Part shown: positions 1-64,000 of the stretch, in pieces
How the letters are laid out: the number at the start of each line of letters is the position of its first letter
How positions within the stretch are numbered: position 1 is the first letter of the stretch
From: Vicinamibacteria bacterium
GTDB taxonomy: Bacteria; Acidobacteriota; Vicinamibacteria; Marinacidobacterales; Marinacidobacteraceae
DNA: 64,000 nt
Reading direction: 5' to 3'
NCBI GenBank assembly: GCA_963668695.2
Contig: CAXXLQ010000004.1
Span: 1,984,001-2,048,000, forward strand
Made by a program: the position numbers and the translations under genes
The notes under the pieces: generated by a model
The model's database searches: none
What the model saw: only the letters and a program-made list of their open reading frames with translations
Told to the model about the DNA's origin: nothing

Positions 1-108
1 CACCGCCCCGTCCCGTGCCGGGCCTCGCCACTGCGGCCAGTCCTGGGCGGCGGCGAGAGCCGGGAGCAGTGCGGCCAGCGCTGCTGCTCGGGAGAGCCTT
101 ATCCTCAT
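1..108 (-). CDS. PQQ-binding-like beta-propeller secreted protein, N-terminal fragment (runs off window start)
   Basis: Manual translation from ATG at 108: MRIRLSRAAALAALLPALAAAQDWPQWRGPARDGAV; signal peptide followed by the DWPQWRGPxxDG motif. Confidence 0.75.
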   Translation of the reverse strand, partial: MRIRLSRAAALAALLPALAAAQDWPQWRGPARDGAV

Positions 109-196
109 GCCGTTTCCTCCGGATCGAGCGCCTTCCGGCGCGGCGGGTATTGTCCCATCCGGGGAATACGGCGCCGCCGACAGGAGAACCTCGCTG

Positions 197-1792
197 ATGC
201 CTTTTCGGAACCGCTGGACCGGGCTCCTGCCCGCCATCGTCCTTGCTTTATCGGCCGCCGCCTGCGGCGACGGCCCCCATGACCTTCTCATTCGGGGTGG
301 CACGGTCCACGACGGCAGCGGCGCCGATCCCTACATCGCCGACATCGCGGTCACGGACGACCGGATCACCTTCATGGGCGACGCCGATGCCGAAGGCGTG
401 ACGGCCGAGGAAAACGTGGAGGCCGAGGGACTCATCGTGGCGCCGGGATTCATCGACATGCATTCGCATTCCCAGATCGGGCAGGAGTGGGCAAAGGAGG
501 CGCTGCCGTTCCTCTATCAGGGAATTACGACCGTCGTCGTCGGCGCCGACGGCGGCGGGTCGCCTGACGTGAGCGACACCCTCGCCGGCTGGGAGGCGAG
601 CGGAATCGGGGTGAACGCCCTCACCTATGTGGGTCACGGCGCGGTGCGGCGCCGGGTGCTCGGCGAGGAGAACCGCGCCCCCACCGACGACGAACTCGAC
701 CGCATGCGGGGGCTCGTGCGGAAGGGTCTCGAAGAAGGCGCCTTCGGGCTGTCCAGCGGTCTCTTCTACATACCGGGGAACTACGCGACCACGGAAGAGG
801 TGATCGAGCTGGCGCGGGTGGCGGCTGAGTACAAGCCCGCCATCTACGACACCCACGACCGTGATCTCGGAGCCGCTTACCCGAGCTTCGGCTACCTGGC
901 CTCCATCGAAGAAGCCATCCGCATCGGTGAGGAGTCCGGGACCAAGGTCATCTTCAGCCACTTCAACGCGCAGGGGGCCGCCAACTACGGCCGGGCCCCG
1001 GAGGGCGCCGCGCTGATCGAGGCGGCCCGCGAACGCGGGGTGCCGGTCTTCGGGGCGCAACACGTTTACACCGCCACGCAGTCGAGCCTCCGGGCCTACA
1101 CCGTTCCCCGCTGGGCCTCGGCGGGGGGACGCGACACCATGCTCGACCGCTTCGACGATTCCGACACCGCTCGTGTCCTCGACGAGGCGACCGCCGAGAT
1201 GCTGGCCATCCGGGGCGGTGCCGAGAAGATCCGGTTCTCCGACGCGCGTCCGCACCTGAACGGGCGGACCCTCGCGGAGGTCGCCGAGGAATGGGGAGTG
1301 CCTGCTCCGGAAGCGGCGCGGCGGATCCTGAGCGAAGGGAACGCCTCGGTGATGAACATCGGCCTCTACGACCCGGTGAACACCGGCTACCTCGCCGAGC
1401 AGGATTGGATGATGACCTGTACCGACGGCCGCGACATCGAGCCCGATATCCCCGTCGGCCACCCGCGCGTGTACGGCGCCTTCACCAAGAAACTTCGCGA
1501 CTTTGTCCTCGACGAGCCGCGGATCTCCATGCCGTTCGCCATCCGCAGCATGAGCGGCCTCGCCGCCGAGTTCCTCGACCTCGACGATCGCGGCTTCCTG
1601 CGGGAGGAGATGAAGGCGGACATCGTCATCCTCGATCCGGAGCGGATCCGGGACCGGGCCACCTACGACGAACCCCACCAGTACTCGGAGGGGACTGTGC
1701 ACGTGCTGGTGAACGGCCAGTTCGCGGTCCGGGACGGCGCCCACACCGGCGTTCTCGCCGGGCGAGCCCTGCGGCCGAGTCCCGGTGGCTGA
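197..1792 (+). CDS. N-acyl-D-amino-acid deacylase (D-aminoacylase) family amidohydrolase, lipoprotein
   Basis: PGFIDMHSH metal motif, GHPRVYGAF, ADIVILDP; lipobox LSAAAC; AGGAGA RBS before ATG 197. Confidence 0.88.
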   Translation: MPFRNRWTGLLPAIVLALSAAACGDGPHDLLIRGGTVHDGSGADPYIADIAVTDDRITFMGDADAEGVTAEENVEAEGLIVAPGFIDMHSHSQIGQEWAKEALPFLYQGITTVVVGADGGGSPDVSDTLAGWEASGIGVNALTYVGHGAVRRRVLGEENRAPTDDELDRMRGLVRKGLEEGAFGLSSGLFYIPGNYATTEEVIELARVAAEYKPAIYDTHDRDLGAAYPSFGYLASIEEAIRIGEESGTKVIFSHFNAQGAANYGRAPEGAALIEAARERGVPVFGAQHVYTATQSSLRAYTVPRWASAGGRDTMLDRFDDSDTARVLDEATAEMLAIRGGAEKIRFSDARPHLNGRTLAEVAEEWGVPAPEAARRILSEGNASVMNIGLYDPVNTGYLAEQDWMMTCTDGRDIEPDIPVGHPRVYGAFTKKLRDFVLDEPRISMPFAIRSMSGLAAEFLDLDDRGFLREEMKADIVILDPERIRDRATYDEPHQYSEGTVHVLVNGQFAVRDGAHTGVLAGRALRPSPGG

Positions 1793-1856
1793 GGGGCCGG
1801 CGCCGGTGGTGTTTGCCCGTCTGACAGAATCCCGCCTCCATCAGGAGGATCCATCC

Positions 1857-2336
1857 ATGCGCTTTTCGCGGTTCCCCGCCATTCTTGCCACTCTTTCGCT
1901 GGGGCTCGGTCTCGTAGCCTGCGCCGCCGCCCAGGACGATTCCAACCCGCGCTTCGGGATCTGGAGGCTGCGCTCCGACAACCCGCCGCCCTACCAGAAC
2001 ATCATGACCTACGCCCCCCATGGCGACGGGGGCATGAGCATCACCGTGGCCACCACGAACGCCGAGGGCAACGAGTCGGTGTGGGGCTACGCGACGATGT
2101 TCGATGGCGTCTTTCGCCCCGTGGAGGGACTCGAAAACTCCGAGACGGCTGTCGAGGTCGTTGACGAGCAAAGCACCCGGATCTCCAACATGCGCAGCGG
2201 CACCGTGTACCAGGTGATCATCAACACCCTCTCCGACGACGGCAACCGCATCGACAACGAATACGTCCGGATGGACGCCGAGGGAAAGATCACCCGCGTC
2301 ACCCACGCGATCTACGACCGCGTCCAGGAGGAGTGA
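1857..2336 (+). CDS. Secreted hypothetical protein (beta-barrel/lipocalin-like)
   Basis: AGGAGG RBS, signal peptide, FGIWRL motif near the mature N-terminus. Confidence 0.7.
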   Translation: MRFSRFPAILATLSLGLGLVACAAAQDDSNPRFGIWRLRSDNPPPYQNIMTYAPHGDGGMSITVATTNAEGNESVWGYATMFDGVFRPVEGLENSETAVEVVDEQSTRISNMRSGTVYQVIINTLSDDGNRIDNEYVRMDAEGKITRVTHAIYDRVQEE

Positions 2337-2338
2337 CC

Positions 2339-2725
2339 GTGGCTGGGGGGAACCTCACCTGGCGGTACCACCGCCCCGGCTGAACGAGCTGCAAGCGGAC
2401 GCAGGAGTTCCTTGCGCAAAAGGGCATTGCCGACGGCGCAGTTCAAAACGCCAACAAGTCCCCGATCCTGGGCGACCAGTCCCTCGCGCTCCTCGAGGGT
2501 GTGAGCGAGCTTCTGGTCGCGAAGGGCCGGAAGGTGGAGCGCTTCGACCTCACGGGCGACCGCCCGGATGACGCGGTGCTGACCGGCGCCATCGTCGGCA
2601 GCTACACGAGCCTGACCGACCTGCTGCTCGGCCGCTCGGGCAAGCTACGCGCCCCCACCATGCGGGTCGGGGACCGGCTGGTCGTCGGTTACAACCAGGC
2701 GCTGCTGGAGCAGGTTTTCGCATAG
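2339..2725 (+). CDS. ArsC/glutaredoxin-like selenoprotein (UxxC; in-frame TGA at 2381-2383)
   Basis: AGGAGG RBS, GTG 2339, MAGGNLTWRYHRPG-U-TSCKRTQEFL continuing in frame into ORF 2501-2725 with LRAPT...VGYN. Confidence 0.82.
2381..2410 (+). promoter_or_regulatory. Candidate bacterial SECIS hairpin
   Basis: GAAC/GTTC and CTGC/GCAG stems with loop AAGCGGAC, starting at the UGA. Confidence 0.55.
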
Positions 2726-2770
2726 CCGGACTGGCCGCTCGGCGTCTGACGCGCGTACTGCCGCTCGAAG

Positions 2771-3196
2771 ATGAGCTTCGTTGAAGCGGTTAGCACCTGT
2801 CTTTTCCGGAAGTACTTCGAGTTCCGGGGACGGGCGTCCCGGGCCGAGTACTGGTGGTTTGTGGTCTTTGGCGTATCCGTGAATGTGGCCGCCGCCGTGG
2901 CCGGGATCCGACCTCTCTCGTACCTGGTGACCGCCCTATTGGTCGTGCCTCAGATGGCGGTAACGGTGCGGAGGCTCCACGACACGAATCGGTCCGGATG
3001 GTGGATTCTGCTCTACGTAGCTGGTTGGATTCCCGGGGTCGGATTCTGGGTCGGCTTGATGCCGGGCTTGGTTATGTTGTGGTTCATGATCCAGAAGGGC
3101 GACGCCTCCGACAACCGGTACGGACCCAACCCCGCTCCGGACGCCGTGCTCGGCCTTTCCGGGCCTGGCGTTCCGCCCTCACGGAACCGGGACTGA
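2771..3196 (+). CDS. DUF805 (YhaH-like) membrane protein
   Basis: FRGRASRAEYWWF, VRRLHDTNRSGWW and NRYGP motifs. Confidence 0.92.
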   Translation: MSFVEAVSTCLFRKYFEFRGRASRAEYWWFVVFGVSVNVAAAVAGIRPLSYLVTALLVVPQMAVTVRRLHDTNRSGWWILLYVAGWIPGVGFWVGLMPGLVMLWFMIQKGDASDNRYGPNPAPDAVLGLSGPGVPPSRNRD

Positions 3197-3226
3197 ACCA
3201 GCAGGGTCCGTGCCCGCCGGCCAGGA

Positions 3227-3613
3227 TCAGGTGAGCGGCTGCCAGAGACCGATGATGTTGCCCTCCGGGTCCTTGACCTGGGCATAGATCCCCATGTTCG
3301 GGATCTCCGTTGGGCCCATCAAGCGTTCCCCGCCGGCTGCCTCGACGTCGCCGACGCGTTGTTCGCACGAGGGCACTTCGATCACCAGGACCGGAGACCC
3401 ACTGCCTCCTCCGTCACCACGGGGAACCATCCCTCCGTTGATGCCGCCGGGCGTCGTCGGATTCCCCTGTTCGTCCGCCGGGGTCGTGACCACGAAGGTG
3501 TAGGGCATATCTCCGGGCACATCGGAGATATGCCAACCGAACACCTCCTGATAGAACGCCGTCGCGCGCGACTTGTCGCTGAAAGGGATCTCGAAGTGGC
3601 AGACGCGGTCCAT
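3227..3613 (-). CDS. VOC/glyoxalase family protein
   Basis: VCHFEIP...FYQEVFGW...INGGM...DPEGNIIGLWQ. Confidence 0.9.
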   Translation of the reverse strand: MDRVCHFEIPFSDKSRATAFYQEVFGWHISDVPGDMPYTFVVTTPADEQGNPTTPGGINGGMVPRGDGGGSGSPVLVIEVPSCEQRVGDVEAAGGERLMGPTEIPNMGIYAQVKDPEGNIIGLWQPLT

Positions 3614-3788
3614 GAAAGCTCTTCCTTGGGAGTAGGGAAAGGGTGTTGAATCAGCCGAACGATCCGGCTGCGGCTGTTGTTCCACGGCACCCAACGCTAA
3701 CTGGCTGCGAGGACCGGCGGCCCCTCATCGACCGGGGTTGTGAAGTCCCGCCCGAAACTCCACACTAATTCGGCTCAGGAGGAATCCC

Positions 3789-5849
3789 ATGAGAACTCTT
3801 CGCATCGCGCTTGCCGCGCTCCTGCTTGCCGGCGCCGCCTCCGCCCAGGAGACCGCGGGCGACGGCACGCTCACCGCGTCCCACATCCTGGACTGGGAAC
3901 GGGTGAGCGGCCCGGCCATCTCACCCGATGGCTCCGTCGTCATCTACACCCGCAGCCACGTGGACCAGGCGAAGGACCGCTGGGCCCCCGAGCTCTGGAT
4001 CGTGAACGCCGACGGCAGCCGGAACCGCTTCCTCACCAAGGGCTCGGGCCCCATGTGGTCGCCGGACGGGACGCGAATCGCCTTCCTGGCCGCGGTAGGG
4101 GACGGCGGGCCTCAGATCTTCGTCCGCTGGATGGACGCCGAGGGCGCCACCTCGCAGATCACCCGGGACGCTCCCACCCCGCGCGACATCCACTGGTCGC
4201 CGGACTCCGGGCTCATTGCCTTCACCCGGATGGAGGCCGCTCCCGAGGACTGGGACCTCCCCTCGATGCCGAGCGCCCCGGACGGCGCCAAGTGGACGAA
4301 GACGCCGCGGATCGTCCGGAAGATGCACTTCCGGCAGGACCGGGTGGGATTCCTCGAGGAAGGCTACCGGCACCTCTTCGTCGTTCCGGCTGACGGCGGG
4401 GCGGCGCGCCAGCTCACCGAAGGCGCTTGGCACGTGGGTTCGCGGGGCGCGGTCGGGCTTGACTACGGGGCGGGTCTCGACTGGACCCCGGACGGCAGGG
4501 GACTGGTCTTCGACGCCTCTCGCGAGGAGGACGCCGACCTCCGCTATCGGGAGTCGCACATTCACTACGTGGATATCGAGAGCGGCGCCATCCGCCAGAT
4601 CACCGAGAAACGCGGCCCGTGGGCGGGTCCCGTGATGTCTCCCGACGGCAAGCACGTCGCCTTCGGTGGCTTCGACTGGACGGAGCAGACTTACAAGGTC
4701 AGCGACTTACAGGTGATCGGGTTCGACGGCTCGGCGATGCGCTCCCTCTCGGCGAGCCTCGACCGGGACGCCAACAACCCGATCTGGTCGCCCGACAGCG
4801 ACCGGATCTTCTTCACCGCCGACGACCGCGGCTCGCGGAACCTCCACGTGGCCTCGCTCGACGGAGCGACCAGCCCGGTGACCGAGGGCACCCATCTGCT
4901 CACCGTGAACACCATCTCGGCGACCGGGGTCGCCGCGGCCACCCGGACCTCTTTCCACGAGCCCGCCGACGTCGTGGTGTTCCCGGTTTCCGACCCGACC
5001 CGGACCACGAAGGTCACCGCGGTGAACGACGATGTGCTCGCCGGGATCGAACTCGGCGAGGTGGAGGAACTCTGGTACGACTCCACCGACGGGACCCGGG
5101 CGCAGGGCTGGGTCGTCAAACCGCCCGGTTTCGACCCCTCCCAGGAGTACCCGATGGTGCTCCACATCCACGGGGGGCCCCACGGGATGTACAACGTCGG
5201 CTTCAACAACTCCTTCCAGAACTTCGCCGCGAACGGGTATCTCCTGCTCTACACGAACCCCCGCGGGAGCACCGGCTACGGGACCGATTTCGGCAACGCG
5301 ATCGACAACGGCTACCCGAGCGTGGACTACGACGACCTGATGGCCGGGGTGGACGCGACGATCGAGCGCGGCTACGTGGACGAGACCCGGATGTACGTCA
5401 CCGGATGCAGCGGGGGCGGGGTTTTGTCATCGTGGGTGATCGGCCAGACGAACCGCTTCGCCGCCGCCGCGGTGCGCTGCCCCGTGGTGAACTGGATGAG
5501 CTTCGCCGGCACCGCGGACATCGTGCGATGGGGTTACAACCGCTACCACGGCTTCCCGTGGGACAACGCCGAGAAGTATCTGGAGCACTCGCCGCTGATG
5601 TACGTGGGCCGGGTCACCACCCCGACGCTGCTGATGACCGGGGAACTCGATCTGCGCACCCCGATGAGCCAGACCGAGGAGTACTACCAGGCGCTCAAGG
5701 CGCTGGACGTGCCGGCCGAGATGGTGCGCTTCTACGACGAGTACCACGGAACCAGTTCCCAGCCCTCGAACTTCATCCGCACCCAGCTCTACATGCTCGA
5801 CTGGTTCTCGCGCTACACGCGCGATCCGGCCCGGGAGACGGATCCATGA
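3789..5849 (+). CDS. Secreted S9 family peptidase (acylaminoacyl/dipeptidyl peptidase)
   Basis: WSPDG propeller repeats, HGGPH, GCSGGG nucleophile, DLRTP, EYHG; signal peptide. Confidence 0.93.
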   Translation: MRTLRIALAALLLAGAASAQETAGDGTLTASHILDWERVSGPAISPDGSVVIYTRSHVDQAKDRWAPELWIVNADGSRNRFLTKGSGPMWSPDGTRIAFLAAVGDGGPQIFVRWMDAEGATSQITRDAPTPRDIHWSPDSGLIAFTRMEAAPEDWDLPSMPSAPDGAKWTKTPRIVRKMHFRQDRVGFLEEGYRHLFVVPADGGAARQLTEGAWHVGSRGAVGLDYGAGLDWTPDGRGLVFDASREEDADLRYRESHIHYVDIESGAIRQITEKRGPWAGPVMSPDGKHVAFGGFDWTEQTYKVSDLQVIGFDGSAMRSLSASLDRDANNPIWSPDSDRIFFTADDRGSRNLHVASLDGATSPVTEGTHLLTVNTISATGVAAATRTSFHEPADVVVFPVSDPTRTTKVTAVNDDVLAGIELGEVEELWYDSTDGTRAQGWVVKPPGFDPSQEYPMVLHIHGGPHGMYNVGFNNSFQNFAANGYLLLYTNPRGSTGYGTDFGNAIDNGYPSVDYDDLMAGVDATIERGYVDETRMYVTGCSGGGVLSSWVIGQTNRFAAAAVRCPVVNWMSFAGTADIVRWGYNRYHGFPWDNAEKYLEHSPLMYVGRVTTPTLLMTGELDLRTPMSQTEEYYQALKALDVPAEMVRFYDEYHGTSSQPSNFIRTQLYMLDWFSRYTRDPARETDP

Positions 5850-6319
5850 CCCCCACCCGAATTTCACGCCGCGCCGCCTTCGGCCTCTTCTCCCTCCTGA
5901 CCGCGGGACTCGGTCTTGCCGCCGGCTTTGCGCTGGGCCGTTCCACACCTTCTGTCCAGGGCGGCGATCTCGGCACGTTCGTCAGCACCAGCGGCACCGA
6001 GATCGAGTTGCTGCTGTCGGCATCCAACCTCGGCGGAAGCGAGATCCAGATCGGCGAGATCACCTTCCCGCCGGGCGCGAACTCCGGGGGCCACCTCCAC
6101 GGCGCGACTGAGGTCTTCTACGTGCTGGAAGGGGAACTCGAGCACGTGGTGGACGGGGTCTCCCAGATCCTGGGTCCCGGCGATCTCGGCTTCGTTCGTC
6201 CGCCGTCCGAGGTGAACCACATCACCTCGCCGGACGGAGGGCCGGTCCGAGCCCTCGTGATCTGGGCGCCCGGCGGCGAGGGGACCCGCATCGTGGGACC
6301 CTGGCGGCGTAGCGAGTAG
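5846..6319 (+). CDS. Exported cupin domain protein
   Basis: ATGA overlap with the S9 stop; HLHGATEVFYVLEGE and PSEVNH cupin motifs; SRRAAF leader. Confidence 0.85.
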   Translation: MTPTRISRRAAFGLFSLLTAGLGLAAGFALGRSTPSVQGGDLGTFVSTSGTEIELLLSASNLGGSEIQIGEITFPPGANSGGHLHGATEVFYVLEGELEHVVDGVSQILGPGDLGFVRPPSEVNHITSPDGGPVRALVIWAPGGEGTRIVGPWRRSE

Positions 6320-6434
6320 CTCATCGCCCGCCGGCTTCCGGCGAACCGAAGCGCCTCCGGCTTCGTAAGAGGTAGGAAACCTCGGGGTTTGGTGCGCCTC
6401 CTTCCGCCTCCACCCCGAGGCCGGAGGGGAGAGG

Positions 6435-6635
6435 AACCGCCTATGAACAAGGTCACGCGGCGTTCGGCCGGCGATGCATCCCGGCTGAACCGCGACGCTT
6501 CACGTCGCTCATCGTTGCGCTTCGGTCGAAATACATCAGGTATTCCTCCCTCGCGCGCCTTGTCAACCGGACCCCCACCGGGAGAACTGGGCCTCACCGG
6601 CCTCGGCACTCACGCGACCTCGTCCATAGGCGGTT
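6435..6635. mobile_element. MITE copy 1
   Basis: Terminal inverted repeat AACCGCCTATG...CATAGGCGGTT; core shared with the other copies, in reverse orientation. Confidence 0.8.
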
Positions 6636-6639
6636 ACCC

Positions 6640-8520
6640 ATGACCCGGAGTATCCGAGTCCGTTTTTCCAGGAAATCCCGGGGCGGAGCGCCCCCTGGCG
6701 ATGCGGAGGATCCCGCCGAGGCGTCCGGGGCGGAGCTCGGCGACGCGTTCCAGGAATTCGATCCTTTCCCCGAAGGCGCTCCCATTCTTCCGGACCCGTC
6801 CCTCACCGCCGCCGAAAGAGCCGAAGCGGAGGAGGAGGCGTCCCAGGGCATCCCCACCTCCGCGGCCAGCGCCCCCTCGCCCGGCGAGCGGCGGGTGGAG
6901 GGCCGGTTCCAGGAAGCGATGGCGCGGGCCCGCAGCCGCGCGGAAGAGGCGCTCGCCCGGTCACGCGCGGCGCAGCGCGAGGCGCGGACCCGGGCCATCC
7001 GGGTCGAGGCCGGGGCTGCCCGCGAACGGGACCGCGCCCTCTCCCTCGCCGACGTTCAGGCCGCCTGTCAGCGGATCGACACTCGGCACCTCAACGCGCA
7101 GACCGCCGCGAAGGAACTCGCCGGCTTCCGCCGGGAGCGCGGGATTCCCGACTACGTCACGCCCCGGCCCTCCACCCGGGGCTGGGTGTGGCTCCTGATT
7201 GCGGTTGCCGCCGTCGAAACGACCGCAAACGGACTGCTGCTGCACGCGGCGTCCACCGAGGGGGTCGTATCGAACTGGCTCTTTGCCGCCCTGGTTACGG
7301 CGATGAATGTCGGCCTCCTCGGGTGGCTCGTGGGGGACCTGATCTTCCGCCGGATGCTCGGCGCCGGAGCCCTCCGGCGGTGGCTGCTGGCCGGAAGCCT
7401 CGTGCCCTGTCTGTTCCTCGCCGGGCTGCTTCACTTCGGCTTCGCGCACTACCGGGACGCGGTCTCGGCGCTCGACGCCTCCCAGGCCGCCGCCATCCTC
7501 GATCTGGACGATATCGACGCCACGGCGGACGAAGCGGGCGCCGGGACCGATCCGCATCCGCCGCCGCCTCTGAGTGTGGAAGAGGCGGTCACCGGCGAAC
7601 TGCGGGCCCAGTTCTTCTGGTGGCGGCCGGGTGCGAGCGTCGTGGATCACCCTGCCGATCTGCCGGCGGACGACCATTCGGCGGATGCCGTCAGGCAACT
7701 TGCCGCCGGGAGCGTCGGGTATCGGGCGGAAAACGGGGCTCTGGTGATGGTCGAGGATCCGTTCGCGGGGAGATTCGAGGGGTGGCGCTCGATGCTCCTG
7801 CTCGGAGTCGGCTTCACCGCCTTGCTGCTCGCGGCGTGGAAGTGGTTCGGCGGTCGGGAACCGATTCCCCACTTCGCCCGCCTGCACGGAGCGCGGGAAG
7901 AGACCGCTCGCGCGCTACCGGAGGAATACGAGCGATCCCTGGGCAAACTGAGCGACGAGGAGCGGCGCCACCGGCAGCGGCTCGGCGATGGGGAGTCGGA
8001 GATCCTGGCGCTCGGTAGCCGCCTCGCGGGCCTGGACGCCGCCAGGCGGCGGACGCTCGTTCGCGAGTCGGAGCTCCTGGAGCTCATCGCCGCCGCCGGA
8101 GCGAGCGCCATCGAGGACTTCCGGGAGCTGGGCCGGCAGCGGCGCCTCTCGAGCGATCCGTTCCCGGCGTTTTGGAGTTCGCCCTGGGCGCCGGCGTCTT
8201 CGCGCCGCGACGAGGAGGAAGAGTCCCGCTGGGCGGGGGATCAGGAACGGGCGCTGTTCGAGGTCATGGAGACCGCGGAACGGGTCCGCCTCGCGAACGC
8301 CGCCCATGTCGGCCGGGTGGCGCAGGCGTTTGCGGAGGCGCGGGAACGGCTCGCTCAGGCGGCGCGGATTCCGGGGGCGCGCCGGCGTCCTCCGGGCCCT
8401 CCCGGCGGCGGGCCGCCTTCTCCCCCGGGCGGGAAGCCTTTGCCCCCGGGCGCGGGGGATGTCCGCCTCGTGCCCAGTCAGGCGGGAGAATCCGACCGCC
8501 GCCTGGAGATCGCGTCCTGA
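6640..8520 (+). CDS. Uncharacterised membrane protein (about 4 TM) with helical/coiled-coil flanks
   Basis: Three hydrophobic segments ending in AHYRDA, a fourth later, long charged helical regions. Confidence 0.7.
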   Translation: MTRSIRVRFSRKSRGGAPPGDAEDPAEASGAELGDAFQEFDPFPEGAPILPDPSLTAAERAEAEEEASQGIPTSAASAPSPGERRVEGRFQEAMARARSRAEEALARSRAAQREARTRAIRVEAGAARERDRALSLADVQAACQRIDTRHLNAQTAAKELAGFRRERGIPDYVTPRPSTRGWVWLLIAVAAVETTANGLLLHAASTEGVVSNWLFAALVTAMNVGLLGWLVGDLIFRRMLGAGALRRWLLAGSLVPCLFLAGLLHFGFAHYRDAVSALDASQAAAILDLDDIDATADEAGAGTDPHPPPPLSVEEAVTGELRAQFFWWRPGASVVDHPADLPADDHSADAVRQLAAGSVGYRAENGALVMVEDPFAGRFEGWRSMLLLGVGFTALLLAAWKWFGGREPIPHFARLHGAREETARALPEEYERSLGKLSDEERRHRQRLGDGESEILALGSRLAGLDAARRRTLVRESELLELIAAAGASAIEDFRELGRQRRLSSDPFPAFWSSPWAPASSRRDEEEESRWAGDQERALFEVMETAERVRLANAAHVGRVAQAFAEARERLAQAARIPGARRRPPGPPGGGPPSPPGGKPLPPGAGDVRLVPSQAGESDRRLEIAS

Positions 8521-9287
8521 ACCGTCAGGGCCTGGCCGTTTTCCTCGCGGCAACGATTCTGCCCGGGATCCTGCCCGGGCTGTCGGGTTGCGGCGGGGAG
8601 GGGAACCCATGCACCGATTGGCCGACCGGGTTGCCCCCCCAGACGGTCGTCGTGGTGATGGACGCCACCGACGGTCTTTCCCGTCCCCAGCGGGAGGACA
8701 TGTGGAGCCGGATTCGTCCGGTCGCGGAACGGGCGCCCGCCGGCTCGGTGTTCCACCTCTTCGAGGTCCGCTCGGACGCGCCCGGTGGCGTTCGGGAACT
8801 GGGGGTGGTTCGTCGGCCCCCGCATCCTTGCGAGGTCAACCACTGGTCCGACAACCCCGACCAGCGGGCCGCGCAATGGGGGCCGCGCTACCTGCGCCCG
8901 CTGCGCGACGCACTGGGGGCGATGTCCCGGGCGGCCCCGAGCGACTCCTCGGCCATCCTCCAGGCACTACAGGCCGCCGCGCGCGCCTTCGGCGAATCCC
9001 CGGAGTCCGAAGGACGGCTCATCCTGGTCTCCGATCTCCTGCAGAACGTGGGCGTGGACTTCTACCGGGGGGTCCCCGACTTCGGCCGGTTCCGCGACAG
9101 CGCCCTCTATCGCGAGGTACGCACCCGGTGGTTCGCCGGGGTCCGGCCCACCGTGCTCCAGCTTCCTCCGCGCCGCGAGGGGTCAGTGAATGAAGAGGCG
9201 TTGCGTCGCTTCTGGGCCGCGTACTTCACCGACCAGGGAATGCTGGATGTGGAGACCGCCTTCCTCCCCGTAGAAGGTGCGCGCTAG
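8517..9287 (+). CDS. vWA-like lipoprotein (start uncertain)
   Basis: Lipobox LSGC; VVVVMDATD and LILVSDLLQN MIDAS-like strands; putative CTG start after GGAG overlapping the upstream stop. Confidence 0.6.
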   Translation: MNRQGLAVFLAATILPGILPGLSGCGGEGNPCTDWPTGLPPQTVVVVMDATDGLSRPQREDMWSRIRPVAERAPAGSVFHLFEVRSDAPGGVRELGVVRRPPHPCEVNHWSDNPDQRAAQWGPRYLRPLRDALGAMSRAAPSDSSAILQALQAAARAFGESPESEGRLILVSDLLQNVGVDFYRGVPDFGRFRDSALYREVRTRWFAGVRPTVLQLPPRREGSVNEEALRRFWAAYFTDQGMLDVETAFLPVEGAR

Positions 9288-9298
9288 GGGAGTGGCCA

Positions 9299-9528
9299 GG
9301 AGCGCCGGCCAGTTCTCCCGGTGGGGGCCTCCAGACCGGCATCGCGGCCGCAGGCCGCGAGACTCCCACCGCTACCTTGGCCCATAGCTGGGACCCCATA
9401 CGAGGACGGCGAAACGCCCCTTGGGTTCGTATCCGCCATCCCCATTGTCCGCAGCGACATGCGGGGAATGAAGTACGGGAGTTTCACTCCCCTGCGGGGA
9501 GCGATGCCGGTGTGAACACCGGCGCTCC
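9299..9528. repeat. Inverted pair of REP-like hairpins (REPIN-like)
   Basis: GGAGCGCCGG...ACCGGCATCGC and the inverted GCGATGCCGGTGTGAACACCGGCGCTCC. Confidence 0.7.
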
Positions 9529-9529
9529 T

Positions 9530-9767
9530 AACAGCCTGTGGTGAAACCCGGGTGAGCGCCGAGGTTGGCCAGTTCTCCCGGTGGGGGCGAGGCCCAGTTC
9601 TCCCGGTGGGGCCAGTCCTCCCGGTGGGGGCCCGGCTGACAAGGCGCGTGAGGGAGGAATACCTGGTGTATTTCGACCGAAACGCAACGCAGAACGGAGC
9701 GAAGCGGAGTGGTTCAGCCGGGATGGATCGCCAGCCGAACGCCGCTTGGGTTTTACCACAGGCTGTT
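9530..9767. mobile_element. MITE copy 2
   Basis: TIR AACAGCCTGTGGTGAAACCC...GGGTTTTACCACAGGCTGTT. Confidence 0.85.
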
Positions 9768-9834
9768 AACTAGCGACAGCGGAAGCGCGTATTCCCAACC
9801 ACCGTCACATCGCCGGGCAGGCCAGCGCCGCCCC

Positions 9835-12000
9835 TTACCGCGAGAATCCGAACCGGTATGCAGCCGACACCCGCAGACTGCGCCCCGGTTGCGGGACCAC
9901 CGCCGGGAACACCGCGTAGTACTGATCCGTCACGTTGTTCACCGCGAGGGTCCAGTCCACCCCGGCGAGGGGTCCCTGATCCGGGGTGAACCGCAGGAAC
10001 AGGTCGACGATCCGGTAGCCGGGCGCTTCCGCGTCGGAGGACGGGTCGGCTGACCGGCTCGCGGCCAGTCCCCGAGTCCTGCTTCCGGCGAAGCTCGCCC
10101 GGCCGCCGATTTCGAGATCGAGGACCGGAATCCGGGTGCTCGCCATGAGGTGGAGCGCGTTGGCCGGCGCCCTTCCGAGGGGGTCTCCGGTGGCGAGGTC
10201 TTCGGTGTCGAGGAGCGAACCGCTTGCCCGCATCCGGAACCTGGGTTTTTGAAAGAGTGCTGCGCTTTCGCAGCCCCTCAGTCGGGCGTCCAGCGACAGG
10301 TTGAAGGTCGAGCCCTGCAGGATGGTGAGGCCCGTGACCGGGTCCAACTCGGGTTGGAAGGCGGGATCCGCTACGAACACCACCTGATCCACGTAGTTCC
10401 CGACCGTCTGGTCGAAGCAGGTGGCCTCGAACGACCAGGCGCCGCGGCCGCCCCGGAATCCGGCTTCCCAGGAGGTGCCCCGTTCCGCGGCAAGCGTCGG
10501 ATCGGGCCGGAACCAGTTGAGCAGCTGGATCCCGCTGCCCACGGGGAATTGGAAGTGGAGTCCGTCGGCGTAGAGCTCGGTCAGACTGGGCACCCGGAAC
10601 CCGCGGGAGGCGCCGACCCAGACGAAGGCGGCATCCGCCAGGCGGAAACCGGCAGAAGCCCGGGGCGACATCTGGCCCTCGTCGCGTCCCGCGAAACGGT
10701 CCGCGCGGATCCGCCAGTTGTCGCGCCGGAGGCCGAGCGCGAGCTGCAACCGTTCGTGGACCTCGGCTTCGCCGTAGGCGAAGGCCCCGAAGTAGGCGGC
10801 CTCGGCGTCCGGAAACTGGAGCCTGGGCGCCGCGTCCCGCGTTCCCGACTGGCGGTCCCGGTAGGCCTCGGCGCCGACGTTCAGGGTGAAGCGCACCGCA
10901 TTGCCCCATCGGAATCGGGAGCTGTTGTTCGCCTCGATGCCCACAGTTTCGAACGCGGTGTCGTCCCGGCGGGTCAGGATCCGCATGTCTTCACCGACTT
11001 CTACTGCGTTGCGGTAGCCGAGGATGGACAGATCGACCCATTCGGACTCGCGGGAGCGGGTGGTGAAGCGGGCCCTGAGCGCTTCGAAGCGGGTGTCCCG
11101 GTCCACCAGGGTGCCGGTGAGATCGTTCGCGTTCGTGGGTTCCGCCGCCAGATTGTCGAAGCCCTGGAAGGAGACTTCCCAGCGGGTCACGGCGTTCGGG
11201 GTCCAGCCGAGCTTCACCAGGGCGTTCCGGAGTTCGTCCTCGGTGTTGGGAATCGCGTCGCCGTTCCCGTCGCGGATGGGCGCGCGCGTTCCCCCGAGGC
11301 CGAAGTTGACCAGCCCGTCGAATGTCTCGCTCGCCGCGAAGGCGGAAAAGGACTGGATGAGATCACCGCCGTTCGACTGGTAGCCGACCCGGTAGCGGCC
11401 GCCGAACTCTTCCCCGGCCTTCAGCAGGTCACGCGCGCTCCGGGTGGTGAGCGACACCACTCCTCCGAGGGCGCCGCTGCCGAAGACGGCGGAGTTGGCT
11501 CCGCGGAGGACTTCGACGCGCTGGAGGAGGTCCGGGTCGGTGAAGAATCTCCCTCCATGGGCGGCGTTGAAGTTCTGCCGCCCCCCGTCCTGGCGCACGA
11601 CTACCTGCTGGTCGGCGAAACCGCGGATGTTCGGCGATTCGGTGATCCGGCGGGCGTTCCCCTGAATGGCGAGGCCCGGAATGCCTTCGAAGAGGTCGGC
11701 AAACGTGCGCGCGGCCTCCGAAGCGAGTTCCTCTTCCGTGCGCACCGCGATGGCCGCCGGAGCCGTCAGGAGCGGAGATTCGACACGCGACGCGGTGACA
11801 ACCACCGTCTCGGACAGGACGGGTAGCTTCGTCCCTCGTTCTTCTTCGGGGCACTCTTCCTCTTCTGCCTGCCGCTCCTGCTCGGTCGCCGTCTGCGCGG
11901 GAGCGGAAAGCGGAGCGAACAGGATTCCGGCAAGCAGCCAGGCCAGCCGGTTGGTAGGGCCCGGGGGACTGGATCGCGGACTATCGGCCACGGGAGTCAT
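9835..12000 (-). CDS. TonB-dependent receptor, heme/hemoglobin type
   Basis: ETVVVTASR, NIRGF, DGGRQNFNAAHGGRFF, VEVLRG, FRAP-like FRVPSLTELY...H. Confidence 0.85.
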   Translation of the reverse strand: MTPVADSPRSSPPGPTNRLAWLLAGILFAPLSAPAQTATEQERQAEEEECPEEERGTKLPVLSETVVVTASRVESPLLTAPAAIAVRTEEELASEAARTFADLFEGIPGLAIQGNARRITESPNIRGFADQQVVVRQDGGRQNFNAAHGGRFFTDPDLLQRVEVLRGANSAVFGSGALGGVVSLTTRSARDLLKAGEEFGGRYRVGYQSNGGDLIQSFSAFAASETFDGLVNFGLGGTRAPIRDGNGDAIPNTEDELRNALVKLGWTPNAVTRWEVSFQGFDNLAAEPTNANDLTGTLVDRDTRFEALRARFTTRSRESEWVDLSILGYRNAVEVGEDMRILTRRDDTAFETVGIEANNSSRFRWGNAVRFTLNVGAEAYRDRQSGTRDAAPRLQFPDAEAAYFGAFAYGEAEVHERLQLALGLRRDNWRIRADRFAGRDEGQMSPRASAGFRLADAAFVWVGASRGFRVPSLTELYADGLHFQFPVGSGIQLLNWFRPDPTLAAERGTSWEAGFRGGRGAWSFEATCFDQTVGNYVDQVVFVADPAFQPELDPVTGLTILQGSTFNLSLDARLRGCESAALFQKPRFRMRASGSLLDTEDLATGDPLGRAPANALHLMASTRIPVLDLEIGGRASFAGSRTRGLAASRSADPSSDAEAPGYRIVDLFLRFTPDQGPLAGVDWTLAVNNVTDQYYAVFPAVVPQPGRSLRVSAAYRFGFSR

Positions 12001-12131
12001 GCGCCGGAAAGGCTAGCGTGGTGGGTGCTCAGAGAGACTCTTGGGCCACCCGAAAACGGGAAGAGGCCACGTCGGGTCGGATCCAACGCGCAGCGAGAGC
12101 GTTGAAGAACAGGGATAATCCGCCCATGCCC

Positions 12132-12359
12132 ATGACGAGAGCCGATGAGAAGCGGCGGGTCACCCTTCCGGACGTGACGCCGGGAGACGTGTTCGAGATC
12201 CGCAGTCCGGGGAACGGGGATTTCTTGCTGGTGCGTCAGCCCTCGCCGGCATCGCGGGCGCGCATGAGCCGGGCCGAGTGCCTCGACGCGATGGCGAAGA
12301 ACCCGCTCAAAATGCGCCTCAACTGGCAGGAGTTGCGCCAACTCACGCGCGAGCCATGA
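12132..12359 (+). CDS. Putative antitoxin (AbrB-like)
   Basis: Small ORF (ADEKRRVTLP) whose stop overlaps the PIN start (ATGA). Confidence 0.65.
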   Translation: MTRADEKRRVTLPDVTPGDVFEIRSPGNGDFLLVRQPSPASRARMSRAECLDAMAKNPLKMRLNWQELRQLTREP

Positions 12360-12992
12360 TCCTGTTGGACAGCAACGTCCTCATCTACGCTTCCGAACCC
12401 GGCGCCCGCTACCGCTCTTGGGCGACCGATGTCATCGTGGACGCGGTCTCCGCTGCGGGAGCGGCTGTTAACAGCCTGTGGTGAAACTCACGTGAACGCC
12501 GAGGTCGGTGAGGCCCAGTTCTCCCGGTGGGGGTCCGTCCGACGAGGCGCGTGAGGGAGGAATACCGGGTGTATTTCGACTGAAACGCAACGAAGAACGG
12601 AGCGAAGCGGAGTGGTTCGGGCGGGATGCATCGCCGGCCGAGCCCCCACCGGGAGAACTGGGCCGCGTGGGTTTTGCCACAGGCTGTTCACGCCGTCAGT
12701 CTCGCCGAGATCTGCGTCGGTGCCGAGGATCCAGATCTGGTGGTTGCCGAAATCCGTGCGTGGGGGATCGAAATCCTTGACATCCCTGCTTCCGCAGCCG
12801 TGCTTTCGGCTCGTGCATACCGGGCCTACCGCGAGCGCCGGCGCCGCCAGTCGGCGCTCGATGCCCCGGCCACACCCCTCCCTGACTTTTTTCATCGGCG
12901 CCCACGCTGAAGTGATGGGCTACTCGCTGGCGACGGCCGACACGTCCCGATTCGCGACCTACTTTCCCCAAGTGCCCCTGATCACGCCGTGA
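12356..12992 (+). pseudogene. vapC: VapC/PIN toxin interrupted by a MITE and a frameshift
   Basis: MILLDSNVLIY...AAV | MITE | HAVSLAEI...PLPDFF, extra T in the T6 run at 12887-12892, then IGAHA...LATAD...YFP. Confidence 0.85.
12470..12688. mobile_element. MITE copy 3, inside vapC
   Basis: TIR AACAGCCTGTGG...CCACAGGCTGTT; 219 bp. Confidence 0.9.
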
Positions 12993-13148
12993 TCGAGGTG
13001 CCGCGGTCCGCCCCGACCTCCATCGGGCCTTCAGTTTCCACGGCCCCAGCGACCACGACGCTATCCGTGCTCAGCGCCGAGCGGACTACGCGGAGAGATC
13101 GGGAAGCTTGGTGGTCCCGCATGGAGTGGTTCGGGGTCCGTTGCCCCC

Positions 13149-14831
13149 TCAGTACCCCATCGCGGCGCCGTCCTTGCGCGGATCCGACCCGCCCAGCAGA
13201 ACCCCGTTCTCCCAGTCGATCATGATCGCCTGGTAGCCGCCGTAGGCCCCGAACCGGGTCATCAGGGTGTGTCCCATGCGCGTCAGCGCCGCCAGCGTGT
13301 CCGGGTCCACCCCGGACTCGATGCCCACCTCGGAACCGCCGTGGCGGAAGCGCGGCATCTCTCCGGCCTTCTGCACGTGCATGCCGAAGTCGATCATGTT
13401 GAGCAACACCTGGGTGTGTCCCTGGGGCTGCATGTCGCCCCCCATGACCCCGTACGTCAGCCAGGGCTTTCCGTCCCGGAACGCCATCCCGGGCATGTTC
13501 GTGTGCAGCGCCCGCTTGCCGGGTTCCAGTTCGTTCGGGTGGCCCTCTTCGAGGGAGAAGCCGGTGCCCCGGTTCTGCAGCGCGATGCCGGTTCCCGGCA
13601 CCACGAGCCCGGAACCGAAGGTGCCGAAGAGGCTGTAAATGAGCGAGATTGCGTTCCGGTCCTTGTCCACCACCGTGAGATAGATGGTGTCGCCGTCGTC
13701 GGTCATCCCCGGGGCGACTTCGCGCGCCGCCCGCTCCGGTTCGATCGCGGAACGCCGCGTCGCCGCGTAGCGTTTGGAGATCAAGGTGTCAACGGACACC
13801 CGCATGTGTTCGGGATCGCCGAGGTAGGCGTCCCGGTCGGCGAAGGCCAGCTTCTTGGCCTCGATGAGCCGGTGCAGGTAGGCGGCGGAGTTGTGGCCGA
13901 GCCCTGTGAGGTCGTCGTAGCCCTCGAGGATGTTCAGCATTTCGAGCGCCACGAACCCCTGCGAGTTCGGGGGAATCTGGAAGACCTCGACGCCCCGGTA
14001 AGTGGTGCTGATGGGGTCCACCCAGGTCGAATCGTGCGCCGCCAGGTCGTCCCTGGTGACGAAGCCGCCCTCGGCTTCTAAGAAGTCGTGGATCGCCTCG
14101 GCGATCTCGCCGCGGTAGAAGACGTCGGCGCCCTGGTCGGCGATCTTGCGGAGCGTCTTCGCGAAATCCGGCGACCGGAAAACCTCCCCGTGTTCAGGGG
14201 CGCGTTTCCCGTCCACCAGATAGGCATCCGCCGTCGCCGGGTGGCGGGCGAGCCTCGATTCTGCGGACTTCCACTGGACCGAGATGATCTCGGAGACCGG
14301 GAAACCTTCTTCGGCATGCTGGATGGCCGGCCGGAGCAGTTCTCCGAGCGGCCGGGTCCCGAAACGGCTCACCAGTTCGTCCCAGCCGTCAAGCGCTCCG
14401 GGCACGGTCACGACGAGCGGCCCGTTCCCCGGCATCCGGGTGAGCCCGTCGGCGCGGAGCTGGGCGGCGTCGGCTCTCGATCCCGCCCGGCCGGTGGCGT
14501 TCAGGCCGTGAAGCGTCCCGGTCTCCGCCTCGTAATAGAGCGCGAAGAGATCTCCCCCGATGCCGCACATCATCGGCTCGACCACGTTCAGTACCGCCGC
14601 TGCGGTGATTGCCGCGTCCACGGCGTTTCCGCCTTCCATCAGCACGCGCAGACCGGCCGCCGAAGCGAGCGGCTGGCTGGTGGCGATCATGCCGTTCGTG
14701 GCGAGCACCGCAGAACGGCCGAGCTTCGTGTCCTTCGCCGGCCGGTCGCCCGGCGCGGCCGTGGCGCTCACGCCGAGCGCGGCGCCTGCCATCAGGGACA
14801 TGGAGAGGGGCAGGAGAACGGAAAACCGCAT
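13149..14831 (-). CDS. ggt: Gamma-glutamyltransferase
   Basis: GGNAVDAA, GIGGD, DTIYLTVVD autoprocessing Thr, GVMGGDMQPQG, SDPRKDG. Confidence 0.95.
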   Translation of the reverse strand: MRFSVLLPLSMSLMAGAALGVSATAAPGDRPAKDTKLGRSAVLATNGMIATSQPLASAAGLRVLMEGGNAVDAAITAAAVLNVVEPMMCGIGGDLFALYYEAETGTLHGLNATGRAGSRADAAQLRADGLTRMPGNGPLVVTVPGALDGWDELVSRFGTRPLGELLRPAIQHAEEGFPVSEIISVQWKSAESRLARHPATADAYLVDGKRAPEHGEVFRSPDFAKTLRKIADQGADVFYRGEIAEAIHDFLEAEGGFVTRDDLAAHDSTWVDPISTTYRGVEVFQIPPNSQGFVALEMLNILEGYDDLTGLGHNSAAYLHRLIEAKKLAFADRDAYLGDPEHMRVSVDTLISKRYAATRRSAIEPERAAREVAPGMTDDGDTIYLTVVDKDRNAISLIYSLFGTFGSGLVVPGTGIALQNRGTGFSLEEGHPNELEPGKRALHTNMPGMAFRDGKPWLTYGVMGGDMQPQGHTQVLLNMIDFGMHVQKAGEMPRFRHGGSEVGIESGVDPDTLAALTRMGHTLMTRFGAYGGYQAIMIDWENGVLLGGSDPRKDGAAMGY

Positions 14832-14880
14832 GAGGGGAACCTCCGGACAGGCAATCCTACGTGGAGCGCGAGCGCCGGGT

Positions 14881-16629
14881 TCAGGAACGTCCGCTTCGTT
14901 TCATGATGCGGGCCCAGGTGTCCCGGAGGCTCACCGTCCGGTTGAGGACCGGAGAGTCCGCCCGGTGATCCACCGGATCGGCGACGAAGTAGCCGAGCCG
15001 TTCCAACTGGATCCGCGCTCCGGGCTCGAGGTTCCGAAGCGCCGGCTCGACCTGCGCCGGAATGACCCGCATTGAGTCCGGGTTCAGGTCGCCGGCGAAA
15101 TCACCGTCCCGTCCCGGTTCTTCCACCCGGAAAAGCCGGTCGTAGAGCCGGACCGTGGCCGGGACCGCGTGCCGCGCGGAGACCCAGTGGAGGGTGGCGC
15201 GGACGCGCCTGCCGTCGGGGGCGTCTCCGCCGCGGCTGCCCGGATCCAGCCGGCAACGGATCTCCTGCACCCGCCCGTTCGCGTCCTTGGAGAAGCCGGT
15301 GCAGGTCACGAGGAAGGCGTAGCGGAGCCGCACTTCGCGACCGGGGGCGAGCCGGTAGAACTTTCGCGGCGGGTCTTCCAGGAAATCGGCCCGCTCGATC
15401 AGCAACTCCCGGGAAAACGGCACCGGCCGGGTTCCCGCCGCCGGATCCTCCGGGTTGTTCACCGCCTCGAAGATCTCCTCTCCGTCGTCCGGGTAGTTCT
15501 CGACCACGAGCCGCACCGGGTCGAGGACGCCCATGAAGCGGGGGCTCGTCCGGTTGAGTTCCTCGCGCACGGCGTGTTCGAGGAGGGCGATGTCCACGGT
15601 GCTGTCGCGCTTCGCCACCCCGACGCGCTCGCAGAAGGTCCGGATCGCTCCCGGCGGCACCCCCCGGCGCCGCAGCCCGGCGATGGTCGGCATCCTCGGG
15701 TCGTCCCACCCCGAGACGAATCCCTCCGCAACGAGGCGCAACAACCGGCGCTTGCTGAGCACGGTATAGCTCACGTTGAGCCTCGCGAACTCGATCTGGC
15801 GCGGGACGAACTTCGCCTGGCTCTCCGCCACGCACCAGTCGTAGAGCGGCCGGTGATCCTCGAACTCGAGGGTGCATAGCGAGTGCGTGATTCCCTCGAT
15901 CGAGTCGGAGAGCGCGTGGGCGAAGTCGTACATCGGGTAGATGCACCAGTCGTCACCCGTCCGGTGGTGGCGCAGCCGCCGGATCCGGTAGAGCGTCGGA
16001 TCGCGCAGGTTCAGGTTGGGGGAGGCCATGTCGATCCGGGCCCGCAGCACGTGCGCCCCGTCGGGAAACTCGCCCGCCCGCATGCGCCGGAACAGGTCGA
16101 GGTTCTCTTCGACGGTACGGCTGCGGTAGGGGCTCTCGCTGCCTGGGGACTCGAGCGTCCCGCGGGTTCGCCGGACCTCCTCGGCACTGAGGCTGTCCAC
16201 GTAGGCCTTGCCGCGCCGGATCAGCGTTTCCGCGAACTCGTAGAGGCGGTCGAAGTAGTCGGAGGCGAACTTTCGCGGACCTTCCCACTGGAATCCGAGC
16301 CACCGAACGTCCTCGGCGATCGACTCGACGTAGAGCGTTTCCTCCTTTGCCGGGTTCGTGTCGTCGTAGCGGAGGTTGCAGGTGCCCCCGTTCTCCGCCG
16401 CCACCCCGAAGTTCAGGACGATGGACTTTGCATGCCCGACGTGGAGGAAGCCGTTGGGCTCCGGCGGGAAACGCGTGCCCACCCGGCCGGCGTGCTTGCC
16501 CGCTGCGCGGTCGGCGGCGATGAAGGCCCGGATGAAGTCGGGCGGAGAGGGCGCCGGTAAGGGTGCCGGTACGGGCCCTGGCCCGCTCACCGTTTCGCCG
16601 TCGTTCTCCTGAGTCCTCCCGGTCGTCAT
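14881..16629 (-). CDS. glnS: Glutamine--tRNA ligase
   Basis: [47 protein letters not shown]. Confidence 0.96.
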
Positions 16630-17474
16630 CGCACCTCGGGCCCTCCGCGCCGATCGTCCCGCACGAAGCGGTCGCGCGCGGGCATCTTGATGCGGGGCAG
16701 CGACTCCGCGTCGAGCGCGTCTCCGGGCTCGAGAATCCCGTTCAACTGAAGGATGAACGCCGTCAGGGCGTACACGTCATCCGGAGGCAGCGTGCCGGGC
16801 GCGGCCTGCGGCATCGCGCGCCGGATGTAGTCGAAGAGCGTTGTCGCGTATGGCCAATAGCTGCCTACCGTGATGCGCCAGCTCCGGTCTTCCGAGAACG
16901 GGAACCGGTCACCGGGTACCCGGCCGGCCAGCGCTTCGAAGTCGGCGCCTTCGCCCCGGGCCCCGTGGCACTGCACGCACTGCAGCCGGTAAAGGGTCTC
17001 CCCGCGCTCCACCGAACCCCGCCCCGGAGGCAGCCCCTCGCCATCGGGGCCGATGTCGATGTCCCAGGCCGCGATCCGTTCCGGACTCGCCGCTTCCCCG
17101 AAGCCGAAGTCCGGGAGGTCGCTGATGTCTCCCAGGCTCCGCTCCCTTGCCTGCCGGAGCGCTTCGAGTTCCGCCTCGTTCAGCAGACCGGGCATCCCCG
17201 GATGGAGATCAGGCCGGGGCGGGGTGGCGGGCTCGGTGTCTCGCGCGGTGGAATCGGGGCCGAGCGCGGCATCGGAAGGGCTGGCCGGGGCCGCTGAGGT
17301 CTCGTCCGTGGACTCGGGGGAACAGGCAACCAGCAGGAGAAGGACTGCGGGAAGAACCCATCCGGGGGACGATCCGGGCGACGATCCGGGCGACGACCCG
17401 GACGAATCGCTGACAGCCGGTGGTGAAACCCACGCGGCCCAGTTCTCCCGGTGGGGGCTCGGCCGGCGATCCAT
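16626..17474 (-). CDS. soxD: Monoheme cytochrome c, SoxD-like lipoprotein (start uncertain, may come from the MITE)
   Basis: [43 protein letters not shown]; lipobox LLVAC. Confidence 0.8.
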
Positions 17475-17904
17475 CCCGGCCAAACAGCCGGTGATGAAAC
17501 CCACGCGGCCCAGTTCTCCCGGTGGGGGCTCGGCCGGCGATCCATCCCGGCTGAACCGCGTCGCTGCGCGCCGCTCATCGTTGCGTTTCGGTCGCAATAC
17601 ACCCGGGCCAGTTCTCCCGGTGGGGGCTCCTCCCTCACGCGCCTTGTCAGCCGGGCCCCCACCGGGAGAACTGGCCCCACCGGGAGAACTGGGCCTCCCC
17701 GGCCTCGGCGCTCCCGCGGGTTCCACCACCGGCTGTTGACCGTATCGCTTCGCGCCGCTCATCGTTGCGTTTCGGTCGCAACACACCCGGGCCAGTTCTC
17801 CCGGTGGGGGCTCCTCCCTCACGCGCCTTGTCAGCCGGCCGCCTCGCCCCCACCGGGAGAACTGGCCAGCCTCGGCGCTCACGCCGGTTCCACCACAGAC
17901 TGTC
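17412..17904. mobile_element. MITE copy 4, composite with internal duplications
   Basis: Ends GACAGCCGGTGGTGAAACC...GGTTCCACCACAGACTGTC; duplicated sub-blocks. Confidence 0.85.
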
Positions 17905-19162
17905 AACCCGCAAAGAAAACCCGCCCGTCGGATTCCACGCGCCACGGACGGATCTGGTTGAAGTGGTAGCGCGTGTAGGACCCGCGGGCCTGGAGCAGCG
18001 CTTCCCGGGTCGGCTGGACGTATCCGGTCTCGTCCGTGGCCCGGCTCATCAGGGTGGCGCCGCGGCCGTCCCACTTCCAGAGCTTGCGGAAACGGACGTG
18101 GCACTTCGGAAGCACCGGCTCCTGAAGTTCGGCGTCCTCCCAACTGTCGCCACCGTCGGTCGAGATCTCCACCCGGGTGATCCGGCCTCTGCCGGTCCAG
18201 GCGATACCCCGGATTTCCCACCAGCCGGGTCCGTCCAGTCGGGCAGGGAACGTCGGGAAGGTGATCAGCGACTTCGCGTCCAGCGTGAAGCTGAACATCC
18301 GCGCCTTCTCCCCGGGCAGGGGGTCGGTGTATTTGGAGGTCTCTTCGCGCGTCATGAACGGCCGGTCCGAAAGCTCGAGCCGGCGCAGCCACTTCACGCT
18401 CGCGTTCCCTTCCCATCCCGGCAGGAAGAGCCGGACCGGATATCCCTGCTCCGGCCGCAGCGGTTCTCCGTTCTGGGCATAGGCGACGATGGCGTCGTCC
18501 CACGCTTTCTCCATCGGAACCGAGCGGGTCATCACCGCGGCGTCCATCGCCTCCGCCAGGAACCAGGTGGCTTCGGGACGGGCTCCCACCTCCCGGAACA
18601 GAAGCTTCAGCGGCACTCCGGTCCACTCGCTGGTGCTGGTGAGGCCGTCCATCTCCTGCGGGCTCATGTCCCGGCGGCGGCCCTGGTTCTGGAACGCCGT
18701 GCCCCCGTTCCCGGAGCATTCGAGGAAGCGCAGCCGCGACTCGGCAGGAAATCGCTTCAGGTCCGCCAGCCGGAAGGTCGTCGGGCGCTCCACCATCCCG
18801 TGGATCACCAGCTCGTAGCGCTCCGGATCGATGTTGGGAATGCCGCCGTGGTGGCGTTCGAAGTGCAGGTCGGCGGGGGTCATGACGCCCTGGAGATATT
18901 GGAGCGGGGTGCGGGAGGAAGAGGAAGGCTCCAGAACCCGAACCATCCGCTCGGGTGTTTCGAACGCCGAGCGCTGCCCCACCGGGCTGGGCACCCGGCC
19001 CTGCATCTTGGTGGGGTCGTCCGGCGCCCGCGGCCGGCGCTTCGGCGCCTCCGCCGGCTGGGCGGCAGCCAGCGCTCCGGCGCCGACCGTGGCGGCCCCG
19101 ACGACTCCTGCGAGCACCTCACGGCGCGAGGGAAGCCCGCGACTCTCCCGATTGTTGGCCAT
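17903..19162 (-). CDS. soxC: Sulfite dehydrogenase/SoxC molybdopterin subunit, Tat-exported
   Basis: SRREVL Tat leader, HFERHHGG, FLECSGN, EQGYPVRL..PGWEGN..VKWL. Confidence 0.92.
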   Translation of the reverse strand: MANNRESRGLPSRREVLAGVVGAATVGAGALAAAQPAEAPKRRPRAPDDPTKMQGRVPSPVGQRSAFETPERMVRVLEPSSSSRTPLQYLQGVMTPADLHFERHHGGIPNIDPERYELVIHGMVERPTTFRLADLKRFPAESRLRFLECSGNGGTAFQNQGRRRDMSPQEMDGLTSTSEWTGVPLKLLFREVGARPEATWFLAEAMDAAVMTRSVPMEKAWDDAIVAYAQNGEPLRPEQGYPVRLFLPGWEGNASVKWLRRLELSDRPFMTREETSKYTDPLPGEKARMFSFTLDAKSLITFPTFPARLDGPGWWEIRGIAWTGRGRITRVEISTDGGDSWEDAELQEPVLPKCHVRFRKLWKWDGRGATLMSRATDETGYVQPTREALLQARGSYTRYHFNQIRPWRVESDGRVFFAG

Positions 19163-19241
19163 GGCCCGGATTATGGCGGATTCCCGGTTAGCCTGATTGT
19201 GCTCCAGCCGAATGGCGAGCCGCGCCGGCGATCTGTCGGTC

Positions 19242-19443
19242 AACAGTCCGTGGTGGAACCCGGGTGAGCGCCGAGAGCGGCCAGTTCTCCCGGTGGGGGC
19301 GAGGCGCCCGGCTGACAAGGCGCGTGAGGGAGGAATACCGGGTGTATTTCGACCGAAACGCAACGCAGAGCGCCGCAATGCGGCGCGGTTCAGGCGGGAT
19401 GCCTCGCCGCTCGAACGCCGCCTGGGTTTCCCCACGGGCTGTT
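19242..19443. mobile_element. MITE copy 5
   Basis: TIR AACAGTCCGTGG...CCACGGGCTGTT; shared core. Confidence 0.85.
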
Positions 19444-19609
19444 AGACCCTCCGAAATCGGGACCGCGGGATCAGCGGCATAAAGGGCATCCGGCCCGGTT
19501 CGGGGCGGTGTCTCTGCGCTGCTAAAATCGGTCGCCGCTCGCTTTCAGGTTGGGTTCCATTGGAGCCCACGCTGCTCCGGGAGGTACAGCGTCAGGAGGG
19601 AATCCCATC

Positions 19610-20557
19610 GTGAAAAGTCTTTATCCGACCCGTGGCCGCTGGCTTCTGGTAGCGGCAGCTTTGCTGCTGCTCGTTGCGGCGCCCGCTCTCGCGCAGCGGG
19701 GCGCGTTGCGCGGCAAGATCATCGACCCGGACGGCAACCCGGTCCCTGGAGTGCAGGTGTCCATCGTCCTGCTCGATGGTGGCGGGCGGCCCGTCCGGAT
19801 CGAGACCAACGACAAGGGAGAGTTCCTCCGGGCCGGTCTTCCCGTCCAGATGTATCGGGTGTCCTTTGAACTCGATGGCTGGGAACCGCTTCAGGCGATG
19901 GTCACCGTCACGAACGGGGGGCAGAGCAACATCAACGAGACCCTCTATCCCCTCCCGGAGGGAGTTCTCAGCCAGGCGCAGGCAGACCGCTTCAACGAGG
20001 CCAGCCAGGCCGCCCGGGATGCTTTCCTGGACGGCGACTTCGAGACCTCCGTGGCTGAGACCCTCGAGCTGATTGCGTTGACGCCGGATTCGGGAGGCCT
20101 GTATTTCAATCTGGCTGCCGCCTACGAGGAGACGGAGGACTACCCGGCAGCGATTGCCGCCTACGAGAAGTCGTACGAACTCGACGATTCCATGCTCAAC
20201 GCAATCATGGCGGTCGGGGATCTGTACGGCAGGCAACAGGAGTGGGAGCAGGCGCTCGCCGCCTTCGACCGCGCGATGGAACTCGTTGAGGGCAACGCTG
20301 TGAACCTGTTCAACTACGCGGTGTACGCGAGCAACGCCGAGCGGGTGGAACTCGCAGACGAGTTCTACGAGAAGGCGGCCGCCGCCGATCCCGAGTTTGC
20401 GCCGGCCGTCCTGCAGATCGGGATGGCGAAGGCGCGCAAAGAGGACCGGGAAGGCGCGATCGCCGCGTTCGAGCGATATCTCGAGATCGACCCCGACGGA
20501 GCCCAGTCGGCCATGGTGATCGAGATTCTCGACCAGCTCCGCCCGCCGGGCTCGTAA
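19610..20557 (+). CDS. Secreted TPR protein with carboxypeptidase-regulatory-like N-domain
   Basis: AGGAGG RBS, signal peptide, GKIIDPDGNPVPGV domain, TPR repeats. Confidence 0.85.
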   Translation: MKSLYPTRGRWLLVAAALLLLVAAPALAQRGALRGKIIDPDGNPVPGVQVSIVLLDGGGRPVRIETNDKGEFLRAGLPVQMYRVSFELDGWEPLQAMVTVTNGGQSNINETLYPLPEGVLSQAQADRFNEASQAARDAFLDGDFETSVAETLELIALTPDSGGLYFNLAAAYEETEDYPAAIAAYEKSYELDDSMLNAIMAVGDLYGRQQEWEQALAAFDRAMELVEGNAVNLFNYAVYASNAERVELADEFYEKAAAADPEFAPAVLQIGMAKARKEDREGAIAAFERYLEIDPDGAQSAMVIEILDQLRPPGS

Positions 20558-20563
20558 CCGGAG

Positions 20564-21484
20564 ATGAAACCCGCCGCCCGCCAGGAGTCCAAGCCGAGAG
20601 GCAGCGGTTGGCCGCTGCTCCTCCTACTGCCCGTCCTCTGCGCCCCCCCGGCCCTTGCCCAGGATGAGGGCCTCCGGGTCTTCATCTCGGTGGACATGGA
20701 GGGCCTCAGCGGCATCGCCCATTCCGAGATGACGTCGGCCGCCGGCGCCGAGTATGGGCGCGGCCGCGACCTCATGATGAGCGACGTGAACGCGGCGATC
20801 CAGGGGGCTCTCGACGCCGGCGCCACCGAAATCCTGGTCAATGACAGCCACGGCAGCATGCGCAACATCCGGGTGGAACAGCTTCTCCCACCCGCCCGCC
20901 TGATCAGCCACAACTCGAAGCCTTTCGGCATGATGCAGGGGCTTGATTCCAGTTTCGACGCGGTCTTCTTCATCGGCTATCACGCCCGGGCCGGCAACCC
21001 CGACGGGCTCATGGCGCATACCGGATCGGGCGCGTCGGTCCGCGAGATCCGGGTAGCGGGCCAGCCGTCCGGGGAAGGGGACATGAACGCCATGCTGGCC
21101 GCGCACCACGGTGTTCCGGTCGCGCTGGCGACCGGCGACGAAGCGTTCGTCACGGAGCTCGGCGAGCGGCTTACCGAAACCGCGTTCGTCGCCGTAAAAC
21201 GCGCCATCCGGCGCACGACGGCCGAACTCCTCCATCCGGAAGTTACGGCGGGTCTCATCCGGGAAGCTGCTTCCCGCGCGCTCGGGGCGATCCCCGAGCC
21301 ACCGCCGGCGCCCGAGTCACCCGTCGAGATCGAGATCCAGTACACCCGCCCCGATCTGGCTGAGATCGCCTCGCTGCTGCCGCAGATCGAGCGAATCGCC
21401 CCGGACACGGTGCGCTTCGAGGCCGGGGACATGGCGGAGGGCTACGCCATAATCCGCGTCCTGTACCGCAATCTGTCCGAATGA
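20564..21484 (+). CDS. M55 family D-aminopeptidase (DppA-like) with signal peptide
   Basis: FISVDMEG, VNDSHG, IGYHA, AHT motifs. Confidence 0.92.
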   Translation: MKPAARQESKPRGSGWPLLLLLPVLCAPPALAQDEGLRVFISVDMEGLSGIAHSEMTSAAGAEYGRGRDLMMSDVNAAIQGALDAGATEILVNDSHGSMRNIRVEQLLPPARLISHNSKPFGMMQGLDSSFDAVFFIGYHARAGNPDGLMAHTGSGASVREIRVAGQPSGEGDMNAMLAAHHGVPVALATGDEAFVTELGERLTETAFVAVKRAIRRTTAELLHPEVTAGLIREAASRALGAIPEPPPAPESPVEIEIQYTRPDLAEIASLLPQIERIAPDTVRFEAGDMAEGYAIIRVLYRNLSE

Positions 21485-21498
21485 GGAGACTCCCCGAG

Positions 21499-23166
21499 AT
21501 GTCCCGAACAAACCGATGTACCGGCCTGCTGGTCACTCTGGCCCTGCTGCTGGCTGCCGGCGCGCCCGCCTGGGAGGAAGAGGAAACGAAGACCGCCGAC
21601 CTGGCGGTGCCGCTCCACGAGAATCTGGGAGCGGTCAGCTACCCGGTGAGCGGCGCTTCGGAGCTGGGTCAGCAGTACTTCGATCAGGGATTCCGCCTGG
21701 TGTACGCCTTCTGGATGGCGGAAGCGCGGCGATCCTTCGACGAGGCCGCCCGGCTGGATGACAACGCGATGTCCCACTGGGGCCGGGCGCTCGCCTACGG
21801 GCCGTATCTGAACCAGGGAGATCCGCCCGAGAACCAGTTGGAAACTGCCTGGGAAGCAATCAACCGAGCCCAGGAGCTGTCCGGGGCGGCTACCGAGAAG
21901 GAAAAGGCGATGATCGAAGCGCTCGCCGCCCGCTATGCCGAGGACCCCGCGTCCGAGCGAGCGCCGCTGGACAAGGCCTACCACGACAAGGCCCGCGCCC
22001 TCGCCGAGGCTTATCCCGACGATATCGATCTGCAGGTGTTTGCCGCAGCGTCCTACATGAACACCACCCGCTGGAACTATTGGGACGATGACGGGAAGCC
22101 GCTTGACGACGGGACCGTCTGGCTGGTGAAGCAGATCGAGCGCGCCCTCGAGATGGATTCAAACCATCCCGGCGCCATCCACTACTACATCCACGGAGTG
22201 GAGGCGTCCGACGATCCCTTCCGGGCGGTCCCCCACGCGCGGAACCTGCCCCGGACCATGCCGGGCGCGGCGCACCTCGTCCACATGGGGGCGCACATCC
22301 TGATCCAGACGGGCAACTACGACGAGGCGGCCGACTTCAACCTGGACGCCGCCGCGGTGGACGAGCTCTACCTGGGGATGCCCGATCAGGAGGGCCGCTA
22401 TCCGGTCGGCTCCTATCAGCACAACGTCCACTTCGCCTGGTCGGCGGCGCAGTTCGAAGGCCGGAGCGCGGTGGCGATCCAGCAGGCCTACAAGCTGCGC
22501 GACAAGGTGCGGATCCAGGTCGGCCCCAACCAGATCGAGCAGTCGTCCCGCCCGCAGCTCTTCCTCACCATTCCCCTGTTCGCGCAGGCTCGCTTCGGTC
22601 GTTGGAACGCCATCATGAGCGAGCCCCAGCCGCGTGCCGAGTACCTCTTCGAAACGGCGATCTGGCACTACGTGCGGGGACTCGCCAACTCGGCCACCGG
22701 TGAGGTGGCGGCTGCCCGGGAACATCAGAAGCGGATAGTTGCCATCGCCGCTGACGAGAACCTCCCGGGTATGGGCCGGGTGTCCGCCAAGGACATGCTC
22801 CGGCTCGCTGCGACCGCGCTGGAGGCGGACATCGTCTCGCGCCACGATGCCGCGGAGAAAGCGATCCCGCTGCTCGAAGAGGCGGTCAACATCCAGGACA
22901 ACCTCGCCTACACGGAACCGCCGCCCTGGTACATACCCATGCGGCAGGCACTCGGAGCGGTTCTCCTCGAGGCCGGCCAGCCCGACCATGCCGAGGTGGC
23001 GTTCCGCGAGGACCTCCGCCAGTGGCCCGAGAACGGGTGGTCGCTCTTCGGTCTGCTCGAATCGCTCCGCGCCCAGGGCAAGACCGACGAGGCGAACCGG
23101 GTGCAGCGCCGCTTCCTCCGCGCCTGGAGTCGCGCCGACATCGTCCTGACCGCCGCCAGGTTCTAG
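21499..23166 (+). CDS. Secreted TPR-repeat protein
   Basis: QQYFDQG, HPGAIHYYIH, HLVHM, YTEPPPW, PENGWSL. Confidence 0.82.
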   Translation: MSRTNRCTGLLVTLALLLAAGAPAWEEEETKTADLAVPLHENLGAVSYPVSGASELGQQYFDQGFRLVYAFWMAEARRSFDEAARLDDNAMSHWGRALAYGPYLNQGDPPENQLETAWEAINRAQELSGAATEKEKAMIEALAARYAEDPASERAPLDKAYHDKARALAEAYPDDIDLQVFAAASYMNTTRWNYWDDDGKPLDDGTVWLVKQIERALEMDSNHPGAIHYYIHGVEASDDPFRAVPHARNLPRTMPGAAHLVHMGAHILIQTGNYDEAADFNLDAAAVDELYLGMPDQEGRYPVGSYQHNVHFAWSAAQFEGRSAVAIQQAYKLRDKVRIQVGPNQIEQSSRPQLFLTIPLFAQARFGRWNAIMSEPQPRAEYLFETAIWHYVRGLANSATGEVAAAREHQKRIVAIAADENLPGMGRVSAKDMLRLAATALEADIVSRHDAAEKAIPLLEEAVNIQDNLAYTEPPPWYIPMRQALGAVLLEAGQPDHAEVAFREDLRQWPENGWSLFGLLESLRAQGKTDEANRVQRRFLRAWSRADIVLTAARF

Positions 23167-23184
23167 GAAGCGCGGGGACGCCCA

Positions 23185-23470
23185 GGAGCGCCGGTCTTCA
23201 GACCGGCATCGCGGCCGAAGGCCGCGAGACTCCCGCCGCTACCCTCGGCGATTCACCGGGCCTAACCGGGGACGGCGAAACGCCGTGGGGACGCGCGGGT
23301 GGCATTGCGCCATGCCCATTGCGCGCAGCGCCATTCGGGGATTGGCGACGGGAGTTTCGCTCCCCGCAGGGCCGCGAACGTCCCGCTACTCACTCTCACG
23401 CCGAGCGACAGCGGAAGCGCGTACTCCCTAACCACCTCACGTGGCCGGGAAGGCCAGCGCCCCTCCACCT
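23185..23470. repeat. REP-like composite repeat block
   Basis: GGAGCGCCGGTCTTCAGACCGGC hairpin; GCGACAGCGGAAG block also at ~9772 and ~31322. Confidence 0.65.
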
Positions 23471-23523
23471 CGAACCCCCACAGAGCTTGGCGTAACCGCC
23501 TCCCCGCAATTGCACGCTCCCGA

Positions 23524-24578
23524 GTGAAGGTGGGAGAACGGATTACCGAGCGAGCAACAAACTCATGGCAGCGAACTCTGTTCGCTGCCGGCGTGGGCGG
23601 GGGGCAAGTGTGAAAGGGGGGCCACCGCCCCCCTTTCACAAGAAGGTAACAACAAATCGGAACTCGCCGCCGCGAACAGGAAGCTCCCGCAAGGCGCACA
23701 GTAACCAGCGGGATGCGGCGGGAGTTCCGATTTGCGGCGCGAAGCGCCGGGCGGTTCGGAAGCGGGGCTCACACTGCTGCACACTCCGACACCTGATTTT
23801 TCCGTCAACGTGCCCCGCGTCCGGACCGCTTGGCGGGTTCGGGCTCATGGCCCCGTTCGGGAACCACGTGACGGGGTCACGTGAAGGTGGGAGAAGGGAT
23901 TACCGAGCGAGCAACAAACTCATGGCAGCGAACTCTGTTCGCTGCCGGCGTGGGCGGGGGGAAAGTGTGAAAGGGGGGCCCCGCCCCCCTTTCACAAGAA
24001 GGTAACAACAAATCGGAACTCGCCGCCGCGAACGAAGCTCCCGCAAGGCGCACAGTAACCAGCGGGATGCGGCGGGAGTTCCGATTTGCGGCGCGAAGCG
24101 CCGGGCGGTTCGGAAGCGGGGCTCACACTGCTGCACACTCCGACACCTGATTTTTCCGTCAACGTGCCCCGCGTCCGGACCGCTTGGCGGGTTCGGGCTC
24201 ATGGCCCCGTTCGGGAACCACGTGACGGGGTCACGTGAAGGTGGGAGAAGGGATTACCGAGCGAGCAACAAACTCATGGCAGCGAACTCTGTTCGCTGCC
24301 GGCGTGGGCGGGGGGCAAGTGTGAAAGGGGGGCCCCCGCCCCCCTTTCACAAGAAGGTAACAACAAATCGGAACTCGCCGCCGCGAACAGGAAGCTCCCG
24401 CAAGGCGCACAGTAACCAGCGGGATGCGGCGGGAGTTCCGATTTGCGGCGCGAAGCGCCGGGCGGTTCGGAAGCGGGGCTCACACTGCTGCACACTCCGA
24501 CACCTGATTTTTCCGTCAAGGTGCCCCGCTTCCGGACCGCTTGGCGGGTTCGGGCTCATGGCCCCGTTCGGGAACCAC
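23524..24578. repeat. Three-copy tandem array of a ~355-bp hairpin-rich unit
   Basis: GTGAAGGTGGGAGAA at 23524, 23881 and 24235; near-identical units. Confidence 0.92.
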
Positions 24579-27012
24579 TTGGCTGGTTCACCGGCAGGGT
24601 GACCACGAATTCGGCGCCTTCGCCGACCTCCGAGCTCACCACCAGCGTGCCGCCGTGGCCGCGGACGATGTCGTGCGAGAGCGAAAGGCCGAGACCGGTG
24701 CCCTTGTCGGTGTCCTTTGTCGTGAAGAACGGTTCGAAGATCTTGGCCAGGTGGCTCGGCGGAATGCCGGGGCCGTTGTCCTTGATCCGCACCTCGATCC
24801 GACCGTTCTCCTTGCGGGTCCGCACCGCCAGTTCGGGCTGGTAGCCTGGATCCAAGTTCTCGTCCAACTGCTTGTCGAGGGTTGCCTGGCAGGCGTTCGT
24901 GACGATATTCAGGAACACCCGGCTGAGATCCTGCGGGACTGCCTCAATGGCGCCGACATCGTCACTCAGATCCTTGCGGATGGTCATCTGGAAACGGTTG
25001 TCCACGGCGCGCATCGAGTGGAACGCGAGGGCGATGTATTCCTCCAGCATGGCGTTGATTTCGGTCGGACGGCTTTCTCCGCCTTCCTTCCGCGCGTGTT
25101 CCAGCATTCCGTAGACGATGGAACTGGCCCGTTTGCCGTGGTGCACGATCCGCTCGAGGTTCCCGGAGAGATCGCCGCTGATCTCGTCGATCTCCGCGAG
25201 GGATTCTTCGGGGACGTGTTCCTTGACGGTTTCCAGTTCTGCCCTGAGATCCTCGAGGAGGTCGCTCGAGACCTCGGCGAAGTTGTTGACGAAGTTCAGC
25301 GGATTCTTGATCTCGTGCGCGATTCCGGCGGTCAACTGGCCGAGGGACGCGAGCTTTTCCTGCATGACGATCCGGTCCTGCGCCTTTTCCAGGTCCTCGA
25401 GCGTCTTCGCCAGTTCCTCGTTCTGCGCCTCGACCCGGGTGGCGAGTTCTTCGACCAGGTTGAGACGCTGGACCTCGAGGGCGTGCTGACGGAAGACTTC
25501 GAGCGCTTGCGCCATCTCCCCGACCTCGTCCTGGCCGCGGACTTCGATACGGGTCTCCAGATCACCTCCCGCCATCCGCCGCATCGCCCGGGACAGGGCG
25601 GTGAGACGGGCGATCAGGAATCGCCCGACAAAGAGCCAGAGAATCAGCGCGGCGCTGCTGATCCCCATGACGTTCAGCGCCACCAGCAACGACCGCCCGA
25701 GGTTCAGCGCCGCTTCCGACTCCCGGGTGGCGGCCAGCGCATCCACCTCGAGCCCGACCGTCAGACTCGCCACCGCCGCTTCCAGCGAGTCGGTGATGGA
25801 TTCGTTTCTGGCGAGGTACGCGAGCTGGTTCCGGAGTTCCGCGAGGTACTGCCGCCGAACCGGAAACGCGCCGAGCCCGAGCCCGAGCCCGAGCTCGTAG
25901 ATCGCATCCAGAGTCTGCCGAAGCTGCCGCGGCGCCCGGTCCCCGAGGGTGTCGAGCGCCCGGAACGTGCCGGCGGTGGCGGCCCGGAATCTCTCGTCCA
26001 GAGTCTCGACGAGTTCCAGGTCGTCCTGTACGACCACGTCGCTGATCAGGCTGCCCGCGAGGTTGCCCCGGGCGTCGATGGTGCTGAGAGCGTGCAGGTA
26101 GATCACTTCGGTCTCGGAACCCCGCACCTCGATGGGAGCCGGGTCGCCCGTGAGTTCCCTGAGGCCCGTCGCCATATAAAAGACCTGGTCGTCCAGGAGC
26201 GGTCCGATCAATTCGTTCAGCTCACGGCTCCTCTCCACGCTCTCGTCCTGAAGCTGGTTCAGGCGTTCCTGCAGAGCGACGCCGCTCTCGACCGAAACCT
26301 GGATGCCCTGGAGGTTGCCCGCCAGATCTGCAGAAAACTGCCGAAGTCCGTCCGTCCGTTCACTGGCCGCGAGTTCTGAAGACAACTCGATGATGCGCGC
26401 GGCGTTTTCCAGCAGATCGACCTCGGCACGGGGCGAAATCTCGGCGGCAGTTTCTTCACCTGAGTCGCTCGCGAGCTCACGGTTCCTGGCTTCGGCGACC
26501 AGCCGAGGCGCGGCCGCCGCCAAGCTGGTGGCGAGCTGCCCGATCTGAACCGCCCGGGTCAGGGCCGGTACGTATTCGGTATTGATTTTCCGCTGAATCC
26601 GGCCGACCTGGAAGAACGCGACGAGCGCAATGATGCTCGCCACCAGGGTGAATATGATCGCCGCACCTAGCCCTAGCGCGATCTGGACCCGGAGGCTTCG
26701 CCGTAGCGCGAACTTTCGGCGGAACCAGCCGCCCCGGTCCGGTGATGGGGATCCGGGTGTCGCTCCGTCATCGGCCGCGGGAACCGGGTCCTTGGAATCG
26801 GGGCCGTCAGCCGCCTCCTCGCGATCCCCTCCGACATCGTCGGCGGAGAGCGGCTTCCTCCCCGACAGTGCTTCCCGGAGCGCTCCGACGATCGAAAGGC
26901 CGCCCGGCTCTTCCGAATCTTCCGTGACCTCCGCCGGGGTTTTGCCGGATACCGGGCTCTCCTCGGGATCGGGTACGCCGTCGTGCCGGTCTTCGGATTC
27001 CTTTTCGGCCAT
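24556..27012 (-). CDS. Sensor histidine kinase (2 TM, HAMP, HisKA, HATPase)
   Basis: AGIAHEIKNPLN, NIVTNA, DNGPG, FEPFFTTK, GTGLGL; DEVGEMA HAMP. Confidence 0.95.
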   Translation of the reverse strand: MAEKESEDRHDGVPDPEESPVSGKTPAEVTEDSEEPGGLSIVGALREALSGRKPLSADDVGGDREEAADGPDSKDPVPAADDGATPGSPSPDRGGWFRRKFALRRSLRVQIALGLGAAIIFTLVASIIALVAFFQVGRIQRKINTEYVPALTRAVQIGQLATSLAAAAPRLVAEARNRELASDSGEETAAEISPRAEVDLLENAARIIELSSELAASERTDGLRQFSADLAGNLQGIQVSVESGVALQERLNQLQDESVERSRELNELIGPLLDDQVFYMATGLRELTGDPAPIEVRGSETEVIYLHALSTIDARGNLAGSLISDVVVQDDLELVETLDERFRAATAGTFRALDTLGDRAPRQLRQTLDAIYELGLGLGLGAFPVRRQYLAELRNQLAYLARNESITDSLEAAVASLTVGLEVDALAATRESEAALNLGRSLLVALNVMGISSAALILWLFVGRFLIARLTALSRAMRRMAGGDLETRIEVRGQDEVGEMAQALEVFRQHALEVQRLNLVEELATRVEAQNEELAKTLEDLEKAQDRIVMQEKLASLGQLTAGIAHEIKNPLNFVNNFAEVSSDLLEDLRAELETVKEHVPEESLAEIDEISGDLSGNLERIVHHGKRASSIVYGMLEHARKEGGESRPTEINAMLEEYIALAFHSMRAVDNRFQMTIRKDLSDDVGAIEAVPQDLSRVFLNIVTNACQATLDKQLDENLDPGYQPELAVRTRKENGRIEVRIKDNGPGIPPSHLAKIFEPFFTTKDTDKGTGLGLSLSHDIVRGHGGTLVVSSEVGEGAEFVVTLPVNQPSGSRTGP

Positions 27013-27016
27013 CCCG

Positions 27017-28237
27017 TTACCGCAGTGAGGTGAGCGGCCTCAGGGTCCCGTCCGCCTCGATCCGGGTCAGGAAGACGCGGTCGGAACCCTGCGTGTCTCC
27101 CGGGCCGTAGGTGAGTGAGAAACCACCGAAATCCAGATTGCGGATGGTCGTGAGGGTCTCCAGAAAGCCGGCCCGGGTGAGATCCGGACCCGAACGTTCC
27201 AGAACTTCTCCGGTAAGGCGCGCCGCGATGTACCCCTCAAGAGATACGAAGCTGGGTTGTGCGCCCCTTTCCTGCCGGCGGAGCGCTTCGCGGTAGTCGC
27301 GCACCACTCGAAGCGAGTTGTCCTCGGGGAAGGGGACGACCTGAGTGATCAGCACCCCCTCTCCGGCCGAACCGAGGTCCGCGGCCAACGCTTCGCTGCC
27401 CACGAAGGAGATGTTCATCAGTAGGGGAGTGAAGCCGATTCGCCTCGCCCAGCGCACGAACTCGCCCACGGGGCGATACGCCCCGATGATGATCACCGCC
27501 TCGGGCTGCGCCCGGCGCAGTTCGAGCACCGCGATCTTGATGGCCGTCGTGTTGCGTTGGTAGGCGGCCACTCCACTCAACTCCAGCCGCCGCCGGGCCA
27601 GCGCCATCCGCACGCCGGTGAGCCCCGCGTTGCCATAGGAATCGTCTTGATAGAGGACGGCGATACGGGAAACACCGAGGTCCTCGGTGAGCCGCTCGAC
27701 CATTTCGTCGGTTTCCTGGAAGTAGGAAGCGCGGACGTTCACCGCGGTCGGCGCCTCTTCCGGCTCGCGCAGGAACTCCGCTCCCGTGAACGGGCCGATA
27801 TACGGGGCCCCGGCCTGGGCTGCTACCGGCTCGACCGCGCGGGAAGTCGGGGTTCCGACCGGTCCGATGAGCGCGAAGACGTTTTCTTCCTGCAGTAGCT
27901 GGCGGGTGTTCGTGAGTGCGGCCTCGGGCTCGTACCCATCATCGAGCGAGACCAGTTCGAGCCGCCGTCCATGGACGCCGCCCTGGCGGTTGATCTCGGC
28001 GAACGCGGCCTGGATACCGAGCCGCATGCCTTGCCCGAGGGCGGCGGCAGGGCCGCTGAGCGCTGCCGACTGCCCGAAGAGAATGCGGTCCGCACTGACT
28101 CCGGGCGTGGCGGTCTGATCCTGGGCGGATGCGAGCGGCGACGGTCCGACGACCGCCAGCCCCAAGAGGCACAGGACCCGAATCCAGCGGACCCGAGACA
28201 GCAAACCCGAAACCGGCTTCCGCCTCGAACCGCACAT
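27017..28237 (-). CDS. Periplasmic ligand-binding protein (LivJ-like, PBP1)
   Basis: GQSAALSGP, GGVHGRRLEL, DDGYEP, GPVGTPT, NVRASY. Confidence 0.9.
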   Translation of the reverse strand: MCGSRRKPVSGLLSRVRWIRVLCLLGLAVVGPSPLASAQDQTATPGVSADRILFGQSAALSGPAAALGQGMRLGIQAAFAEINRQGGVHGRRLELVSLDDGYEPEAALTNTRQLLQEENVFALIGPVGTPTSRAVEPVAAQAGAPYIGPFTGAEFLREPEEAPTAVNVRASYFQETDEMVERLTEDLGVSRIAVLYQDDSYGNAGLTGVRMALARRRLELSGVAAYQRNTTAIKIAVLELRRAQPEAVIIIGAYRPVGEFVRWARRIGFTPLLMNISFVGSEALAADLGSAGEGVLITQVVPFPEDNSLRVVRDYREALRRQERGAQPSFVSLEGYIAARLTGEVLERSGPDLTRAGFLETLTTIRNLDFGGFSLTYGPGDTQGSDRVFLTRIEADGTLRPLTSLR

Positions 28238-28251
28238 AGGTCGTAGGCTGG

Positions 28252-29421
28252 CTAACCGCCGTGATAAGCGAGCGTCAGGCAGGTGATGTCATCGGATTGG
28301 TGCTCCCCGCCCGAGAACTCACGAACCGCATCGAGGACAGCCCGATTCATCTCCTCCGGCGACTTCTCGGCAACACCCTCCAGGATGTTTTCGAGGCGGT
28401 AGTTTTCGAACAACTCCTTGTTGGGAGCTTCCGCCTCGGGGACCCCGTCGGTGTAGAGGAAGATCCGGTCCCCCGGGTCGAGCTGCACCGTAGCCTCGGA
28501 GTACGGGAAATCGGGCATGACGCCGAGCGCGATGCCCTGGGTGCTCGGCATCTCCCGCGGTTTCTCACCGGAACGCACCAGATAGGGAGCGCAGTGGCCC
28601 GCGTTGGTGTAGGTGAACGAACCGGTCGTCGTGTCGAAAATCCCGAAGAGCAGGGTGACGAACATCGCCCGCTCGTTTTCTTCTCCGAGCAAATTGTTCA
28701 CCTGGCTCAGCGCCTCGCCCGGAGAGAGGGCGCTCACGGCGTTGCCCTTGACCAGGGTCCGGCTGACCATCATGAAGAGCGCCGCCGGCACGCCTTTGCC
28801 CGAAACATCGGCCATCACGATGCCGAGCCGCTGCTCCGGGAGATGGAAGACGTCGTAGAAGTCGCCCCCGACGTCCTGTGCCGGCGTCATGATCGCGTGC
28901 GTTTCGCACGTCGCGGTGGAGGGAAACCGCTGCGGCAGGATGGACATCTGCATGTCGCGGGCGACCCGAAGCTCCTGATGGAGCGCGAGAAGTTGGGCTC
29001 GGTGCTTGAGCGCCTCGCGCATCATGGCGAGGTGGGTCATGGTCTTTTCGATGGTGAGCTCGAGGTCCTTGAAGTCGATAGGTTTCGTGACGAAATCGAA
29101 AGCGCCCCGGTTCATCGCGGTCCGGATGTTCTGCATGTCGCCGTATGCCGAAACCACCACCGCCCGGCACTTGGGGCGAATGGTGCGCAGTTCGTTGAGC
29201 AGGGTCAGACCGTCCATCCGCGGCATATTGATGTCGGTCATGATGAGCTCGATTTCCTGATGCTCCTCGAGAGCCTCCAGCGCCTGCACCCCGTCGTGGG
29301 CGAATACGAAGCGCAACTCGTCCGTGCGGATCCGGCGGCGAAACCGCTGGCGGATCAGCGTCTCGAGATCGGGTTCGTCGTCGACCACCAAGATCGTGCA
29401 AGGTTCAATCATGAACGCCAA
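28252..29421 (-). CDS. Receiver + PP2C/SpoIIE phosphatase (RsbU-like)
   Basis: LVVDDE, TDINMP, FVTKP; VGGDFYD, ADVSGKG, YTDG, SDDIT. Confidence 0.93.
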   Translation of the reverse strand: MAFMIEPCTILVVDDEPDLETLIRQRFRRRIRTDELRFVFAHDGVQALEALEEHQEIELIMTDINMPRMDGLTLLNELRTIRPKCRAVVVSAYGDMQNIRTAMNRGAFDFVTKPIDFKDLELTIEKTMTHLAMMREALKHRAQLLALHQELRVARDMQMSILPQRFPSTATCETHAIMTPAQDVGGDFYDVFHLPEQRLGIVMADVSGKGVPAALFMMVSRTLVKGNAVSALSPGEALSQVNNLLGEENERAMFVTLLFGIFDTTTGSFTYTNAGHCAPYLVRSGEKPREMPSTQGIALGVMPDFPYSEATVQLDPGDRIFLYTDGVPEAEAPNKELFENYRLENILEGVAEKSPEEMNRAVLDAVREFSGGEHQSDDITCLTLAYHGG

Positions 29422-29528
29422 TTATCTCACTTCGGGGCGGCCCGACCGACCGGACGGTTCCGGCGACGGTTGAAGTGTCCATCCCGTTCCGTTAGGTTGT
29501 GATCTTCCTTGATGAAGAGGGGATCCCA

Positions 29529-30854
29529 ATGACAGATACGCAACTATCGCGCCGCCGTTTCCTCGGAGCATCCGCTGCCGCCTTCGGCGCCGCGGCAATT
29601 CCCGGAGGAGCTTTCGCGGCGGCAGCAGCGCAGCGGGCCGTGCCGGCCCTCCCGCTTGGGGATCTCGCTCCTCCCGTGGGCCCGGGCGAGGACTACTGGT
29701 GGAAAGTGCGTTCCCAGTTCAACGTCGTCGACGGGATGGCGTTCATGAACAACGGCACCCTGGGGCCGAGCCCCCGGGTGGTGGCGGACGAGGAGGCGCG
29801 TATCTACGCCGAGATCGCCGCCGATCCGACGAGCGGGAACCGGCGCGACGAGCTCCACGAGCGCCGGCAGACACTCGCCGCCTTCGTGGGCGCGGAGCCC
29901 GACGAAGTCACCTATACGCGCAGCACGACCGAAGGGATGAACATCTTCGGGCGCGGCCTCGACTGGCGCGAGGGCGACGAAGTGCTCATGTGCACCCATG
30001 AGCACAACGGCGGCATCGAGCCCTACATCCACTCGCAGGAACGCTACGGGGTGGTGATCAAGTGGGTGGACGTTCCGGTCCCGCCGGAAAGCAAGGATCA
30101 GATCCTCTCCATCTACGAGAAGGCGATCGGTCCACGGACGCGGGCGATCATGGTGAGCCACATCACCTACGTCACCGGCCTCCTGATGCCGGTGAAGGAA
30201 CTCGCCGAGCTCTGCGCCCGGAGGAACCTGCTGCTGACGGTGGACGGCGCCCACCCGCTCGGCATGATGGCCCTCGACATGCGGGACTTGGGCTGCCACC
30301 ACTACGCGGGCGCCGGCCAGAAGTGGCTGATGGCGGGCACCGGAACCGGCCTGTCCTACATCCGGCGGGACACGATCGGCGACATCTGGCCCCTGATCGG
30401 CGCCGGGTCCTACCGAGTGGAGGGGGAGCGCCGGTTCCGTGAGGATTCCCGGAAGTACGAGAACACCGGGCAACGGCATATGCCGAGCCAGTTCGCCTTG
30501 GTCAAATCGGTCGAGTTCCAGAACGTGATCGGGCAGGATCTCATCGAGAAGCGGGTGCGCATGCTTTCGCGGCGCCTCAGGGAAGGGCTCAGCGAGATCC
30601 CCGGGGTCAAGCTCTGGACCGCGATGGGCGACGACCTCGCGGTCGGACTCACCCTGTTCTCGGTCCACGACCTCCCGATGGCCAACGTCCAGCAGGGCAT
30701 CATGGATCGCGAACGGGTATTCATCCGCACGATGAGGACCGGAAACCTCAATGGGGTGCGGGCCTCGACCCATCTCTACAACATGCCGCACGAGGTGGAC
30801 CAACTGCTGGCGGCCGTCCGTCACATCGCCGCCAACCCTGCGGACTACATGTAG
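29529..30854 (+). CDS. Class V PLP aminotransferase-fold enzyme, Tat-exported
   Basis: SRRRFL leader; NNGTLG, TRSTTEG, VDGAH, AGQKW, RASTHLYN. Confidence 0.9.
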   Translation: MTDTQLSRRRFLGASAAAFGAAAIPGGAFAAAAAQRAVPALPLGDLAPPVGPGEDYWWKVRSQFNVVDGMAFMNNGTLGPSPRVVADEEARIYAEIAADPTSGNRRDELHERRQTLAAFVGAEPDEVTYTRSTTEGMNIFGRGLDWREGDEVLMCTHEHNGGIEPYIHSQERYGVVIKWVDVPVPPESKDQILSIYEKAIGPRTRAIMVSHITYVTGLLMPVKELAELCARRNLLLTVDGAHPLGMMALDMRDLGCHHYAGAGQKWLMAGTGTGLSYIRRDTIGDIWPLIGAGSYRVEGERRFREDSRKYENTGQRHMPSQFALVKSVEFQNVIGQDLIEKRVRMLSRRLREGLSEIPGVKLWTAMGDDLAVGLTLFSVHDLPMANVQQGIMDRERVFIRTMRTGNLNGVRASTHLYNMPHEVDQLLAAVRHIAANPADYM

Positions 30855-30959
30855 GGCGTACTACGTGGGCGCCGTCCCCGACTGGGTCCGCGTGATTGGC
30901 GGTGGGAGTTTCGCCCCGCTAAGGAGCGCCGGTCTTCAGACCGGCATCGCGGCCGTAGG

Positions 30960-31270
30960 CCGCGAAACTCCCGTCCTATTCAGACTTATGGCACCGAGCT
31001 AACCGGGGACGGCGAAACGCTCGGCTGGCCACCGCCGCAGGCGGACGAAAGCCCCGCTCTATTCAGTCTCATGGCACCGACCTGATCGGGGACGGCGAAA
31101 TGCTCGGCTGGCCACCGCCGCAGGCCGCGAAACTAACGTCCTATTCAGTCTTATGGCACCGACCTGATCGGGGACGGCGAAACGCTCGGCTGGCCACCGC
31201 CGCAGGCCGCGAAACTAACGTCCTGTTCAGTCTTATGGCACCGACTTGGCCGGGGACGGCGAAATGCTCG
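30960..31270. repeat. Tandem ~82-bp repeat, about 4 copies
   Basis: CTATTCAGTCTTATGGCACCGACCTGATCGGGGACGGCGAAA variants at ~30976, 31059, 31141 and 31223. Confidence 0.88.
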
Positions 31271-31410
31271 CCCGATCGCTGCCCCCAGGGCAGCGACGCT
31301 CCTCCCTTCACCCTTGCGGCTAGCGACAGCGGAAGGGGGTGCTCCCAACCACTCTCACGTGACCGGGAAGGCCAACGCCGACCCTCCCCTATCGTTTCCC
31401 AAGCCAGGAT

Positions 31411-31771
31411 CGGCCCGGTGACGTGGGCGCCGGCCTCGACTGGGTCCGGGCAATCTGCGAGATTGGCGGTGGGAGTTTCGCCCCGCTGCGCGGGGCGATG
31501 CCGGTGTGAACACCGGCGCTCCTTCAACCAAACTGGGAAGCGCCCCACACTCCCTCTCCAACCCCGCCCATCCCGGGCGGAGCCGCCTGCCAACGCGCGC
31601 TTTCCGATCCCCGCTACGGCCCGGTGACGTGGGCGCCGTCCCCGACTGGGTCTGCGTAATCTGCGAGATTGGCGGTGGGAGTTTCGCCCCGCTGCGCGGG
31701 GCGATGCCGGTGTGAACACCGGCGCTCCTTCAACCAAACTGGGAAGCGCCCCACACTCCCTCTCCAACCCC
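31411..31771. repeat. Direct duplication (period ~206 bp) carrying a REP-like hairpin
   Basis: CGGCCCGGTGACGTGGGCGCC...CCCTCTCCAACCCC at 31411 and 31617. Confidence 0.85.
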
Positions 31772-31834
31772 GTGCACCCTCGGCAGACCCGTTACCGCAC
31801 GTTCCCGGATGAAATTTGGGATGACGGACTGCCG

Positions 31835-32015
31835 AACGAGCAACAAACTCATGGCAGCGAACTCTGTTCGCTGCCCGCGTTATCGGGGGAAAGTGTGAAA
31901 GGGGGGATTCTCCCCTTTCACAAGAAGGTAACGACGAATCGGAACTCGCCGCCGCACGCCGTAGGGCGGGCAAGGGAGTTTCGATTCGCGGCGCGAAGCG
32001 CCGGGCGGTTCGGGG
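31835..32015. repeat. Dispersed partial copy of the 355-bp unit
   Basis: CAACAAACTCATGGCAGCGAACTCTGTTCGCTGCC...GTGAAAGGGG...CCCCTTTCACAAGAAGGTAAC. Confidence 0.85.
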
Positions 32016-32099
32016 GCGGGGGCGTGTCGCCGAGAACCCGTGTGACGCGGATCGGCCCGGTGATGTGCCCCCGTCCCCGAACCGCTAGCCGCATCCCTC

Positions 32100-33866
32100 T
32101 CAGCCGCCCACCGGTGGTTTCCTCAGGTGGAAGTCCGTCGCCTGCTGGTATGCGTGGGCGAGCGTCAGGATCTCGGTATCCCCGTAGAGCTTTCCCGTCA
32201 TCCGCAGGCTGGTCGGCGACCCTTCGTGGTAGCCGTTCGGCATACAGACCTCGGGATGCCCGGTCAGGTTGGTGAGCCCCAGGCTCGATCCGATGAATAG
32301 GTCGAGATCTCCGAACGCCTCGTCGAATTCCTGCATGATCCGGGTCCGCACCCGCATCGCCTGGATGTACTCCACCGCGGGGACGAAACGGTGCAGGCGG
32401 AAGGAGTCCGGCCAACTGCTTTCTTCCGGGGGCGCCTTCATCGCGAGGTCGGCGCCGCTCCGGGAGAGGGCGTCGTGCGCCGCGGCGGATTCGGTGCTCA
32501 GCACGAACGAGAGGTCATTCCAGTCCAGCTCGGGGAGCTCGAACGGGGTGATCGTGACCCCGATGCCGCGCAGCACTTCGATCCCCGCCCGGGTGTTCGC
32601 CTGCGAGGTCCGCTGAAGCGCCGTCCGTTCCGGGTTCTCCGGATCGTCTTCGATCTCGTCTTCGACCGCGGCCCGGTCGTACCCCACCCGGAGCGCGGTC
32701 GGATCGGCCGACGCGTCCCAGGCGAACGGAGGATCGTGCACCGCGCGGTCGAGTCCGTCGGCGCCCCGGATGGTCTCGAACACGAGGGCGCAATCTTCGG
32801 CGCTGCGGCACATCGGCCCGATCTTGTCCATCGTCCAGGAGAGCGCCATGGCGCCCGCGCGGCTGACCCGGCCGAACGTGGGACGGTGGCCCGTGATCCC
32901 GTTCCTGGTCGAGGGCGAGATGATCGAACCCCGGGTCTCGGTGCCGATCGAGAACCCGACGAGCCCGGCGGAGGTCGCCGAACCCGGCCCCGCTGAGGAT
33001 CCGCTCGATCCTTGCTCCGTGTTCCAGGGATTGCGGGTTCGGCCGCCGAACCAGCGGTCCCCCTGGGCGAGGGCGCCCATCGTCAGCTTGGCGACCAGCA
33101 CCGCGCCGGCCTCGGTCAGGTTCGTATAGACAGTCGCGTCCTCGTCGATTACCCGGTCGCGGTAGGGGGAAGCCCCCCAGGTGGTCTTCGTGCCCTTGAC
33201 CGCCAGCAGGTCCTTGGCTCCCCACGGGATCCCATGGAGCGGTCCGCGGTAGTTGCCGGCGGCGATCTCTTCGTCGGCGCGCGCCGCCTGCTCCCGCGCC
33301 AGGTCTTCGGTCTGGTTCACCACACACATCAGAACCGGATCGAACTCCTTGAGTCGCGCCAGGTAGAGCTCGGTCAGCTCGGTGGAGGTGACCTCGCGGG
33401 ACTCGACGAGCCGCGCCAGGTGGGTTACGGGAAGGAATGCGAGGTCGGTGTTGGACGCCGGGCGGGGGACCTCCGGCTGGGAACGCCGCATACCGCCGGC
33501 CGTCTCCGGCATCGGCTTCCCGGGGGGCAGGGGATGGAAGACGAAGGACGGCGGCAGGTGGTTGTGGATCTCCGGATCCCGGATGCCCCGGTAGGCGTCC
33601 AGCAGGTTCCGCTCGCCGTTCAGCCGTTCGGCCACGACGGACAGCTCGTCGTCGGAGAGATCCAGTCCCGCGAGTTGTTGCGCCGTGCGCAACATCCCGA
33701 CGGACACCGTGTCCGCGTCGGCGGCGCAGGCGGTAAGCGCCCCGGGAAGCAGAGTGGAACCGAGTCCCAGCCCGGAGAGCCCGGCGACGAAGCGGCGCCG
33801 GTTCCAGGCAAGCCGTTCCGGTCCCGGCGAGGGGATGGAGGAAGGAGGAGCAAGGGTGTCGGCCAT
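32100..33866 (-). CDS. Amidase signature family enzyme, Tat-exported
   Basis: GPLHGIPWGAKD, GSSGSSAG, IGTETRGSI; NRRRFV leader. Confidence 0.92.
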   Translation of the reverse strand: MADTLAPPSSIPSPGPERLAWNRRRFVAGLSGLGLGSTLLPGALTACAADADTVSVGMLRTAQQLAGLDLSDDELSVVAERLNGERNLLDAYRGIRDPEIHNHLPPSFVFHPLPPGKPMPETAGGMRRSQPEVPRPASNTDLAFLPVTHLARLVESREVTSTELTELYLARLKEFDPVLMCVVNQTEDLAREQAARADEEIAAGNYRGPLHGIPWGAKDLLAVKGTKTTWGASPYRDRVIDEDATVYTNLTEAGAVLVAKLTMGALAQGDRWFGGRTRNPWNTEQGSSGSSAGPGSATSAGLVGFSIGTETRGSIISPSTRNGITGHRPTFGRVSRAGAMALSWTMDKIGPMCRSAEDCALVFETIRGADGLDRAVHDPPFAWDASADPTALRVGYDRAAVEDEIEDDPENPERTALQRTSQANTRAGIEVLRGIGVTITPFELPELDWNDLSFVLSTESAAAHDALSRSGADLAMKAPPEESSWPDSFRLHRFVPAVEYIQAMRVRTRIMQEFDEAFGDLDLFIGSSLGLTNLTGHPEVCMPNGYHEGSPTSLRMTGKLYGDTEILTLAHAYQQATDFHLRKPPVGG

Positions 33867-33885
33867 GGGTTCATTGTGCTCGCTC

Positions 33886-34068
33886 AGCAGCCTGTGGGTA
33901 AAGTGGCGTGAGCGCCGAGGCTGGCGAGGCGCGCGGCTGACAAGGCGCGCGAGGGAGGAATACCGGGTGTATTTCGACCGAAGCGCAACGATGAGCGCCT
34001 TCGAGAGGCGCGATTCAGCCGGGATGGATCGCCAGCCAAACGCCGCGCGACTTTGTCCACCGGCTGCT
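33886..34068. mobile_element. MITE copy 6 (lacks the 15-bp inserts)
   Basis: TIR AGCAGCCTGTGGGTAAAGT...ACTTTGTCCACCGGCTGCT. Confidence 0.85.
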
Positions 34069-34122
34069 CAGCTTTTCGCCGCCACCGGCTCGAAGCCGCC
34101 CCCGCCGGAAGGAACCGCCCTC

Positions 34123-35121
34123 ATGACGATCCCCGAGACTCTCCGCGTCCATCTGGCGACCGACGCCGGCGAAGCCGGTTACTACCGGCTGGACCGCGAG
34201 CGTTTCGAGAATGCGGGAAAGGAGTTTCTCGACACCTTCCGGCGGCTCCGACCCACGTATTCCAATGACGAGGCCGGCTTCGTCCAGGGTGTCCGTGATG
34301 CGGACATCCTGGTGGGCTGGAAGTTCCCCCGGCCGGGGCTCGTGGAACGCGCCCCCAACCTCCGGTGGGTGCAACTCATCGGCGCCGGGGTGGACCACCT
34401 GTACCCGCTCGACTGGCTGCCCGCCGGCGTGAAGCTGATCACCGCGAGCGGCGTCCACACCAGGAAATCCTTCGAGTACGTCCTGATGGGGCTCGTGGCA
34501 CTCCATACCCGGCTGCCCCAACTCGCCGAACAGCAGCGCCGCCGGACCTGGAAGAAGATTCAGACCGGGACCCTTCCGGGAAAGACGGCGCTGGTGATCG
34601 GCCTGGGGGCCGTGGGGACGGGCGCCGCGGAAGCGGCGCGCACTCTGGGCATGCGGGTCCTCGGGGTCCGGCGGACGGCGCGTCCCCACCGCTTCGTGGA
34701 CGAGCTCTTTGGTCCCGGGGACCTTGCGAGAGCCTTGCCGCGCGCCGACTATGTCGTCCTCGCGGCGCCGCTCACGAGAGACACCGAAGAGATCCTGGGC
34801 GAACGCGAACTGGACCTGCTGCCCGAGGGGGCGGGCATCGTCAACCTGGGACGGGGCCGGCTGGTCGCCCAAGCAGCGCTCGAGGCCGGGCTCCGCAGCG
34901 GAAGGATCGGGGGCGCCTTTCTCGACGTGGTGTGGCCTGAACCGCACCCCCCCGAGAGCACCCTCTGGGACGCCCCGAACCTGTTCATCACCCCCCACGT
35001 CGGCGCCGACGACATCGAGAACTACGTGCCGGAGGTCTTCCGGATCGCGCTCGGAAACATGGCCCGCTTCTTCGCAGGCCGCCGGCTCCGGAACATCGTG
35101 AACCGGCGCCGGGGCTATTGA
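34123..35121 (+). CDS. D-2-hydroxyacid dehydrogenase family protein
   Basis: AGVDH, IGLGAVG, VNLGRG, FLDV, ITPHVG. Confidence 0.92.
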   Translation: MTIPETLRVHLATDAGEAGYYRLDRERFENAGKEFLDTFRRLRPTYSNDEAGFVQGVRDADILVGWKFPRPGLVERAPNLRWVQLIGAGVDHLYPLDWLPAGVKLITASGVHTRKSFEYVLMGLVALHTRLPQLAEQQRRRTWKKIQTGTLPGKTALVIGLGAVGTGAAEAARTLGMRVLGVRRTARPHRFVDELFGPGDLARALPRADYVVLAAPLTRDTEEILGERELDLLPEGAGIVNLGRGRLVAQAALEAGLRSGRIGGAFLDVVWPEPHPPESTLWDAPNLFITPHVGADDIENYVPEVFRIALGNMARFFAGRRLRNIVNRRRGY

Positions 35122-35225
35122 TCCCCGACAGCCCGCCGGCATCCGCCGCGCCGGCCAGGCTGTTGACTCGCAGCGCTCGAGATGGCCATGATTCATGGCC
35201 ATCTCACTCCGTTCGAACCCGTCCC

Positions 35226-35474
35226 ATGATCCACGATTCTCCGGCCGCGCCTCCCACCGTCACCGTCAGCGAGTTCAAGCTGCGATGCCTTGAGTTGTTG
35301 AAACGACTCGGTCCCGAAGGAGTCGTGCTCACGCGGCGTGGCGAACCGGTCGCCCAGGTGATCCCGTACCCGTCCAGCCCGGCCTCCTTGATCGGTTGCA
35401 TGCGCGGCAAGCTGACGATCCGGGGCGATGTCCTCTCGACCGGGATCGCGTGGGAGTCGGATGATCAATCTTGA
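35226..35474 (+). CDS. Phd/YefM antitoxin
   Basis: VSEFKLRCLELL...VVLTRRGEPVAQVIP. Confidence 0.85.
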   Translation: MIHDSPAAPPTVTVSEFKLRCLELLKRLGPEGVVLTRRGEPVAQVIPYPSSPASLIGCMRGKLTIRGDVLSTGIAWESDDQS

Positions 35475-35861
35475 CACGCATATCCTGCTCCACGGGTTCA
35501 CCGGCGATCTCCGACCCCGCGAACAAGCGCTCCTGGCGGCGAATCCGTGGAGCATTGCGGCGATCGTGCTCTAGGAGATCGTCTCGCTGGCGCGGCTTGG
35601 GCGATCGTGCTCTAGGAGATCGTCTCGCTGGCGCGGCTTGAGCGCGTCTCGGTAGATCTGGATGACCGGGAGTTCCGGTCCTACCTGAATCGCGTCCATA
35701 TTTGGCCGCTGGACCTCCGGGTCGCGGTAGCCCTCAACCGGCTGGACTTCCGGGCCGATGCGGCCGATGAACTGATCGCCGCGACCAGCGTCGCCTACGC
35801 TGTCCCCTTGCTCACCCGCGACCGCCGCATCCTGCAGTCGCAGGTTGTGCCCCTGGCGTGA
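35461..35861 (+). pseudogene. vapC: VapC/PIN toxin with a nonsense codon and a 41-bp tandem duplication
   Basis: MINLDTHILL...AIVL*EI (TAG at 35572); 35559-35599 repeated at 35600-35640; C-terminus DAADELIAAT...LLTRDRRI. Confidence 0.85.
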
Positions 35862-35885
35862 CGGCGCGCGCCGTGCGGCGCGGCT

Positions 35886-36719
35886 TCAGGTTTCGTCCAC
35901 CACTGCGTTCCGGAGCACTCCGACCCTTCCGATCTCCACTTCGACCACGTCCCCCGGTTTCATGAAGAGCTGCGGATCGCGGGCGACGCCCACCCCCGAC
36001 GGGGTGCCGGTCGAGATCACGTCCCCAGGATGAAGGGGATGGATCCGGGAGAGGTAGGCGATCAGCTCGCGCACCGGATAGGTCATCTGTGAGGTGTGGC
36101 TCTGCTGGACCCCCTCGCCGTTCAGCCGGGTCTCGATCCGGAGATCCTGCGGATCGGAAATCTCGTCCGCGGTGACCAGAAACGGACCGAATCCGCCGGT
36201 GCGCCAGAAGTTCTTGCCGGGGCCGAACTGGGTGCTGTGACCCTGGTAGTCGCGTACCGAGGCGTCGTTGAAGCACGCGTAACCCGCCACGTGGTCGAGC
36301 GCCGCAGCTTCCGGGATGTGCCGGCCGGGCCGGCCGATGACCACTGCGAGTTCGCCTTCGAAGTCGAGCTGGTGCGAGGCGGTGGGCCGCACCAGCGCCT
36401 CCCCGTGTCCCACCAGCGAGGCCGGAAACCGGGTGAAGAGCGTCGCGTAGTCCGCCTTCGCCCTCCCGGTCTCGAGCCGGTGGTCCTCGTAGTTGAGGCC
36501 GACGCACCAGAGCGCGCCGGGCCGCGGGATGAGAGGCAGGAAACGGACGTCGGACAGGAGCGGCGCCGTGTCCCAGTCGATATCCCGGTGGGGCAGGGGA
36601 CCGGCAAGCCGGTCGGCGAGCGGAGCCGGCCCGTCGAACGGTTGGTAGCGGGAGCCGTCAGGCGAAACGACGGCCGGGGTTTCACCCCTGCCGGGAACGA
36701 GGAGGGTCGCGAGTCGCAT
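35886..36719 (-). CDS. Fumarylacetoacetate hydrolase family protein
   Basis: CVGLNYEDH, LDFEGEL, NDASVRD, GDVISTGTPSGVG. Confidence 0.93.
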   Translation of the reverse strand: MRLATLLVPGRGETPAVVSPDGSRYQPFDGPAPLADRLAGPLPHRDIDWDTAPLLSDVRFLPLIPRPGALWCVGLNYEDHRLETGRAKADYATLFTRFPASLVGHGEALVRPTASHQLDFEGELAVVIGRPGRHIPEAAALDHVAGYACFNDASVRDYQGHSTQFGPGKNFWRTGGFGPFLVTADEISDPQDLRIETRLNGEGVQQSHTSQMTYPVRELIAYLSRIHPLHPGDVISTGTPSGVGVARDPQLFMKPGDVVEVEIGRVGVLRNAVVDET

Positions 36720-36818
36720 AGGGCGGAGCGCCGGCCTCCGGCCGGCATCGCCGCCCCGGAGGGCGGTCAAACAGCGTAACGGTAACGGTCCGGGTGGCGT
36801 TTCCCGAAGCGCGGGATG

Positions 36819-37223
36819 CTATCTGTCCCGGGAGCGGGCGCGGGCCAGCGCCCGGGCAAAGGTGTGGGGTTCGCCGTTCCATGCGCCGCCCGGCGCCGGG
36901 ACGAAATCCGCCGGTGGGGGTCCGGGATGGATATACAGCGCCAGTGGTTCGGTTTCCCCTTCCGGCCGGACCGCCACCCGCCGATAGCCGAACTGGCTCT
37001 CGAAGGCGTCCAACTGCGCCACGGTTCCCTCATCTACCCGGTAGGTCTCCACCACCACCGCGTTCACCGCGCCGGACGGGACGAGCATCGGGTACTCCTC
37101 GTTCCCGAACAGGCGATAGGGAATCCGAACCGGTCCCGCGCCGACGAGCGGGACTCCCCCGAGGAATGCCTCGTGGTTCGCGTGGCCGCGCTTCAGCGTT
37201 CCGTAAACCCCGACCAGCGTCAC
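36819..37223 (-). CDS. Gamma-glutamylcyclotransferase family protein
   Basis: VYGTLKRGHANH, LDAFE...YRR. Confidence 0.88.
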   Translation of the reverse strand: MTLVGVYGTLKRGHANHEAFLGGVPLVGAGPVRIPYRLFGNEEYPMLVPSGAVNAVVVETYRVDEGTVAQLDAFESQFGYRRVAVRPEGETEPLALYIHPGPPPADFVPAPGGAWNGEPHTFARALARARSRDR

Positions 37224-37226
37224 GTC

Positions 37227-38957
37227 CTACTCCCCGGCGTTCCAGACCACCTTTCCGCCGACGATGGTCATCGCGACCTCCGCCTCGGGGATCTCCTCGT
37301 CCGGCACCGTGAGGATGTCCTTCGTGAGCACGACGATGTCCGCGTACTTCCCTGGCGTCAGGCTCCCCTTGACGTCCTCCTCAAAGGCGGACCAGGCGGC
37401 CGCCATCGTGTAGGAATAGAGCGCCTCCTCGCGGGTCAGGGCTTGCTCGGGATAGAACCGGGTGCCGTCGGGCAGCTCCCGGGTCACCGTGGCGAAGTAG
37501 CTCGGGAGGGGATTCACGTCCTCTACCGGAGCGTCGGTGCCGTTGGTCACCAACGCCCCGGAATCGAGCAGCGACCGCCACACGTAGGCGCCGGTCCGGG
37601 CGCGTTCGTCGCCGAGCTTTTCCGGAACCCAGGGTCCGTCCGAGGTCGCGTGGACCGCCTGCATCGAGGCGATCACGCCGAGTTCGCCGAACCGCGGAAT
37701 ATCGTCGGGGTGGATGTGCTGCGCGTGCTCGATCCGGAAGCGGAGGTCGGGCCCGTTCACTCCCGCCTCGCCGAAGGCCCTTTCGTAGGCGTCGAGGATC
37801 TCGCGGTTACCCCGGTCGCCGATCGCGTGGGTGTTCACCTGGAAGCCGTGGCGGATGGCGATCCGCGCGGTTTCCTCGATGTCCTCTACTTCCTCGATCA
37901 CCAGACCCGCGCTCGAGGGCATGTCGTCGTACGGCTCGAGCAGCCACGCGCCGTGGGCGCCGAGGGCGCCGTCCACCTGCCGCTTGATGGACCGCACGGT
38001 AAGGAAGCCGTCGGCGTGGTTCGTCATCAGGAAGTCGGGAAGCCTGGCGTCCATCTCCTCGTTCGACTGTCCCCGCACCATCACGTAGAGCCGTATCGGA
38101 AGCCGCCCGGCCTCCGCCATCTCCTTGAAGAAGGAGATCATCTCGAACGAGGATCCCGCGTCCTGGAACGAGGTGACTCCCTTGCGGAGCGACTCTTCCG
38201 CGGCCAGTTCGAGCTGCAGCTCCAGCTCCGCGCGCCGTTCCTCGTCGCTCCGTTCCGCCAGGGCCCGATCACGGGCGCGCGCCACGAGGCGCTGCGCCGT
38301 CTCCCGGAGCGCTCCGGTCGCCTTGCCTTCGGCGTCCCGCACGATGGTGCCGCCCGGCGGGTCGGGGGTGCTCCGGTCGATCCCGGCCAGCTCCATCGCG
38401 AGGGCGTTGGCGAAAGCGGCGTGGCCGCTCGCGTGCCGGAGCAGCACCGGGTTCTGCGGGGAAATCTCCGATAGACCCAGGTGATGGGGTAGTCCCTCCA
38501 CCGCGCCGCCCGGGATCTGGTCCCACTTCTCCTGATGCCAGCCGCGCCCGTCGATCCAGCCCCCCTCGGGAGCCTCGGCGACCGCCTCGGCGACCATGTC
38601 CACGATGCGGTTCCAGTTGTCCGCCTCGCCCAGCTTCAGGATCATCTGGGCGTTTCCGACCCCCATGAAGTGGCCGTGACCCTCGATGAAACCGGGAATC
38701 GCCAGCCTGCCCTCGAGCTGGATGACCTCGGTGTCGGGCCCGGCGGTCGCCTCGATCTCCGCGGTGGTGCCCACGGCCGCGATCCGGCCGTTCCGAACCG
38801 CCACCGCTTCCGCTTCGGGGTGGTCGGGATCCACGGTCACGACCCGGCCACCGAGCAGCACCAGATCGGCGGGACCGCCGATATCGGGCGCCTGGGGGCC
38901 GCAGCCGAACGCCAGGGGTACGGCGACCAGAAACGTGAGACGAGAAAGGAGACGCAT
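37227..38957 (-). CDS. YtcJ-like amidohydrolase, lipoprotein
   Basis: PGFIEGHGH, THAIGDRG, RIEHAQ, NGTDAPVE; lipobox LAFGC. Confidence 0.9.
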   Translation of the reverse strand: MRLLSRLTFLVAVPLAFGCGPQAPDIGGPADLVLLGGRVVTVDPDHPEAEAVAVRNGRIAAVGTTAEIEATAGPDTEVIQLEGRLAIPGFIEGHGHFMGVGNAQMILKLGEADNWNRIVDMVAEAVAEAPEGGWIDGRGWHQEKWDQIPGGAVEGLPHHLGLSEISPQNPVLLRHASGHAAFANALAMELAGIDRSTPDPPGGTIVRDAEGKATGALRETAQRLVARARDRALAERSDEERRAELELQLELAAEESLRKGVTSFQDAGSSFEMISFFKEMAEAGRLPIRLYVMVRGQSNEEMDARLPDFLMTNHADGFLTVRSIKRQVDGALGAHGAWLLEPYDDMPSSAGLVIEEVEDIEETARIAIRHGFQVNTHAIGDRGNREILDAYERAFGEAGVNGPDLRFRIEHAQHIHPDDIPRFGELGVIASMQAVHATSDGPWVPEKLGDERARTGAYVWRSLLDSGALVTNGTDAPVEDVNPLPSYFATVTRELPDGTRFYPEQALTREEALYSYTMAAAWSAFEEDVKGSLTPGKYADIVVLTKDILTVPDEEIPEAEVAMTIVGGKVVWNAGE

Positions 38958-39016
38958 GGGATTCCTCCGCGGGACCGGGCAGCGTAACGCCATGCTCGGT
39001 TGGGTACAGTCCCGGG

Positions 39017-40852
39017 ATGCTCAAGCCTCGATCGCTCCGCGCGTCCGTCGGCGCGCTCCTGCTCCTGCTGCCCGGTCCCGCCGCCGCCCAGTGGTATCCC
39101 GAGCCGGATCTCGTGTTGACCGGCGCCGAGGTTCGGACCGTGGACGCGGAGGACTCGCTCGCCGAGGCCCTCGCCATCAAGGATGGCCGCGTCGTGGCGG
39201 CGGGGACGGCCTTGGAGGTCGGCGCGCTGGCGGGTCCGAACACGCGGACCGTGGACCTCTCCGGGAAGACGGTGATCCCCGGCATCCAGGACTCGCACAT
39301 CCACTTCCTGTCGCTCGGGCGCGACATTACGAACGGCGTGGAGCTGAGTTACGCGGAGTCGGCGGAAGACATCGCGGCCGGGGTACGCAATCGGATCGCG
39401 GAGAGTCGGATCGAGCCCGGCGAGTGGGTGGTGGGGCGCCGCTGGGACCAGTTCAAGTACCCGCAGATGGTGACCCGCTGGCAGCTCGACGAGGCCGCGC
39501 CCGCGAACCCGGTGGCGCTCTACCGGGTGTACCGGGGCGTCGCGGTGAACACCGAGGTGTTTCGCCGCATGGGGATCGAAGACGGCGATCCGTCCACCTG
39601 GCCGTCGTGGTGGCTCGAAGATCCCGACAACTTCACCTTCGAGGACCAGGTCCTGCGGGAGTCCCGGGAGGTGGTAGTGGACGGCGCGGCGGCGACCCGG
39701 GAGATCCCGACGGGAGTTTTTCTCGGGTCGCGGGCATCGCGCCTCGTCACGGAGCGGCCTCCGCCCGATGACTTCGAGGACGATGTCGAGAGCGTCCGGC
39801 TGGGGGTTGAGGAGTTGCTCTCGCTCGGCGTGACCTCCATCGTGGACCCCTCGTCCCGGATGGGACACAACATGCGGGTCTATCAGGAAGCAGTGAACCG
39901 CGGAACCTTGCGGCTCCGGATCGCCGCGGTGTACGAGGGCACCTTCAACACCCACGCGCCCGAGGCCATTTCCTCACACCTCGACGGCATCAAGGTCAAC
40001 AATCTCGGCGACCGCTTCCTCCGCTGGCGCGGAGTCAAGGTGTACGGCGACGGGGGCGTGGGCACCCGGAGCGCCTGGATGTCCGAGCCCTTCCACATGT
40101 GGGACGAAATCGAAGGGGAGCGGAACCTGGGCAATCCCGTGGTGGAAAGCTACCCGGAGCGCGAGGCGCAATACCGCGCCATCCGGAGCCACGGCTGGGA
40201 CCTCCACACCCACAGTTGTGGCGACCAGGCGATGCGCCAGACCGTGGACCTCTACATGGAGCTGCTCGACGAGATGCAGGAGGAGAGCGGAGAACTTCCC
40301 GACCTGCGCTGGAGCGTCATCCACGCCTACTTCCCCATCGAACCCAAGACCCGGGTCCTCGACGACATGGCCCGCTACGGCATCGTGGCCGCCACCAATC
40401 CGGTCTTCAACTGGCAGCAGGGGTTCTCGTTCGCCGCCAACTCGGGGCCGGAGCGGATGGCGCGGCTACAGCCTTTCCGCAGCTACATGCGGGGCGGGGT
40501 GATCATGGCTTCGGGCTCGGATTACGGCGTGACCACTCACAACCCCTGGATGGGCTTCTACGCTCTCCTGACCCGCAAGGACCAGAAATTGGGAATCGTT
40601 CACGGAGAGGACGAGACGGTCACGATTGCGGAGGCGCTCCGCTCCTACACCTGGAACGGCGCTTTCCTGACGCACGACGAGGAGGACCGCGGGAGCCTGG
40701 AGTCGGGCAAACTGGCCGATCTCGTGGTGCTCGATCTTTCGGGGCTCGATGTGCTGGAGGAGGATCCCGAACTCCTCTTCTCGATGCGCGAGCGCGTGGT
40801 GGCCACGATGGTGGAGGGAGAGATCGTGCACGGGAGTCTCCCGTCGCGGTAA
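39017..40852 (+). CDS. YtcJ-like amidohydrolase, secreted
   Basis: PGIQDSHIH, THSCGD, VIHA, SGSDY, GKLADLVVLD. Confidence 0.9.
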   Translation: MLKPRSLRASVGALLLLLPGPAAAQWYPEPDLVLTGAEVRTVDAEDSLAEALAIKDGRVVAAGTALEVGALAGPNTRTVDLSGKTVIPGIQDSHIHFLSLGRDITNGVELSYAESAEDIAAGVRNRIAESRIEPGEWVVGRRWDQFKYPQMVTRWQLDEAAPANPVALYRVYRGVAVNTEVFRRMGIEDGDPSTWPSWWLEDPDNFTFEDQVLRESREVVVDGAAATREIPTGVFLGSRASRLVTERPPPDDFEDDVESVRLGVEELLSLGVTSIVDPSSRMGHNMRVYQEAVNRGTLRLRIAAVYEGTFNTHAPEAISSHLDGIKVNNLGDRFLRWRGVKVYGDGGVGTRSAWMSEPFHMWDEIEGERNLGNPVVESYPEREAQYRAIRSHGWDLHTHSCGDQAMRQTVDLYMELLDEMQEESGELPDLRWSVIHAYFPIEPKTRVLDDMARYGIVAATNPVFNWQQGFSFAANSGPERMARLQPFRSYMRGGVIMASGSDYGVTTHNPWMGFYALLTRKDQKLGIVHGEDETVTIAEALRSYTWNGAFLTHDEEDRGSLESGKLADLVVLDLSGLDVLEEDPELLFSMRERVVATMVEGEIVHGSLPSR

Positions 40853-41564
40853 CAGCCGGTGGTGGAACCCGGGTGAGCGCCGAGGTCGGCCAGTTCTCCC
40901 GGTGGGGCCAGTCCTCCCGGTGGGGGCCCGGCTGACGAGGCGCGTGAGGGAGGAGCCCCCACCGGGAGAACTGGCCCGGGTGTATTTCGACTGAAACGCA
41001 ACGATGAGCGGCGCGCAGCGACGCGGTGAACAGCCGGTGGTGGAACCCGCGGGAGCGCCGAGGCGCCCGGCTGACAAGGCGCGTGAGGGAGGAGCCCCCA
41101 CCGGGAGAACTGGCCCGGGTGTATTCCGACCGAAACGCAACGATGAGCGGCGCGCAGCGACGCGGTGAACAGCCGGTGGTGGAACCCACGTGAGCGCCGA
41201 GGCCGGTGAGGCGCCCGGCTGACAAGGCGCGTGAGGGAGGAATACCGGGTGTATTCCGACCGAAGCGCAACGATGAGCGGCGCGAAGCGACGCGGTTCAG
41301 CCGGGATGGATCGCCGGCCGAACGCCGCGCGGGTTTCATCACCGGTTGTTTGGCCGGTGGTGGATCGCCGGCCGAGCCCCCACCGGGAGAACTGGGCCGC
41401 GTGGGTTTCACTGCCGGCTGTCTGGCCGGGATGGATCGCCGGCCGAGCCCCCACCGGGAGAACTGGGCCGCGTGGGTTTCATCACCGGTTGTTTGGCCGG
41501 GATGCATCGCCGCTCGAGCCCCCACCGGGAGAACTGGGCCGCCGGGGTTTCACCACAGGCTGTT
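40851..41564. mobile_element. MITE copy 7, amplified multimer
   Basis: Left module repeated three times (40851, ~41029, ~41168) and right module repeated; ends CACCACAGGCTGTT. Confidence 0.88.
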
Positions 41565-41605
41565 AAGCGGAGGATCAAAGGATCCCGGATTCGACAAATC
41601 GCCGG

Positions 41606-41634
41606 TTGACATGCCGCCTGAGGAGCGGTACAAA
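41606..41634 (+). promoter_or_regulatory. Sigma70-type promoter
   Basis: TTGACA-17 bp-TACAAA. Confidence 0.7.
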
Positions 41635-41640
41635 CGCAAA

Positions 41641-41921
41641 CACCAACTTGACCCGGTTTCGGAAAGGGGGTCGGAAATGACTGCACCGCCGGACGACTTT
41701 GCACTCCAGGCCCCAACGGGGGTTCCGGGAGGGTCTGAAGGGAGCTTCCCGAACCGCGACGGGGCCTGGAACTCACGGGACGAGTTCCCGGGGTCCTGAC
41801 CACTCATACCGGCAGAAGCGGGGCTGATTGTCAGGGGCCGGAGCGCAGCAAGCGCCCGCCCCTACCGCTCCCCACTGCGATGAGGCCTAGCGGTTTCAGA
41901 GGGACCCCGGGGCTTTTTTTT
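41641..41921 (+). ncRNA. Candidate structured ncRNA or 5' leader of unknown family
   Basis: Long hairpins at 41705-41770 and 41787-41911, then T8; directly downstream of the promoter. Confidence 0.55.
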
Positions 41922-43040
41922 GCCCGCGGCCGACGGGCGGATCGCCGCGGCCTACTACTGACTGCCCTACTACTGACTGCTCTGGCGGGCGCCGTTTTGG
42001 GGCTCTCCTGCGACGCGCGTCTCTATCTCTACATTCATGCCGGCCGGGAGACGCTGCTGCCCGGCCGCGCGTACGGTGACGCCCTGGTCACCCAGGGATA
42101 TCTGGCATCCGTGCCCCCCGGCAGGGGGCTTCCGCCGGGGGAGCCTCCCCGCCGCTTCGTTCTCCGGCATCCGTTCCGCTTTCCCGATTGGAACGGCACC
42201 CTGGTCATCGGCGCCCACCGCGGCCTCGGGGGCATCCGGCGCGGTCCGGGCGGCGCCGAACTCGGGAGTGGTGAGACCGAACTGGACGATCTGGTGGGCT
42301 GGTGGGCGCTCGATCAGGGGTTTGCCTGGGCGAGCTTCGACCGGGCGGGGCTCGGGGCGGGACCCGATGCGTACCGGCTCACCGAAGCGTTCGCCCGGCT
42401 GATGTTCGACCAGATCCGGCCGCGCCTGGCGCTGGAGCCCGAGCGCACCATCCTCCTCGGTTACGGGGAGGGGGGCGGGCTCGCGCGGCACGCCGCCGCC
42501 GCTGAGGAGGAAACTCTCGACGGGGTGGTCCTGGTCGCCGCCACTCTGGGTGACCCCGAGGGGGCGGCCCGCCGGCGCGCCGCCCGCCTCGCCCTCGCGG
42601 CGGAACGGGAAGCAAGCGAGGCCGGCCTTGCCGCCTACGCGGCGGCTGCCGGAGTCGGTACGGAGGGGAGCCGGTTCTGGCCCTTCTACGACGCCGCCGC
42701 CACTGCCCCGAGTCCGGTGTTGCCGGCGCCGCCCTCGACTCTCCGGCGCCCGGTCGTCGAGGTGGTGGGGGCGCTCGACGATTTCGTGCTGCCCGAGGTG
42801 CTCTCCTACCGCGATCGCGTCCAGGCGGCCGGCACGGCGGAGCTGCACGAACTGCGCCTGGTAGAGGGGGCCTGGCGGGTCGGACCGGGAGACGACGCAG
42901 TCGACGAGATCCAGGCCTGGGCGGAGGAACTCGGTTTGTCCGCGGCCGACCGCGCCGCTCTCGCCACCGGCAGGAGTCTGGCGCCCGAAGTCAGAAAAGC
43001 CCTGTCGGACCTCGACGCGCGCCTCCGTGAACCCACTTAG
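41880..43040 (+). CDS. Alpha/beta-hydrolase-like putative lipoprotein (start uncertain)
   Basis: LGLSC lipobox, FPDWNGTLVI, LLGYGEGGG elbow, VVGALDD. Confidence 0.6.
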   Translation: MRPSGFRGTPGLFFARGRRADRRGLLLTALLLTALAGAVLGLSCDARLYLYIHAGRETLLPGRAYGDALVTQGYLASVPPGRGLPPGEPPRRFVLRHPFRFPDWNGTLVIGAHRGLGGIRRGPGGAELGSGETELDDLVGWWALDQGFAWASFDRAGLGAGPDAYRLTEAFARLMFDQIRPRLALEPERTILLGYGEGGGLARHAAAAEEETLDGVVLVAATLGDPEGAARRRAARLALAAEREASEAGLAAYAAAAGVGTEGSRFWPFYDAAATAPSPVLPAPPSTLRRPVVEVVGALDDFVLPEVLSYRDRVQAAGTAELHELRLVEGAWRVGPGDDAVDEIQAWAEELGLSAADRAALATGRSLAPEVRKALSDLDARLREPT

Positions 43041-44322
43041 TAGCCGGTTGGCGCCGAAGGCAAGGACGCCGCGGCCGGCGCGGGCCTTCGCCGTCCTGCT
43101 CGGCGGAGCGATGCTTGCCTCGACCGCCTATCTCCTGGTCCTGTCGATCACGCCGCTCCTGTCCCGCCGGTATCTCCCCGATTCTTCGTGGATCGGCCTT
43201 CCGAACGCCGCCCTGATTCTGGGCGTGGCGGCTGGAACTCCGCTCCTGACCTGGCTCTTCGCGCGCCGGGGCAGGCCCTTTTCCCTGGGTCTGGGCCTCA
43301 GTGTGGCCGCCTGCGCCGCCGTAGGCCTGGCGCTCTCGGCGTGGTGGGAAGCGGGTTTCCTGGTCCACTTCGGCGTGAGCCTGATGCTCGGCTGCGGATA
43401 CGCCGGCTATCACCTGACCCGCTATACGGCGGCGCTGCTGGTCCCGGCGAGTCGGAGCGGAAGGGCGATCGGGCTCGTGGTCTGGGTGGCCGTGGCCGGT
43501 GCCTTCGTCGCGCCGCTCATTTTCGGGTGGATCGAGCGAATCGTCGCGCCCCGCGGGAGCGAGGCGTTTTCGCTTACCTATCTGTGCGCCGCAGCCTTGT
43601 TTGGGCTCGCCGCCGTCCTGTTCCTGCGCAGCCGGTCGCTTCGGGCGCGGCGTGCGCTCGGGGTCCGCCCGGTCGAACCGAAGCGGGAACGGGTCCCTCA
43701 GCCATCCGAATCGTCAGCGCTCGGGCGGACTTTCCGGCTCGCCGTCGTCTCGCTGGTTACGGCGCAGTCGGGGATGATGGTCCTCATGACGATGGCCCCG
43801 CTTCAGATGATGGGAAGCGGGGGTTCCCTTTCCGGGCTCGGAGCGATGATGGGCGCCCATAATCTGGGCATGTTCGCCCTGTCTCCCGTGGTCGGCATCC
43901 TGTGCGATCGCTTCGGCGAGCGTCCCATCATCGCGCTCGGCGGCGCGACGCTGGTTGCGGCGGGGCTCCTGGCCGCGTTTGGTCCCGGCCACGGGGTCGG
44001 GCTCGGCGTCGCGCTCTATCTCGTGGGTCTCGGCTGGTGTCTGGCCTTCGTGGCCGCGAGCACCCTGCTTTCGGAGGGGCCGGACTCACCGGCCAAGGTA
44101 CGGCGGCAGGGCTTCGCGGACGCGCTCAACTGGCTGATTGCCGCCGTCGCCTGCGTCACTTCGGGCGCCCTCATGACGCAGTTCGGATTTCAGGCCGTCG
44201 CTTTTGCGTGCGTGACGCTGGGCCTGGTCTCCCTCGCCGCCGCCCTCGCCGGCTTCGCCCACCCCTCTCCCGAACGTCACGCTCGTCAGGTGGTTCCCGG
44301 ACGGGACCACGAACTGGAGTAG
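43027..44322 (+). CDS. MFS transporter
   Basis: About 12 hydrophobic segments; GILCDRFGER motif. Confidence 0.88.
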   Translation: MNPLSSRLAPKARTPRPARAFAVLLGGAMLASTAYLLVLSITPLLSRRYLPDSSWIGLPNAALILGVAAGTPLLTWLFARRGRPFSLGLGLSVAACAAVGLALSAWWEAGFLVHFGVSLMLGCGYAGYHLTRYTAALLVPASRSGRAIGLVVWVAVAGAFVAPLIFGWIERIVAPRGSEAFSLTYLCAAALFGLAAVLFLRSRSLRARRALGVRPVEPKRERVPQPSESSALGRTFRLAVVSLVTAQSGMMVLMTMAPLQMMGSGGSLSGLGAMMGAHNLGMFALSPVVGILCDRFGERPIIALGGATLVAAGLLAAFGPGHGVGLGVALYLVGLGWCLAFVAASTLLSEGPDSPAKVRRQGFADALNWLIAAVACVTSGALMTQFGFQAVAFACVTLGLVSLAAALAGFAHPSPERHARQVVPGRDHELE

Positions 44323-44369
44323 ATCCGGATCGTTAACCTGGATTCGGTTGGGGCCCCGTCCGGGAAGCC

Positions 44370-44620
44370 CGGCGCTGCGCGCCGGGCTTCCGAAGTGCGG
44401 CGAGAGCCGCGCGGAGACCCCGGAGCGGGAGGGGTTGGGGTCGGGGGACCCGACTCCCAGCCGCTCCTGGCTCGGGAATCGGAACTCCCTTGCGCGCTCA
44501 AGCGCGCGGCGGCGAGTCCCGATTCGACGTTTTCTGATTGTGAGAGGGGGAGTTCCCCCTTTCACACTTTCCCCCGAACATGCGGGCGGTTCACCCTGCG
44601 GGTTCGCCGCCATCAGTTTT
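44370..44620. repeat. Diverged inverted relative of the 355-bp repeat family
   Basis: TCGGAACTCCC, GTGAGAGGGGG...CCCCCTTTCACACTTTCCCCC, GGTTCGCCGCCATCAGTTT. Confidence 0.6.
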
Positions 44621-44826
44621 TTCGGACGGGAGTCCCCGCCACCCCCACCTCTGACCCTCCCAACCTTGGTGTGACCGCATCTCCCAGTGCGCTCCGCCAA
44701 TCCGCGTCACGACGCACACCAGGCTGACACCGCCACTCATCCCCAATTGGAGCGCCGGTCTGAAGGCCCTCTCCGGGAGGACTGACTGGCGCTCCCTCAT
44801 CCCCCCACCCGGGAAGGCCCCACCCC

Positions 44827-45351
44827 CTACAAGTACCGATCCTCCAGCACCCGGCGGTGATGGATCGCGTGGCCCACCGTCAGAAAGCAGATGGCGCGCA
44901 CCGTGGCGCGGGCGCCGCTCGCTTCCCCGCTCCGGCCGAGGGCGGTCTCGTCGAAAGAGCGCATCAGACTCACCGTCGCGTGGCGGATCGTCTCCAGTTC
45001 ATCGAGAAGCGAGGCCAGGGAACGCCCGCGGTGTCCGGAGTTGGCCACGTAGGGATCCTGTTCCATCCCGGGTAGCGAAGTGTCGTCGCCCCGGGCGAAG
45101 CGCAACGCACGCACCGACATGATCCGCTCCACGTCGGCGATGTGGCCGACGACCTCCCGAATGGACCACTTCCCGGGCGCATAGCCCCGCGAGGAAGCGT
45201 CCTCCGATACACCCGCGAGGAGCGCGCGGAGCGTCGCCATTTCCTTGAGCGCACTTCCCGGAAGATCGCCGCCCTCCGGCACCAGGCGGATGTAGTTCCG
45301 GTAGTAGTCGGCGCACTCATCAGGCTGGGGTGGGGTCCACATGTCTTTCAT
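44827..45351 (-). CDS. DinB family protein
   Basis: KWSIREVVGHIADVE...GHAIHH. Confidence 0.9.
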   Translation of the reverse strand: MKDMWTPPQPDECADYYRNYIRLVPEGGDLPGSALKEMATLRALLAGVSEDASSRGYAPGKWSIREVVGHIADVERIMSVRALRFARGDDTSLPGMEQDPYVANSGHRGRSLASLLDELETIRHATVSLMRSFDETALGRSGEASGARATVRAICFLTVGHAIHHRRVLEDRYL

Positions 45352-45405
45352 CGTAAGCGAACCGCTGCCGGTACTATCCAGCGCCACCTCCGGAGGATCC
45401 TTCCC

Positions 45406-45888
45406 ATGCGTTCTTTCTCTTCTCCCGTTTTTCTCGGCTGCGCCCTGCTGTCGCTCCTGGCGCTTTCCTGCACCGGGCCGGTGAACGTGGACATGGAAGT
45501 CCCGAAGCCCGAGAAATCCCGCCTGGACGGGCGCATTCCTCCCGTCGGCCCGTATTCCGCGGGAATCGAGTATGGGGACATCGTCTTCCTCGCCGGCCAG
45601 ATCGCCCTCAATCACGAGGGCGGCGGGCTCGTCGAGGGCGGAATCGCCGAGCAGACCCACCAGGTCATGCAGAACCTGCAGGCCGTTCTCGAGGAGGCCG
45701 GACTCGGTTTCGGGGACGTGGTCCGAAGCGGCGTCTTTCTCGCCGACGTGAACGATTTCGGGGCGATGAACGAGGTGTACGCCTCCTACTTCCCCGAGGG
45801 TGGGATTCCGCCGGTGCGCACTACGGTGGCGGTGGCCGACATCCCGCTCGGCGCGCTCCTCGAAATCGACATGATCGCGGTGCGCTGA
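45406..45888 (+). CDS. RidA family deaminase with lipoprotein signal
   Basis: VGPYSAG, FLAGQI, MNEVY..YF, PVRTTV, LLEID; N-terminal LLALSC. Confidence 0.88.
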   Translation: MRSFSSPVFLGCALLSLLALSCTGPVNVDMEVPKPEKSRLDGRIPPVGPYSAGIEYGDIVFLAGQIALNHEGGGLVEGGIAEQTHQVMQNLQAVLEEAGLGFGDVVRSGVFLADVNDFGAMNEVYASYFPEGGIPPVRTTVAVADIPLGALLEIDMIAVR

Positions 45889-45926
45889 TCGGCCGGCAAA
45901 CGGTCACCCGCCACCCACCGGCTGCC

Positions 45927-46146
45927 AGCAGCCGGTGGATAAAGTGGCGTGAGCGCCGAGGCTGGCCAGTTCTCCCGGTGGGGGCGAGGCGCCCGGCTGA
46001 CAAGGCGTGCAAGGGAGGAGCCCCCACCGGGAGAACTGGCCCGAGTGTATTTCGACCGAAGCGCAACGCAGAGCGCCTCGAAGAGGCGCGGTTCAGCCGG
46101 GATGAATCGCCCGCCGAACGCCGCGTGACTTTGTCCACCGGCTGCT
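45927..46146. mobile_element. MITE copy 8
   Basis: TIR AGCAGCCGGTGGATAAAGT...ACTTTGTCCACCGGCTGCT. Confidence 0.88.
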
Positions 46147-46159
46147 AGTCTCCCGTCCC

Positions 46160-47482
46160 GTGACCGGCGGCAACGGAGGTCCGGGCCGGGGGCTCGGCCT
46201 TTCCCTCTGGACCGCCGCCATGTTCGTGGTGGCGAACATGATCGGGACCGGGGTCTTCACGAGCCTTGGCTTCCAGGTCGCCGCGGTCCCCTCCGAGTTC
46301 CCCGCGCTTCTCCTCTGGGTTGTGGGGGGCCTCGTCGCCCTCGCCGGGGCGCTGGTCTATGGCGAACTCGGGGCGGCGCTTCCCCGTTCCGGCGGGGAGT
46401 ACAACCTGCTCCGCCGGAGTTTTCACCCCGCTGCCGGCTTCGCTGCCGGCTGCGTTTCGGCCACTATGGGATTTGCGGCGCCCACCGCCCTCGCGGCGGT
46501 GGCGATGGCCACCTATCTGCGGCCGTTGTTCCCGGGGATAGAACCCGTCCACTTCGCCGCGGTGGTCGTCGTGGCGTTCACCGCCGTCCACTCCCTGCCG
46601 GTCCGCTGGGGCAGCGGGATCAACAACCTCCTGACCGCCGCCAAGATCGTGCTGGTCATCGCCTTCTGCTGCATGGGGTTCCTGGCCGGGGGGATCTCGA
46701 CGCCGCTGGTCCCGAAGCCGGGCGACTTCGGGCTCCTGCTCAGTCCGGGCTTCGCCGTGTCCCTGGTGTTCGTCTCCTACGCCTATACCGGGTGGAACGC
46801 CGCCGTGTACATCGTCGGGGACCTGAAACGCCCCGAACGCCTCGCCCGGGCCCTGGTGGCGGGCACGCTGCTGGTCACCGTCCTCTATTTCCTGGTCAAT
46901 CTCGTCATCCTGCGCGCGGTCCCCCTCGACGAACTCGCCGGGAGGATCGAGATCGGCTACCTGGCTGCCGAACGCATCCTGGGAGCCGCCGGGGGCCGGG
47001 TGATGGCCGCCGTGCTCGGCCTCGTCCTCGCGTCCACGGTAAGCGCGATGGTGTTCCTCGGACCGCGGGTGGTGCGCGCGATGGGGGAGGACGAGCCGTT
47101 CCTCAGGCCCCTCGGCCGCGTCGGCGCGGGCGGCATTCCCCACCGGGCCCTGTTGCTGCAACTCGCCATCACCCTCGTGCTCCTCTATTCCGGGACCTTC
47201 GAGCAGATCCTGCTCTACGCCGGCTTCACCCTGAACCTGGTGACGGCGGCCGCCGTCGCGGGCGTCTTCCGCCTGCGCGCCGGAAGGATTCCGGACGCCG
47301 TCCCCGGCCGTTTCCGGACCCCGCTCTATCCCCTCGTCCCCCTCTTCTTCCTCGGGATGAGTGGCTGGACCCTCGGCTACACGCTCCTCGAACGGCCCGC
47401 GGAATCCCTGCTCGGGCTCGCCACCGCCGCGGGCGGCGCCGTTATCTACCTGATCGCCAAGCGGGGGTCAGCGCCCGCGTAG
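46160..47482 (+). CDS. APC family amino acid permease
   Basis: ANMIGTGVF, YGELGAALPRSGGEY, YAYTGWN. Confidence 0.92.
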   Translation: MTGGNGGPGRGLGLSLWTAAMFVVANMIGTGVFTSLGFQVAAVPSEFPALLLWVVGGLVALAGALVYGELGAALPRSGGEYNLLRRSFHPAAGFAAGCVSATMGFAAPTALAAVAMATYLRPLFPGIEPVHFAAVVVVAFTAVHSLPVRWGSGINNLLTAAKIVLVIAFCCMGFLAGGISTPLVPKPGDFGLLLSPGFAVSLVFVSYAYTGWNAAVYIVGDLKRPERLARALVAGTLLVTVLYFLVNLVILRAVPLDELAGRIEIGYLAAERILGAAGGRVMAAVLGLVLASTVSAMVFLGPRVVRAMGEDEPFLRPLGRVGAGGIPHRALLLQLAITLVLLYSGTFEQILLYAGFTLNLVTAAAVAGVFRLRAGRIPDAVPGRFRTPLYPLVPLFFLGMSGWTLGYTLLERPAESLLGLATAAGGAVIYLIAKRGSAPA

Positions 47483-47550
47483 GAGCGCCGGCCAGTTCTC
47501 CCGGTGGGGGCCTTCAGACCGGCATCGCGGCCGAAGGCCGCGAAACTCCC
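47481..47550. repeat. REP-like hairpin carrying the 15-bp insert
   Basis: GGAGCGCCGGCC-AGTTCTCCCGGTGGG-GGCCTTCAGACCGGCATCGCGGCCGAAGGCCGCG. Confidence 0.75.
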
Positions 47551-47612
47551 GCTGCCCGACTCCCTCAAGTCGCGTCCAACCCCGGGGATGGTTCCGCGCT
47601 GGGGGTAATGCC

Positions 47613-48338
47613 CTACAGCCGGCGGCGCGGGTTGATCATTGTCCGCCACATGTGGGAGGACGGGCTGTTGTCGTACCCCAGCCCTTCCTTCGGCTGCTTG
47701 AAGTGCCGGCCGATGATGTCCACGAACGGGTCGATGGACACCTTGGCGCCCCGCTCGAAGCTGTAGTCGTCGTGGATGGTGATGGAGCGCGCTTCCATGT
47801 ACCACTTGTGGTTGCGGGCGTAGTCGTGCGCGGCCTTGATGTACGGCTCGGGCTCGTGGTCGGCGCCGAACATCCGCACGTACATCTCCGGGTACTCGTA
47901 GTCCACCGACGGGTCGGGGAAGAACCGGAGCGCCTGGTGGTAGCGGATGGCCCAGGCCACTTTTTCGGGAACGTACGGCTCGATCATCTGGGCGCACCAC
48001 CAGCCGTGGTCCGCGCGCACCAGGTTCGTCACCGAGATGTCGTGGAGCAGGCAGGCGAGGACGATCTCCTCGCTCATCCCGTGCTTCATCGCACGGGTCG
48101 CGCTTTGCAGCACGTGGGAGGCCGGCGCGAACCGGTGCTCGTAGAAGTCCACGAGCGTCGGCTTGGCGGGCATCACCGAGAGCGGCTCTTCTCCCTCGGC
48201 CTTCGAGAGCGGCGGTCGCTCGGGCGCTTCCAGCAGGTGGATCATCTCGTGCTCGAGCGCTTCCGCCCGGTCGTTAACGCCCACGATGCCGGCGCCGCTC
48301 ACCGCGGCCGCCGCCTTCAGAAAGAGTCTGCGGTCCAT
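47613..48338 (-). CDS. HD-domain metalloprotein with Tat leader
   Basis: MDRRLFLK; SHVLQSA, LLHDI, ADH, YHQ, HDD. Confidence 0.82.
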   Translation of the reverse strand: MDRRLFLKAAAAVSGAGIVGVNDRAEALEHEMIHLLEAPERPPLSKAEGEEPLSVMPAKPTLVDFYEHRFAPASHVLQSATRAMKHGMSEEIVLACLLHDISVTNLVRADHGWWCAQMIEPYVPEKVAWAIRYHQALRFFPDPSVDYEYPEMYVRMFGADHEPEPYIKAAHDYARNHKWYMEARSITIHDDYSFERGAKVSIDPFVDIIGRHFKQPKEGLGYDNSPSSHMWRTMINPRRRL

Positions 48339-48430
48339 GTCGTTCGCCTCCTGACGGACTGGCGCGTCACGGACCCGGTCTACGAGCAGGGAGCCCGGCC
48401 AGCCGTCGGTGCCCTAGTATAGAAAATCTG

Positions 48431-49642
48431 ATGCCGCCAACTCCGATCGTTCCGCCGTCGCCCGGTGAGACGTTGCAACTGCCGTCCCGCCGCCGCGTCC
48501 TCGGCGCCGCCGCGCAACTCGCGTCCGGTCTCGCTGTCGGGGCCGCCTCGGCCTGCGCCGGCCGGCCGGTCCCGCCGTCCCGGACCAGTCCCGATCCGCT
48601 CCCGGCTCCGGCGTTTCGCCTGCCGGCGGTCAACGTTTCCCGGGACCGGGTCATCCGCACGGTGGTCGGTCTCCGTCCCTATCGCCCCTCGGGGTTCCGC
48701 GTCCAGCAGCAGGACCTCGGCGGCGGCCGCCTCCTGGTCCACAACTATGGCCACGGCGGGGCCGGCGTGACCCTGTCCTGGGGCACCTCCTGGCTCGCTG
48801 TCGAGGAACTTCTCGGCGAAAGCCCGCCCCCGTCGCGGGCCGCGGTGATCGGTTGCGGCGCCGTCGGGCTGGCCACCGCCCGCCTGCTGCAGCGGCGCGG
48901 CGTGGACGTGACGATCTATACGAAGGATCTGCCGCCGAACACGACCTCGAACGTGGCCTGCGCCCAGTGGGGTCCCTACTCGGTGTCGGACGCCCGGGTT
49001 CACACCGACGCGTTTCAGGACCGCCTCGAACGGGCCGCGCGGATCTCGCAGCGCATCTTCCAGGACCTGGTGGGCGTTCGCTACGGCGTCCGCTGGCTCC
49101 CGAACTATCCCTTGAGCGACGTGCCCTTCGGGGGTCCGGACCAGCCGGACCGGCTTGCGGACCTTTTCCCCGATGCTCGCGACCTGGCAGCCGGAACCCA
49201 TCCGTTCCCGGTGCGCCACGCGCGTCAATACACCACGATGATGATCGAGCCGCCGGTATATCTGGGTGCGGTGATGCAGGACTTCCAGCTCGCCGGCGGC
49301 CAGGTCCGGATCCGCGACTTTGGCTCTCTCGATGAGATTGCCGGCCTGCCCGAACGCCGCGTGGTCAACTGCACCGGCATCGGCGCCCGCGAGCTGGTCG
49401 GAGACGAGGAACTCACCCCACTCAAGGGCCAGCTCACCGTTTTGCTCCCGCAGCCCGAGATCCGCTACATCGCGCTGTACCAGGGGCTTTACATGATGCC
49501 CCGGGCGGACGGCATCCTGCTCGGCGGAACCCGGGAAGCGGGCGAGTGGTCCCTCGAACCCAACCGGGAAGCCGAGGAGCGCATCCTGAGTGGCCATGCC
49601 GACTTCTTTGGCCGGATGGCGGCGTTAGCACGCCGTGCCTGA
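48431..49642 (+). CDS. D-amino-acid oxidase-like FAD oxidoreductase, circularly permuted, Tat leader
   Basis: GLRP and HNYGHGGAG precede VIGCGAVG; VVNCTGIGA, KGQ; SRRRVL leader. Confidence 0.88.
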   Translation: MPPTPIVPPSPGETLQLPSRRRVLGAAAQLASGLAVGAASACAGRPVPPSRTSPDPLPAPAFRLPAVNVSRDRVIRTVVGLRPYRPSGFRVQQQDLGGGRLLVHNYGHGGAGVTLSWGTSWLAVEELLGESPPPSRAAVIGCGAVGLATARLLQRRGVDVTIYTKDLPPNTTSNVACAQWGPYSVSDARVHTDAFQDRLERAARISQRIFQDLVGVRYGVRWLPNYPLSDVPFGGPDQPDRLADLFPDARDLAAGTHPFPVRHARQYTTMMIEPPVYLGAVMQDFQLAGGQVRIRDFGSLDEIAGLPERRVVNCTGIGARELVGDEELTPLKGQLTVLLPQPEIRYIALYQGLYMMPRADGILLGGTREAGEWSLEPNREAEERILSGHADFFGRMAALARRA

Positions 49643-50014
49643 AGGTCACCCCGCTGACCCGGTACGCCGGTTTCGGGCGAAGTTCGGCGGCAGCGATCTG
49701 GCCTGTCGTTTCCGGTTCAGTTTCTTGAATTCGTTTCTCCAGAATCCAGGCACCGGACACCTTGCGAGAAACTTGCGAGAAAAAGGTATAAAAGCAGTTC
49801 AATTCAATGACTTGGCCAGGGGCGTAGGAACCTCTGCGAACACGGTCCGCCTCTTGCCTATCGTGACTGTGGAGAAACGTGACCGAATCGCCTACAGTTT
49901 CGCACTTAGATGCGTGGACTTGTCGTTTCGACTCTTCGCGACTCAACGTGCTTGGGACTGCCCGTTCACTCGGGCTTTCTGATCATGGACTCATTCGAAT
50001 CCAGGGAGGGACTT

Positions 50015-53000
50015 ATGAGATCTTTTTTGTTTAGGACCGTTGCGTTGCTCGGCGTTCTGGGACTCGCGACGGGCGCTTTCGCCCAGACGTTCCAGGGCGG
50101 CATTCGCGGTGTGATTCGGGACGCCGACGGTGGCGTCCTTCCCGGCGTCACCGTGACGCTGAACAACCCGGACACTGGCGTGTCCCGGACCGCGGTTGCA
50201 AACGCAGTCGGGGAGTACAACTTCTCGAGCGTCCAGCCCGGCACCTTCACGCTCCGCGCTGAACTGAGCGGCTTCGCGCCGTACGTGAGCGAAGGGCTCA
50301 TCATCGGCGTTTCTTCGTTCCTGGTCTTGGACGCCACGCTCGTGATCGGTGGAATTGAAGAGACGGTGACCGTCACCGGCGAAACCCCGCTCATCGAGAC
50401 CGCGACCGCTTCGGTTGCTTCGTCCGTCACCCGGGCCGAACTCGACGTGCTGCCGACCCCGGGCCGGAACGTGTTCATCCTCGCGGTGGGCACGCCGAAC
50501 GTGGTCCACACCGGCAACCCGGTATGGGTGAAGCAGTCCGACCAGACGAACTCGTCCCTCCTCTCGCTGGGCGGCGGACCGCTCCGCGGCAACAACTACA
50601 CCGTGGACGGCGTCTCGACGACCGACCTCCGAAACCGCACCGCGATCATCCCGATCTTCGACGCGGTTCAGGAAATGAAGGTCCAGATCAACACCTACGA
50701 CGCCGAAATGGGCCGCACCGGCGGCGGCGTCTTCAACGTGATCGCCCGTGGCGGCACGAACAACTGGGCCGGCGGCGGCACCTGGCAGAAGCGCCCGGGC
50801 AAAGTGGACACGCTCTGGCGCGCGCTCTCCTACACCGACCAGTTGTCCTCTGACGCCAACCCGGACAGGACGTTCGCCGACCGTCCCTTCGACCTGTGGG
50901 GCGGCTCCTTCGGCGGCCCGATCCTGTCGGACCGGACCTTCTTCTGGGCGGCGGCCGAGGGATTCGAGGATCTCCTCGCCGACAACACCGAGGTCATCAT
51001 CCCCACTTCCGCCGAGGCGGCGGGCGACTTCTCCGGGAGCGGGACGACGATCTACAACCCGTTCGACCTCGACGCGAACGGAAACCGGCGGCCCTTCCCC
51101 GGGAACGTGATCCCGTCCCACATGGTCGACCCGGCGGGCCGCGGGCTGGCGCAGTTGCTGACCAACCTGGGGCCGGGCGGTCCGATCAGCTCCTCCGGAG
51201 CCCAGGCCACGACCGCGCTCCAGGCCGACCTGAACCTGACGCACGCCTTCTCGGACAACTGGCAGTCTTCGCTGAGCTACCTGTACTACACGTCGAAGGA
51301 AGGCGCCTTCCAGCAGTACACGGACCTGCTGGGTTTGGACAGCGCCCCCGCCTACGGGATCGGCGCTGCGGACCTGCTCCGGGACGTGCACGTGGTGGCC
51401 TTCAACAACACCTTCGTGGTGGGCGACGCCTCGGTGTTGACGCTGCGCTACGGCCAGATGTACTTCAACGACTCGGTGATCAATCCGGAGTACGGCATTG
51501 ACCAGATCCGGGGCGAGCTCGGTATCCAGGGCGGCTTCCTGGATCAGATCGGCGCGCAGGACGGCTACATCAGTCAGTTCCCATCGGTCAGCGTCTCCAA
51601 CTTCGGCGACGGCGGTTCGACGCACGGCTCCTGGGGCAATACCGACACCCAGTGGTGGTCGCGTGAGGTCAGCGGCACCTACTCGATGTTCCTCGGCAAC
51701 CACACTGTGAAGTACGGCGGACAGTGGCGGCGCATGGGTCTCCACAACGCGAGTTTCAGCAACGGCTTCAGTATGAGCTTCGCGCAGAAGTTCACCCAGG
51801 GCCCGAGCCCCACCGCGCCGGACAGCGGCTCCGGGAGCGGCTTGGCTGACCTGCTGCTCGGCATCCCGAACGGCGGCAGCGCCACGATCGCCCAGGCGGC
51901 CGACGTCTTCATCGACTACTACGGTGGCTTCATCCAGGACGACTGGCGCCCGAGCCAGAACCTGGTGCTGAACCTCGGACTCCGGGTGGAGCGCGAGAGC
52001 GGCCTCATGGAGGACGACAACGGCTTCGCCGTCGGCTGGGACCGGAGCAATCCTTACCCGATGCAGGTCGGCCTGGACACGAGTCTCGAGGGGTCCCTTC
52101 CGGGCTTCCCGCTCCGCGGCGGGCTCATGTATGCGGGCCTCGACGGCAACCCCACCCACCAGTGGGATCCGCCGGGTATCAAGCTCGGACCGCGCGTCGG
52201 CTTCGCCTACACGATCAACCCCGAGACCGTCATCCGTGGCGGTTACGCGGTCTTCTGGGCGCCCTACGCAATCCCGAGCGGCGGCGGCGCGTCGAACCTC
52301 GGGACCTACGGCTACACCAACGTCACCTCCCTCGCGACCAGTGTCGACGGCAAGACCCCGCCGACGGCGACCGCTTCGAACCCGTTCCCGAACGGCATCG
52401 GGAACCCGATCGGGAATGCCAACGGCCGCTTGCAGAACATCGGCGGGAACGTGTACTTCAACGAGCAGTTCCGCGCTTCGCCCTACATCAACAAGTGGTC
52501 CCTCGACCTCCAGCGCGACATCGGCAACGACCTCGCGGTGAAGATCGGCTACGTCGGCAGCCAGGGCGCCGACATCCCCATCGGCGGCACGAACAACTCG
52601 TCCATCAACATTAACCAGTTGGCTGACCAATACCTGTCGCTGGGCGACCGGTTGAACGACGAATATCCCAACCCGTTTTACGGTGATTCGCGCTTCGGGA
52701 GTTTCTCGGGTGCGGAAACGCTGCCGCTCGGCCAGCTCCTGCGTCCGTATCCGCACTTCCGGAACGTCTTGGCCCGCCACGTGAGTTCCGGCAAGTCGCT
52801 CTATAACGCCCTCCGGGTGGAGTTCGAGAAGCGGTTCCGGGGCAACTGGGGCGCCCGGATCAACTACACCTTCACGAAGCACGAGGACAACATCTACGAG
52901 AACAACCAGTTGCTGGAGAACGAGACGAACGTCATCTACAACACGCCCGACGAGTGTGCATTCGCCAAATGCGGGCCGCTGTCGGACGCCGACTACGGCC

Positions 53001-53527
53001 CGTCGCGGGTCCACGTGCCGCACCAGTTCAACATCAACGGCACCTACCGCACCCCCGGAGACAACCCGATCTTCAGCGGCTGGGCGCTTTCAGTGGTGAC
53101 GATCATGCGGAGCGGTTTCCCGGTGGTGGTCTACCAGAACTCGAACCCGCTGAGTTCCTACGGCTTCAACCACCAGCGGCCCACGAGCGCGAACCTGAGC
53201 GGCGGCGGCAACCCGACGGGAAACCACACCAGTTACCTTTCGGCTGGCGACGCGCAGCTCACCCAGGGACTCACGCTGAGCAACTCTCCGAACACCACGG
53301 CCTCGGTGCGCAGCCCGGTCCTCATCAACTGGGACGTCGCGCTCGAGAAGACCACGCGGATCTACGAGGACATGAACCTGACCCTGCGGTTCGAGTTCAT
53401 TGACCTCTTCAACCACGTGAATTGGCGCGGACCCCGCACGATTCTCGGTAACAGCAACTTCGGGAGCATCCCGGGTACCCGCGGCTACCCGAGGACCTTC
53501 CAGTTCATGGGCAAGATCACCTTCTAG
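50015..53527 (+). CDS. TonB-dependent receptor, Oar-like
   Basis: Carboxypeptidase-regulatory N-domain, ETVTVTG, YDAEMGRTGGG, FIQDDW, PRVGFAY, C-terminal F. Confidence 0.93.
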   Translation: MRSFLFRTVALLGVLGLATGAFAQTFQGGIRGVIRDADGGVLPGVTVTLNNPDTGVSRTAVANAVGEYNFSSVQPGTFTLRAELSGFAPYVSEGLIIGVSSFLVLDATLVIGGIEETVTVTGETPLIETATASVASSVTRAELDVLPTPGRNVFILAVGTPNVVHTGNPVWVKQSDQTNSSLLSLGGGPLRGNNYTVDGVSTTDLRNRTAIIPIFDAVQEMKVQINTYDAEMGRTGGGVFNVIARGGTNNWAGGGTWQKRPGKVDTLWRALSYTDQLSSDANPDRTFADRPFDLWGGSFGGPILSDRTFFWAAAEGFEDLLADNTEVIIPTSAEAAGDFSGSGTTIYNPFDLDANGNRRPFPGNVIPSHMVDPAGRGLAQLLTNLGPGGPISSSGAQATTALQADLNLTHAFSDNWQSSLSYLYYTSKEGAFQQYTDLLGLDSAPAYGIGAADLLRDVHVVAFNNTFVVGDASVLTLRYGQMYFNDSVINPEYGIDQIRGELGIQGGFLDQIGAQDGYISQFPSVSVSNFGDGGSTHGSWGNTDTQWWSREVSGTYSMFLGNHTVKYGGQWRRMGLHNASFSNGFSMSFAQKFTQGPSPTAPDSGSGSGLADLLLGIPNGGSATIAQAADVFIDYYGGFIQDDWRPSQNLVLNLGLRVERESGLMEDDNGFAVGWDRSNPYPMQVGLDTSLEGSLPGFPLRGGLMYAGLDGNPTHQWDPPGIKLGPRVGFAYTINPETVIRGGYAVFWAPYAIPSGGGASNLGTYGYTNVTSLATSVDGKTPPTATASNPFPNGIGNPIGNANGRLQNIGGNVYFNEQFRASPYINKWSLDLQRDIGNDLAVKIGYVGSQGADIPIGGTNNSSININQLADQYLSLGDRLNDEYPNPFYGDSRFGSFSGAETLPLGQLLRPYPHFRNVLARHVSSGKSLYNALRVEFEKRFRGNWGARINYTFTKHEDNIYENNQLLENETNVIYNTPDECAFAKCGPLSDADYGPSRVHVPHQFNINGTYRTPGDNPIFSGWALSVVTIMRSGFPVVVYQNSNPLSSYGFNHQRPTSANLSGGGNPTGNHTSYLSAGDAQLTQGLTLSNSPNTTASVRSPVLINWDVALEKTTRIYEDMNLTLRFEFIDLFNHVNWRGPRTILGNSNFGSIPGTRGYPRTFQFMGKITF

Positions 53528-53548
53528 GCGATCTCAACCCAGAACCTT

Positions 53549-53580
53549 GGGGGCGGGCCTTCGGGCCCGCCCCTTTTTTT
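53549..53580 (+). terminator. Rho-independent terminator
   Basis: GGGGCGGGCC-TTCG-GGCCCGCCCC followed by a T run. Confidence 0.88.
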
Positions 53581-53592
53581 GTCGGAGCGCCG

Positions 53593-53828
53593 TGGAGCGC
53601 CGGTCTCTGACCGGCATCGTGGCCCGCAGGGCCACGAAACTCCCATCGCCAGTCCCCGTATGGCGCAGCAGGCAACGAGGATGGCGCAGCGCCACCTAGG
53701 CGTCCCCAGGGCGTTTCGCCGTCCCCGGTTAGGCCCGGTGAATCGGCGAGCATGACGATGGGAGTTTCGCGGCCTTCGGCCGCGATGCCGGCCACTTCTC
53801 CCGGTGGGGGCCTCCAGACCGGCGCTCC
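53593..53828. repeat. Inverted pair of REP-like hairpins
   Basis: GGAGCGCCGGTCTCTGACCGGCATCG ... CGATGCCGG...AGACCGGCGCTCC. Confidence 0.72.
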
Positions 53829-53868
53829 TAGCGCAACGCCACCCCCCCCCCCCGAGCAACGCCACCCC

Positions 53869-55911
53869 CTACTCCCCCTGACCCCGGCTCCTCCAGACCC
53901 GTCCCTGCCGGTAGAACGCGAGCCGGTCCCGAATCTCCCGAGCGAATGCGGCTTCCCCGGCGGCGCTGGCTTGCGAGGCCGCAAGCTCCGCCGTCCTTAC
54001 CGCCAACTCGAAATCGCCGTCCGCGGCGTAAACCGCCGCGAGCAGATCGAGCGCGCGCGGCTCCTGGTACCCCCCGAAGCCTGCGAGCCGCTCCGCCAGC
54101 CGCCTCGCTTCCGTGACGTCCCTCACATCGGCATCGGGATCGGGATCGAGCGCGAGCAGCCGCGCCAGGGCGTCGAGGACCGCCGGCGCGTCCGAATCCA
54201 GTTCGTGCGCGGTGCGGAGCGCTTCGTCGGCCTCCCGCAGTTCACGCCGGCGCCACCGGGTGAGCCCCAGCTCGAGCCACGGCCCGGGCGAGGAGCTCTC
54301 CAGCTCTACCGCAGCCAGGCCCTCCCGCAGCGCCTCCTCAAGACGCTCAGCCTCCCGATAGGCCGAGCCCAGCCGGGAAGCCACGACGGAGGAACCCGCA
54401 TTCAGGCTACGGGCTGCTTCGAGGGGTTCGACCGCCCCGGGGCCGTCGCCTCGCTGGAGGCGGAGGTCGCCCAGATCGAAGAACGCCTGCGCCGCTTCCG
54501 GCTCCATTGAGGTGGCCCGCGTCAGCGCCGCCTCAGCCGACTCGGGCCGTCCGGTTTCGCGGAGGAGCGCCGCGGCCTTGAGCAGGCGCTGGTAGTCGGG
54601 TCCGGACTCGAGACCCCGTTCCAGGGTTTCAACGGCGGTGGCCTGAAGTCCCTGGGCGAACAGGAGTTCTCCGAGACCCACGAGCAGCCGGGCCTCCTCC
54701 TGCTGGTCGTTCTCACCAGACAACTCGTTCCGGTAGAGGAGTTCCAGATACTGGAGTTCCGCACGCTCCCCGGGCGAACCGGGGGCCGGAGGCGCGCCCT
54801 GAACGCGGATCCGGTGATCGGTGAAGGCGGCGCCCGGAAAGACCTCCTCCCGAAGCGGCAGGTGGCAGGCGAGGCAATCCGAGGCCGCGGTGACGCGCTC
54901 GTAGTCGTGGAGCGCCGCCGGGTCCTCGTGGCAGCGGCGGCAGATGGTTCGACTCCGTTCGGCGACGGAACTCTCGGCCCGATGCGGGTCGTGACAGTCG
55001 GTACAGGAAATCGTGCGCTCCGGAGAGGGCGTCCGGAAGCAGGCGCTCATCATCAGGCTGCCGGCGGCGTGGCGGGCGAGGCCGGAGTCCCGCTGGAGGA
55101 CCTGCAGCGGTTCGAAGTCGGTGGGCGTCCGGTGGCACTGGCCGCAGAAACGCACCTCTTCGGCCGGAGCAAGCCGCCCGGGATTGAAGATCAGGCGCGC
55201 GTCCGTGGTTCCCGCGTGCGCTTCGCCCGGCCCGTGGCACCGCTCGCAGCGCACCCCCCACTCCGATTCCGCGAGGTCGGGCGCGGGTCCGTTCCAGGCG
55301 GCCGCGGTCGCGTGGCAGCCGACGCATTCCCGCATTGCCCGCGGAGAGTCGAGATCCCCCAGGGGATGACGGTCGCCCTCCGACCCGGGAGTTTCGATCC
55401 ACGCGTTCCGTCCGTGCGACCAGGTGACCCGGAGTTCCCGCATCCCGCCTTCAGCGGTGAAGTGAACCGGGGTGACGCCCCGCAGGCCCGAGCCGAAGAC
55501 GGCATGGACCGCGGCGCTCTCGCCCGACGGGTCCACGAGGGCCACGCCTGCCTCGGTCCGCAGGTAGCGGGGCCGCTCGTCGGCATCCGGCCCCGGGCTT
55601 CTCCACTGGACGGAGGTGTTCAGCCGTTCTTCCGAAAACCACGGGTCGGCCGCCTCCGGAAGGAGCGCCACACCGGTGCGCGCCATCGGGTGCGCCTCCT
55701 GCTCGGCGGCAATGTCGGCGTGGCAGGCCGAGCAGACCTGAGGTCCTGTGAGGGAGCCGGGGCGTGCTCTTCCTTCCCACTCTCCGAGCAGTTCCTTCCG
55801 GTCGGGCGGTTGCCGGGAGCGCGCTTCCGAAGGGAGGAGGAACCCGGCCAGGAAGGAGGCTGGCACAAGGACGAGTCCGACTCGCAGGAGCGTCGGCAAG
55901 GAGCGGTGCAT
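53869..55911 (-). CDS. Multiheme c-type cytochrome with C-terminal TPRs
   Basis: Seven CxxCH motifs (CSACH, CVGCH, CERCH, CGQCH, CTDCH, CRRCH, CLACH); TPR tail. Confidence 0.88.
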   Translation of the reverse strand: MHRSLPTLLRVGLVLVPASFLAGFLLPSEARSRQPPDRKELLGEWEGRARPGSLTGPQVCSACHADIAAEQEAHPMARTGVALLPEAADPWFSEERLNTSVQWRSPGPDADERPRYLRTEAGVALVDPSGESAAVHAVFGSGLRGVTPVHFTAEGGMRELRVTWSHGRNAWIETPGSEGDRHPLGDLDSPRAMRECVGCHATAAAWNGPAPDLAESEWGVRCERCHGPGEAHAGTTDARLIFNPGRLAPAEEVRFCGQCHRTPTDFEPLQVLQRDSGLARHAAGSLMMSACFRTPSPERTISCTDCHDPHRAESSVAERSRTICRRCHEDPAALHDYERVTAASDCLACHLPLREEVFPGAAFTDHRIRVQGAPPAPGSPGERAELQYLELLYRNELSGENDQQEEARLLVGLGELLFAQGLQATAVETLERGLESGPDYQRLLKAAALLRETGRPESAEAALTRATSMEPEAAQAFFDLGDLRLQRGDGPGAVEPLEAARSLNAGSSVVASRLGSAYREAERLEEALREGLAAVELESSSPGPWLELGLTRWRRRELREADEALRTAHELDSDAPAVLDALARLLALDPDPDADVRDVTEARRLAERLAGFGGYQEPRALDLLAAVYAADGDFELAVRTAELAASQASAAGEAAFAREIRDRLAFYRQGRVWRSRGQGE

Positions 55912-56058
55912 CAGGGGAGGACCGGCAGGCTGTCGCCATGCTAGCGGGTGTTCCCACACCCCATGCCGCCGGCACGGACAGGAATTGGGTTTACCGACAG
56001 CGCCCGGAAGGAACCCGATGAAACCTTCGGGATCGAATCTGCGCCCTCGGGGCGCGGC

Positions 56059-56478
56059 TCAACCGATTGCGGGCGCTTCGACGCCCGCCGACTCTGCAGC
56101 GGCGCGAAGTTGCCTATCCCGGGTGGCGAGCGGAATCCGCAGCCGTCCGGCGAGTTCGAGGTACATCGCATCGTAGGCGGAGATCCCATGCACGCTCGCC
56201 AAGTCGAGGGTTGCACCCCAGGTGCGCGACGCGGAGATCGGATCCACTTCAATGGGCAGCGCGTCGAGGTGGGCGCGAATCGCGGGCCACTCATTCCGGG
56301 TGATCCGACCGCGGCGGGTTGCGGTGAGCAACGCGTTGGAGGTCTCGATCGGCCAGAGCGCCGGTACGAACGCCCGAGTCTCCAGGAGGGAGTCCCTCAG
56401 CCGGTCTGTTGCATCCGTTGCCTCGTCGGAGAAGACCCATGCCATCGTGACCGAAGTGTCGAGCACGAACGCCATCAA
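56059..56478 (-). CDS. vapC: VapC/PIN toxin (intact)
   Basis: FVLDTSV, WPIE, SAYDAMYL, LATRD. Confidence 0.92.
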   Translation of the reverse strand: MMAFVLDTSVTMAWVFSDEATDATDRLRDSLLETRAFVPALWPIETSNALLTATRRGRITRNEWPAIRAHLDALPIEVDPISASRTWGATLDLASVHGISAYDAMYLELAGRLRIPLATRDRQLRAAAESAGVEAPAIG

Positions 56479-56717
56479 AAACGCCGTCCTTCCTCGATCA
56501 GTTGGCGAACTGACAACCCGCCGAGGCTGTGATCCCGTTGGAATTCCTTCAGGCCCTCGATGGCCGCTCGGATTCTTTCCGTATCTCGCTTCTGGAAGGG
56601 AATCAGCTCGGCCACGGGATGGCTGTGCCGGGTGATGACAAATCGTTCCCCCTGCTGCACACGCCTGAGGAGCGCAGGCAGATGTGTCTTCGCTTCGAAC
56701 GCGCCAACTTCGGACAT
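56475..56717 (-). CDS. Phd/YefM antitoxin
   Basis: VGAFEAKTHLPALLRRVQQGERFVITRH; overlaps the toxin start. Confidence 0.92.
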   Translation of the reverse strand: MSEVGAFEAKTHLPALLRRVQQGERFVITRHSHPVAELIPFQKRDTERIRAAIEGLKEFQRDHSLGGLSVRQLIEEGRRF

Positions 56718-56866
56718 CGGTAACCTCCCTTTTGCAGGAACAAGACGGTACTCAGACTAGTCTATCTTGGCGGCATCCGGTGAAATGGCGACAGGGATGC
56801 CAGGGCGCCAGTTGCCGGCGCAGGGGGTCCAAGCCGCTGCTTCCCGCGCGGAAGTACGATCGGGGC

Positions 56867-58180
56867 GTGATCGCACCCCTCCCGCGCCCCGGCCTCGGGT
56901 TCGCGCTCGGCATGGGCTTCTTGGCGCTCACGGCTGCCGGGCAGAGCCCCGGTCCCCCGATCGTGGAGAGCCGGGACATGGAGCCCCAGGTCGGGGAGCT
57001 GCTCGGCCGTCTGGCGGACGAAGTCCGGGCGGGGCCAGCAGACGCCGGAGTCTGGCTCGTCTATGGGGAGACGCTCCATGCTCACGGCCTGATCGCTGAA
57101 GCGGCGGGGTGTTACCGGCGGGCTCTGGAGTTGCTTCCAGGTGGCGATGTCACGCGTCTTACCGCGCACTATTTGCTCGCCCACGCGCTGCGCGGCAGCG
57201 ATCCGGGCGAAGCGGCGGCAACGCTGGCGGCGGGGGTGAACGAGCATCCGGGGTATCCGCCGGCCCTGATTTTTCTGGGAGAGCTTCGGGAGGAACTCGG
57301 AGACCGGGATGGAGCCGCGGCTGCCTATCGGGAGGCCTTGGAGGTGGAGCCGGGGTCAGCGCTGGGCCTCTTCCGTCTGGGCTCGGTCCTGCTCGCGGGT
57401 GGCGACGCCCCGCAGGCCCTTCCCTTGCTTGAGCGTGCCCTGGTGCTGGCGCCGGACGCGGGGGCGGCGCGGTCGGCTCTGGTGCGCGCCTGGAGCGCCG
57501 TCGGAGATCGGGACCGGGCGCGCGAGGTGGCGGACGCCGGAGCGGAGCGCCCCACGGGCGGCCTCCCCGCCCTCGAGGATCCGATCCACTTCCGGATGAA
57601 CGACCGCGATATCTCCTCTCCGCGGCTCCTCGAGAGGGCACGCGCCGCCCGGGGGGAGGGCCGTCTCGGCGACGCGGAGAGCCTCTATCGGGACCTGGCC
57701 CGGATCCGTCCGCGGGACGCCGATGTGCTCGCCGAGTTCGGCGCTGTCCTCGGCGGACGGGACAAGAGCGCGGAAGCGGAACCCTTCTATCGGGACGCAG
57801 TCGCGCTCGACCCGGAACAGGCGCTGGCCCGGTTCGGCCTGGGCGTGCTCCGCGCTCGCGAGGGGAATCTCCCGGCGGCGGAGTACGAGTTCCGCGCGTC
57901 GCTCGAATCGCGGCCCGAGGAACCGCAGACCCACGCCGCGCTCGGGGATGTCCTCCTTCGCCAACGGCGCTTCGAGCCGGCGCTCACCGCTCTCCAGCGC
58001 GCCGGCCAGCTCGACCCGACGGACGCAGCGAGCCGGATCCTGGCCGCGGTGGCGCTCGCCGAACTCGGCCGCTTCCCCGAAGCGTGGGCGGCGGTTCACG
58101 AGGCGCGGGATCTGGGGGCCGAGCCCCCGGAGAGATTCCTCGCTGCGCTCCGCGAAAAGCACCCGGAACCGGGCCGCTGA
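56867..58180 (+). CDS. Secreted TPR protein
   Basis: Signal-like N-terminus and many TPR repeats; start uncertain. Confidence 0.8.
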   Translation: MIAPLPRPGLGFALGMGFLALTAAGQSPGPPIVESRDMEPQVGELLGRLADEVRAGPADAGVWLVYGETLHAHGLIAEAAGCYRRALELLPGGDVTRLTAHYLLAHALRGSDPGEAAATLAAGVNEHPGYPPALIFLGELREELGDRDGAAAAYREALEVEPGSALGLFRLGSVLLAGGDAPQALPLLERALVLAPDAGAARSALVRAWSAVGDRDRAREVADAGAERPTGGLPALEDPIHFRMNDRDISSPRLLERARAARGEGRLGDAESLYRDLARIRPRDADVLAEFGAVLGGRDKSAEAEPFYRDAVALDPEQALARFGLGVLRAREGNLPAAEYEFRASLESRPEEPQTHAALGDVLLRQRRFEPALTALQRAGQLDPTDAASRILAAVALAELGRFPEAWAAVHEARDLGAEPPERFLAALREKHPEPGR

Positions 58181-58226
58181 CGGGGACCCCTTGCATCGTT
58201 GGAATGGGGTTCGCCGCGCAGCGATC

Positions 58227-59858
58227 ATGACGGGTCTCGCTTTCGGCGGGGTGCCCCTCTCGGTGGCTCAGGTGGCGCCCCGCCTCGCAGAGGTCACGAG
58301 GGAGTCGGGCATCGACTTCGTCCACGATCCGGGAGACCTCTCCCGGTTCCCGCTCCCCGCGATCATGGGTTCGGGCGCGGCGCTCTTCGATGCCGACGGG
58401 GATGGGCACCTCGATCTCTACCTGATCCAGGCCGGTCCGCTGCCCGACGATCGGGCTGGAACTTCTCCGGCGGAACTCCCCGGGAACCGGCTCTTCCTCC
58501 GACAACCGGACGGGACATTTCGGGACACCGAAGGGGCGCTCGGACTCGCCGACCGCGCCTACGGCACCGGGGTGGCCGTCGGGGACGTTGACGCGGACGG
58601 GGACCCCGACGTGTTCGTTGCGAACTACGGGCCGGACGCCCTCTACATCGGCGAGGATGGCGCGTTCGAGCGGGCGGATTCCGCGGTGTTCGGCGCGCGC
58701 TGGTCGAGTTCGGCGGTCTTTTGCGACTACGACGGCGACTCGGACCTCGACCTCTACGTCGGCGGCTACCTCGAGAACGATCCGGACCGGGACTGCGTCT
58801 CGGCTTCCGGCGAACCCGACTTCTGCTCTCCCCAGAGCCTCCCTTACGAGCGTGACGGCCTCTACCGCAACCTGGGTGGCGGAACGTTCGAAGATGTCTC
58901 GGGCGAGGCCGGCATCCTGGGCGAACGCCGTCCGGCGCTAGGGGTCCTCTGTCACGATTTCACCGGCGACGGACGCCTCGATTTCTACGTGGCGAACGAC
59001 GGCGAACCCAACCTGCTCTGGGAGCAGAACGAAGACGGGACCTTCGCCGACGCCGCCCTGTTTCTGGGAGTGGCGTTGAACGCGCAGGGACGCTCCGAGG
59101 CCAGCATGGGGGTGCTGCTCGGCGACGTGGATGGCGACGGCGACCTCGACCTCTTCATGACCCACCTGCGCGCCCAGACGAACACGCTCTACCGGAACCA
59201 GGGCGGCGGGTTCGTCGATGACACTCCGGCGATGGGGCTGGGGCTGCCGAGCCTGCCCTGGACCGGGTTCGGAACCCGGTTCCTGGACCTCGAGCTCGAC
59301 GGCGACCTCGACCTCCTGCTGGTGAACGGCGCCGTCGCCCGCGAGGCGGGCTCCTCGTTGGCCGACGGGCTCGGTGCCTACGCCGAGCCGGCCCAGGCTT
59401 TCCTCGGCGACGGGAGCGGCCGGTTCGCGGAAATGGCCTTGGCAGGCTTCACGGACATCCCGGCGGTCGGCCGAGGTCTCGCGACCGGGGATTGGGACCG
59501 GGACGGCGATCTGGACCTGGTGGTGACCAGCGTGGGCGGCCCGGCGCGGCTCTTCGAGAACCGGTCAGCGCGGAGCGGTGCGTTCCTCGTCGTGGAGCCG
59601 CGTGAGTTCGGGCGGCCGAGTCAGGGGGCGGTCGTCACCCTGGAGCTTGGGGAGCGCGCCCTGGTGCGCGCGGTGAATCCCGAAGCCGGCTATCTGACGA
59701 GCAGCGAGCCGGTGGCCCACTTCGGGATTCCGGCGGGGGCGGAGGTTACGGGTTTGCGGATCCGGTGGCCGGATGGAGTCGAAGAACGGTTCGATCCCCC
59801 GCTACTGGACACCCGGGTGGCGGTCGTTCGGTCGGTGGCGCTGCGGGAGCGCCGCTGA
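58227..59858 (+). CDS. CRTAC1 family (FG-GAP + ASPIC/UnbV) protein
   Basis: Repeated DxDGDGDLD motifs; GYLTS..AHFG; IRWPDG. Confidence 0.92.
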   Translation: MTGLAFGGVPLSVAQVAPRLAEVTRESGIDFVHDPGDLSRFPLPAIMGSGAALFDADGDGHLDLYLIQAGPLPDDRAGTSPAELPGNRLFLRQPDGTFRDTEGALGLADRAYGTGVAVGDVDADGDPDVFVANYGPDALYIGEDGAFERADSAVFGARWSSSAVFCDYDGDSDLDLYVGGYLENDPDRDCVSASGEPDFCSPQSLPYERDGLYRNLGGGTFEDVSGEAGILGERRPALGVLCHDFTGDGRLDFYVANDGEPNLLWEQNEDGTFADAALFLGVALNAQGRSEASMGVLLGDVDGDGDLDLFMTHLRAQTNTLYRNQGGGFVDDTPAMGLGLPSLPWTGFGTRFLDLELDGDLDLLLVNGAVAREAGSSLADGLGAYAEPAQAFLGDGSGRFAEMALAGFTDIPAVGRGLATGDWDRDGDLDLVVTSVGGPARLFENRSARSGAFLVVEPREFGRPSQGAVVTLELGERALVRAVNPEAGYLTSSEPVAHFGIPAGAEVTGLRIRWPDGVEERFDPPLLDTRVAVVRSVALRERR

Positions 59859-59897
59859 CCGGGCAAGCCGGCCGGCGCTCCCTTGAATGGTGCGGCC

Positions 59898-60413
59898 CTA
59901 CGACGAGTTCGTGCAGCCGGACAGATCGCATGAGACGCTGATCGGATCGCAGCCGGCGGTTCCCGCGCGGACTTCCAGTTCCGAGATCCATTCGAGCGTC
60001 ATCGTCTGCCGGAAGCCGTCGCCCTCCGGCGCGAAGGCGAGATCCGAGACGAACACTCCGATCGTGGGACGAAGGCTGGGGACGTCCAGGTTGGCGCCGC
60101 CTTCGGGGACCTCGATGGTGTACGGCGACGCGAAGTGGAGGCCGACATCCGGGTCGGCTGCCACGAGCGTCAGTTCGCCGCGCGCGATTTCGGTGGCATC
60201 GCCCTGGCCCAGAAAGGCGACTTGAAGCGACACTTCGCTGCAGGGGTCGGGAGGTGGTGGAGGAGGTGGTGCAGGAGGAGGCGATGACGGGGGCGTCTGA
60301 ACCGCGGGCGCCGGAGATGGGGCGGCCGGGGTCAAGCTATCCGTGCATCCCAGCAACGACAGCATTCCGACGGCGATCAGGGCAGTCCCAATTCTGCGTG
60401 CGAGCCGAATCAT
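59898..60413 (-). CDS. Hypothetical lipoprotein with proline-rich linker
   Basis: LLGC lipobox, poly-Pro; start overlaps the upstream stop. Confidence 0.7.
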   Translation of the reverse strand: MIRLARRIGTALIAVGMLSLLGCTDSLTPAAPSPAPAVQTPPSSPPPAPPPPPPPDPCSEVSLQVAFLGQGDATEIARGELTLVAADPDVGLHFASPYTIEVPEGGANLDVPSLRPTIGVFVSDLAFAPEGDGFRQTMTLEWISELEVRAGTAGCDPISVSCDLSGCTNSS

Positions 60414-61456
60414 CCCGGGGTCACCTCGCGTCCGGGATGGACGACGATCTCAACTTCCTCGAGCACCTCGTCGGCTTCGACACGTACCCACCGCCACTGG
60501 TCGAGGAACTCCGATGCACCGGCCGCGTCGGCGTCGGGAGTCATAGGGTGGGCGTTCCGGCGGGTCACCAGGATGGGATGCACCCACAGCATCCAGTGTC
60601 CCGGGGAGAGGCCCTCGAGATGGAAATCGCCATTTTTGTCTGCGAACGTCCCGGGGCCGGGGCGGGTGGGGATGCCGGATTCGCCCGGCCGCACCGCCTG
60701 CACATAGGCGAATGCCGCGGGCCGTTCCTCGAGGACCACGCTCCCGCGCACCGAACCGCGCGATTTGAGGAAGCCGGGCGCCGGATAGAGCAGCGAGACG
60801 GGGACCGTGTCGTCTTCGGGCAGTTCCAACCCGTAGGAATTCGAATACGACATCACCGGATCGGGCAGAAAGGCCGGGTCCGCTTTCACCGGGCGATCCG
60901 TCCAGAGCGGCATCGGGTGCGGCTCGGTGTGTCCGAGCCCCAGGCAGTGGCCCATCTCGTGGACGGCCACGACCTCGAGGAGCCGGTCGGGATCCTGCGG
61001 CGACCAGTTCTTGACGAAGTCGGGATTCACCTCGATGTCACAACCGACCAGTTTGTTGCCGTCGAACCGCCAGGCCGCCCGCGCGGTGATCCAGGAATCC
61101 ACGAAATCCTCGTCGGAAGAAAAGCCGATGGTATTGACGCCGTCATCCATGTCGGCCTGCGACAGAGCCACGGTTTCCTCCTCCAGCACGATCTCGATGC
61201 GGGCCGTCGGAATGCCGGTCCAGTGGACCAGGCTCCGCTCCACGAGCTCGGTCCAGCCCGTTTGCGTGAGGTCCACGTCGGCCGGCAGGTTGTCGTTCTC
61301 CAGCATCCGGAAGCGGAGCGGGAAATCGGACTCGGCCCAGTGGAGCGCCTCGGCGGAAGAAAGCGTCCACGCCGAGCCGCGCAGCCGGTAGCCGTCCGCG
61401 GTCCCGACCGCCCCCAGGATCGCGAGACCCGCCGCTACGAGACCCCAGCGCCTCAC
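60410..61456 (-). CDS. Matrixin (M10-like) zinc metalloprotease
   Basis: HEMGHCLGLGH, Met-turn PVMSY. Confidence 0.88.
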   Translation of the reverse strand: MRRWGLVAAGLAILGAVGTADGYRLRGSAWTLSSAEALHWAESDFPLRFRMLENDNLPADVDLTQTGWTELVERSLVHWTGIPTARIEIVLEEETVALSQADMDDGVNTIGFSSDEDFVDSWITARAAWRFDGNKLVGCDIEVNPDFVKNWSPQDPDRLLEVVAVHEMGHCLGLGHTEPHPMPLWTDRPVKADPAFLPDPVMSYSNSYGLELPEDDTVPVSLLYPAPGFLKSRGSVRGSVVLEERPAAFAYVQAVRPGESGIPTRPGPGTFADKNGDFHLEGLSPGHWMLWVHPILVTRRNAHPMTPDADAAGASEFLDQWRWVRVEADEVLEEVEIVVHPGREVTPG

Positions 61457-62535
61457 GACTCGCCGTCCGCTTCGATCGGCGTGGACAGCGTCCCGATCCC
61501 CTCGATCTCGATGTGGACCGTCTGGCCCGGACTCAGGAACTCCGGCGGTTCGCGCCCCGACCCGACCCCGTCCGGGGTGCCGGTGGCGATCACGTCACCC
61601 GGGTGGAGGGTCATGATCTGACTCGCGTAGGCGACGAGGTGGGCGACCGAATAGATCATGTCGGCGGTGGCGCCGTCCTGTACCACCCGATCGTCGATCC
61701 GGGTGGTGAGGCGAAGCGCCTGGGGATCGGGAAGGAAGGCGCTCGGGGTGACGTAGGGACCCATGGGGGCGGCGCGGTCGCCGCTCTTGCCGGAGAACCA
61801 GTCGGGTCCGGGCAGCATCGGGTTCTCGCGATAGCGCCCGCCCCGGTCGCTCACGTCGAAGACGACGGTGTAGCCGAACACGTAGTCGAGGGCCTCATCG
61901 AGCGGGACCCGGCGGGCCGTCTTTCCGATGACCACCCCGAGTTCGCCTTCCCAGTCGATCCGGTCGCGGCCGGGCGGGATCCGGTAGGCCTCTCCCGTTC
62001 CGATGATCCCCGAGCGGGCGGACTTGGCGAAGAGGTAGGGCGCGTCCCGGTCCGGGTCCACCTCCTGCTCCACGTTCATTTCGGCGGCGTGCGAGCGGTA
62101 GTTCGCGGCCGCCGCCAGCAGGTTCGCCGGGTAGAGGAGCGGCGCGGTCAGCCGATGCGGCTCGACGCGGAAGCGGAACCCGTCCTCGCGACCCTCGAAA
62201 TGGTTGGCGAGCTGGTTCAGCCGGGCGGTGGCGGAGTCCCCGGCGGCGATCACCGCGATCAGGTCTTCGGCGAAGCCGAACGGCGAGGCGCCGGTCTCGG
62301 TGGCGAAGAGGGCGTCGGCGGCGGCGAGGTCCAGCATGGTGTCCCCGATGACGATCGCCGGACGGGGCGCCCCGTCGCCGGCGTCCGAGGCGCGGTAGGT
62401 GGCCAGCCGGTAGGGAGTCAGGGGATCGGGGGAAGGCAGCGCGATGTCGCTCGAGCCGCCGCAGCCGGCCAGGCCGAGGAGAATTCCGGCCGCCGCCAGG
62501 ATCCCGGTGGACGCTTTCTTTCGAACGGAGAACAT
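61453..62535 (-). CDS. FAH family protein with lipoprotein signal
   Basis: ANYRSH, DWEGELG, DVSDR, GDVIATGTPDGVG; LAGC lipobox. Confidence 0.9.
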   Translation of the reverse strand: MFSVRKKASTGILAAAGILLGLAGCGGSSDIALPSPDPLTPYRLATYRASDAGDGAPRPAIVIGDTMLDLAAADALFATETGASPFGFAEDLIAVIAAGDSATARLNQLANHFEGREDGFRFRVEPHRLTAPLLYPANLLAAAANYRSHAAEMNVEQEVDPDRDAPYLFAKSARSGIIGTGEAYRIPPGRDRIDWEGELGVVIGKTARRVPLDEALDYVFGYTVVFDVSDRGGRYRENPMLPGPDWFSGKSGDRAAPMGPYVTPSAFLPDPQALRLTTRIDDRVVQDGATADMIYSVAHLVAYASQIMTLHPGDVIATGTPDGVGSGREPPEFLSPGQTVHIEIEGIGTLSTPIEADGES

Positions 62536-62607
62536 GATCCGATTAGCCTATCCGAGCGTTCTCGCGTCTGCCGGCCCCGGTGGCCGGATTTCCCGTGGAG
62601 GGATCCC

Positions 62608-62979
62608 ATGCTGCGTCTGCTTCTCGTCCTCTCTCTCGGCCTGCTGGTCGGGTTCGCTTCCGGTTCCCGCTTCGCCGGCGGGCAGGAGCAGCGTTCCCGC
62701 CGCGAGCCGCAGTTCGAAAACGAACATCTCAAGGTCTGGAAGACGCTCGTCTACCCGGACCAGCCGCTCTCCATGCACCGTCACGAGAACGGCCGCGCGA
62801 TCGTGGCGCTCCGGGGCGGAACCCTCCACGTAGTGACCGAGGAGGGGAAGGAAAAGGCCATGCACTGGGAGGACGGCAAGGCCTACTGGCTCGACGCCGA
62901 CCCGCCGGGCGAACTGCACGGGGACGTGAACCGGGGGGCCGATCCCATCGAGGTCATCGTCCTCGAACTTCAGCGCTGA
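62608..62979 (+). CDS. Secreted cupin protein
   Basis: GGAGG RBS, signal peptide, FENEHLKVW, MHRHE, LHGDVN. Confidence 0.82.
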   Translation: MLRLLLVLSLGLLVGFASGSRFAGGQEQRSRREPQFENEHLKVWKTLVYPDQPLSMHRHENGRAIVALRGGTLHVVTEEGKEKAMHWEDGKAYWLDADPPGELHGDVNRGADPIEVIVLELQR

Positions 62980-62981
62980 GC

Positions 62982-64000
62982 GTGAGCCCCACGGAGCGCA
63001 GGCCGGTCGGGTTCGGCCTGATCGGGACCGGGATGGCGGGCGGCTTCAGCGCCCGCGAGCTGGAGTTCGTCGAGGGCGGGTTCCTGGCCGCGGTCTGCTC
63101 CCGCGACCCGGAGGGGGTCCGCGCCTTCGCGGCCGAGCACGGGAACCCCCGCGCCTACACCGACTACCGCGATCTGATCGCCGATCCGGAGGTGGAGGTG
63201 GTGGTCATCACCAGTCCCACCGGCCTCCACGCGGAGATGACCCTGGCGGCGGCGGACGCCGGGCGCCACGTGCTGGTCGAGAAGCCACTGGAAGCGACGG
63301 TCGAGGCGGGCGAGCGGATGGTTGAGCACTGCCGGCAACGGGGAGTGCGGCTCGGGGTGATCTTCCAGATGCGCTTCGGGCGGGTTGCGGACATGCTCCG
63401 GGAGCTGCTCGGAAGCGGGGGGCTCGGCGAGATCTGGCTGGCCGACGCCTTCGACAAGGCGAGCCGGTCCCCGTCCTACTACCGGCGGGCGGCCTGGCGC
63501 GGTACCGCCGCGCTCGAGGGCGGCGGCTGCCTGATGACCCAGTCCATCCACATCATTGATCTCCTCCAGCACCTCGTGGGGCCGGTCGCCTCGGTAATCG
63601 GGCGGACCGCCACCCGGCGGCACGCGATCGAGGTGGAGGACGTCGCCACCGCGATGCTCCGTTTCGAAAATGGCGCGATGGGGGTCGTGGAGAGCACCAC
63701 CGCGATCCGGCCCGCGCTCCGTTCGCGGCTCGAGATCCACGGCGAGCGGGGGACGGTGATCGCGAACGCGCAGTACGACCAGTTCCTGGTGTGGGACGTC
63801 GAAGGCGTCCCCGGGCCCGAAGGACTGCCGGAGAGTACGGACTGGGTGGATACCGACGACCCCTGGGCCTACCCGCAGACGCGCCACCGGGTGCAGCTTC
63901 AGGACATGGCGGACGCGGTGCGGGAGGGGAGGGATCCGGTGCTCACCGGGGAGGAAGCGCTCCGCTCCCTCCGGGTGGTGAAGGCGATTCAGCAGTCCTC
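62982..64000 (+). CDS. Gfo/Idh/MocA oxidoreductase (runs off window end)
   Basis: Manual translation: MSPTERRPVGFGLIGTGMAG...SPTGLH...HVLVEKP...GGGCLMTQSIH..D. Confidence 0.9.
   Translation, partial: MSPTERRPVGFGLIGTGMAGGFSARELEFVEGGFLAAVCSRDPEGVRAFAAEHGNPRAYTDYRDLIADPEVEVVVITSPTGLHAEMTLAAADAGRHVLVEKPLEATVEAGERMVEHCRQRGVRLGVIFQMRFGRVADMLRELLGSGGLGEIWLADAFDKASRSPSYYRRAAWRGTAALEGGGCLMTQSIHIIDLLQHLVGPVASVIGRTATRRHAIEVEDVATAMLRFENGAMGVVESTTAIRPALRSRLEIHGERGTVIANAQYDQFLVWDVEGVPGPEGLPESTDWVDTDDPWAYPQTRHRVQLQDMADAVREGRDPVLTGEEALRSLRVVKAIQQS

What the first reader, a model, noticed from the sequence alone, without database searches (positions are those of the whole stretch)
6574..53810. A 15-bp micro-insertion (AGTTCTCCCGGTGGG) that colonises other repeats
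Seen: about 26 copies counted by eye, in both orientations, only inside MITEs and REP hairpins and never in ordinary coding DNA. Filled and empty versions coexist: GCGCCGGTCTTCAGACC (23188, 30925) versus GCGCC-GGCC-AGTTCTCCCGGTGGG-GGCC-TTCAGACC (47485; similar at 9302). MITE 6 has none while MITE 4 has seven at several internal positions, some in tandem. Flanks look like GGCC/GCCC duplications. At ~53795 the insert is flipped relative to the REP flanks. Inference: a tiny unit spreading among unrelated hairpin repeats, for example the footprint or att core of a repeat-targeting element, or a protein-binding site.
Basis: partly seen in the sequence, partly recalled or inferred. Interest (0 to 1): 0.72.

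Follow-up and report, generated by a model that had tools for sequence, protein, structure and literature searches.

The report
Tiny 18-base insert colonising bacterial repeats
An 18-base DNA unit, present over a thousand times in this sponge-associated bacterial genome, has been copied into other repeat elements and once into a gene, which makes it one of the smallest repeat units that seem to move on their own.

Summary
AGTTCTCCCGGTGGG occurs 23 times exactly in the window (0 expected) and 1328 times in the 4.1-Mb assembly.

It is the core of a sharply bounded unit, G-S-C-C-[15]-G-G-C, which adds 18-19 bp where it sits. Almost all copies are nested in two hosts:
- a TA-flanked MITE, whose length is 181 + 18n bp for 0-5 units;
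- a two-hairpin REP.

It is more than a module of those hosts:
- The same unit sits in frame in an acrB-like gene of G000 and G001, and in none of the 14 other genomes of the genus.
- A congener, G010, has many MITEs but only 6 exact units.
- Another genus uses other sites and its own variant.
- 98-99.7 % identical haplotigs differ in filled and empty state.

No larger element rebuilds the motif. No RAYT or reverse transcriptase was found.

Best reading: a very small dispersed mobile repeat, like the cyanobacterial SDRs. How it inserts is unknown. A host function is not excluded.

The parts
6574..6588 (-). Unit copy in a partial MITE, at site D
   Evidence: Exact match; context seen and classed.
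9292..9380 (+). REP, filled: the unit at 9311-9325 (+) lies in the 5' arm of hairpin 1
   Evidence: 19 extra bases relative to the empty REPs.
9531..9766 (.). MITE of 236 bp holding the units at 9571 (site E) and 9596, plus the variant copy at 9614 (an 18-bp tandem with 9596)
12471..12687 (.). MITE of 217 bp with 2 units: 12517 (+) and 12645 (-, site A beside the right inverted repeat)
17413..17903 (.). MITE array with 7 units: 17441, 17512, 17610 and 17794 (+); 17658, 17676 and 17849 (-). 17658/17676 form an 18-bp tandem
   Evidence: The inverted unit pair within 17600-17700 folds into a long stem, z -6.3.
19243..19442 (.). MITE of 200 bp with 1 unit, at 19283 (+, site E)
23179..23245 (+). 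REP, empty (GCCGGTC-TTCA-GACCGGC plus a second hairpin)
   Evidence: It folds as two hairpins, z -3.5.
30917..30983 (+). REP, empty
40852..41563 (.). Composite MITE array. Units at 40892 (+), 40910 (+, variant) and 40958, 41097, 41379, 41450, 41521 (-). Includes 71-bp sub-repeats, each with a filled site A
41169..41349 (+). All-empty 181-bp MITE unit, the reference for the empty state
   Evidence: 0 units. It folds as a long imperfect hairpin, z -4.8. Used as the query.
45923..46151 (.). MITE with units 45968 (+, site E) and 46023 (-, site B). The whole MITE is missing from a related strain
   Evidence: A contig of run X5 joins 45922 to 46152.
47476..47562 (+). REP, filled: unit at 47494-47508 (+)
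   Evidence: Contigs of X1, X13 and X14 reach 47509.
53752..53840 (-). REP in reverse orientation, filled with a one-mismatch unit (53794-53808, + strand). In REP orientation the unit lies in the 3' arm and is inverted

Best explanation
The 15-mer is the core of a very small dispersed repeat unit. Its conserved extent is 22 nt, GGCC-AGTTCTCCCGGTGGG-GGC, and it adds 18-19 bp where it inserts.

Shown:
- The unit is discrete, with fixed ends.
- It has entered many different sites, mostly G/C-rich stems of a REP and of a TA-flanked MITE.
- At least once it entered a unique protein-coding gene, so entry does not depend on homology between donor and target.
- It makes no regular target duplication. 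Between 0 and 4 target bases are replaced at the junction.
- It forms 18-bp head-to-tail tandems, and it is gained or lost between 98-99.7 % identical strains.

Most of its roughly 1200-1300 copies were then multiplied passively, when the host MITEs and REPs multiplied and recombined.

Inferred: it is selfish or neutral rather than a host signal, because a congener keeps the MITEs but has only a few, mostly mutated, units.

The insertion step itself is not shown. I split it roughly evenly between two routes:
- a sequence-specific trans-acting activity not yet identified, favoured by the sharp ends, the near-identity of copies and the lineage-specific variants;
- short templated copying at stalled forks or breaks, using the GCC/GGC ends as microhomology, favoured by the imprecise junctions, the lack of duplication and the lack of any candidate enzyme.
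For: Abundance.
- 1328 exact copies in the assembly, 673 forward and 655 reverse.
- 1239 copies in the haplotig-free 3.77 Mb.
- 485 clusters on contig C4.

Fixed ends. Over 141 context clusters, one vote each, the conserved flanks are -4 G 115, -2 C 129, -1 C 140, +15 G 137, +16 G 117 and +17 C 118. Beyond these positions the composition is background.

Quantised host. MITEs with 0, 1, 2, 3, 4 and 5 units have median lengths 181, 199, 217, 235, 253 and 272 bp, from 83, 53, 53, 58, 47 and 15 elements.

Dimorphic sites, found by anchoring on the flanks.
- Site A: 243 filled, 185 empty.
- Site B: 280 filled, 260 empty.

Many sites. Classes A 341, B 300, E 155, D 89, F 63, tandem 148+56, REP 78+21+7, other 69, edge 1, of 1328 copies.

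De novo insertion in unique DNA. An acrB-like gene (ACR_tran, E 4.9e-239) carries the unit in frame. It is present in G000 and G001 and absent from the other 14 of 16 genomes of the genus. A second copy in unique DNA, between genes at C4:3267756, is shared exactly by G000, G001, G004 and G008.

Host without unit. The MITE backbone matched 29 of 41 genomes.
- G010, same genus and in 2 contigs, has 214 first-look MITE candidates but only 6 exact and 16 one-mismatch units.
- G020 has 101 candidates and 1 unit.

Lineage-specific sites and variants. Loci of record OZ246946, which I equate with G018 because its coordinates match G018's places, have units at positions that G000 leaves empty. The variant GGTTCTCCCGGTAGG counts 106, 53 and 16 in the three genus-g4 genomes, against 0-5 in 14 genus-g1 genomes.

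Turnover. In 273,333 aligned columns between haplotigs there were 164 concordant calls and 10 differing calls. The differences include 3 canonical swaps at site D and 2 at site B.
- For one D swap, no other copy in the assembly shares even 20 bp of identical flank.
- For another, the two alleles are identical for at least 80 bp on each side, and the assembly holds 2 other filled copies with identical flanks at 30 bp and none at 40 bp.

Homogeneity. The minor-allele fraction per site is 0.2-0.4 % inside the unit and 3-7 % in the anchor flanks.
Against: No enzyme or master copy was found, so 'mobile' rests on comparative evidence only.

Most copies can be explained by host amplification. The number of truly independent insertions may be tens rather than hundreds.

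The MITE family is a mosaic. Linkage between flank SNPs is as low as linkage between a SNP and the fill state, so recombination among copies, rather than fresh insertion, could create many filled/empty combinations.

The direction of the haplotig swaps, gain or loss, could not be set. The MITEs concerned are absent from the outgroup genomes.

Three observations would also fit a selected host signal:
- the exact 15-mer is conserved across several genera;
- it is kept exactly at an orthologous intergenic site in four species;
- its mismatch density between haplotigs is lower, 4 of 1869 against 38 of 5778 in the flanks. That comparison is biased, because one allele was required to be exact.
Confidence: 0.6

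Rival explanations
1. A true micro-transposon. A dedicated, still unidentified trans-acting protein recognises the 22-nt unit, copies or excises it, and inserts it at GGCC-like sites.
For: - The ends are sharp and constant over 141 contexts.
- 1272 exact copies stand against 270 one-mismatch copies on C4, and 191 of those 270 are two specific variants.
- The commonest flank pair per context is GGCC..GGCC, in 33 of 141.
- Sixteen empty REPs carry GCCGGCC, the exact pre-insertion form.
- The pattern of bursts and decay among congeners, 1328 copies against 6, resembles the life cycle of a mobile element.
- There is a genus-specific variant.
Against: - No Y1/RAYT and no RVT_1.
- No Y2 transposase, but that search's controls were silent, so the result is uninformative.
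- Only a sub-threshold TnpB-like match.
- Junctions are not uniform. The net gain is 18 or 19 bp and 0-4 target bases are replaced.
- Units take both orientations relative to the REP arm.
- 18-22 nt is shorter than any substrate known to me for a transposase (recalled, not tested).
Confidence: 0.3
2. A host-selected signal, such as a binding site for a nucleoid or regulatory protein, or a DNA-uptake-type sequence. Selection keeps it exact, and it merely accumulates in permissive repeats.
For: - The exact 15-mer is found in 15 of 15 other genomes of the genus and in 4 further genera of the family (5 of 16 genera in all). The reversed control pattern gave 0 everywhere.
- The two strands hold equal numbers, with no replichore bias. 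There are 485 clusters with a median gap of 5 kb.
- Genus-level variants resemble uptake-sequence dialects.
- Inverted pairs form strong stems.
- Mismatch density between haplotigs is lower inside units (biased).
Against: - G010 keeps the MITEs but has 6 exact and 16 variously mutated copies.
- Two other genera of the family (3 genomes) have none, and genus g6 has a single copy in one of two genomes.
- Copy number ranges from 5 to 1328 within one genus.
- It arises as an 18-bp indel, not by point mutation, and is nearly confined to repeats.
- Filled and empty states are about 50:50 at the main sites, which is not what a required site would show.
Confidence: 0.15
3. Only a module of certain MITE and REP subfamilies. 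It arose once or twice and was spread purely by host transposition, segmental duplication and recombination.
For: - Ten flank classes hold 1258 of 1328 copies.
- The MITE family is a recombining mosaic.
- Fill states at different sites of one MITE are positively associated, odds ratio 2.5, p 2e-7.
Against: - The in-frame insertion in a unique acrB-like gene has no flank homology to the repeats.
- The MITE and the REP are unrelated, yet both are filled.
- Another genus has new positions and a unit variant.
- Congeners have abundant unit-free MITEs.
- One allelic swap has no possible donor sharing 20 bp of flank.
Confidence: 0.05

Closest known systems
Small dispersed repeats (SDR4-6, above all SDR5) of Nostocaceae cyanobacteria (Elhai et al. 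2008, Genome Res 18:1484)
   Same: Both are units of about 20 nt that are dispersed, near-identical, sometimes in tandem and thought to be mobile. [quoted passage not shown] Here the commonest arrangement is GGCC[15]GGCC inside a stem. In both cases the mechanism is unknown.
   Different: - The phylum differs: Acidobacteriota-titled MAGs, with the window's DNA found in runs labelled sponge metagenome.
- This unit is shorter: 18-19 bp added and 22 nt conserved, against 21-27 nt, a figure I recall and did not see.
- The sequence is different and the hosts are different, a TA-flanked MITE and a REP.
- The original paper is not held. I saw only citing passages, and further resemblances are recalled.
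BIME mosaic elements of E. coli (palindromic units combined with short extra motifs such as the IHF-binding L motif)
   Same: Short conserved motifs of 10-30 nt are combined in variable numbers with REP-type hairpins, giving modular repeats.
   Different: As far as I recall, BIME motifs lie between the palindromic units, are not inserted within stems, and are not known to enter unique genes. This comparison comes from memory, apart from a one-line mention of PUs in PMC2884548.
REP / REPIN elements mobilised by RAYT (HUH Y1) transposases
   Same: These are short GC-rich hairpin repeats in hundreds of copies. One host element here is a classic two-hairpin REP.
   Different: The unit has no significant fold of its own (z +0.64). 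No Y1_Tnp gene was found in the genome, although the search's controls responded in 6 of 14 genomes. The unit is nested inside REPs rather than being one.
DNA uptake sequences (DUS of Neisseriaceae, USS of Pasteurellaceae)
   Same: Both are exact 10-15-mers in about a thousand copies, equal on both strands, often in inverted pairs, with lineage-specific dialects.
   Different: From recall, DUS and USS arise by point mutation and lie in unique coding and intergenic DNA. Here the motif comes as an 18-bp indel almost only within repeats and is nearly lost in a congener.
Rickettsia palindromic elements (in-frame selfish insertions in genes)
   Same: Both are repeats that can sit in frame inside an intact protein-coding gene.
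   Different: RPEs are about 100-150 bp (recalled). Here the insert is 18 bp, and only one clear coding case was found in G000.

Membership tests
Small dispersed repeats (SDR, Elhai 2008) | Very short (about 20-27 nt), dispersed, near-identical copies | tested here: met
   There are 1328 exact 15-mers. The conserved unit is 22 nt and the minor-allele fraction inside it is 0.2-0.4 % per site. The net added length of 18-19 bp lies just under the recalled SDR range.
Small dispersed repeats (SDR, Elhai 2008) | Presence or absence at otherwise conserved or orthologous sites, the evidence of mobility | tested here: met
   The acrB-like gene is filled in 2 of 16 genomes of the genus. Haplotigs show swaps.
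Small dispersed repeats (SDR, Elhai 2008) | Precise insertion within a short palindrome (SDR5 in HIP1) | tested here: inconclusive
   GGCC..GGCC flanks occur in 33 of 141 contexts, and 16 empty REPs have GGCC at the site. Other sites replace 1-4 non-GGCC bases.
Small dispersed repeats (SDR, Elhai 2008) | Sequence or taxon relation to the cyanobacterial families | not tested
   The paper and its sequences are not held. The taxon here differs.
MITE (non-autonomous DDE transposon) | Terminal inverted repeats and a target-site duplication | tested here: not met
   For the 18-bp unit, only 3-4 nt of inverted symmetry (GCC/GGC) exist and there is no regular duplication. The HOST element does meet the test: a 19-nt inverted repeat, TA..TA flanks in 149 pairs (the commonest of the flank pairs), and empty sites in G001 and G004.
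REP/REPIN with RAYT | A hairpin-forming unit and a cognate Y1 HUH transposase gene | tested here: not met
   The unit alone folds no better than shuffles. There was no PF01797 match in G000, which is 91.7 % complete, while controls responded in 6 of 14 genomes.
Footprint or att core of IS110/IS1111, an integrase or a retroelement | A larger element whose ends or target rebuild the motif | tested here: not met
   No split-motif pairs lie 200-8000 bp apart. The one IS110 element has no motif at its ends. No RVT_1 was found. Integrase families were not scanned.
DNA uptake sequence | The motif is spread through unique coding and intergenic DNA, arising by substitution | tested here: not met
   No copy has both 40-bp flanks free of repeated 13-mers under the strict rule. 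Only a few copies lie in low-copy contexts. It appears as an 18-bp indel.
DNA uptake sequence | Biased uptake through a competence receptor | not testable with these tools
   This needs transformation or uptake assays.
Known RNA family | A match to an Rfam model | tested here: not met
   The only hit in the window is suhB/mmgR at 53511-53587, which is unrelated to the repeats.

The most novel reading that the evidence does not exclude
The unit is the smallest mobile DNA yet seen, with 18 bp added and 22 nt recognised. It would be moved by an unidentified trans-acting activity that reads the 15-mer core and inserts it at GGCC-like sites in DNA stems, independently of homology. The contrast between unit-rich genomes (G000, G001, G004, G008, G018) and unit-poor but MITE-rich genomes (G010, G020) in one family would then allow the responsible gene to be found by phylogenetic profiling. 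That could also explain how the cyanobacterial SDRs move.
Probability: 0.3. Interest if true: 0.9.

Novelty: new variant of a known kind. Interest (0 to 1): 0.7.

Why it matters
Repeats shorter than about 30 nt that behave as mobile units have, to my knowledge, been described only once, as the cyanobacterial SDRs of 2008. As far as I know their mechanism is still unsolved.

This is a second, phylogenetically unrelated case with cleaner evidence:
- the host MITE length is quantised;
- there is an in-frame insertion in a conserved gene with 14 empty orthologues;
- strains of one population differ in state;
- congeners range from 5 to 1328 copies.

That spread makes the open question, how an 18-bp sequence gets copied into new sites, approachable by comparative genomics.

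It also has a practical side. Such units inflate the repeat content of symbiont genomes, break short-read assemblies at every copy, and can add six codons to proteins.

Tried and rejected
- Larger element. The IS110 element, the IS630-like element, RAYT, RVT_1, Y2_Tnp (controls silent and so uninformative) and TnpB (sub-threshold) gave no link to the motif. Two pairs of MITE inverted repeats 1.8 and 2.1 kb apart merely flank ordinary genes.
- Linkage. I tested whether the fill state is unlinked to flank SNPs. It is, but SNP-to-SNP linkage is equally low, so the test does not separate fresh insertion from recombination.
- Polarity of the haplotig swaps. The MITEs at the two loci tried are absent from G001 and G004 or replaced in G008, so gain and loss cannot be told apart.
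- Read-level polymorphism. All runs offered are Logan contigs, which break at the repeats. They show that the unit at 47494 and the strain-level MITE absence exist, but say nothing about allele frequencies.
- Replication-strand bias. None was seen.
- Structure. There is no own fold of the unit. Insertion sites in the folded MITE lie in stems, next to internal loops and in a small hairpin arm, with no consistent rule.
- Viruses. One match of the 18-mer in IMG/VR lies in an unrelated AT-richer context and I read it as chance.
- The 'Gammaproteobacteria' MAG contig with two units (L086) matches G000 C4:383.7k at 94.6 %. It is probably a mis-binned relative and not evidence of spread across phyla.
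- G010 coaBC. A unit lies inside a hypervariable linker of the gene, and the alignment is too poor to call it a clean insertion.
- Idea considered and dropped: a blunt HaeIII-type fragment ligated into GG^CC. The acrB target and sites A, B, D and F have no GGCC.
- Idea considered and dropped: telomerase-like addition by a reverse transcriptase. No such enzyme was found.
- Tools and texts not available. The Elhai 2008 paper is not held. Paper supplements were not consulted.
- Print searches with no hits: 'Marinacidobacterium' and the 15-mer and its complement. The search sponge + Acidobacteria + symbiont + miniature inverted-repeat gave one paper, whose title and abstract opening concern an unrelated topic.


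Full report
**1. The observation**

AGTTCTCCCGGTGGG occurs 23 times exactly in the 64-kb window, and none of 100 dinucleotide-preserving shuffles had a single match. With up to 2 mismatches there are 27 matches. Of the 4 extra:
- two are the T4>C variant, each the second copy of an 18-bp tandem (9614, 40910);
- one is a G2>C copy inside a REP (53794);
- one (62901, 2 mismatches) lacks the usual flanks and is probably chance.

The filled and empty REP pairs are real. Aligned, the empty REPs at 23188 and 30925 lack 19 bases (GGCC + 15-mer) that the REPs at 9302 and 47485 have. They read GGTC where the filled ones read GGCC. The REP at 53795 lies in the opposite orientation and carries the unit inverted in its other arm. 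The MITE array 17413-17903 has 7 units, and the 181-bp copy 41169-41349 has none.

**2. Scale and taxon**

The window is C4:1984001-2048000 of a 4.095-Mb assembly in 4 contigs with 67.5 % G+C. The assembly holds 1328 exact copies, 673 forward and 655 reverse.

Part of the assembly is duplicated as strain haplotigs, 97.6-99.7 % identical:
- C1 matches C4:304-421 kb;
- C3 matches C4:3505-3538 kb;
- C4:13-148 kb matches C4:3783-3913 kb.

The haplotig-free 3.77 Mb holds 1239 copies. They form 485 clusters on C4 with a median gap of 5 kb and no replichore bias.

In a scan of one genome per species, records with many hits are titled Candidatus Marinacidobacterium or Vicinamibacteria MAGs. Hits elsewhere are singletons.

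Among 41 related genomes (G000 included), 21 have the motif:
- all 15 other genomes of the genus have it, with 5 to 667 copies;
- 5 of 16 genera have it in all;
- none of the 16 genomes of the two other families of the order has it;
- the reversed control pattern gave 0 everywhere.

Runs that hold the window's DNA are labelled sponge metagenome, or carry coded organism names.

**3. Anatomy of the unit**

I clustered the copies into 141 contexts by their outer flanks and gave each context one vote. Conservation extends exactly from -4 to +17. The counts are G 115, G/C 99/40, C 129 and C 140 on the left, and G 137, G 117 and C 118 on the right. Beyond that, composition drops to background. The unit is therefore G-S-C-C-[15]-G-G-C, 22 nt.

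The commonest flank pair is GGCC..GGCC, in 33 of 141 contexts. Head-to-tail tandems have a period of 18. Alone, the unit folds no better than shuffled sequence (z +0.64).

**4. The hosts**

Host 1 is a MITE.
- Its inverted repeat is ACAGCC[G/T]GTGGTG[A/G]AACCC, with 1034 matches on C4.
- There are 337 simple forward-reverse pairs, and TA..TA is the commonest flank pair, in 149 of them.
- Empty sites in G001 and G004 and a contig of run X5 show that it inserts with a TA duplication.
- An IS630-like gene, flanked by TA and by the inverted repeat TGTGGTGTCC, lies at C4:667.1-668.2 kb. It may be the mobiliser, but it does not carry the unit.

MITE length is quantised by the number of units:

| Units | Median length (bp) | Elements |
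|---|---|---|
| 0 | 181 | 83 |
| 1 | 199 | 53 |
| 2 | 217 | 53 |
| 3 | 235 | 58 |
| 4 | 253 | 47 |
| 5 | 272 | 15 |

Host 2 is a two-hairpin REP, GGAGCGCC-GGTCTTCAGACC-GGCATC-GCGGCCGAAGGCCGC-GAGACTCCC (z -3.5 when empty). In the filled form the outer 5 bp of hairpin 1 still pair and the unit enlarges the loop.

Classes of the 1328 copies:

| Class | Copies |
|---|---|
| Site A | 341 |
| Site B | 300 |
| Site E | 155 |
| Tandem, first copy | 148 |
| Site D | 89 |
| REP 5' arm | 78 |
| Other | 69 |
| Site F | 63 |
| Tandem, second copy | 56 |
| REP variant, 3' arm | 21 |
| REP reversed | 7 |
| Contig edge | 1 |

**5. Filled against empty**

Anchoring on the flanks, which avoids ascertainment on the motif, shows that the main sites are strictly dimorphic:
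- Site A: 185 empty (CGT) and 243 filled (CCC[15]GGC).
- Site B: 260 empty (TAT) and 280 filled (GCC[15]GGC).

Some forms are clean 18-19-bp insertions:
- site E (GGCG to GGCC[15]GGCG);
- the C-type REP (16 empties read GCCGGCC);
- the GGG form of site F;
- the two-copy form of site D.

Elsewhere 1-4 target bases differ at the junction. There is no regular target duplication.

Inside the unit the minor-allele fraction is 0.2-0.4 % per site, against 3-7 % in the anchor flanks.

Every flank haplotype occurs in both states. SNP-to-SNP linkage is equally low, so the family is a recombining mosaic and this test is not decisive. Fill states at different sites of one MITE are positively associated (odds ratio 2.5, p 2e-7), yet all combinations are common.

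**6. Evidence that the unit is more than a host module**

(a) Insertion in a unique gene. An intact acrB-like gene (ACR_tran, E 4.9e-239, 1039 aa) carries the unit in frame at C4:394435. Its codon GCG is replaced by GGC CCC CAC CGG GAG AAC TGG, a gain of 18 bp. The insert is present in G000 (both haplotigs) and in G001. It is absent from the 14 other genomes of the genus, whose sequences align without a gap on both sides. The flanks have no similarity to the MITE or the REP, so homologous conversion cannot explain it.

(b) A unique intergenic copy. The copy at C4:3267756 is shared exactly by G000, G001, G004 and G008.

(c) Hosts without units. The MITE backbone is much more widespread than the unit, matching 29 of 41 genomes. 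G010 is in the same genus and in 2 contigs. It has 214 first-look MITE candidates, with full-length 181-bp matches, but only 6 exact and 16 one-mismatch units carrying varied mismatches. G020 has 101 candidates and a single unit.

(d) Lineage-specific sites and variants. In genus g4, loci of record OZ246946 show the homologous MITE carrying units at positions that are empty in G000. I equate that record with G018 because its coordinates match G018's places. Genus g4 also carries a variant, GGTTCTCCCGGTAGG. That variant counts 106, 53 and 16 in the three g4 genomes, against 0-5 in 14 g1 genomes.

(e) Turnover between haplotigs. Across 273,333 aligned columns, 164 motif calls were concordant and 10 differed. 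The differences include:
- three canonical swaps at site D;
- two canonical swaps at site B;
- tandem 2 against 1 copies;
- a 15-bp partial deletion;
- a 1-nt deletion;
- a 50-bp REP-plus-unit indel.

For one D swap, no other copy in the assembly shares even 20 bp of identical flank. For another, the two alleles are identical for at least 80 bp on each side, and the assembly holds 2 other filled copies with identical flanks at 30 bp and none at 40 bp. Any conversion tract would therefore have to be very short.

**7. What it is not**

- Not an artefact. It stands in many independent assemblies and in short-read contigs of three studies.
- Not the ends or target of a larger element. No orphan half-motif pairs lie 200-8000 bp apart. 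The single IS110 element, inserted in a REP, lacks the motif.
- No RAYT, no RVT_1 and no TnpB above threshold. The Y2 search was uninformative.
- No Rfam family covers the repeats.
- No meaningful match in IMG/VR.
- The 15-mer, its complement and the genus name gave no paper.

**8. Mechanism**

Shown:
- the unit is discrete with fixed ends;
- entry is independent of homology;
- there is no regular duplication;
- it forms 18-bp tandems;
- it is gained or lost on the time scale of about 1 % sequence divergence;
- it is amplified passively with its hosts.

Inferred: it is selfish or neutral, because a congener retains the hosts but lets the unit decay.

Not shown: the insertion chemistry. The sharp ends, the near-identity of copies and the lineage-specific variants point to a sequence-specific trans-acting activity. 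The imprecise junctions, the 18/19 ambiguity in the G run, the lack of duplication and the lack of a candidate enzyme point to short templated copying. That would be a template switch or break repair using the GCC/GGC ends as microhomology, in DNA prone to hairpin stalling. I cannot separate the two.

A selected host signal remains possible at about 15 %. In its favour are the conservation across genera, the exact retention at an orthologous site in four species and fewer mismatches inside units between haplotigs. Those counts are 4 of 1869 against 38 of 5778 in the flanks and 2040 of 264,790 in the background. That comparison is biased, because one allele had to be exact.

**9. Comparison with known systems**

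The closest described system is the small dispersed repeats of Nostocaceae (Elhai et al. 2008). I could see only citing passages:
- SDR5 uses HIP1 as an insertion site, and no SDR is known outside Nostocaceae (PMC5861425);
- SDRs are listed among unexplained short repeats (PMC3116915).

The present unit works like an SDR but is in another phylum, is shorter, and has different hosts. Membership by sequence could not be tested.

It fails the defining tests for a MITE, a REPIN with RAYT, an IS footprint and an uptake sequence (see Membership tests).

**10. Verdict**

This is a real, abundant, sharply defined 18-bp nested insertion unit and a new variant of the 'very small mobile repeat' kind. The mechanism is open, and the contrast among congeners is unusually favourable for solving it.

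Noticed in passing
window 53511-53587 (+): An Rfam match to suhB/mmgR sRNA (RF00519, 45.4 bits against a gathering score of 41) lies just upstream of the reversed, filled REP at 53752-53840.
   Followed up: no
G000 contigs C1, C3 and C4:13-148 kb: The assembly carries strain haplotigs, 97.6-99.7 % identical to other parts of C4. This probably explains the 9.3 % 'contamination' figure and inflates the copy count from 1239 to 1328.
   Followed up: yes
G000 C4:~667,066-668,230 (outside the window): An IS630-like element (DDE_3) flanked by TA, with inverted repeat TGTGGTGTCC.., sits between two MITEs. Its repeat shares the heptamer TGTGGTG with the MITE's inverted repeat, so it is a candidate mobiliser of the MITE family.
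   Followed up: partly
G000 C4:~482,100-483,900 (outside the window): The single IS110-family element is inserted inside a REP hairpin (GCCGACCGGAGGTC | element | GGTCCGGCGTTCC), which is typical REP targeting. Neighbouring REPs carry mutated units.
   Followed up: partly
window 41331-41563 and 17413-17502: The MITE's right-end module (71 bp: inverted repeat plus site A) is itself tandemly repeated up to four times, and each copy has a filled site A.
   Followed up: partly
window ~53840-53860: A run of 12 C (CCACCCCCCCCCCCCGAGC) lies directly after the REP. It is a possible slippage-prone tract.
   Followed up: no
L124 (G010:C1:663437): An exact unit lies inside the hypervariable Pro/Gly-rich linker of a coaBC-like gene of G010. 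It is a possible second in-frame coding insertion, but the linker aligns too poorly with G000 to be sure.
   Followed up: partly
G000 C4:3267800-3267900 (L155): Downstream of the unique intergenic unit lies an array of roughly 13-bp repeats (TCAGCGGACCCAA-like). Its copy number differs among G000, G001, G004 and G008.
   Followed up: no
L136 (G010) and G000 C4:~668,240: A mini-MITE of about 85-90 bp consists only of the two inverted-repeat modules joined at one unit. It is present in both G010 and G000.
   Followed up: no

Follow-up and report, generated by a model that had tools for sequence, protein, structure and literature searches.

The interval 41606–41921 on the forward strand of the window (the whole analyzed stretch of 64 kb) comprises the promoter and the 5′ leader of an operon with two genes, for a lipoprotein and an MFS transporter, and is not a free-standing RNA gene. 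Within this leader, translation of a small open reading frame (ORF) probably decides on the switching of the downstream genes. We rate the chances as somewhat better than even that the element works as a leader-peptide attenuator, whose RNA clamp or terminator opens when a ribosome translates the Pro-Pro-Asp-containing ORF to completion. An earlier interpretation of this DNA from its letters alone, the sequence-only reading, had proposed a stand-alone non-coding RNA of ~280 nt; this is unsupported as stated, the 5′ half of the element being a conserved small ORF with a Shine–Dalgarno (SD) site that had been missed.

Direct reading of the sequence places a −35 box TTGACA at 41606–41611 and, after a 17-nt spacer, a −10 box TACAAA at 41629–41634. 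That such a promoter is rare in this DNA, as claimed previously, holds true: TTGACA-N17-TANAA occurs once in the window, compared with 0.00 expected occurrences in 100 shuffles. The homologous leaders carry a TTGAC(A)-N16–19-TA(C/T/A)AA box at the matching position, and similarity to the relatives starts at ~41604. From the promoter, transcription is predicted to begin at ~41641–41643. A generic sigma-70/terminator scan, whose terminator rule allows loops of 3–8 nt, returned zero promoters and found no terminator at the locus; this promoter escaped it because the rule accepts only T as the sixth base of the −10 hexamer. The element is single-copy not only in the window, as had been noted, but also in the whole 4.1-Mb genome.

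Evidence at the RNA level comes from assembled contigs of sponge RNA libraries, which give no strand, ends or levels and in which DNA carry-over is uncontrolled. Two runs of one study (X2/X3) contain contigs spanning 41652–41901 (word depth 179) and 41653–41901 (132), and a second study contains contigs spanning 41670–41871 (X1, word depth 371–1152) and 41731–41861 (X4, up to 1579). The lipoprotein ORF is covered by separate contigs with a word depth of 3–9, and a single contig (41873–42213, depth 8.7, 9 differences) bridges the T-run described below. These depths are only a hint that the leader is expressed. The previously suggested transcript, 41641–41920, agrees roughly with the contigs at 41652–41901, which as such give no ends. 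Calling the 3′ end of the RNA from them was dropped, since the contigs are assembled and stop at different places in the two studies (41901 vs 41871); for the same kind of data, the lack of coverage at 41902–41921 in X2/X3 and the gaps within the lipoprotein ORF carry no weight as evidence.

The candidate coding sequence in the 5′ half of the leader, recognized by its conservation pattern, comprises 40 codons and a TGA (MTAPPDDFALQAPTGVPGGSEGSFPNRDGAWNSRDEFPGS, 41677–41799, forward strand). Its SD core GGGGG (41666–41670) lies 6 nt upstream of ATG 41677 and reads GGAGG in more distant genera, so that GG(A/G)GG is found 6–8 nt upstream of the ATG in 27/27 leaders. The encoded peptide is MTAPPDDF...DEFPGS, with the Pro-Pro-Asp-Asp codons at 41686–41697 and the stop codon at 41797–41799. 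Start codon and Pro-Pro-Asp are each retained in all 27 leaders, and residue 7 is D, E, Q or N. Synonymous changes occur (GCA/GCG/GCT, CCG/CCA, GAC/GAT), and the six codons following codon 2 show eight additional nucleotide states at third positions, one at second and five at first positions. Changes in length, which ranges from 14 to 42 aa, are in-frame: This applies to a 42-nt deletion in G011 as well as to the far shorter version in G016, and in genus g4 exactly one codon is lost with the ATG shifted accordingly. Conservation of the peptide is limited to the first 7–8 residues, and the peptide has no hydrophobic or structured part; the C-terminal sequence is not conserved, and in G004 and G008 a 1-nt deletion shifts the final codons and moves the stop 8 nt further downstream. 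Codons 3–6 (GCA CCG CCG GAC) are nearly invariant even at the nucleotide level, for which GC-rich codon bias or an RNA-level constraint could account. The pattern M..PPD(D/E) has six matches in the genome, and the only one with an SD site is this ORF. With D, E or P at four of the six residues after the initiator methionine, T-A-P-P-D-D falls under the definition of an mgtL-like motif, rich in D, E and P within about six residues of the start (10.1101/2021.02.02.429294).

The leader is highly structured. RNAfold assigns −143.4 kcal/mol to 41641–41925 (z = −3.6), a stability that none of 200 shuffles attains. Covariation over the whole structure, calculated on the 27 homologues, yields values that 0 of 500 shuffles reach, which bears out the structural conservation among relatives that had been named as a check. 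The smaller pairings of the sequence-only reading are all present by direct reading: GACCC at 41650–41654 with GGGTC at 41668–41672, the 66-nt hairpin and GGAACTC/GAGTTCC. The 66-nt hairpin, referred to as hairpin B (41705–41770, stem 41705–41714/41761–41770), is located within the small ORF here and corresponds to its variable middle; 88.8% of the alignment cells are paired and 8 of 10 pairs have changed on both sides among the 27 homologues. It is shortened in G011 and almost missing in G016, and its start coincides with the leading edge of a ribosome positioned on the Pro codons. The mini hairpin GGAACUC/GAGUUCC (41768–41788, stem 41768–41774/41782–41788) overlaps the base of hairpin B and the subsequent long helix by 3 nt each and has moderate support, with pairing in 81.3% of the cells and two-sided changes in 3 of 7 pairs.

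The central element of the structure is a long-range helix between a 5′ strand UCCCGGGGUCC at 41786–41796, which coincides with the 3′-terminal codons of the small ORF and is directly abutted by its TGA, and the covarying 3′ strand GGACCCCGGGG at 41902–41912. Among the 27 homologues 99.3% of the cells are paired and 5 of 11 pairs are compensatory. The helix encloses a variable, branched domain D (41812–41878), which is closed by GCAG/CUGC (41812–41815/41875–41878; 95.2% paired, two-sided changes in 2 of 4 pairs), is extensive in genus g1 and only a short hairpin in G020, and ranges in size from ~65 nt to a 20-nt hairpin, as well as hairpin E1 (GAGGCC/GGUUUC, 41882–41897, stem 41882–41887/41892–41897; 86.7–88.9% paired, two-sided changes in 3 of 5 pairs), which begins at the G of ATG 41880. 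Invariant unpaired columns are few between 41797 and 41901 and amount essentially to a GACC-like word that follows the 5′ strand and an A-G-G that precedes the 3′ strand. The earlier claim of a 125-nt interrupted hairpin ending in T8 thus survives in part: Its outer stem, read directly as CCCGGGGTCC/GGACCCCGGG at 41787–41796/41902–41911, covaries and the T8 is present, whereas the inner CTCAT/ATGAG pairing is unsupported, as most relatives read CTGAC and the pairing competes with the covarying E1. The placement of ATG 41880 within this last stem was right in that it lies in the enclosed domain. Two further pairings were rejected: The helix AACUUG/CGAGUU of the minimum free energy fold lacks its 5′ word in most relatives, and GACCCC, to which the SD word GGGGGUC might pair instead, is, by eye, not kept in G026.

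The T8 run (41914–41921) follows directly on the long-range helix, which can therefore double as an intrinsic terminator here; in this genome the T8 is likely the terminator tail. If the lipoprotein gene starts at ATG 41880, the same run codes for Leu-Phe-Phe. By eye on the alignment, 12 of the 27 leaders have at least five U at this position and 9 have at most three, i.e., the U-run is not conserved, and termination can consequently not be the common mechanism. Two features expected of a leader-peptide attenuator are thus seen: The 5′ leader contains a short ORF that has a ribosome-binding site of its own, and a terminator or SD-sequestering helix separates this ORF from the structural gene.

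The 27 leaders stem from seven genera, all within a single family of the Vicinamibacteria (Acidobacteriota), and represent 27 of its 28 genomes (G000 and 26 of the 27 others); the one genome without a leader is G002, whose completeness is 66% and in which the lipoprotein gene is missing, too. BLAST alone retrieved the leader from 25 of the 27 other genomes and nothing convincing from outside the family. Conservation spans from the −35 box to just beyond the long-range helix. In 27/27 leader-bearing genomes the leader lies directly 5′ of the same lipoprotein gene, and this synteny is maintained throughout the seven genera despite differing upstream flanks. Three distant lipoprotein homologues in family f3 are devoid of the leader. 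The alternative offered by the sequence-only reading, an attenuator of the downstream hydrolase-like and MFS genes, fits this strict synteny as well as the position of the helix over the lipoprotein start region.

The lipoprotein (386 aa, 41880–43040, forward strand) contains the lipobox LSC with the Cys codon at 42009–42011 and has a degenerate α/β-hydrolase fold without the nucleophile serine. Its database name is only “hypothetical protein”; NCBIfam, a PDB sequence search and Pfam gave no specific function, the AlphaFold model is weak (mean pLDDT 63), and Foldseek found only generic α/β hydrolases with TM values of 0.3–0.4. The gene is single-copy in 26 of the 27 other genomes of the family and almost absent beyond it. 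Its end is overlapped by 14 nt by the MFS transporter gene (43027–44322, forward strand; MFS_1, 2.3e-26), which as a rule follows the lipoprotein gene in the relatives, too: It adjoins it in G016, G018 and G019, is 1.5 kb away in G026 and was not found in G017. While the lipoprotein gene of genus g1 starts at ATG 41880 inside the helix-enclosed domain, without a recognizable SD site before this ATG, the start is located 3–17 nt past the helix in G016, G017, G018, G020, G023, G024 and G027, and in these seven genomes GGGG/GGGAG in the 3′ strand of the helix is the SD site of the lipoprotein gene.

We propose that in the default OFF state the long-range helix would be closed over the region where the lipoprotein gene starts and that its formation would be prevented solely by a ribosome translating the small ORF to its end. 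The leaders would achieve this in two ways. In Architecture I, to which 19 of the 27 leaders belong, the present one among them, the end of the ORF coincides exactly with the 5′ strand of the helix; the final codons are this strand, so that a ribosome at the stop codon would mask it directly. In Architecture II (8 of 27) the stop codon falls within hairpin B, in its apical loop. Here, the ribosome would liberate the 3′ half of hairpin B, which may then pair with the 5′ strand of the helix, and the pairings would follow the 1:2, 2:3, 3:4 logic of the trp attenuator. Pro-Pro-Asp at codons 4–6 would constitute a hard-to-translate motif, encountered while the nascent chain is still too short to stabilize the ribosome: Slow or aborted translation at the motif would leave the helix intact and the operon off, whereas fast passage would turn it on. 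The slowing could come from a shortage of prolyl-tRNA, of EF-P activity or of Mg2+; the genome does encode EF-P. Both the polarity of the switch and its signal are guesses.

Constraint folding is consistent with the masking step in Architecture I. With a ribosome footprint masked at the stop codon, long-range pairing of the 3′ strand falls in 6/6 leaders, namely from 0.80–0.99 to 0.00–0.32 in five of them and to 0.64 in G021; at this locus the modelled stop-codon ribosome reduces the pairing probability of the helix from 0.80 to 0.21. Masking a ribosome at the Pro codons leaves helix pairing at 0.90–0.99. For Architecture II, folds of the nascent RNA with a stop-codon ribosome have the 5′ strand of the helix taken by upstream sequence in 8/8 leaders (−16.4 to −21.6 kcal/mol). 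Folds of the full leader under the same constraint keep the helix (0.91–1.00 in 4 of 5 leaders, 0.46 in G018), and the model therefore needs a kinetic, co-transcriptional argument. The 2:3 pairing itself covaries weakly over the eight sequences: 84.1% of the cells are paired, two pairs have changed on both sides, and the observed values are reached by 29 and 121 of 500 shuffles. A metagenome scan with the lipoprotein alignment yielded two loci, both with the leader and both from close relatives, which add no diversity to this comparison.

A comparison with established attenuators shows that the individual components have precedents. In pyrBI of Escherichia coli, as here, the leader ORF (pyrL) enters the terminator hairpin, and, as proposed here, only a ribosome that keeps pace with the polymerase averts this hairpin and permits read-through. 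According to PMC5021804, tight coupling across pyrL prevents its terminator, and a polyproline motif placed before the pyrL attenuator raises termination in cells without EF-P; this engineered polyproline-pyrL layout occurs naturally in Architecture I. In a similar manner, Pro-Pro motifs inserted into HisL drive an attenuator reporter (PMC8129111). Between pyrBI and the present leader there is no sequence or structural homology: pyrBI senses UTP-dependent pausing of the polymerase and not a peptide motif, and the “terminator” of the present leader is a long-range helix around ~105 nt with two inner domains, which in the 9 of 27 leaders without a U-run can only hide the ribosome-binding region. 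A parallel to the peptide is mgtL of mgtA (Salmonella, E. coli), likewise a very short ORF with a Pro and Asp/Glu motif right after the start, M-EPDP as opposed to M-x-A-PPDD here. As reported, N-terminal motifs rich in D, E and P such as the MgtL EPDP abort translation and are used for sensing (10.1101/2021.02.02.429294), and abortion or pausing with an empty exit tunnel reshapes the mgtL leader RNA (10.1101/2021.02.02.429294, PMC12856214). The mgtL leader is not homologous either; mgtA employs Rho and an Mg2+ riboswitch-like leader in which a stall means ON, whereas our leader uses a helix with or without a U-run, and a stall would mean OFF.

In resistance genes of the ermC and cat type, a leader ORF precedes a hairpin that hides the next SD site, and the position of the ribosome decides on its exposure. 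The present leader resembles them in its SD-hiding helix downstream of a leader ORF and in that an MFS transporter is among the regulated genes, yet the hairpin of ermC and cat is opened by a ribosome that a drug has stalled inside the leader, whereas in the present case translation would have to proceed to the end of the ORF. With the trp and his attenuators, Architecture II shares four strands with mutually exclusive pairings and an ORF that ends in region 1 and its loop, and its Pro-Pro pair is reminiscent of the two Trp codons of trpL. In those operons, however, a ribosome stalled on the regulatory codons covers region 1 and thereby switches expression ON, while the Pro codons here lie upstream of region 1, so that a stalled ribosome leaves 1:2 and 3:4 intact and should give OFF. 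Furthermore, the regulated genes are not those of proline biosynthesis.

Several other explanations have to be weighed against the leader-peptide attenuator. The element might be an abundant stand-alone RNA of ~250–280 nt, trans-acting or dual-function, or the mRNA of a 14–42-aa peptide, with the lipoprotein gene as a read-through neighbor. We regard this as unlikely, even though contigs from two runs span 41652–41901 in one piece, the word depth of the leader contigs is far above that of the ORF contigs, the promoter is strong, and helix plus T8 are present in this genome. Terminated leaders often accumulate as well, the T-run is missing in 9 of 27 leaders, and the lipoprotein gene starts 3–9 nt past the helix in several genera, which leaves no room for an independent promoter or ribosome site; the constant synteny with this one gene next to changing upstream flanks speaks against it, too. 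The conserved N-terminus of the peptide would suit a small-protein gene, but only 7–8 residues are conserved, the length varies threefold and any hydrophobic or structured part is missing. Quite unlikely, in our estimation, is a riboswitch-like element in which the three-way junction 41786–41912 binds a small molecule that stabilizes the closing helix, which then hides the ribosome-binding region or terminates, the small ORF being incidental or separate. A covarying closing helix with two covarying inner helices would be in line with such an element, and a closing helix whose 3′ strand carries the downstream SD site, as in several genera, is the usual translational OFF layout; as no known family matches, it would be a new class. 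However, the scarcity of conserved unpaired positions in 41797–41901 and the shrinkage of domain D from ~65 nt to a 20-nt hairpin are at odds with a ligand-binding core, and neither the conservation of SD site, ATG and Pro-Pro-Asp in 27/27 leaders nor the ORF end that tracks the 5′ strand of the helix in 19 leaders would be explained.

We give next to no credence to a programmed −1 frameshift that fuses the small ORF to the lipoprotein frame. The sequence C_CCG_GGG at 41788–41794 conforms to the heptamer rule X_XXY_YYZ, the two frames differ by −1, and here the −1 frame is open from the heptamer into ATG 41880 and the lipoprotein ORF; long open frames are, however, expected by chance in GC-rich DNA. 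The candidate was rejected as it is contradicted by G013 and G005, where the heptamer region reads CCG GAG and the −1 frame hits a TGA within a few codons, and by the eight Architecture II leaders, whose small ORF stops ~45–65 nt earlier. Equally hard to credit is a divergent housekeeping RNA, either 6S RNA or the SRP RNA that the family lacks. Rfam reported a single gathering-level match in the window (53511–53587) and no known family at the locus, and at E ≤10 on 41000–42400 only chance-level miRNA and leader matches (15–21 bits) appeared; the 6S, SRP, tmRNA and RNase P models had no match at the locus with E up to 10, and ARAGORN found nothing in the window, in agreement with the earlier statement that no signatures of tRNA, tmRNA, RNase P or SRP were recognized. 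RNAs of the tmRNA and RNase P families are found at other sites of the genome. By definition, 6S RNA forms an extended rod, largely double-stranded, whose big central bubble imitates an open promoter. Its candidacy, raised by the sequence-only reading, gains something from the fact that the sole 6S match of the genome is a 17.6-bit match at another place, but the branched fold with hairpin B and a three-way junction has the wrong shape, there is no RF00013 match at the locus, and the element is tied to one downstream gene. SRP RNA came into consideration through a complementary phyletic pattern: The element is family-restricted, and the SRP RNA model shows the inverse distribution (0/28 in the family, 33/33 in others). 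In our reading, the core word GGUC-GGAA-AUGAC-NGCA also loosely resembles SRP helix 8. This “core”, however, is the SD site, the start codon and subsequent codons, and the SRP RNA reading is refuted because the protein partners Ffh and FtsY are absent.

This absence is an observation in its own right. Bacterial SRP RNA carries a helix-8 motif with AGG on the 5′ side, a GNRA loop and AGCA on the 3′ side; a strict pattern of this helix, RF00169 and RF01854 have no match in the genome, the Ffh M domain and SRP-type GTPase domains were not found, and tblastn with the Ffh proteins of two relatives reached a best E of 0.55. Ffh, FtsY and SRP RNA are undetectable in the whole family, which has genomes of 3–5 Mb, closed ones included. 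A family of free-living size without SRP bears on the presumed universality of co-translational targeting and may outweigh the finding of the leader. Judged by title and the beginning of the abstract, no relevant literature on SRP loss in such bacteria was retrieved; likewise, none of the papers listed deals with the leader, and none on “Marinacidobacterium” was found.

Returning to the leader-peptide attenuator, a further-reaching interpretation, which we put forward tentatively and consider doubtful, is that the M-x-A-P-P-D-D peptide is a natural sensor dedicated to ribosome performance and has been connected to one clamp helix by two wirings. EF-P activity, prolyl-tRNA or Mg2+ would then be reported by ribosomes that pause or abort at Pro-Pro-Asp while their exit tunnel is still empty, and the gated envelope module, consisting of the serine-less lipoprotein and the MFS transporter, would have arisen in an SRP-less lineage. 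That this module helps membrane-protein biogenesis without SRP is a very improbable extension.

For the search for non-coding RNAs in GC-rich genomes, the locus is a caution, as promoter, structure and U-run can conceal a 40-codon ORF. To our knowledge, cis-acting leaders are almost undescribed in Acidobacteriota, and the family, whose 27 leaders are spread over seven genera, lends itself to clean comparison; in these leaders a conserved, hard-to-translate N-terminal motif is combined with a covarying clamp helix, a combination so far built mainly by engineering. Because two RNA architectures with one peptide and one helix coexist in this one family, the evolution of attenuator wiring becomes directly comparable.

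We favour the interpretation of the element at 41606–41921 as a leader-peptide attenuator. Direct inspection of the window located every feature listed in the sequence-only reading: a promoter with the −35 box TTGACA (41606–41611), a 17-nt spacer and the −10 box TACAAA (41629–41634), a 66-nt hairpin (hairpin B, 41705–41714 with 41761–41770), a mini hairpin GGAACUC/GAGUUCC (41768–41774 with 41782–41788), a long interrupted helix CCCGGGGUCC/GGACCCCGGG (41787–41796 with 41902–41911) and a T8 run (41914–41921), with an ATG at 41880 within the last domain. The 64 kb contain a single instance of the pattern TTGACA-N17-TANAA (0.00 expected); a generic promoter scan of the window reported nothing because it requires a T at position 6 of the −10 box, which TACAAA lacks. 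RNA from 41641 to 41925 folds with −143.4 kcal/mol (z = −3.6), and none of 200 shuffles was as stable. The claim of uniqueness also held: The leader locus is single-copy in the 4.1-Mb genome, whereas the repeats just 5' of it run to hundreds of copies. These comprise two tandem repeats upstream of the promoter (139 nt × 2 and 71 nt × 3.4; 40926–41203 and 41324–41564), both of whose units belong to very abundant dispersed families with 1030 BLAST matches in the genome for the 139-nt unit (376 near full length) and 443 for the 71-nt unit (153 near full length). Two divergent Amidohydro_3 genes flank the repeat region (37227–38993, minus strand; 39017–40852, plus strand), the latter with weak similarity to Xaa-Pro dipeptidase models far under the cut-offs.

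A BLAST search of 60 related genomes recovered the leader from 25 of the 27 other genomes of the Marinacidobacteraceae and gave only two matches of 23–25 nt outside this family. Similarity among relatives extends from the −35 box to just past the long helix; the upstream flank is not conserved alongside, and in the relative G011 a repeat copy lies between leader and lipoprotein gene. After addition of weakly matching genomes and of G018, which was reached via the lipoprotein gene, the set comprised 27 leaders from seven genera (g1–g7, with the window's genome G000 in g1). The sole family genome without a leader, G002, is 66% complete and also misses the lipoprotein gene. An exact-pattern scan of one genome per species (185,579 species) returned 19 stretches, all titled Acidobacteriota or Vicinamibacteria MAGs, some of them 'Candidatus Marinacidobacterium', and from the same species as the leaders of the BLAST set; both metagenome loci found by lipoprotein search carry the leader as well.

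The conserved core shared by the most distant genera consists of AAGGAGGU, 8 nt and AUG GCN CCG CCG GAC GAC UUC, which directed our attention to a small open reading frame (ORF). In the window, GGGGG (41666–41670) and a 6-nt spacer precede an ATG at 41677 that opens 40 codons (MTAPPDDFALQAPTGVPGGSEGSFPNRDGAWNSRDEFPGS) ending with TGA at 41797–41799. A Shine–Dalgarno sequence GG(A/G)GG 6–8 nt 5' of the ATG and the residues Pro-Pro-Asp are retained in all 27 leaders, the following residue being D, E, Q or N. Changes among the ORFs include synonymous ones (GCA/GCG/GCT, CCG/CCA, GAC/GAT), and over six codons the 27 leaders show 5, 1 and 8 extra nucleotide states at codon positions 1, 2 and 3, respectively. 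Genus g4 has exactly one codon fewer (MAPPDDF, MTPPDDF), and the frame is intact despite a 42-nt deletion in G011 and a short version in G016. Among six genomic matches to starts of the type M(x)(x)PPD(D/E), only the leader ORF is led by a Shine–Dalgarno sequence. The predicted peptide spans 14–42 residues, of which only the first 7–8 are conserved; given this conserved N-terminus and the variable length, the 66-nt hairpin noticed earlier, present and covarying as it is, corresponds to the variable middle of the ORF. The words GACCC/GGGUC (41650–41654 with 41668–41672) can also pair, which would occlude the Shine–Dalgarno site; by eye, the 5' word occurs in genus g1 and is missing from several other genera, so that this pairing is at most a lineage-specific extra layer.

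Alongside the small ORF, the RNA structure is real. In the alignment of the 27 leaders, 99.3% of the cells of the long helix are paired, and 5 of its 11 pairs show compensatory changes (one is G-C in 20 sequences, the other 7 having A-U). For hairpin B, 88.8% of cells are paired and both sides have changed in 8 of 10 pairs, the closing GCAG/CUGC of domain D (41812–41878) reaches 95.2%, and hairpin E1 (41882–41887 with 41892–41897) shows compensatory changes at 3 of 5 pairs. Support for the mini hairpin is moderate, and the inner CTCAT/ATGAG pairing proposed from the sequence is not conserved across relatives. For the whole structure, none of 500 shuffles attained the observed values, and shifting the partners by one column lowered pairing from 91% to 54–59%.

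ORF and helix are combined in two ways. In Architecture I (19 leaders; g1, g2, g3, g7) the 5' strand of the long helix contains the end of the ORF: In the window the last paired base is immediately followed by the stop codon, and in G004 and G008 a 1-nt deletion moves the stop 8 nt further downstream. In Architecture II (8 leaders; g4, g5, g6) the stop lies within the apical loop of hairpin B. We modelled the ribosome as a footprint forced to be single-stranded and refolded the leader. With the footprint at the stop, long-range pairing of the 3' strand fell from 0.80–0.99 to 0.00–0.32 for five leaders of Architecture I and to 0.64 for a sixth, G021; with the footprint at the Pro codons it remained at 0.90–0.99. 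Full-length Architecture II leaders kept the helix with the footprint at the stop (0.91–1.00 in four of five tested; G018, 0.46). In folds of the nascent RNA downstream of a ribosome placed on the stop codon, the helix's 5' strand paired in 8/8 (−16.4 to −21.6 kcal/mol) with the freed 3' half of hairpin B or with the linker; 84% of cells are compatible with this 2:3 helix, whose covariation is not convincing for eight sequences. On our reading of the models, hairpin B starts at the position that a ribosome paused over Pro4-Pro5 would reach with its leading edge.

The downstream start differs among genera. In g1, the sole canonical in-frame start of the lipoprotein is the ATG at 41880, 33 nt before the helix end, in the enclosed domain where E1 has its foot; no Shine–Dalgarno site is visible for it. 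In G016, G017, G018, G020, G023, G024 and G027, the helix is followed at a distance of 3–17 nt by an in-frame ATG or GTG, for which its GGGG/GGGAG forms the Shine–Dalgarno sequence. The U-run, counted by eye, comprises at least five U in 12 leaders, four in 6 and at most three in 9. With start positions and U-runs so varied, the common denominator is a clamp over the start region; terminator function is an addition in some lineages, the window's genome included.

In the attenuator that we favour, the long helix would form by default and represent the OFF state. A ribosome finishing the small ORF would prevent it; this effect would be direct in Architecture I and would run through an exchange of strands in Architecture II. 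How often and how fast the ORF is completed would be set by the invariant Pro-Pro-Asp near its start. Both the polarity of this switch and its signal are what we infer. EF-P is encoded in G000, and A-P-P-D is a combination of strong contexts for EF-P dependence. Several precedents are published: The terminator at pyrL is prevented by tight coupling across pyrL, and a polyproline motif ahead of pyrL causes more termination without EF-P (PMC5021804); N-terminal motifs rich in D, E and P, such as EPDP of MgtL, lead to translation abortion when the tunnel is empty, which is used for sensing (10.1101/2021.02.02.429294; PMC12856214); and engineered HisL with Pro-Pro motifs drives an attenuator reporter (PMC8129111).

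Other identities for the element were weighed against these data. Rfam gave no match at the leader locus at gathering level and only chance-level matches on 41000–42400 with E up to 10; ARAGORN found nothing in the window, and G000 has its tmRNA (167 bits) and RNase P RNA (312 bits) at other loci. The suggested 6S-like RNA is rejected, the only match of the 6S model in the whole genome scoring 17.6 bits away from the leader. An SRP RNA would suit the complementary phyletic pattern, but the core consists of a Shine–Dalgarno sequence and codons, the genome has neither Ffh nor FtsY, and two bacterial SRP RNA models found no match in it. A −1 frameshift at C_CCG_GGG was discarded since in G013 and G005 the slippery word is missing and the −1 frame is not open. 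Two rivals remain, both unlikely: a riboswitch-like aptamer, which would leave the retained Shine–Dalgarno site, ATG and Pro-Pro-Asp unexplained, and a function of its own for the abundant short RNA or for the peptide. Elsewhere in the window, a suhB/mmgR match (RF00519; 53511–53587, plus strand; 45.4 bits, gathering score 41) concerns a family described from Alphaproteobacteria in an acidobacterial host and may be spurious or a hairpin RNA that arose by convergence.

Assembled contigs from two sponge metatranscriptome studies, four runs in all, contain the leader stretch. In one of the studies, two runs yielded single contigs without differences (41652–41901, word depth 179; 41653–41901, 132), one of which carries 19 loose letters ahead of 41652 that we take to be sequencing adapter. 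In the other study, contigs of run X1 cover 41670–41871 at depths of 371–1152 and those of run X4 cover 41731–41861 at up to 1579. Contigs of the lipoprotein ORF have depths of 3–9, and one contig bridges the T-run (41873–42213, depth 8.7, 9 differences). As contig depths cannot rank gene parts, contigs carry neither ends nor strand and DNA carry-over is uncontrolled, these values give only a hint that far more leader than ORF RNA accumulates, with some read-through.

All 27 leaders stand directly upstream of one and the same lipoprotein gene (41880–43040, plus strand, in the window), which is single-copy in 26 of the 27 other family genomes (69–95% identity). Outside the family, only homologues of 34–44% identity occur, in 5 of 19 genomes of another family, f3; three of these inspected have no leader upstream. 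The protein (386 aa; lipobox LSC, Cys44) is annotated solely as 'hypothetical protein', shows weak matches to alpha/beta hydrolases and yields a weak structure model (pLDDT 63) resembling generic members of that fold. The GxSxG serine has a known role in alpha/beta hydrolases; all 14 family-type sequences aligned have G, A or R in its place, and one distant homologue outside the family (36% identical) retains GLSMG. The lipoprotein probably acts in binding and not in catalysis. The end of its gene is overlapped in the window by an MFS transporter gene, which adjoins the lipoprotein gene in G016, G018 and G019, lies 1.5 kb off in G026 and was not found in G017.

Moreover, the SRP pathway as a whole appears to be missing from the family. 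SRP RNA (RF00169) was found in 0 of 28 family genomes versus 33 of 33 genomes of other families (among them G036, unpublished), as was the SRP-type GTPase domain of Ffh and FtsY, mostly present twice per genome outside. The Ffh M domain was detected neither in G000 nor, with one exception, in the 27 other family genomes, versus 32 of 33 outside; the exception is a fragment, an open frame of 134 aa on a small contig of G016. Searching G000 by tblastn with the Ffh proteins of two relatives gave a best E of 0.55. SecY and YidC were detected in G000, so the search method works on this genome; several family genomes consist of 1–3 contigs (several closed), yet are scored 87–95% complete. A literature search returned no paper on SRP loss in such bacteria. 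Since the relatives share ancestry, the co-occurrence of SRP loss and leader is uninformative about a functional link. The YidC (60KD_IMP) match in G000 is split into two adjacent pieces (G000:C4:1091884–1092431, outside the window), which could stem from an insertion, a frameshift or a faulty assembly; the split is of interest given the missing SRP.
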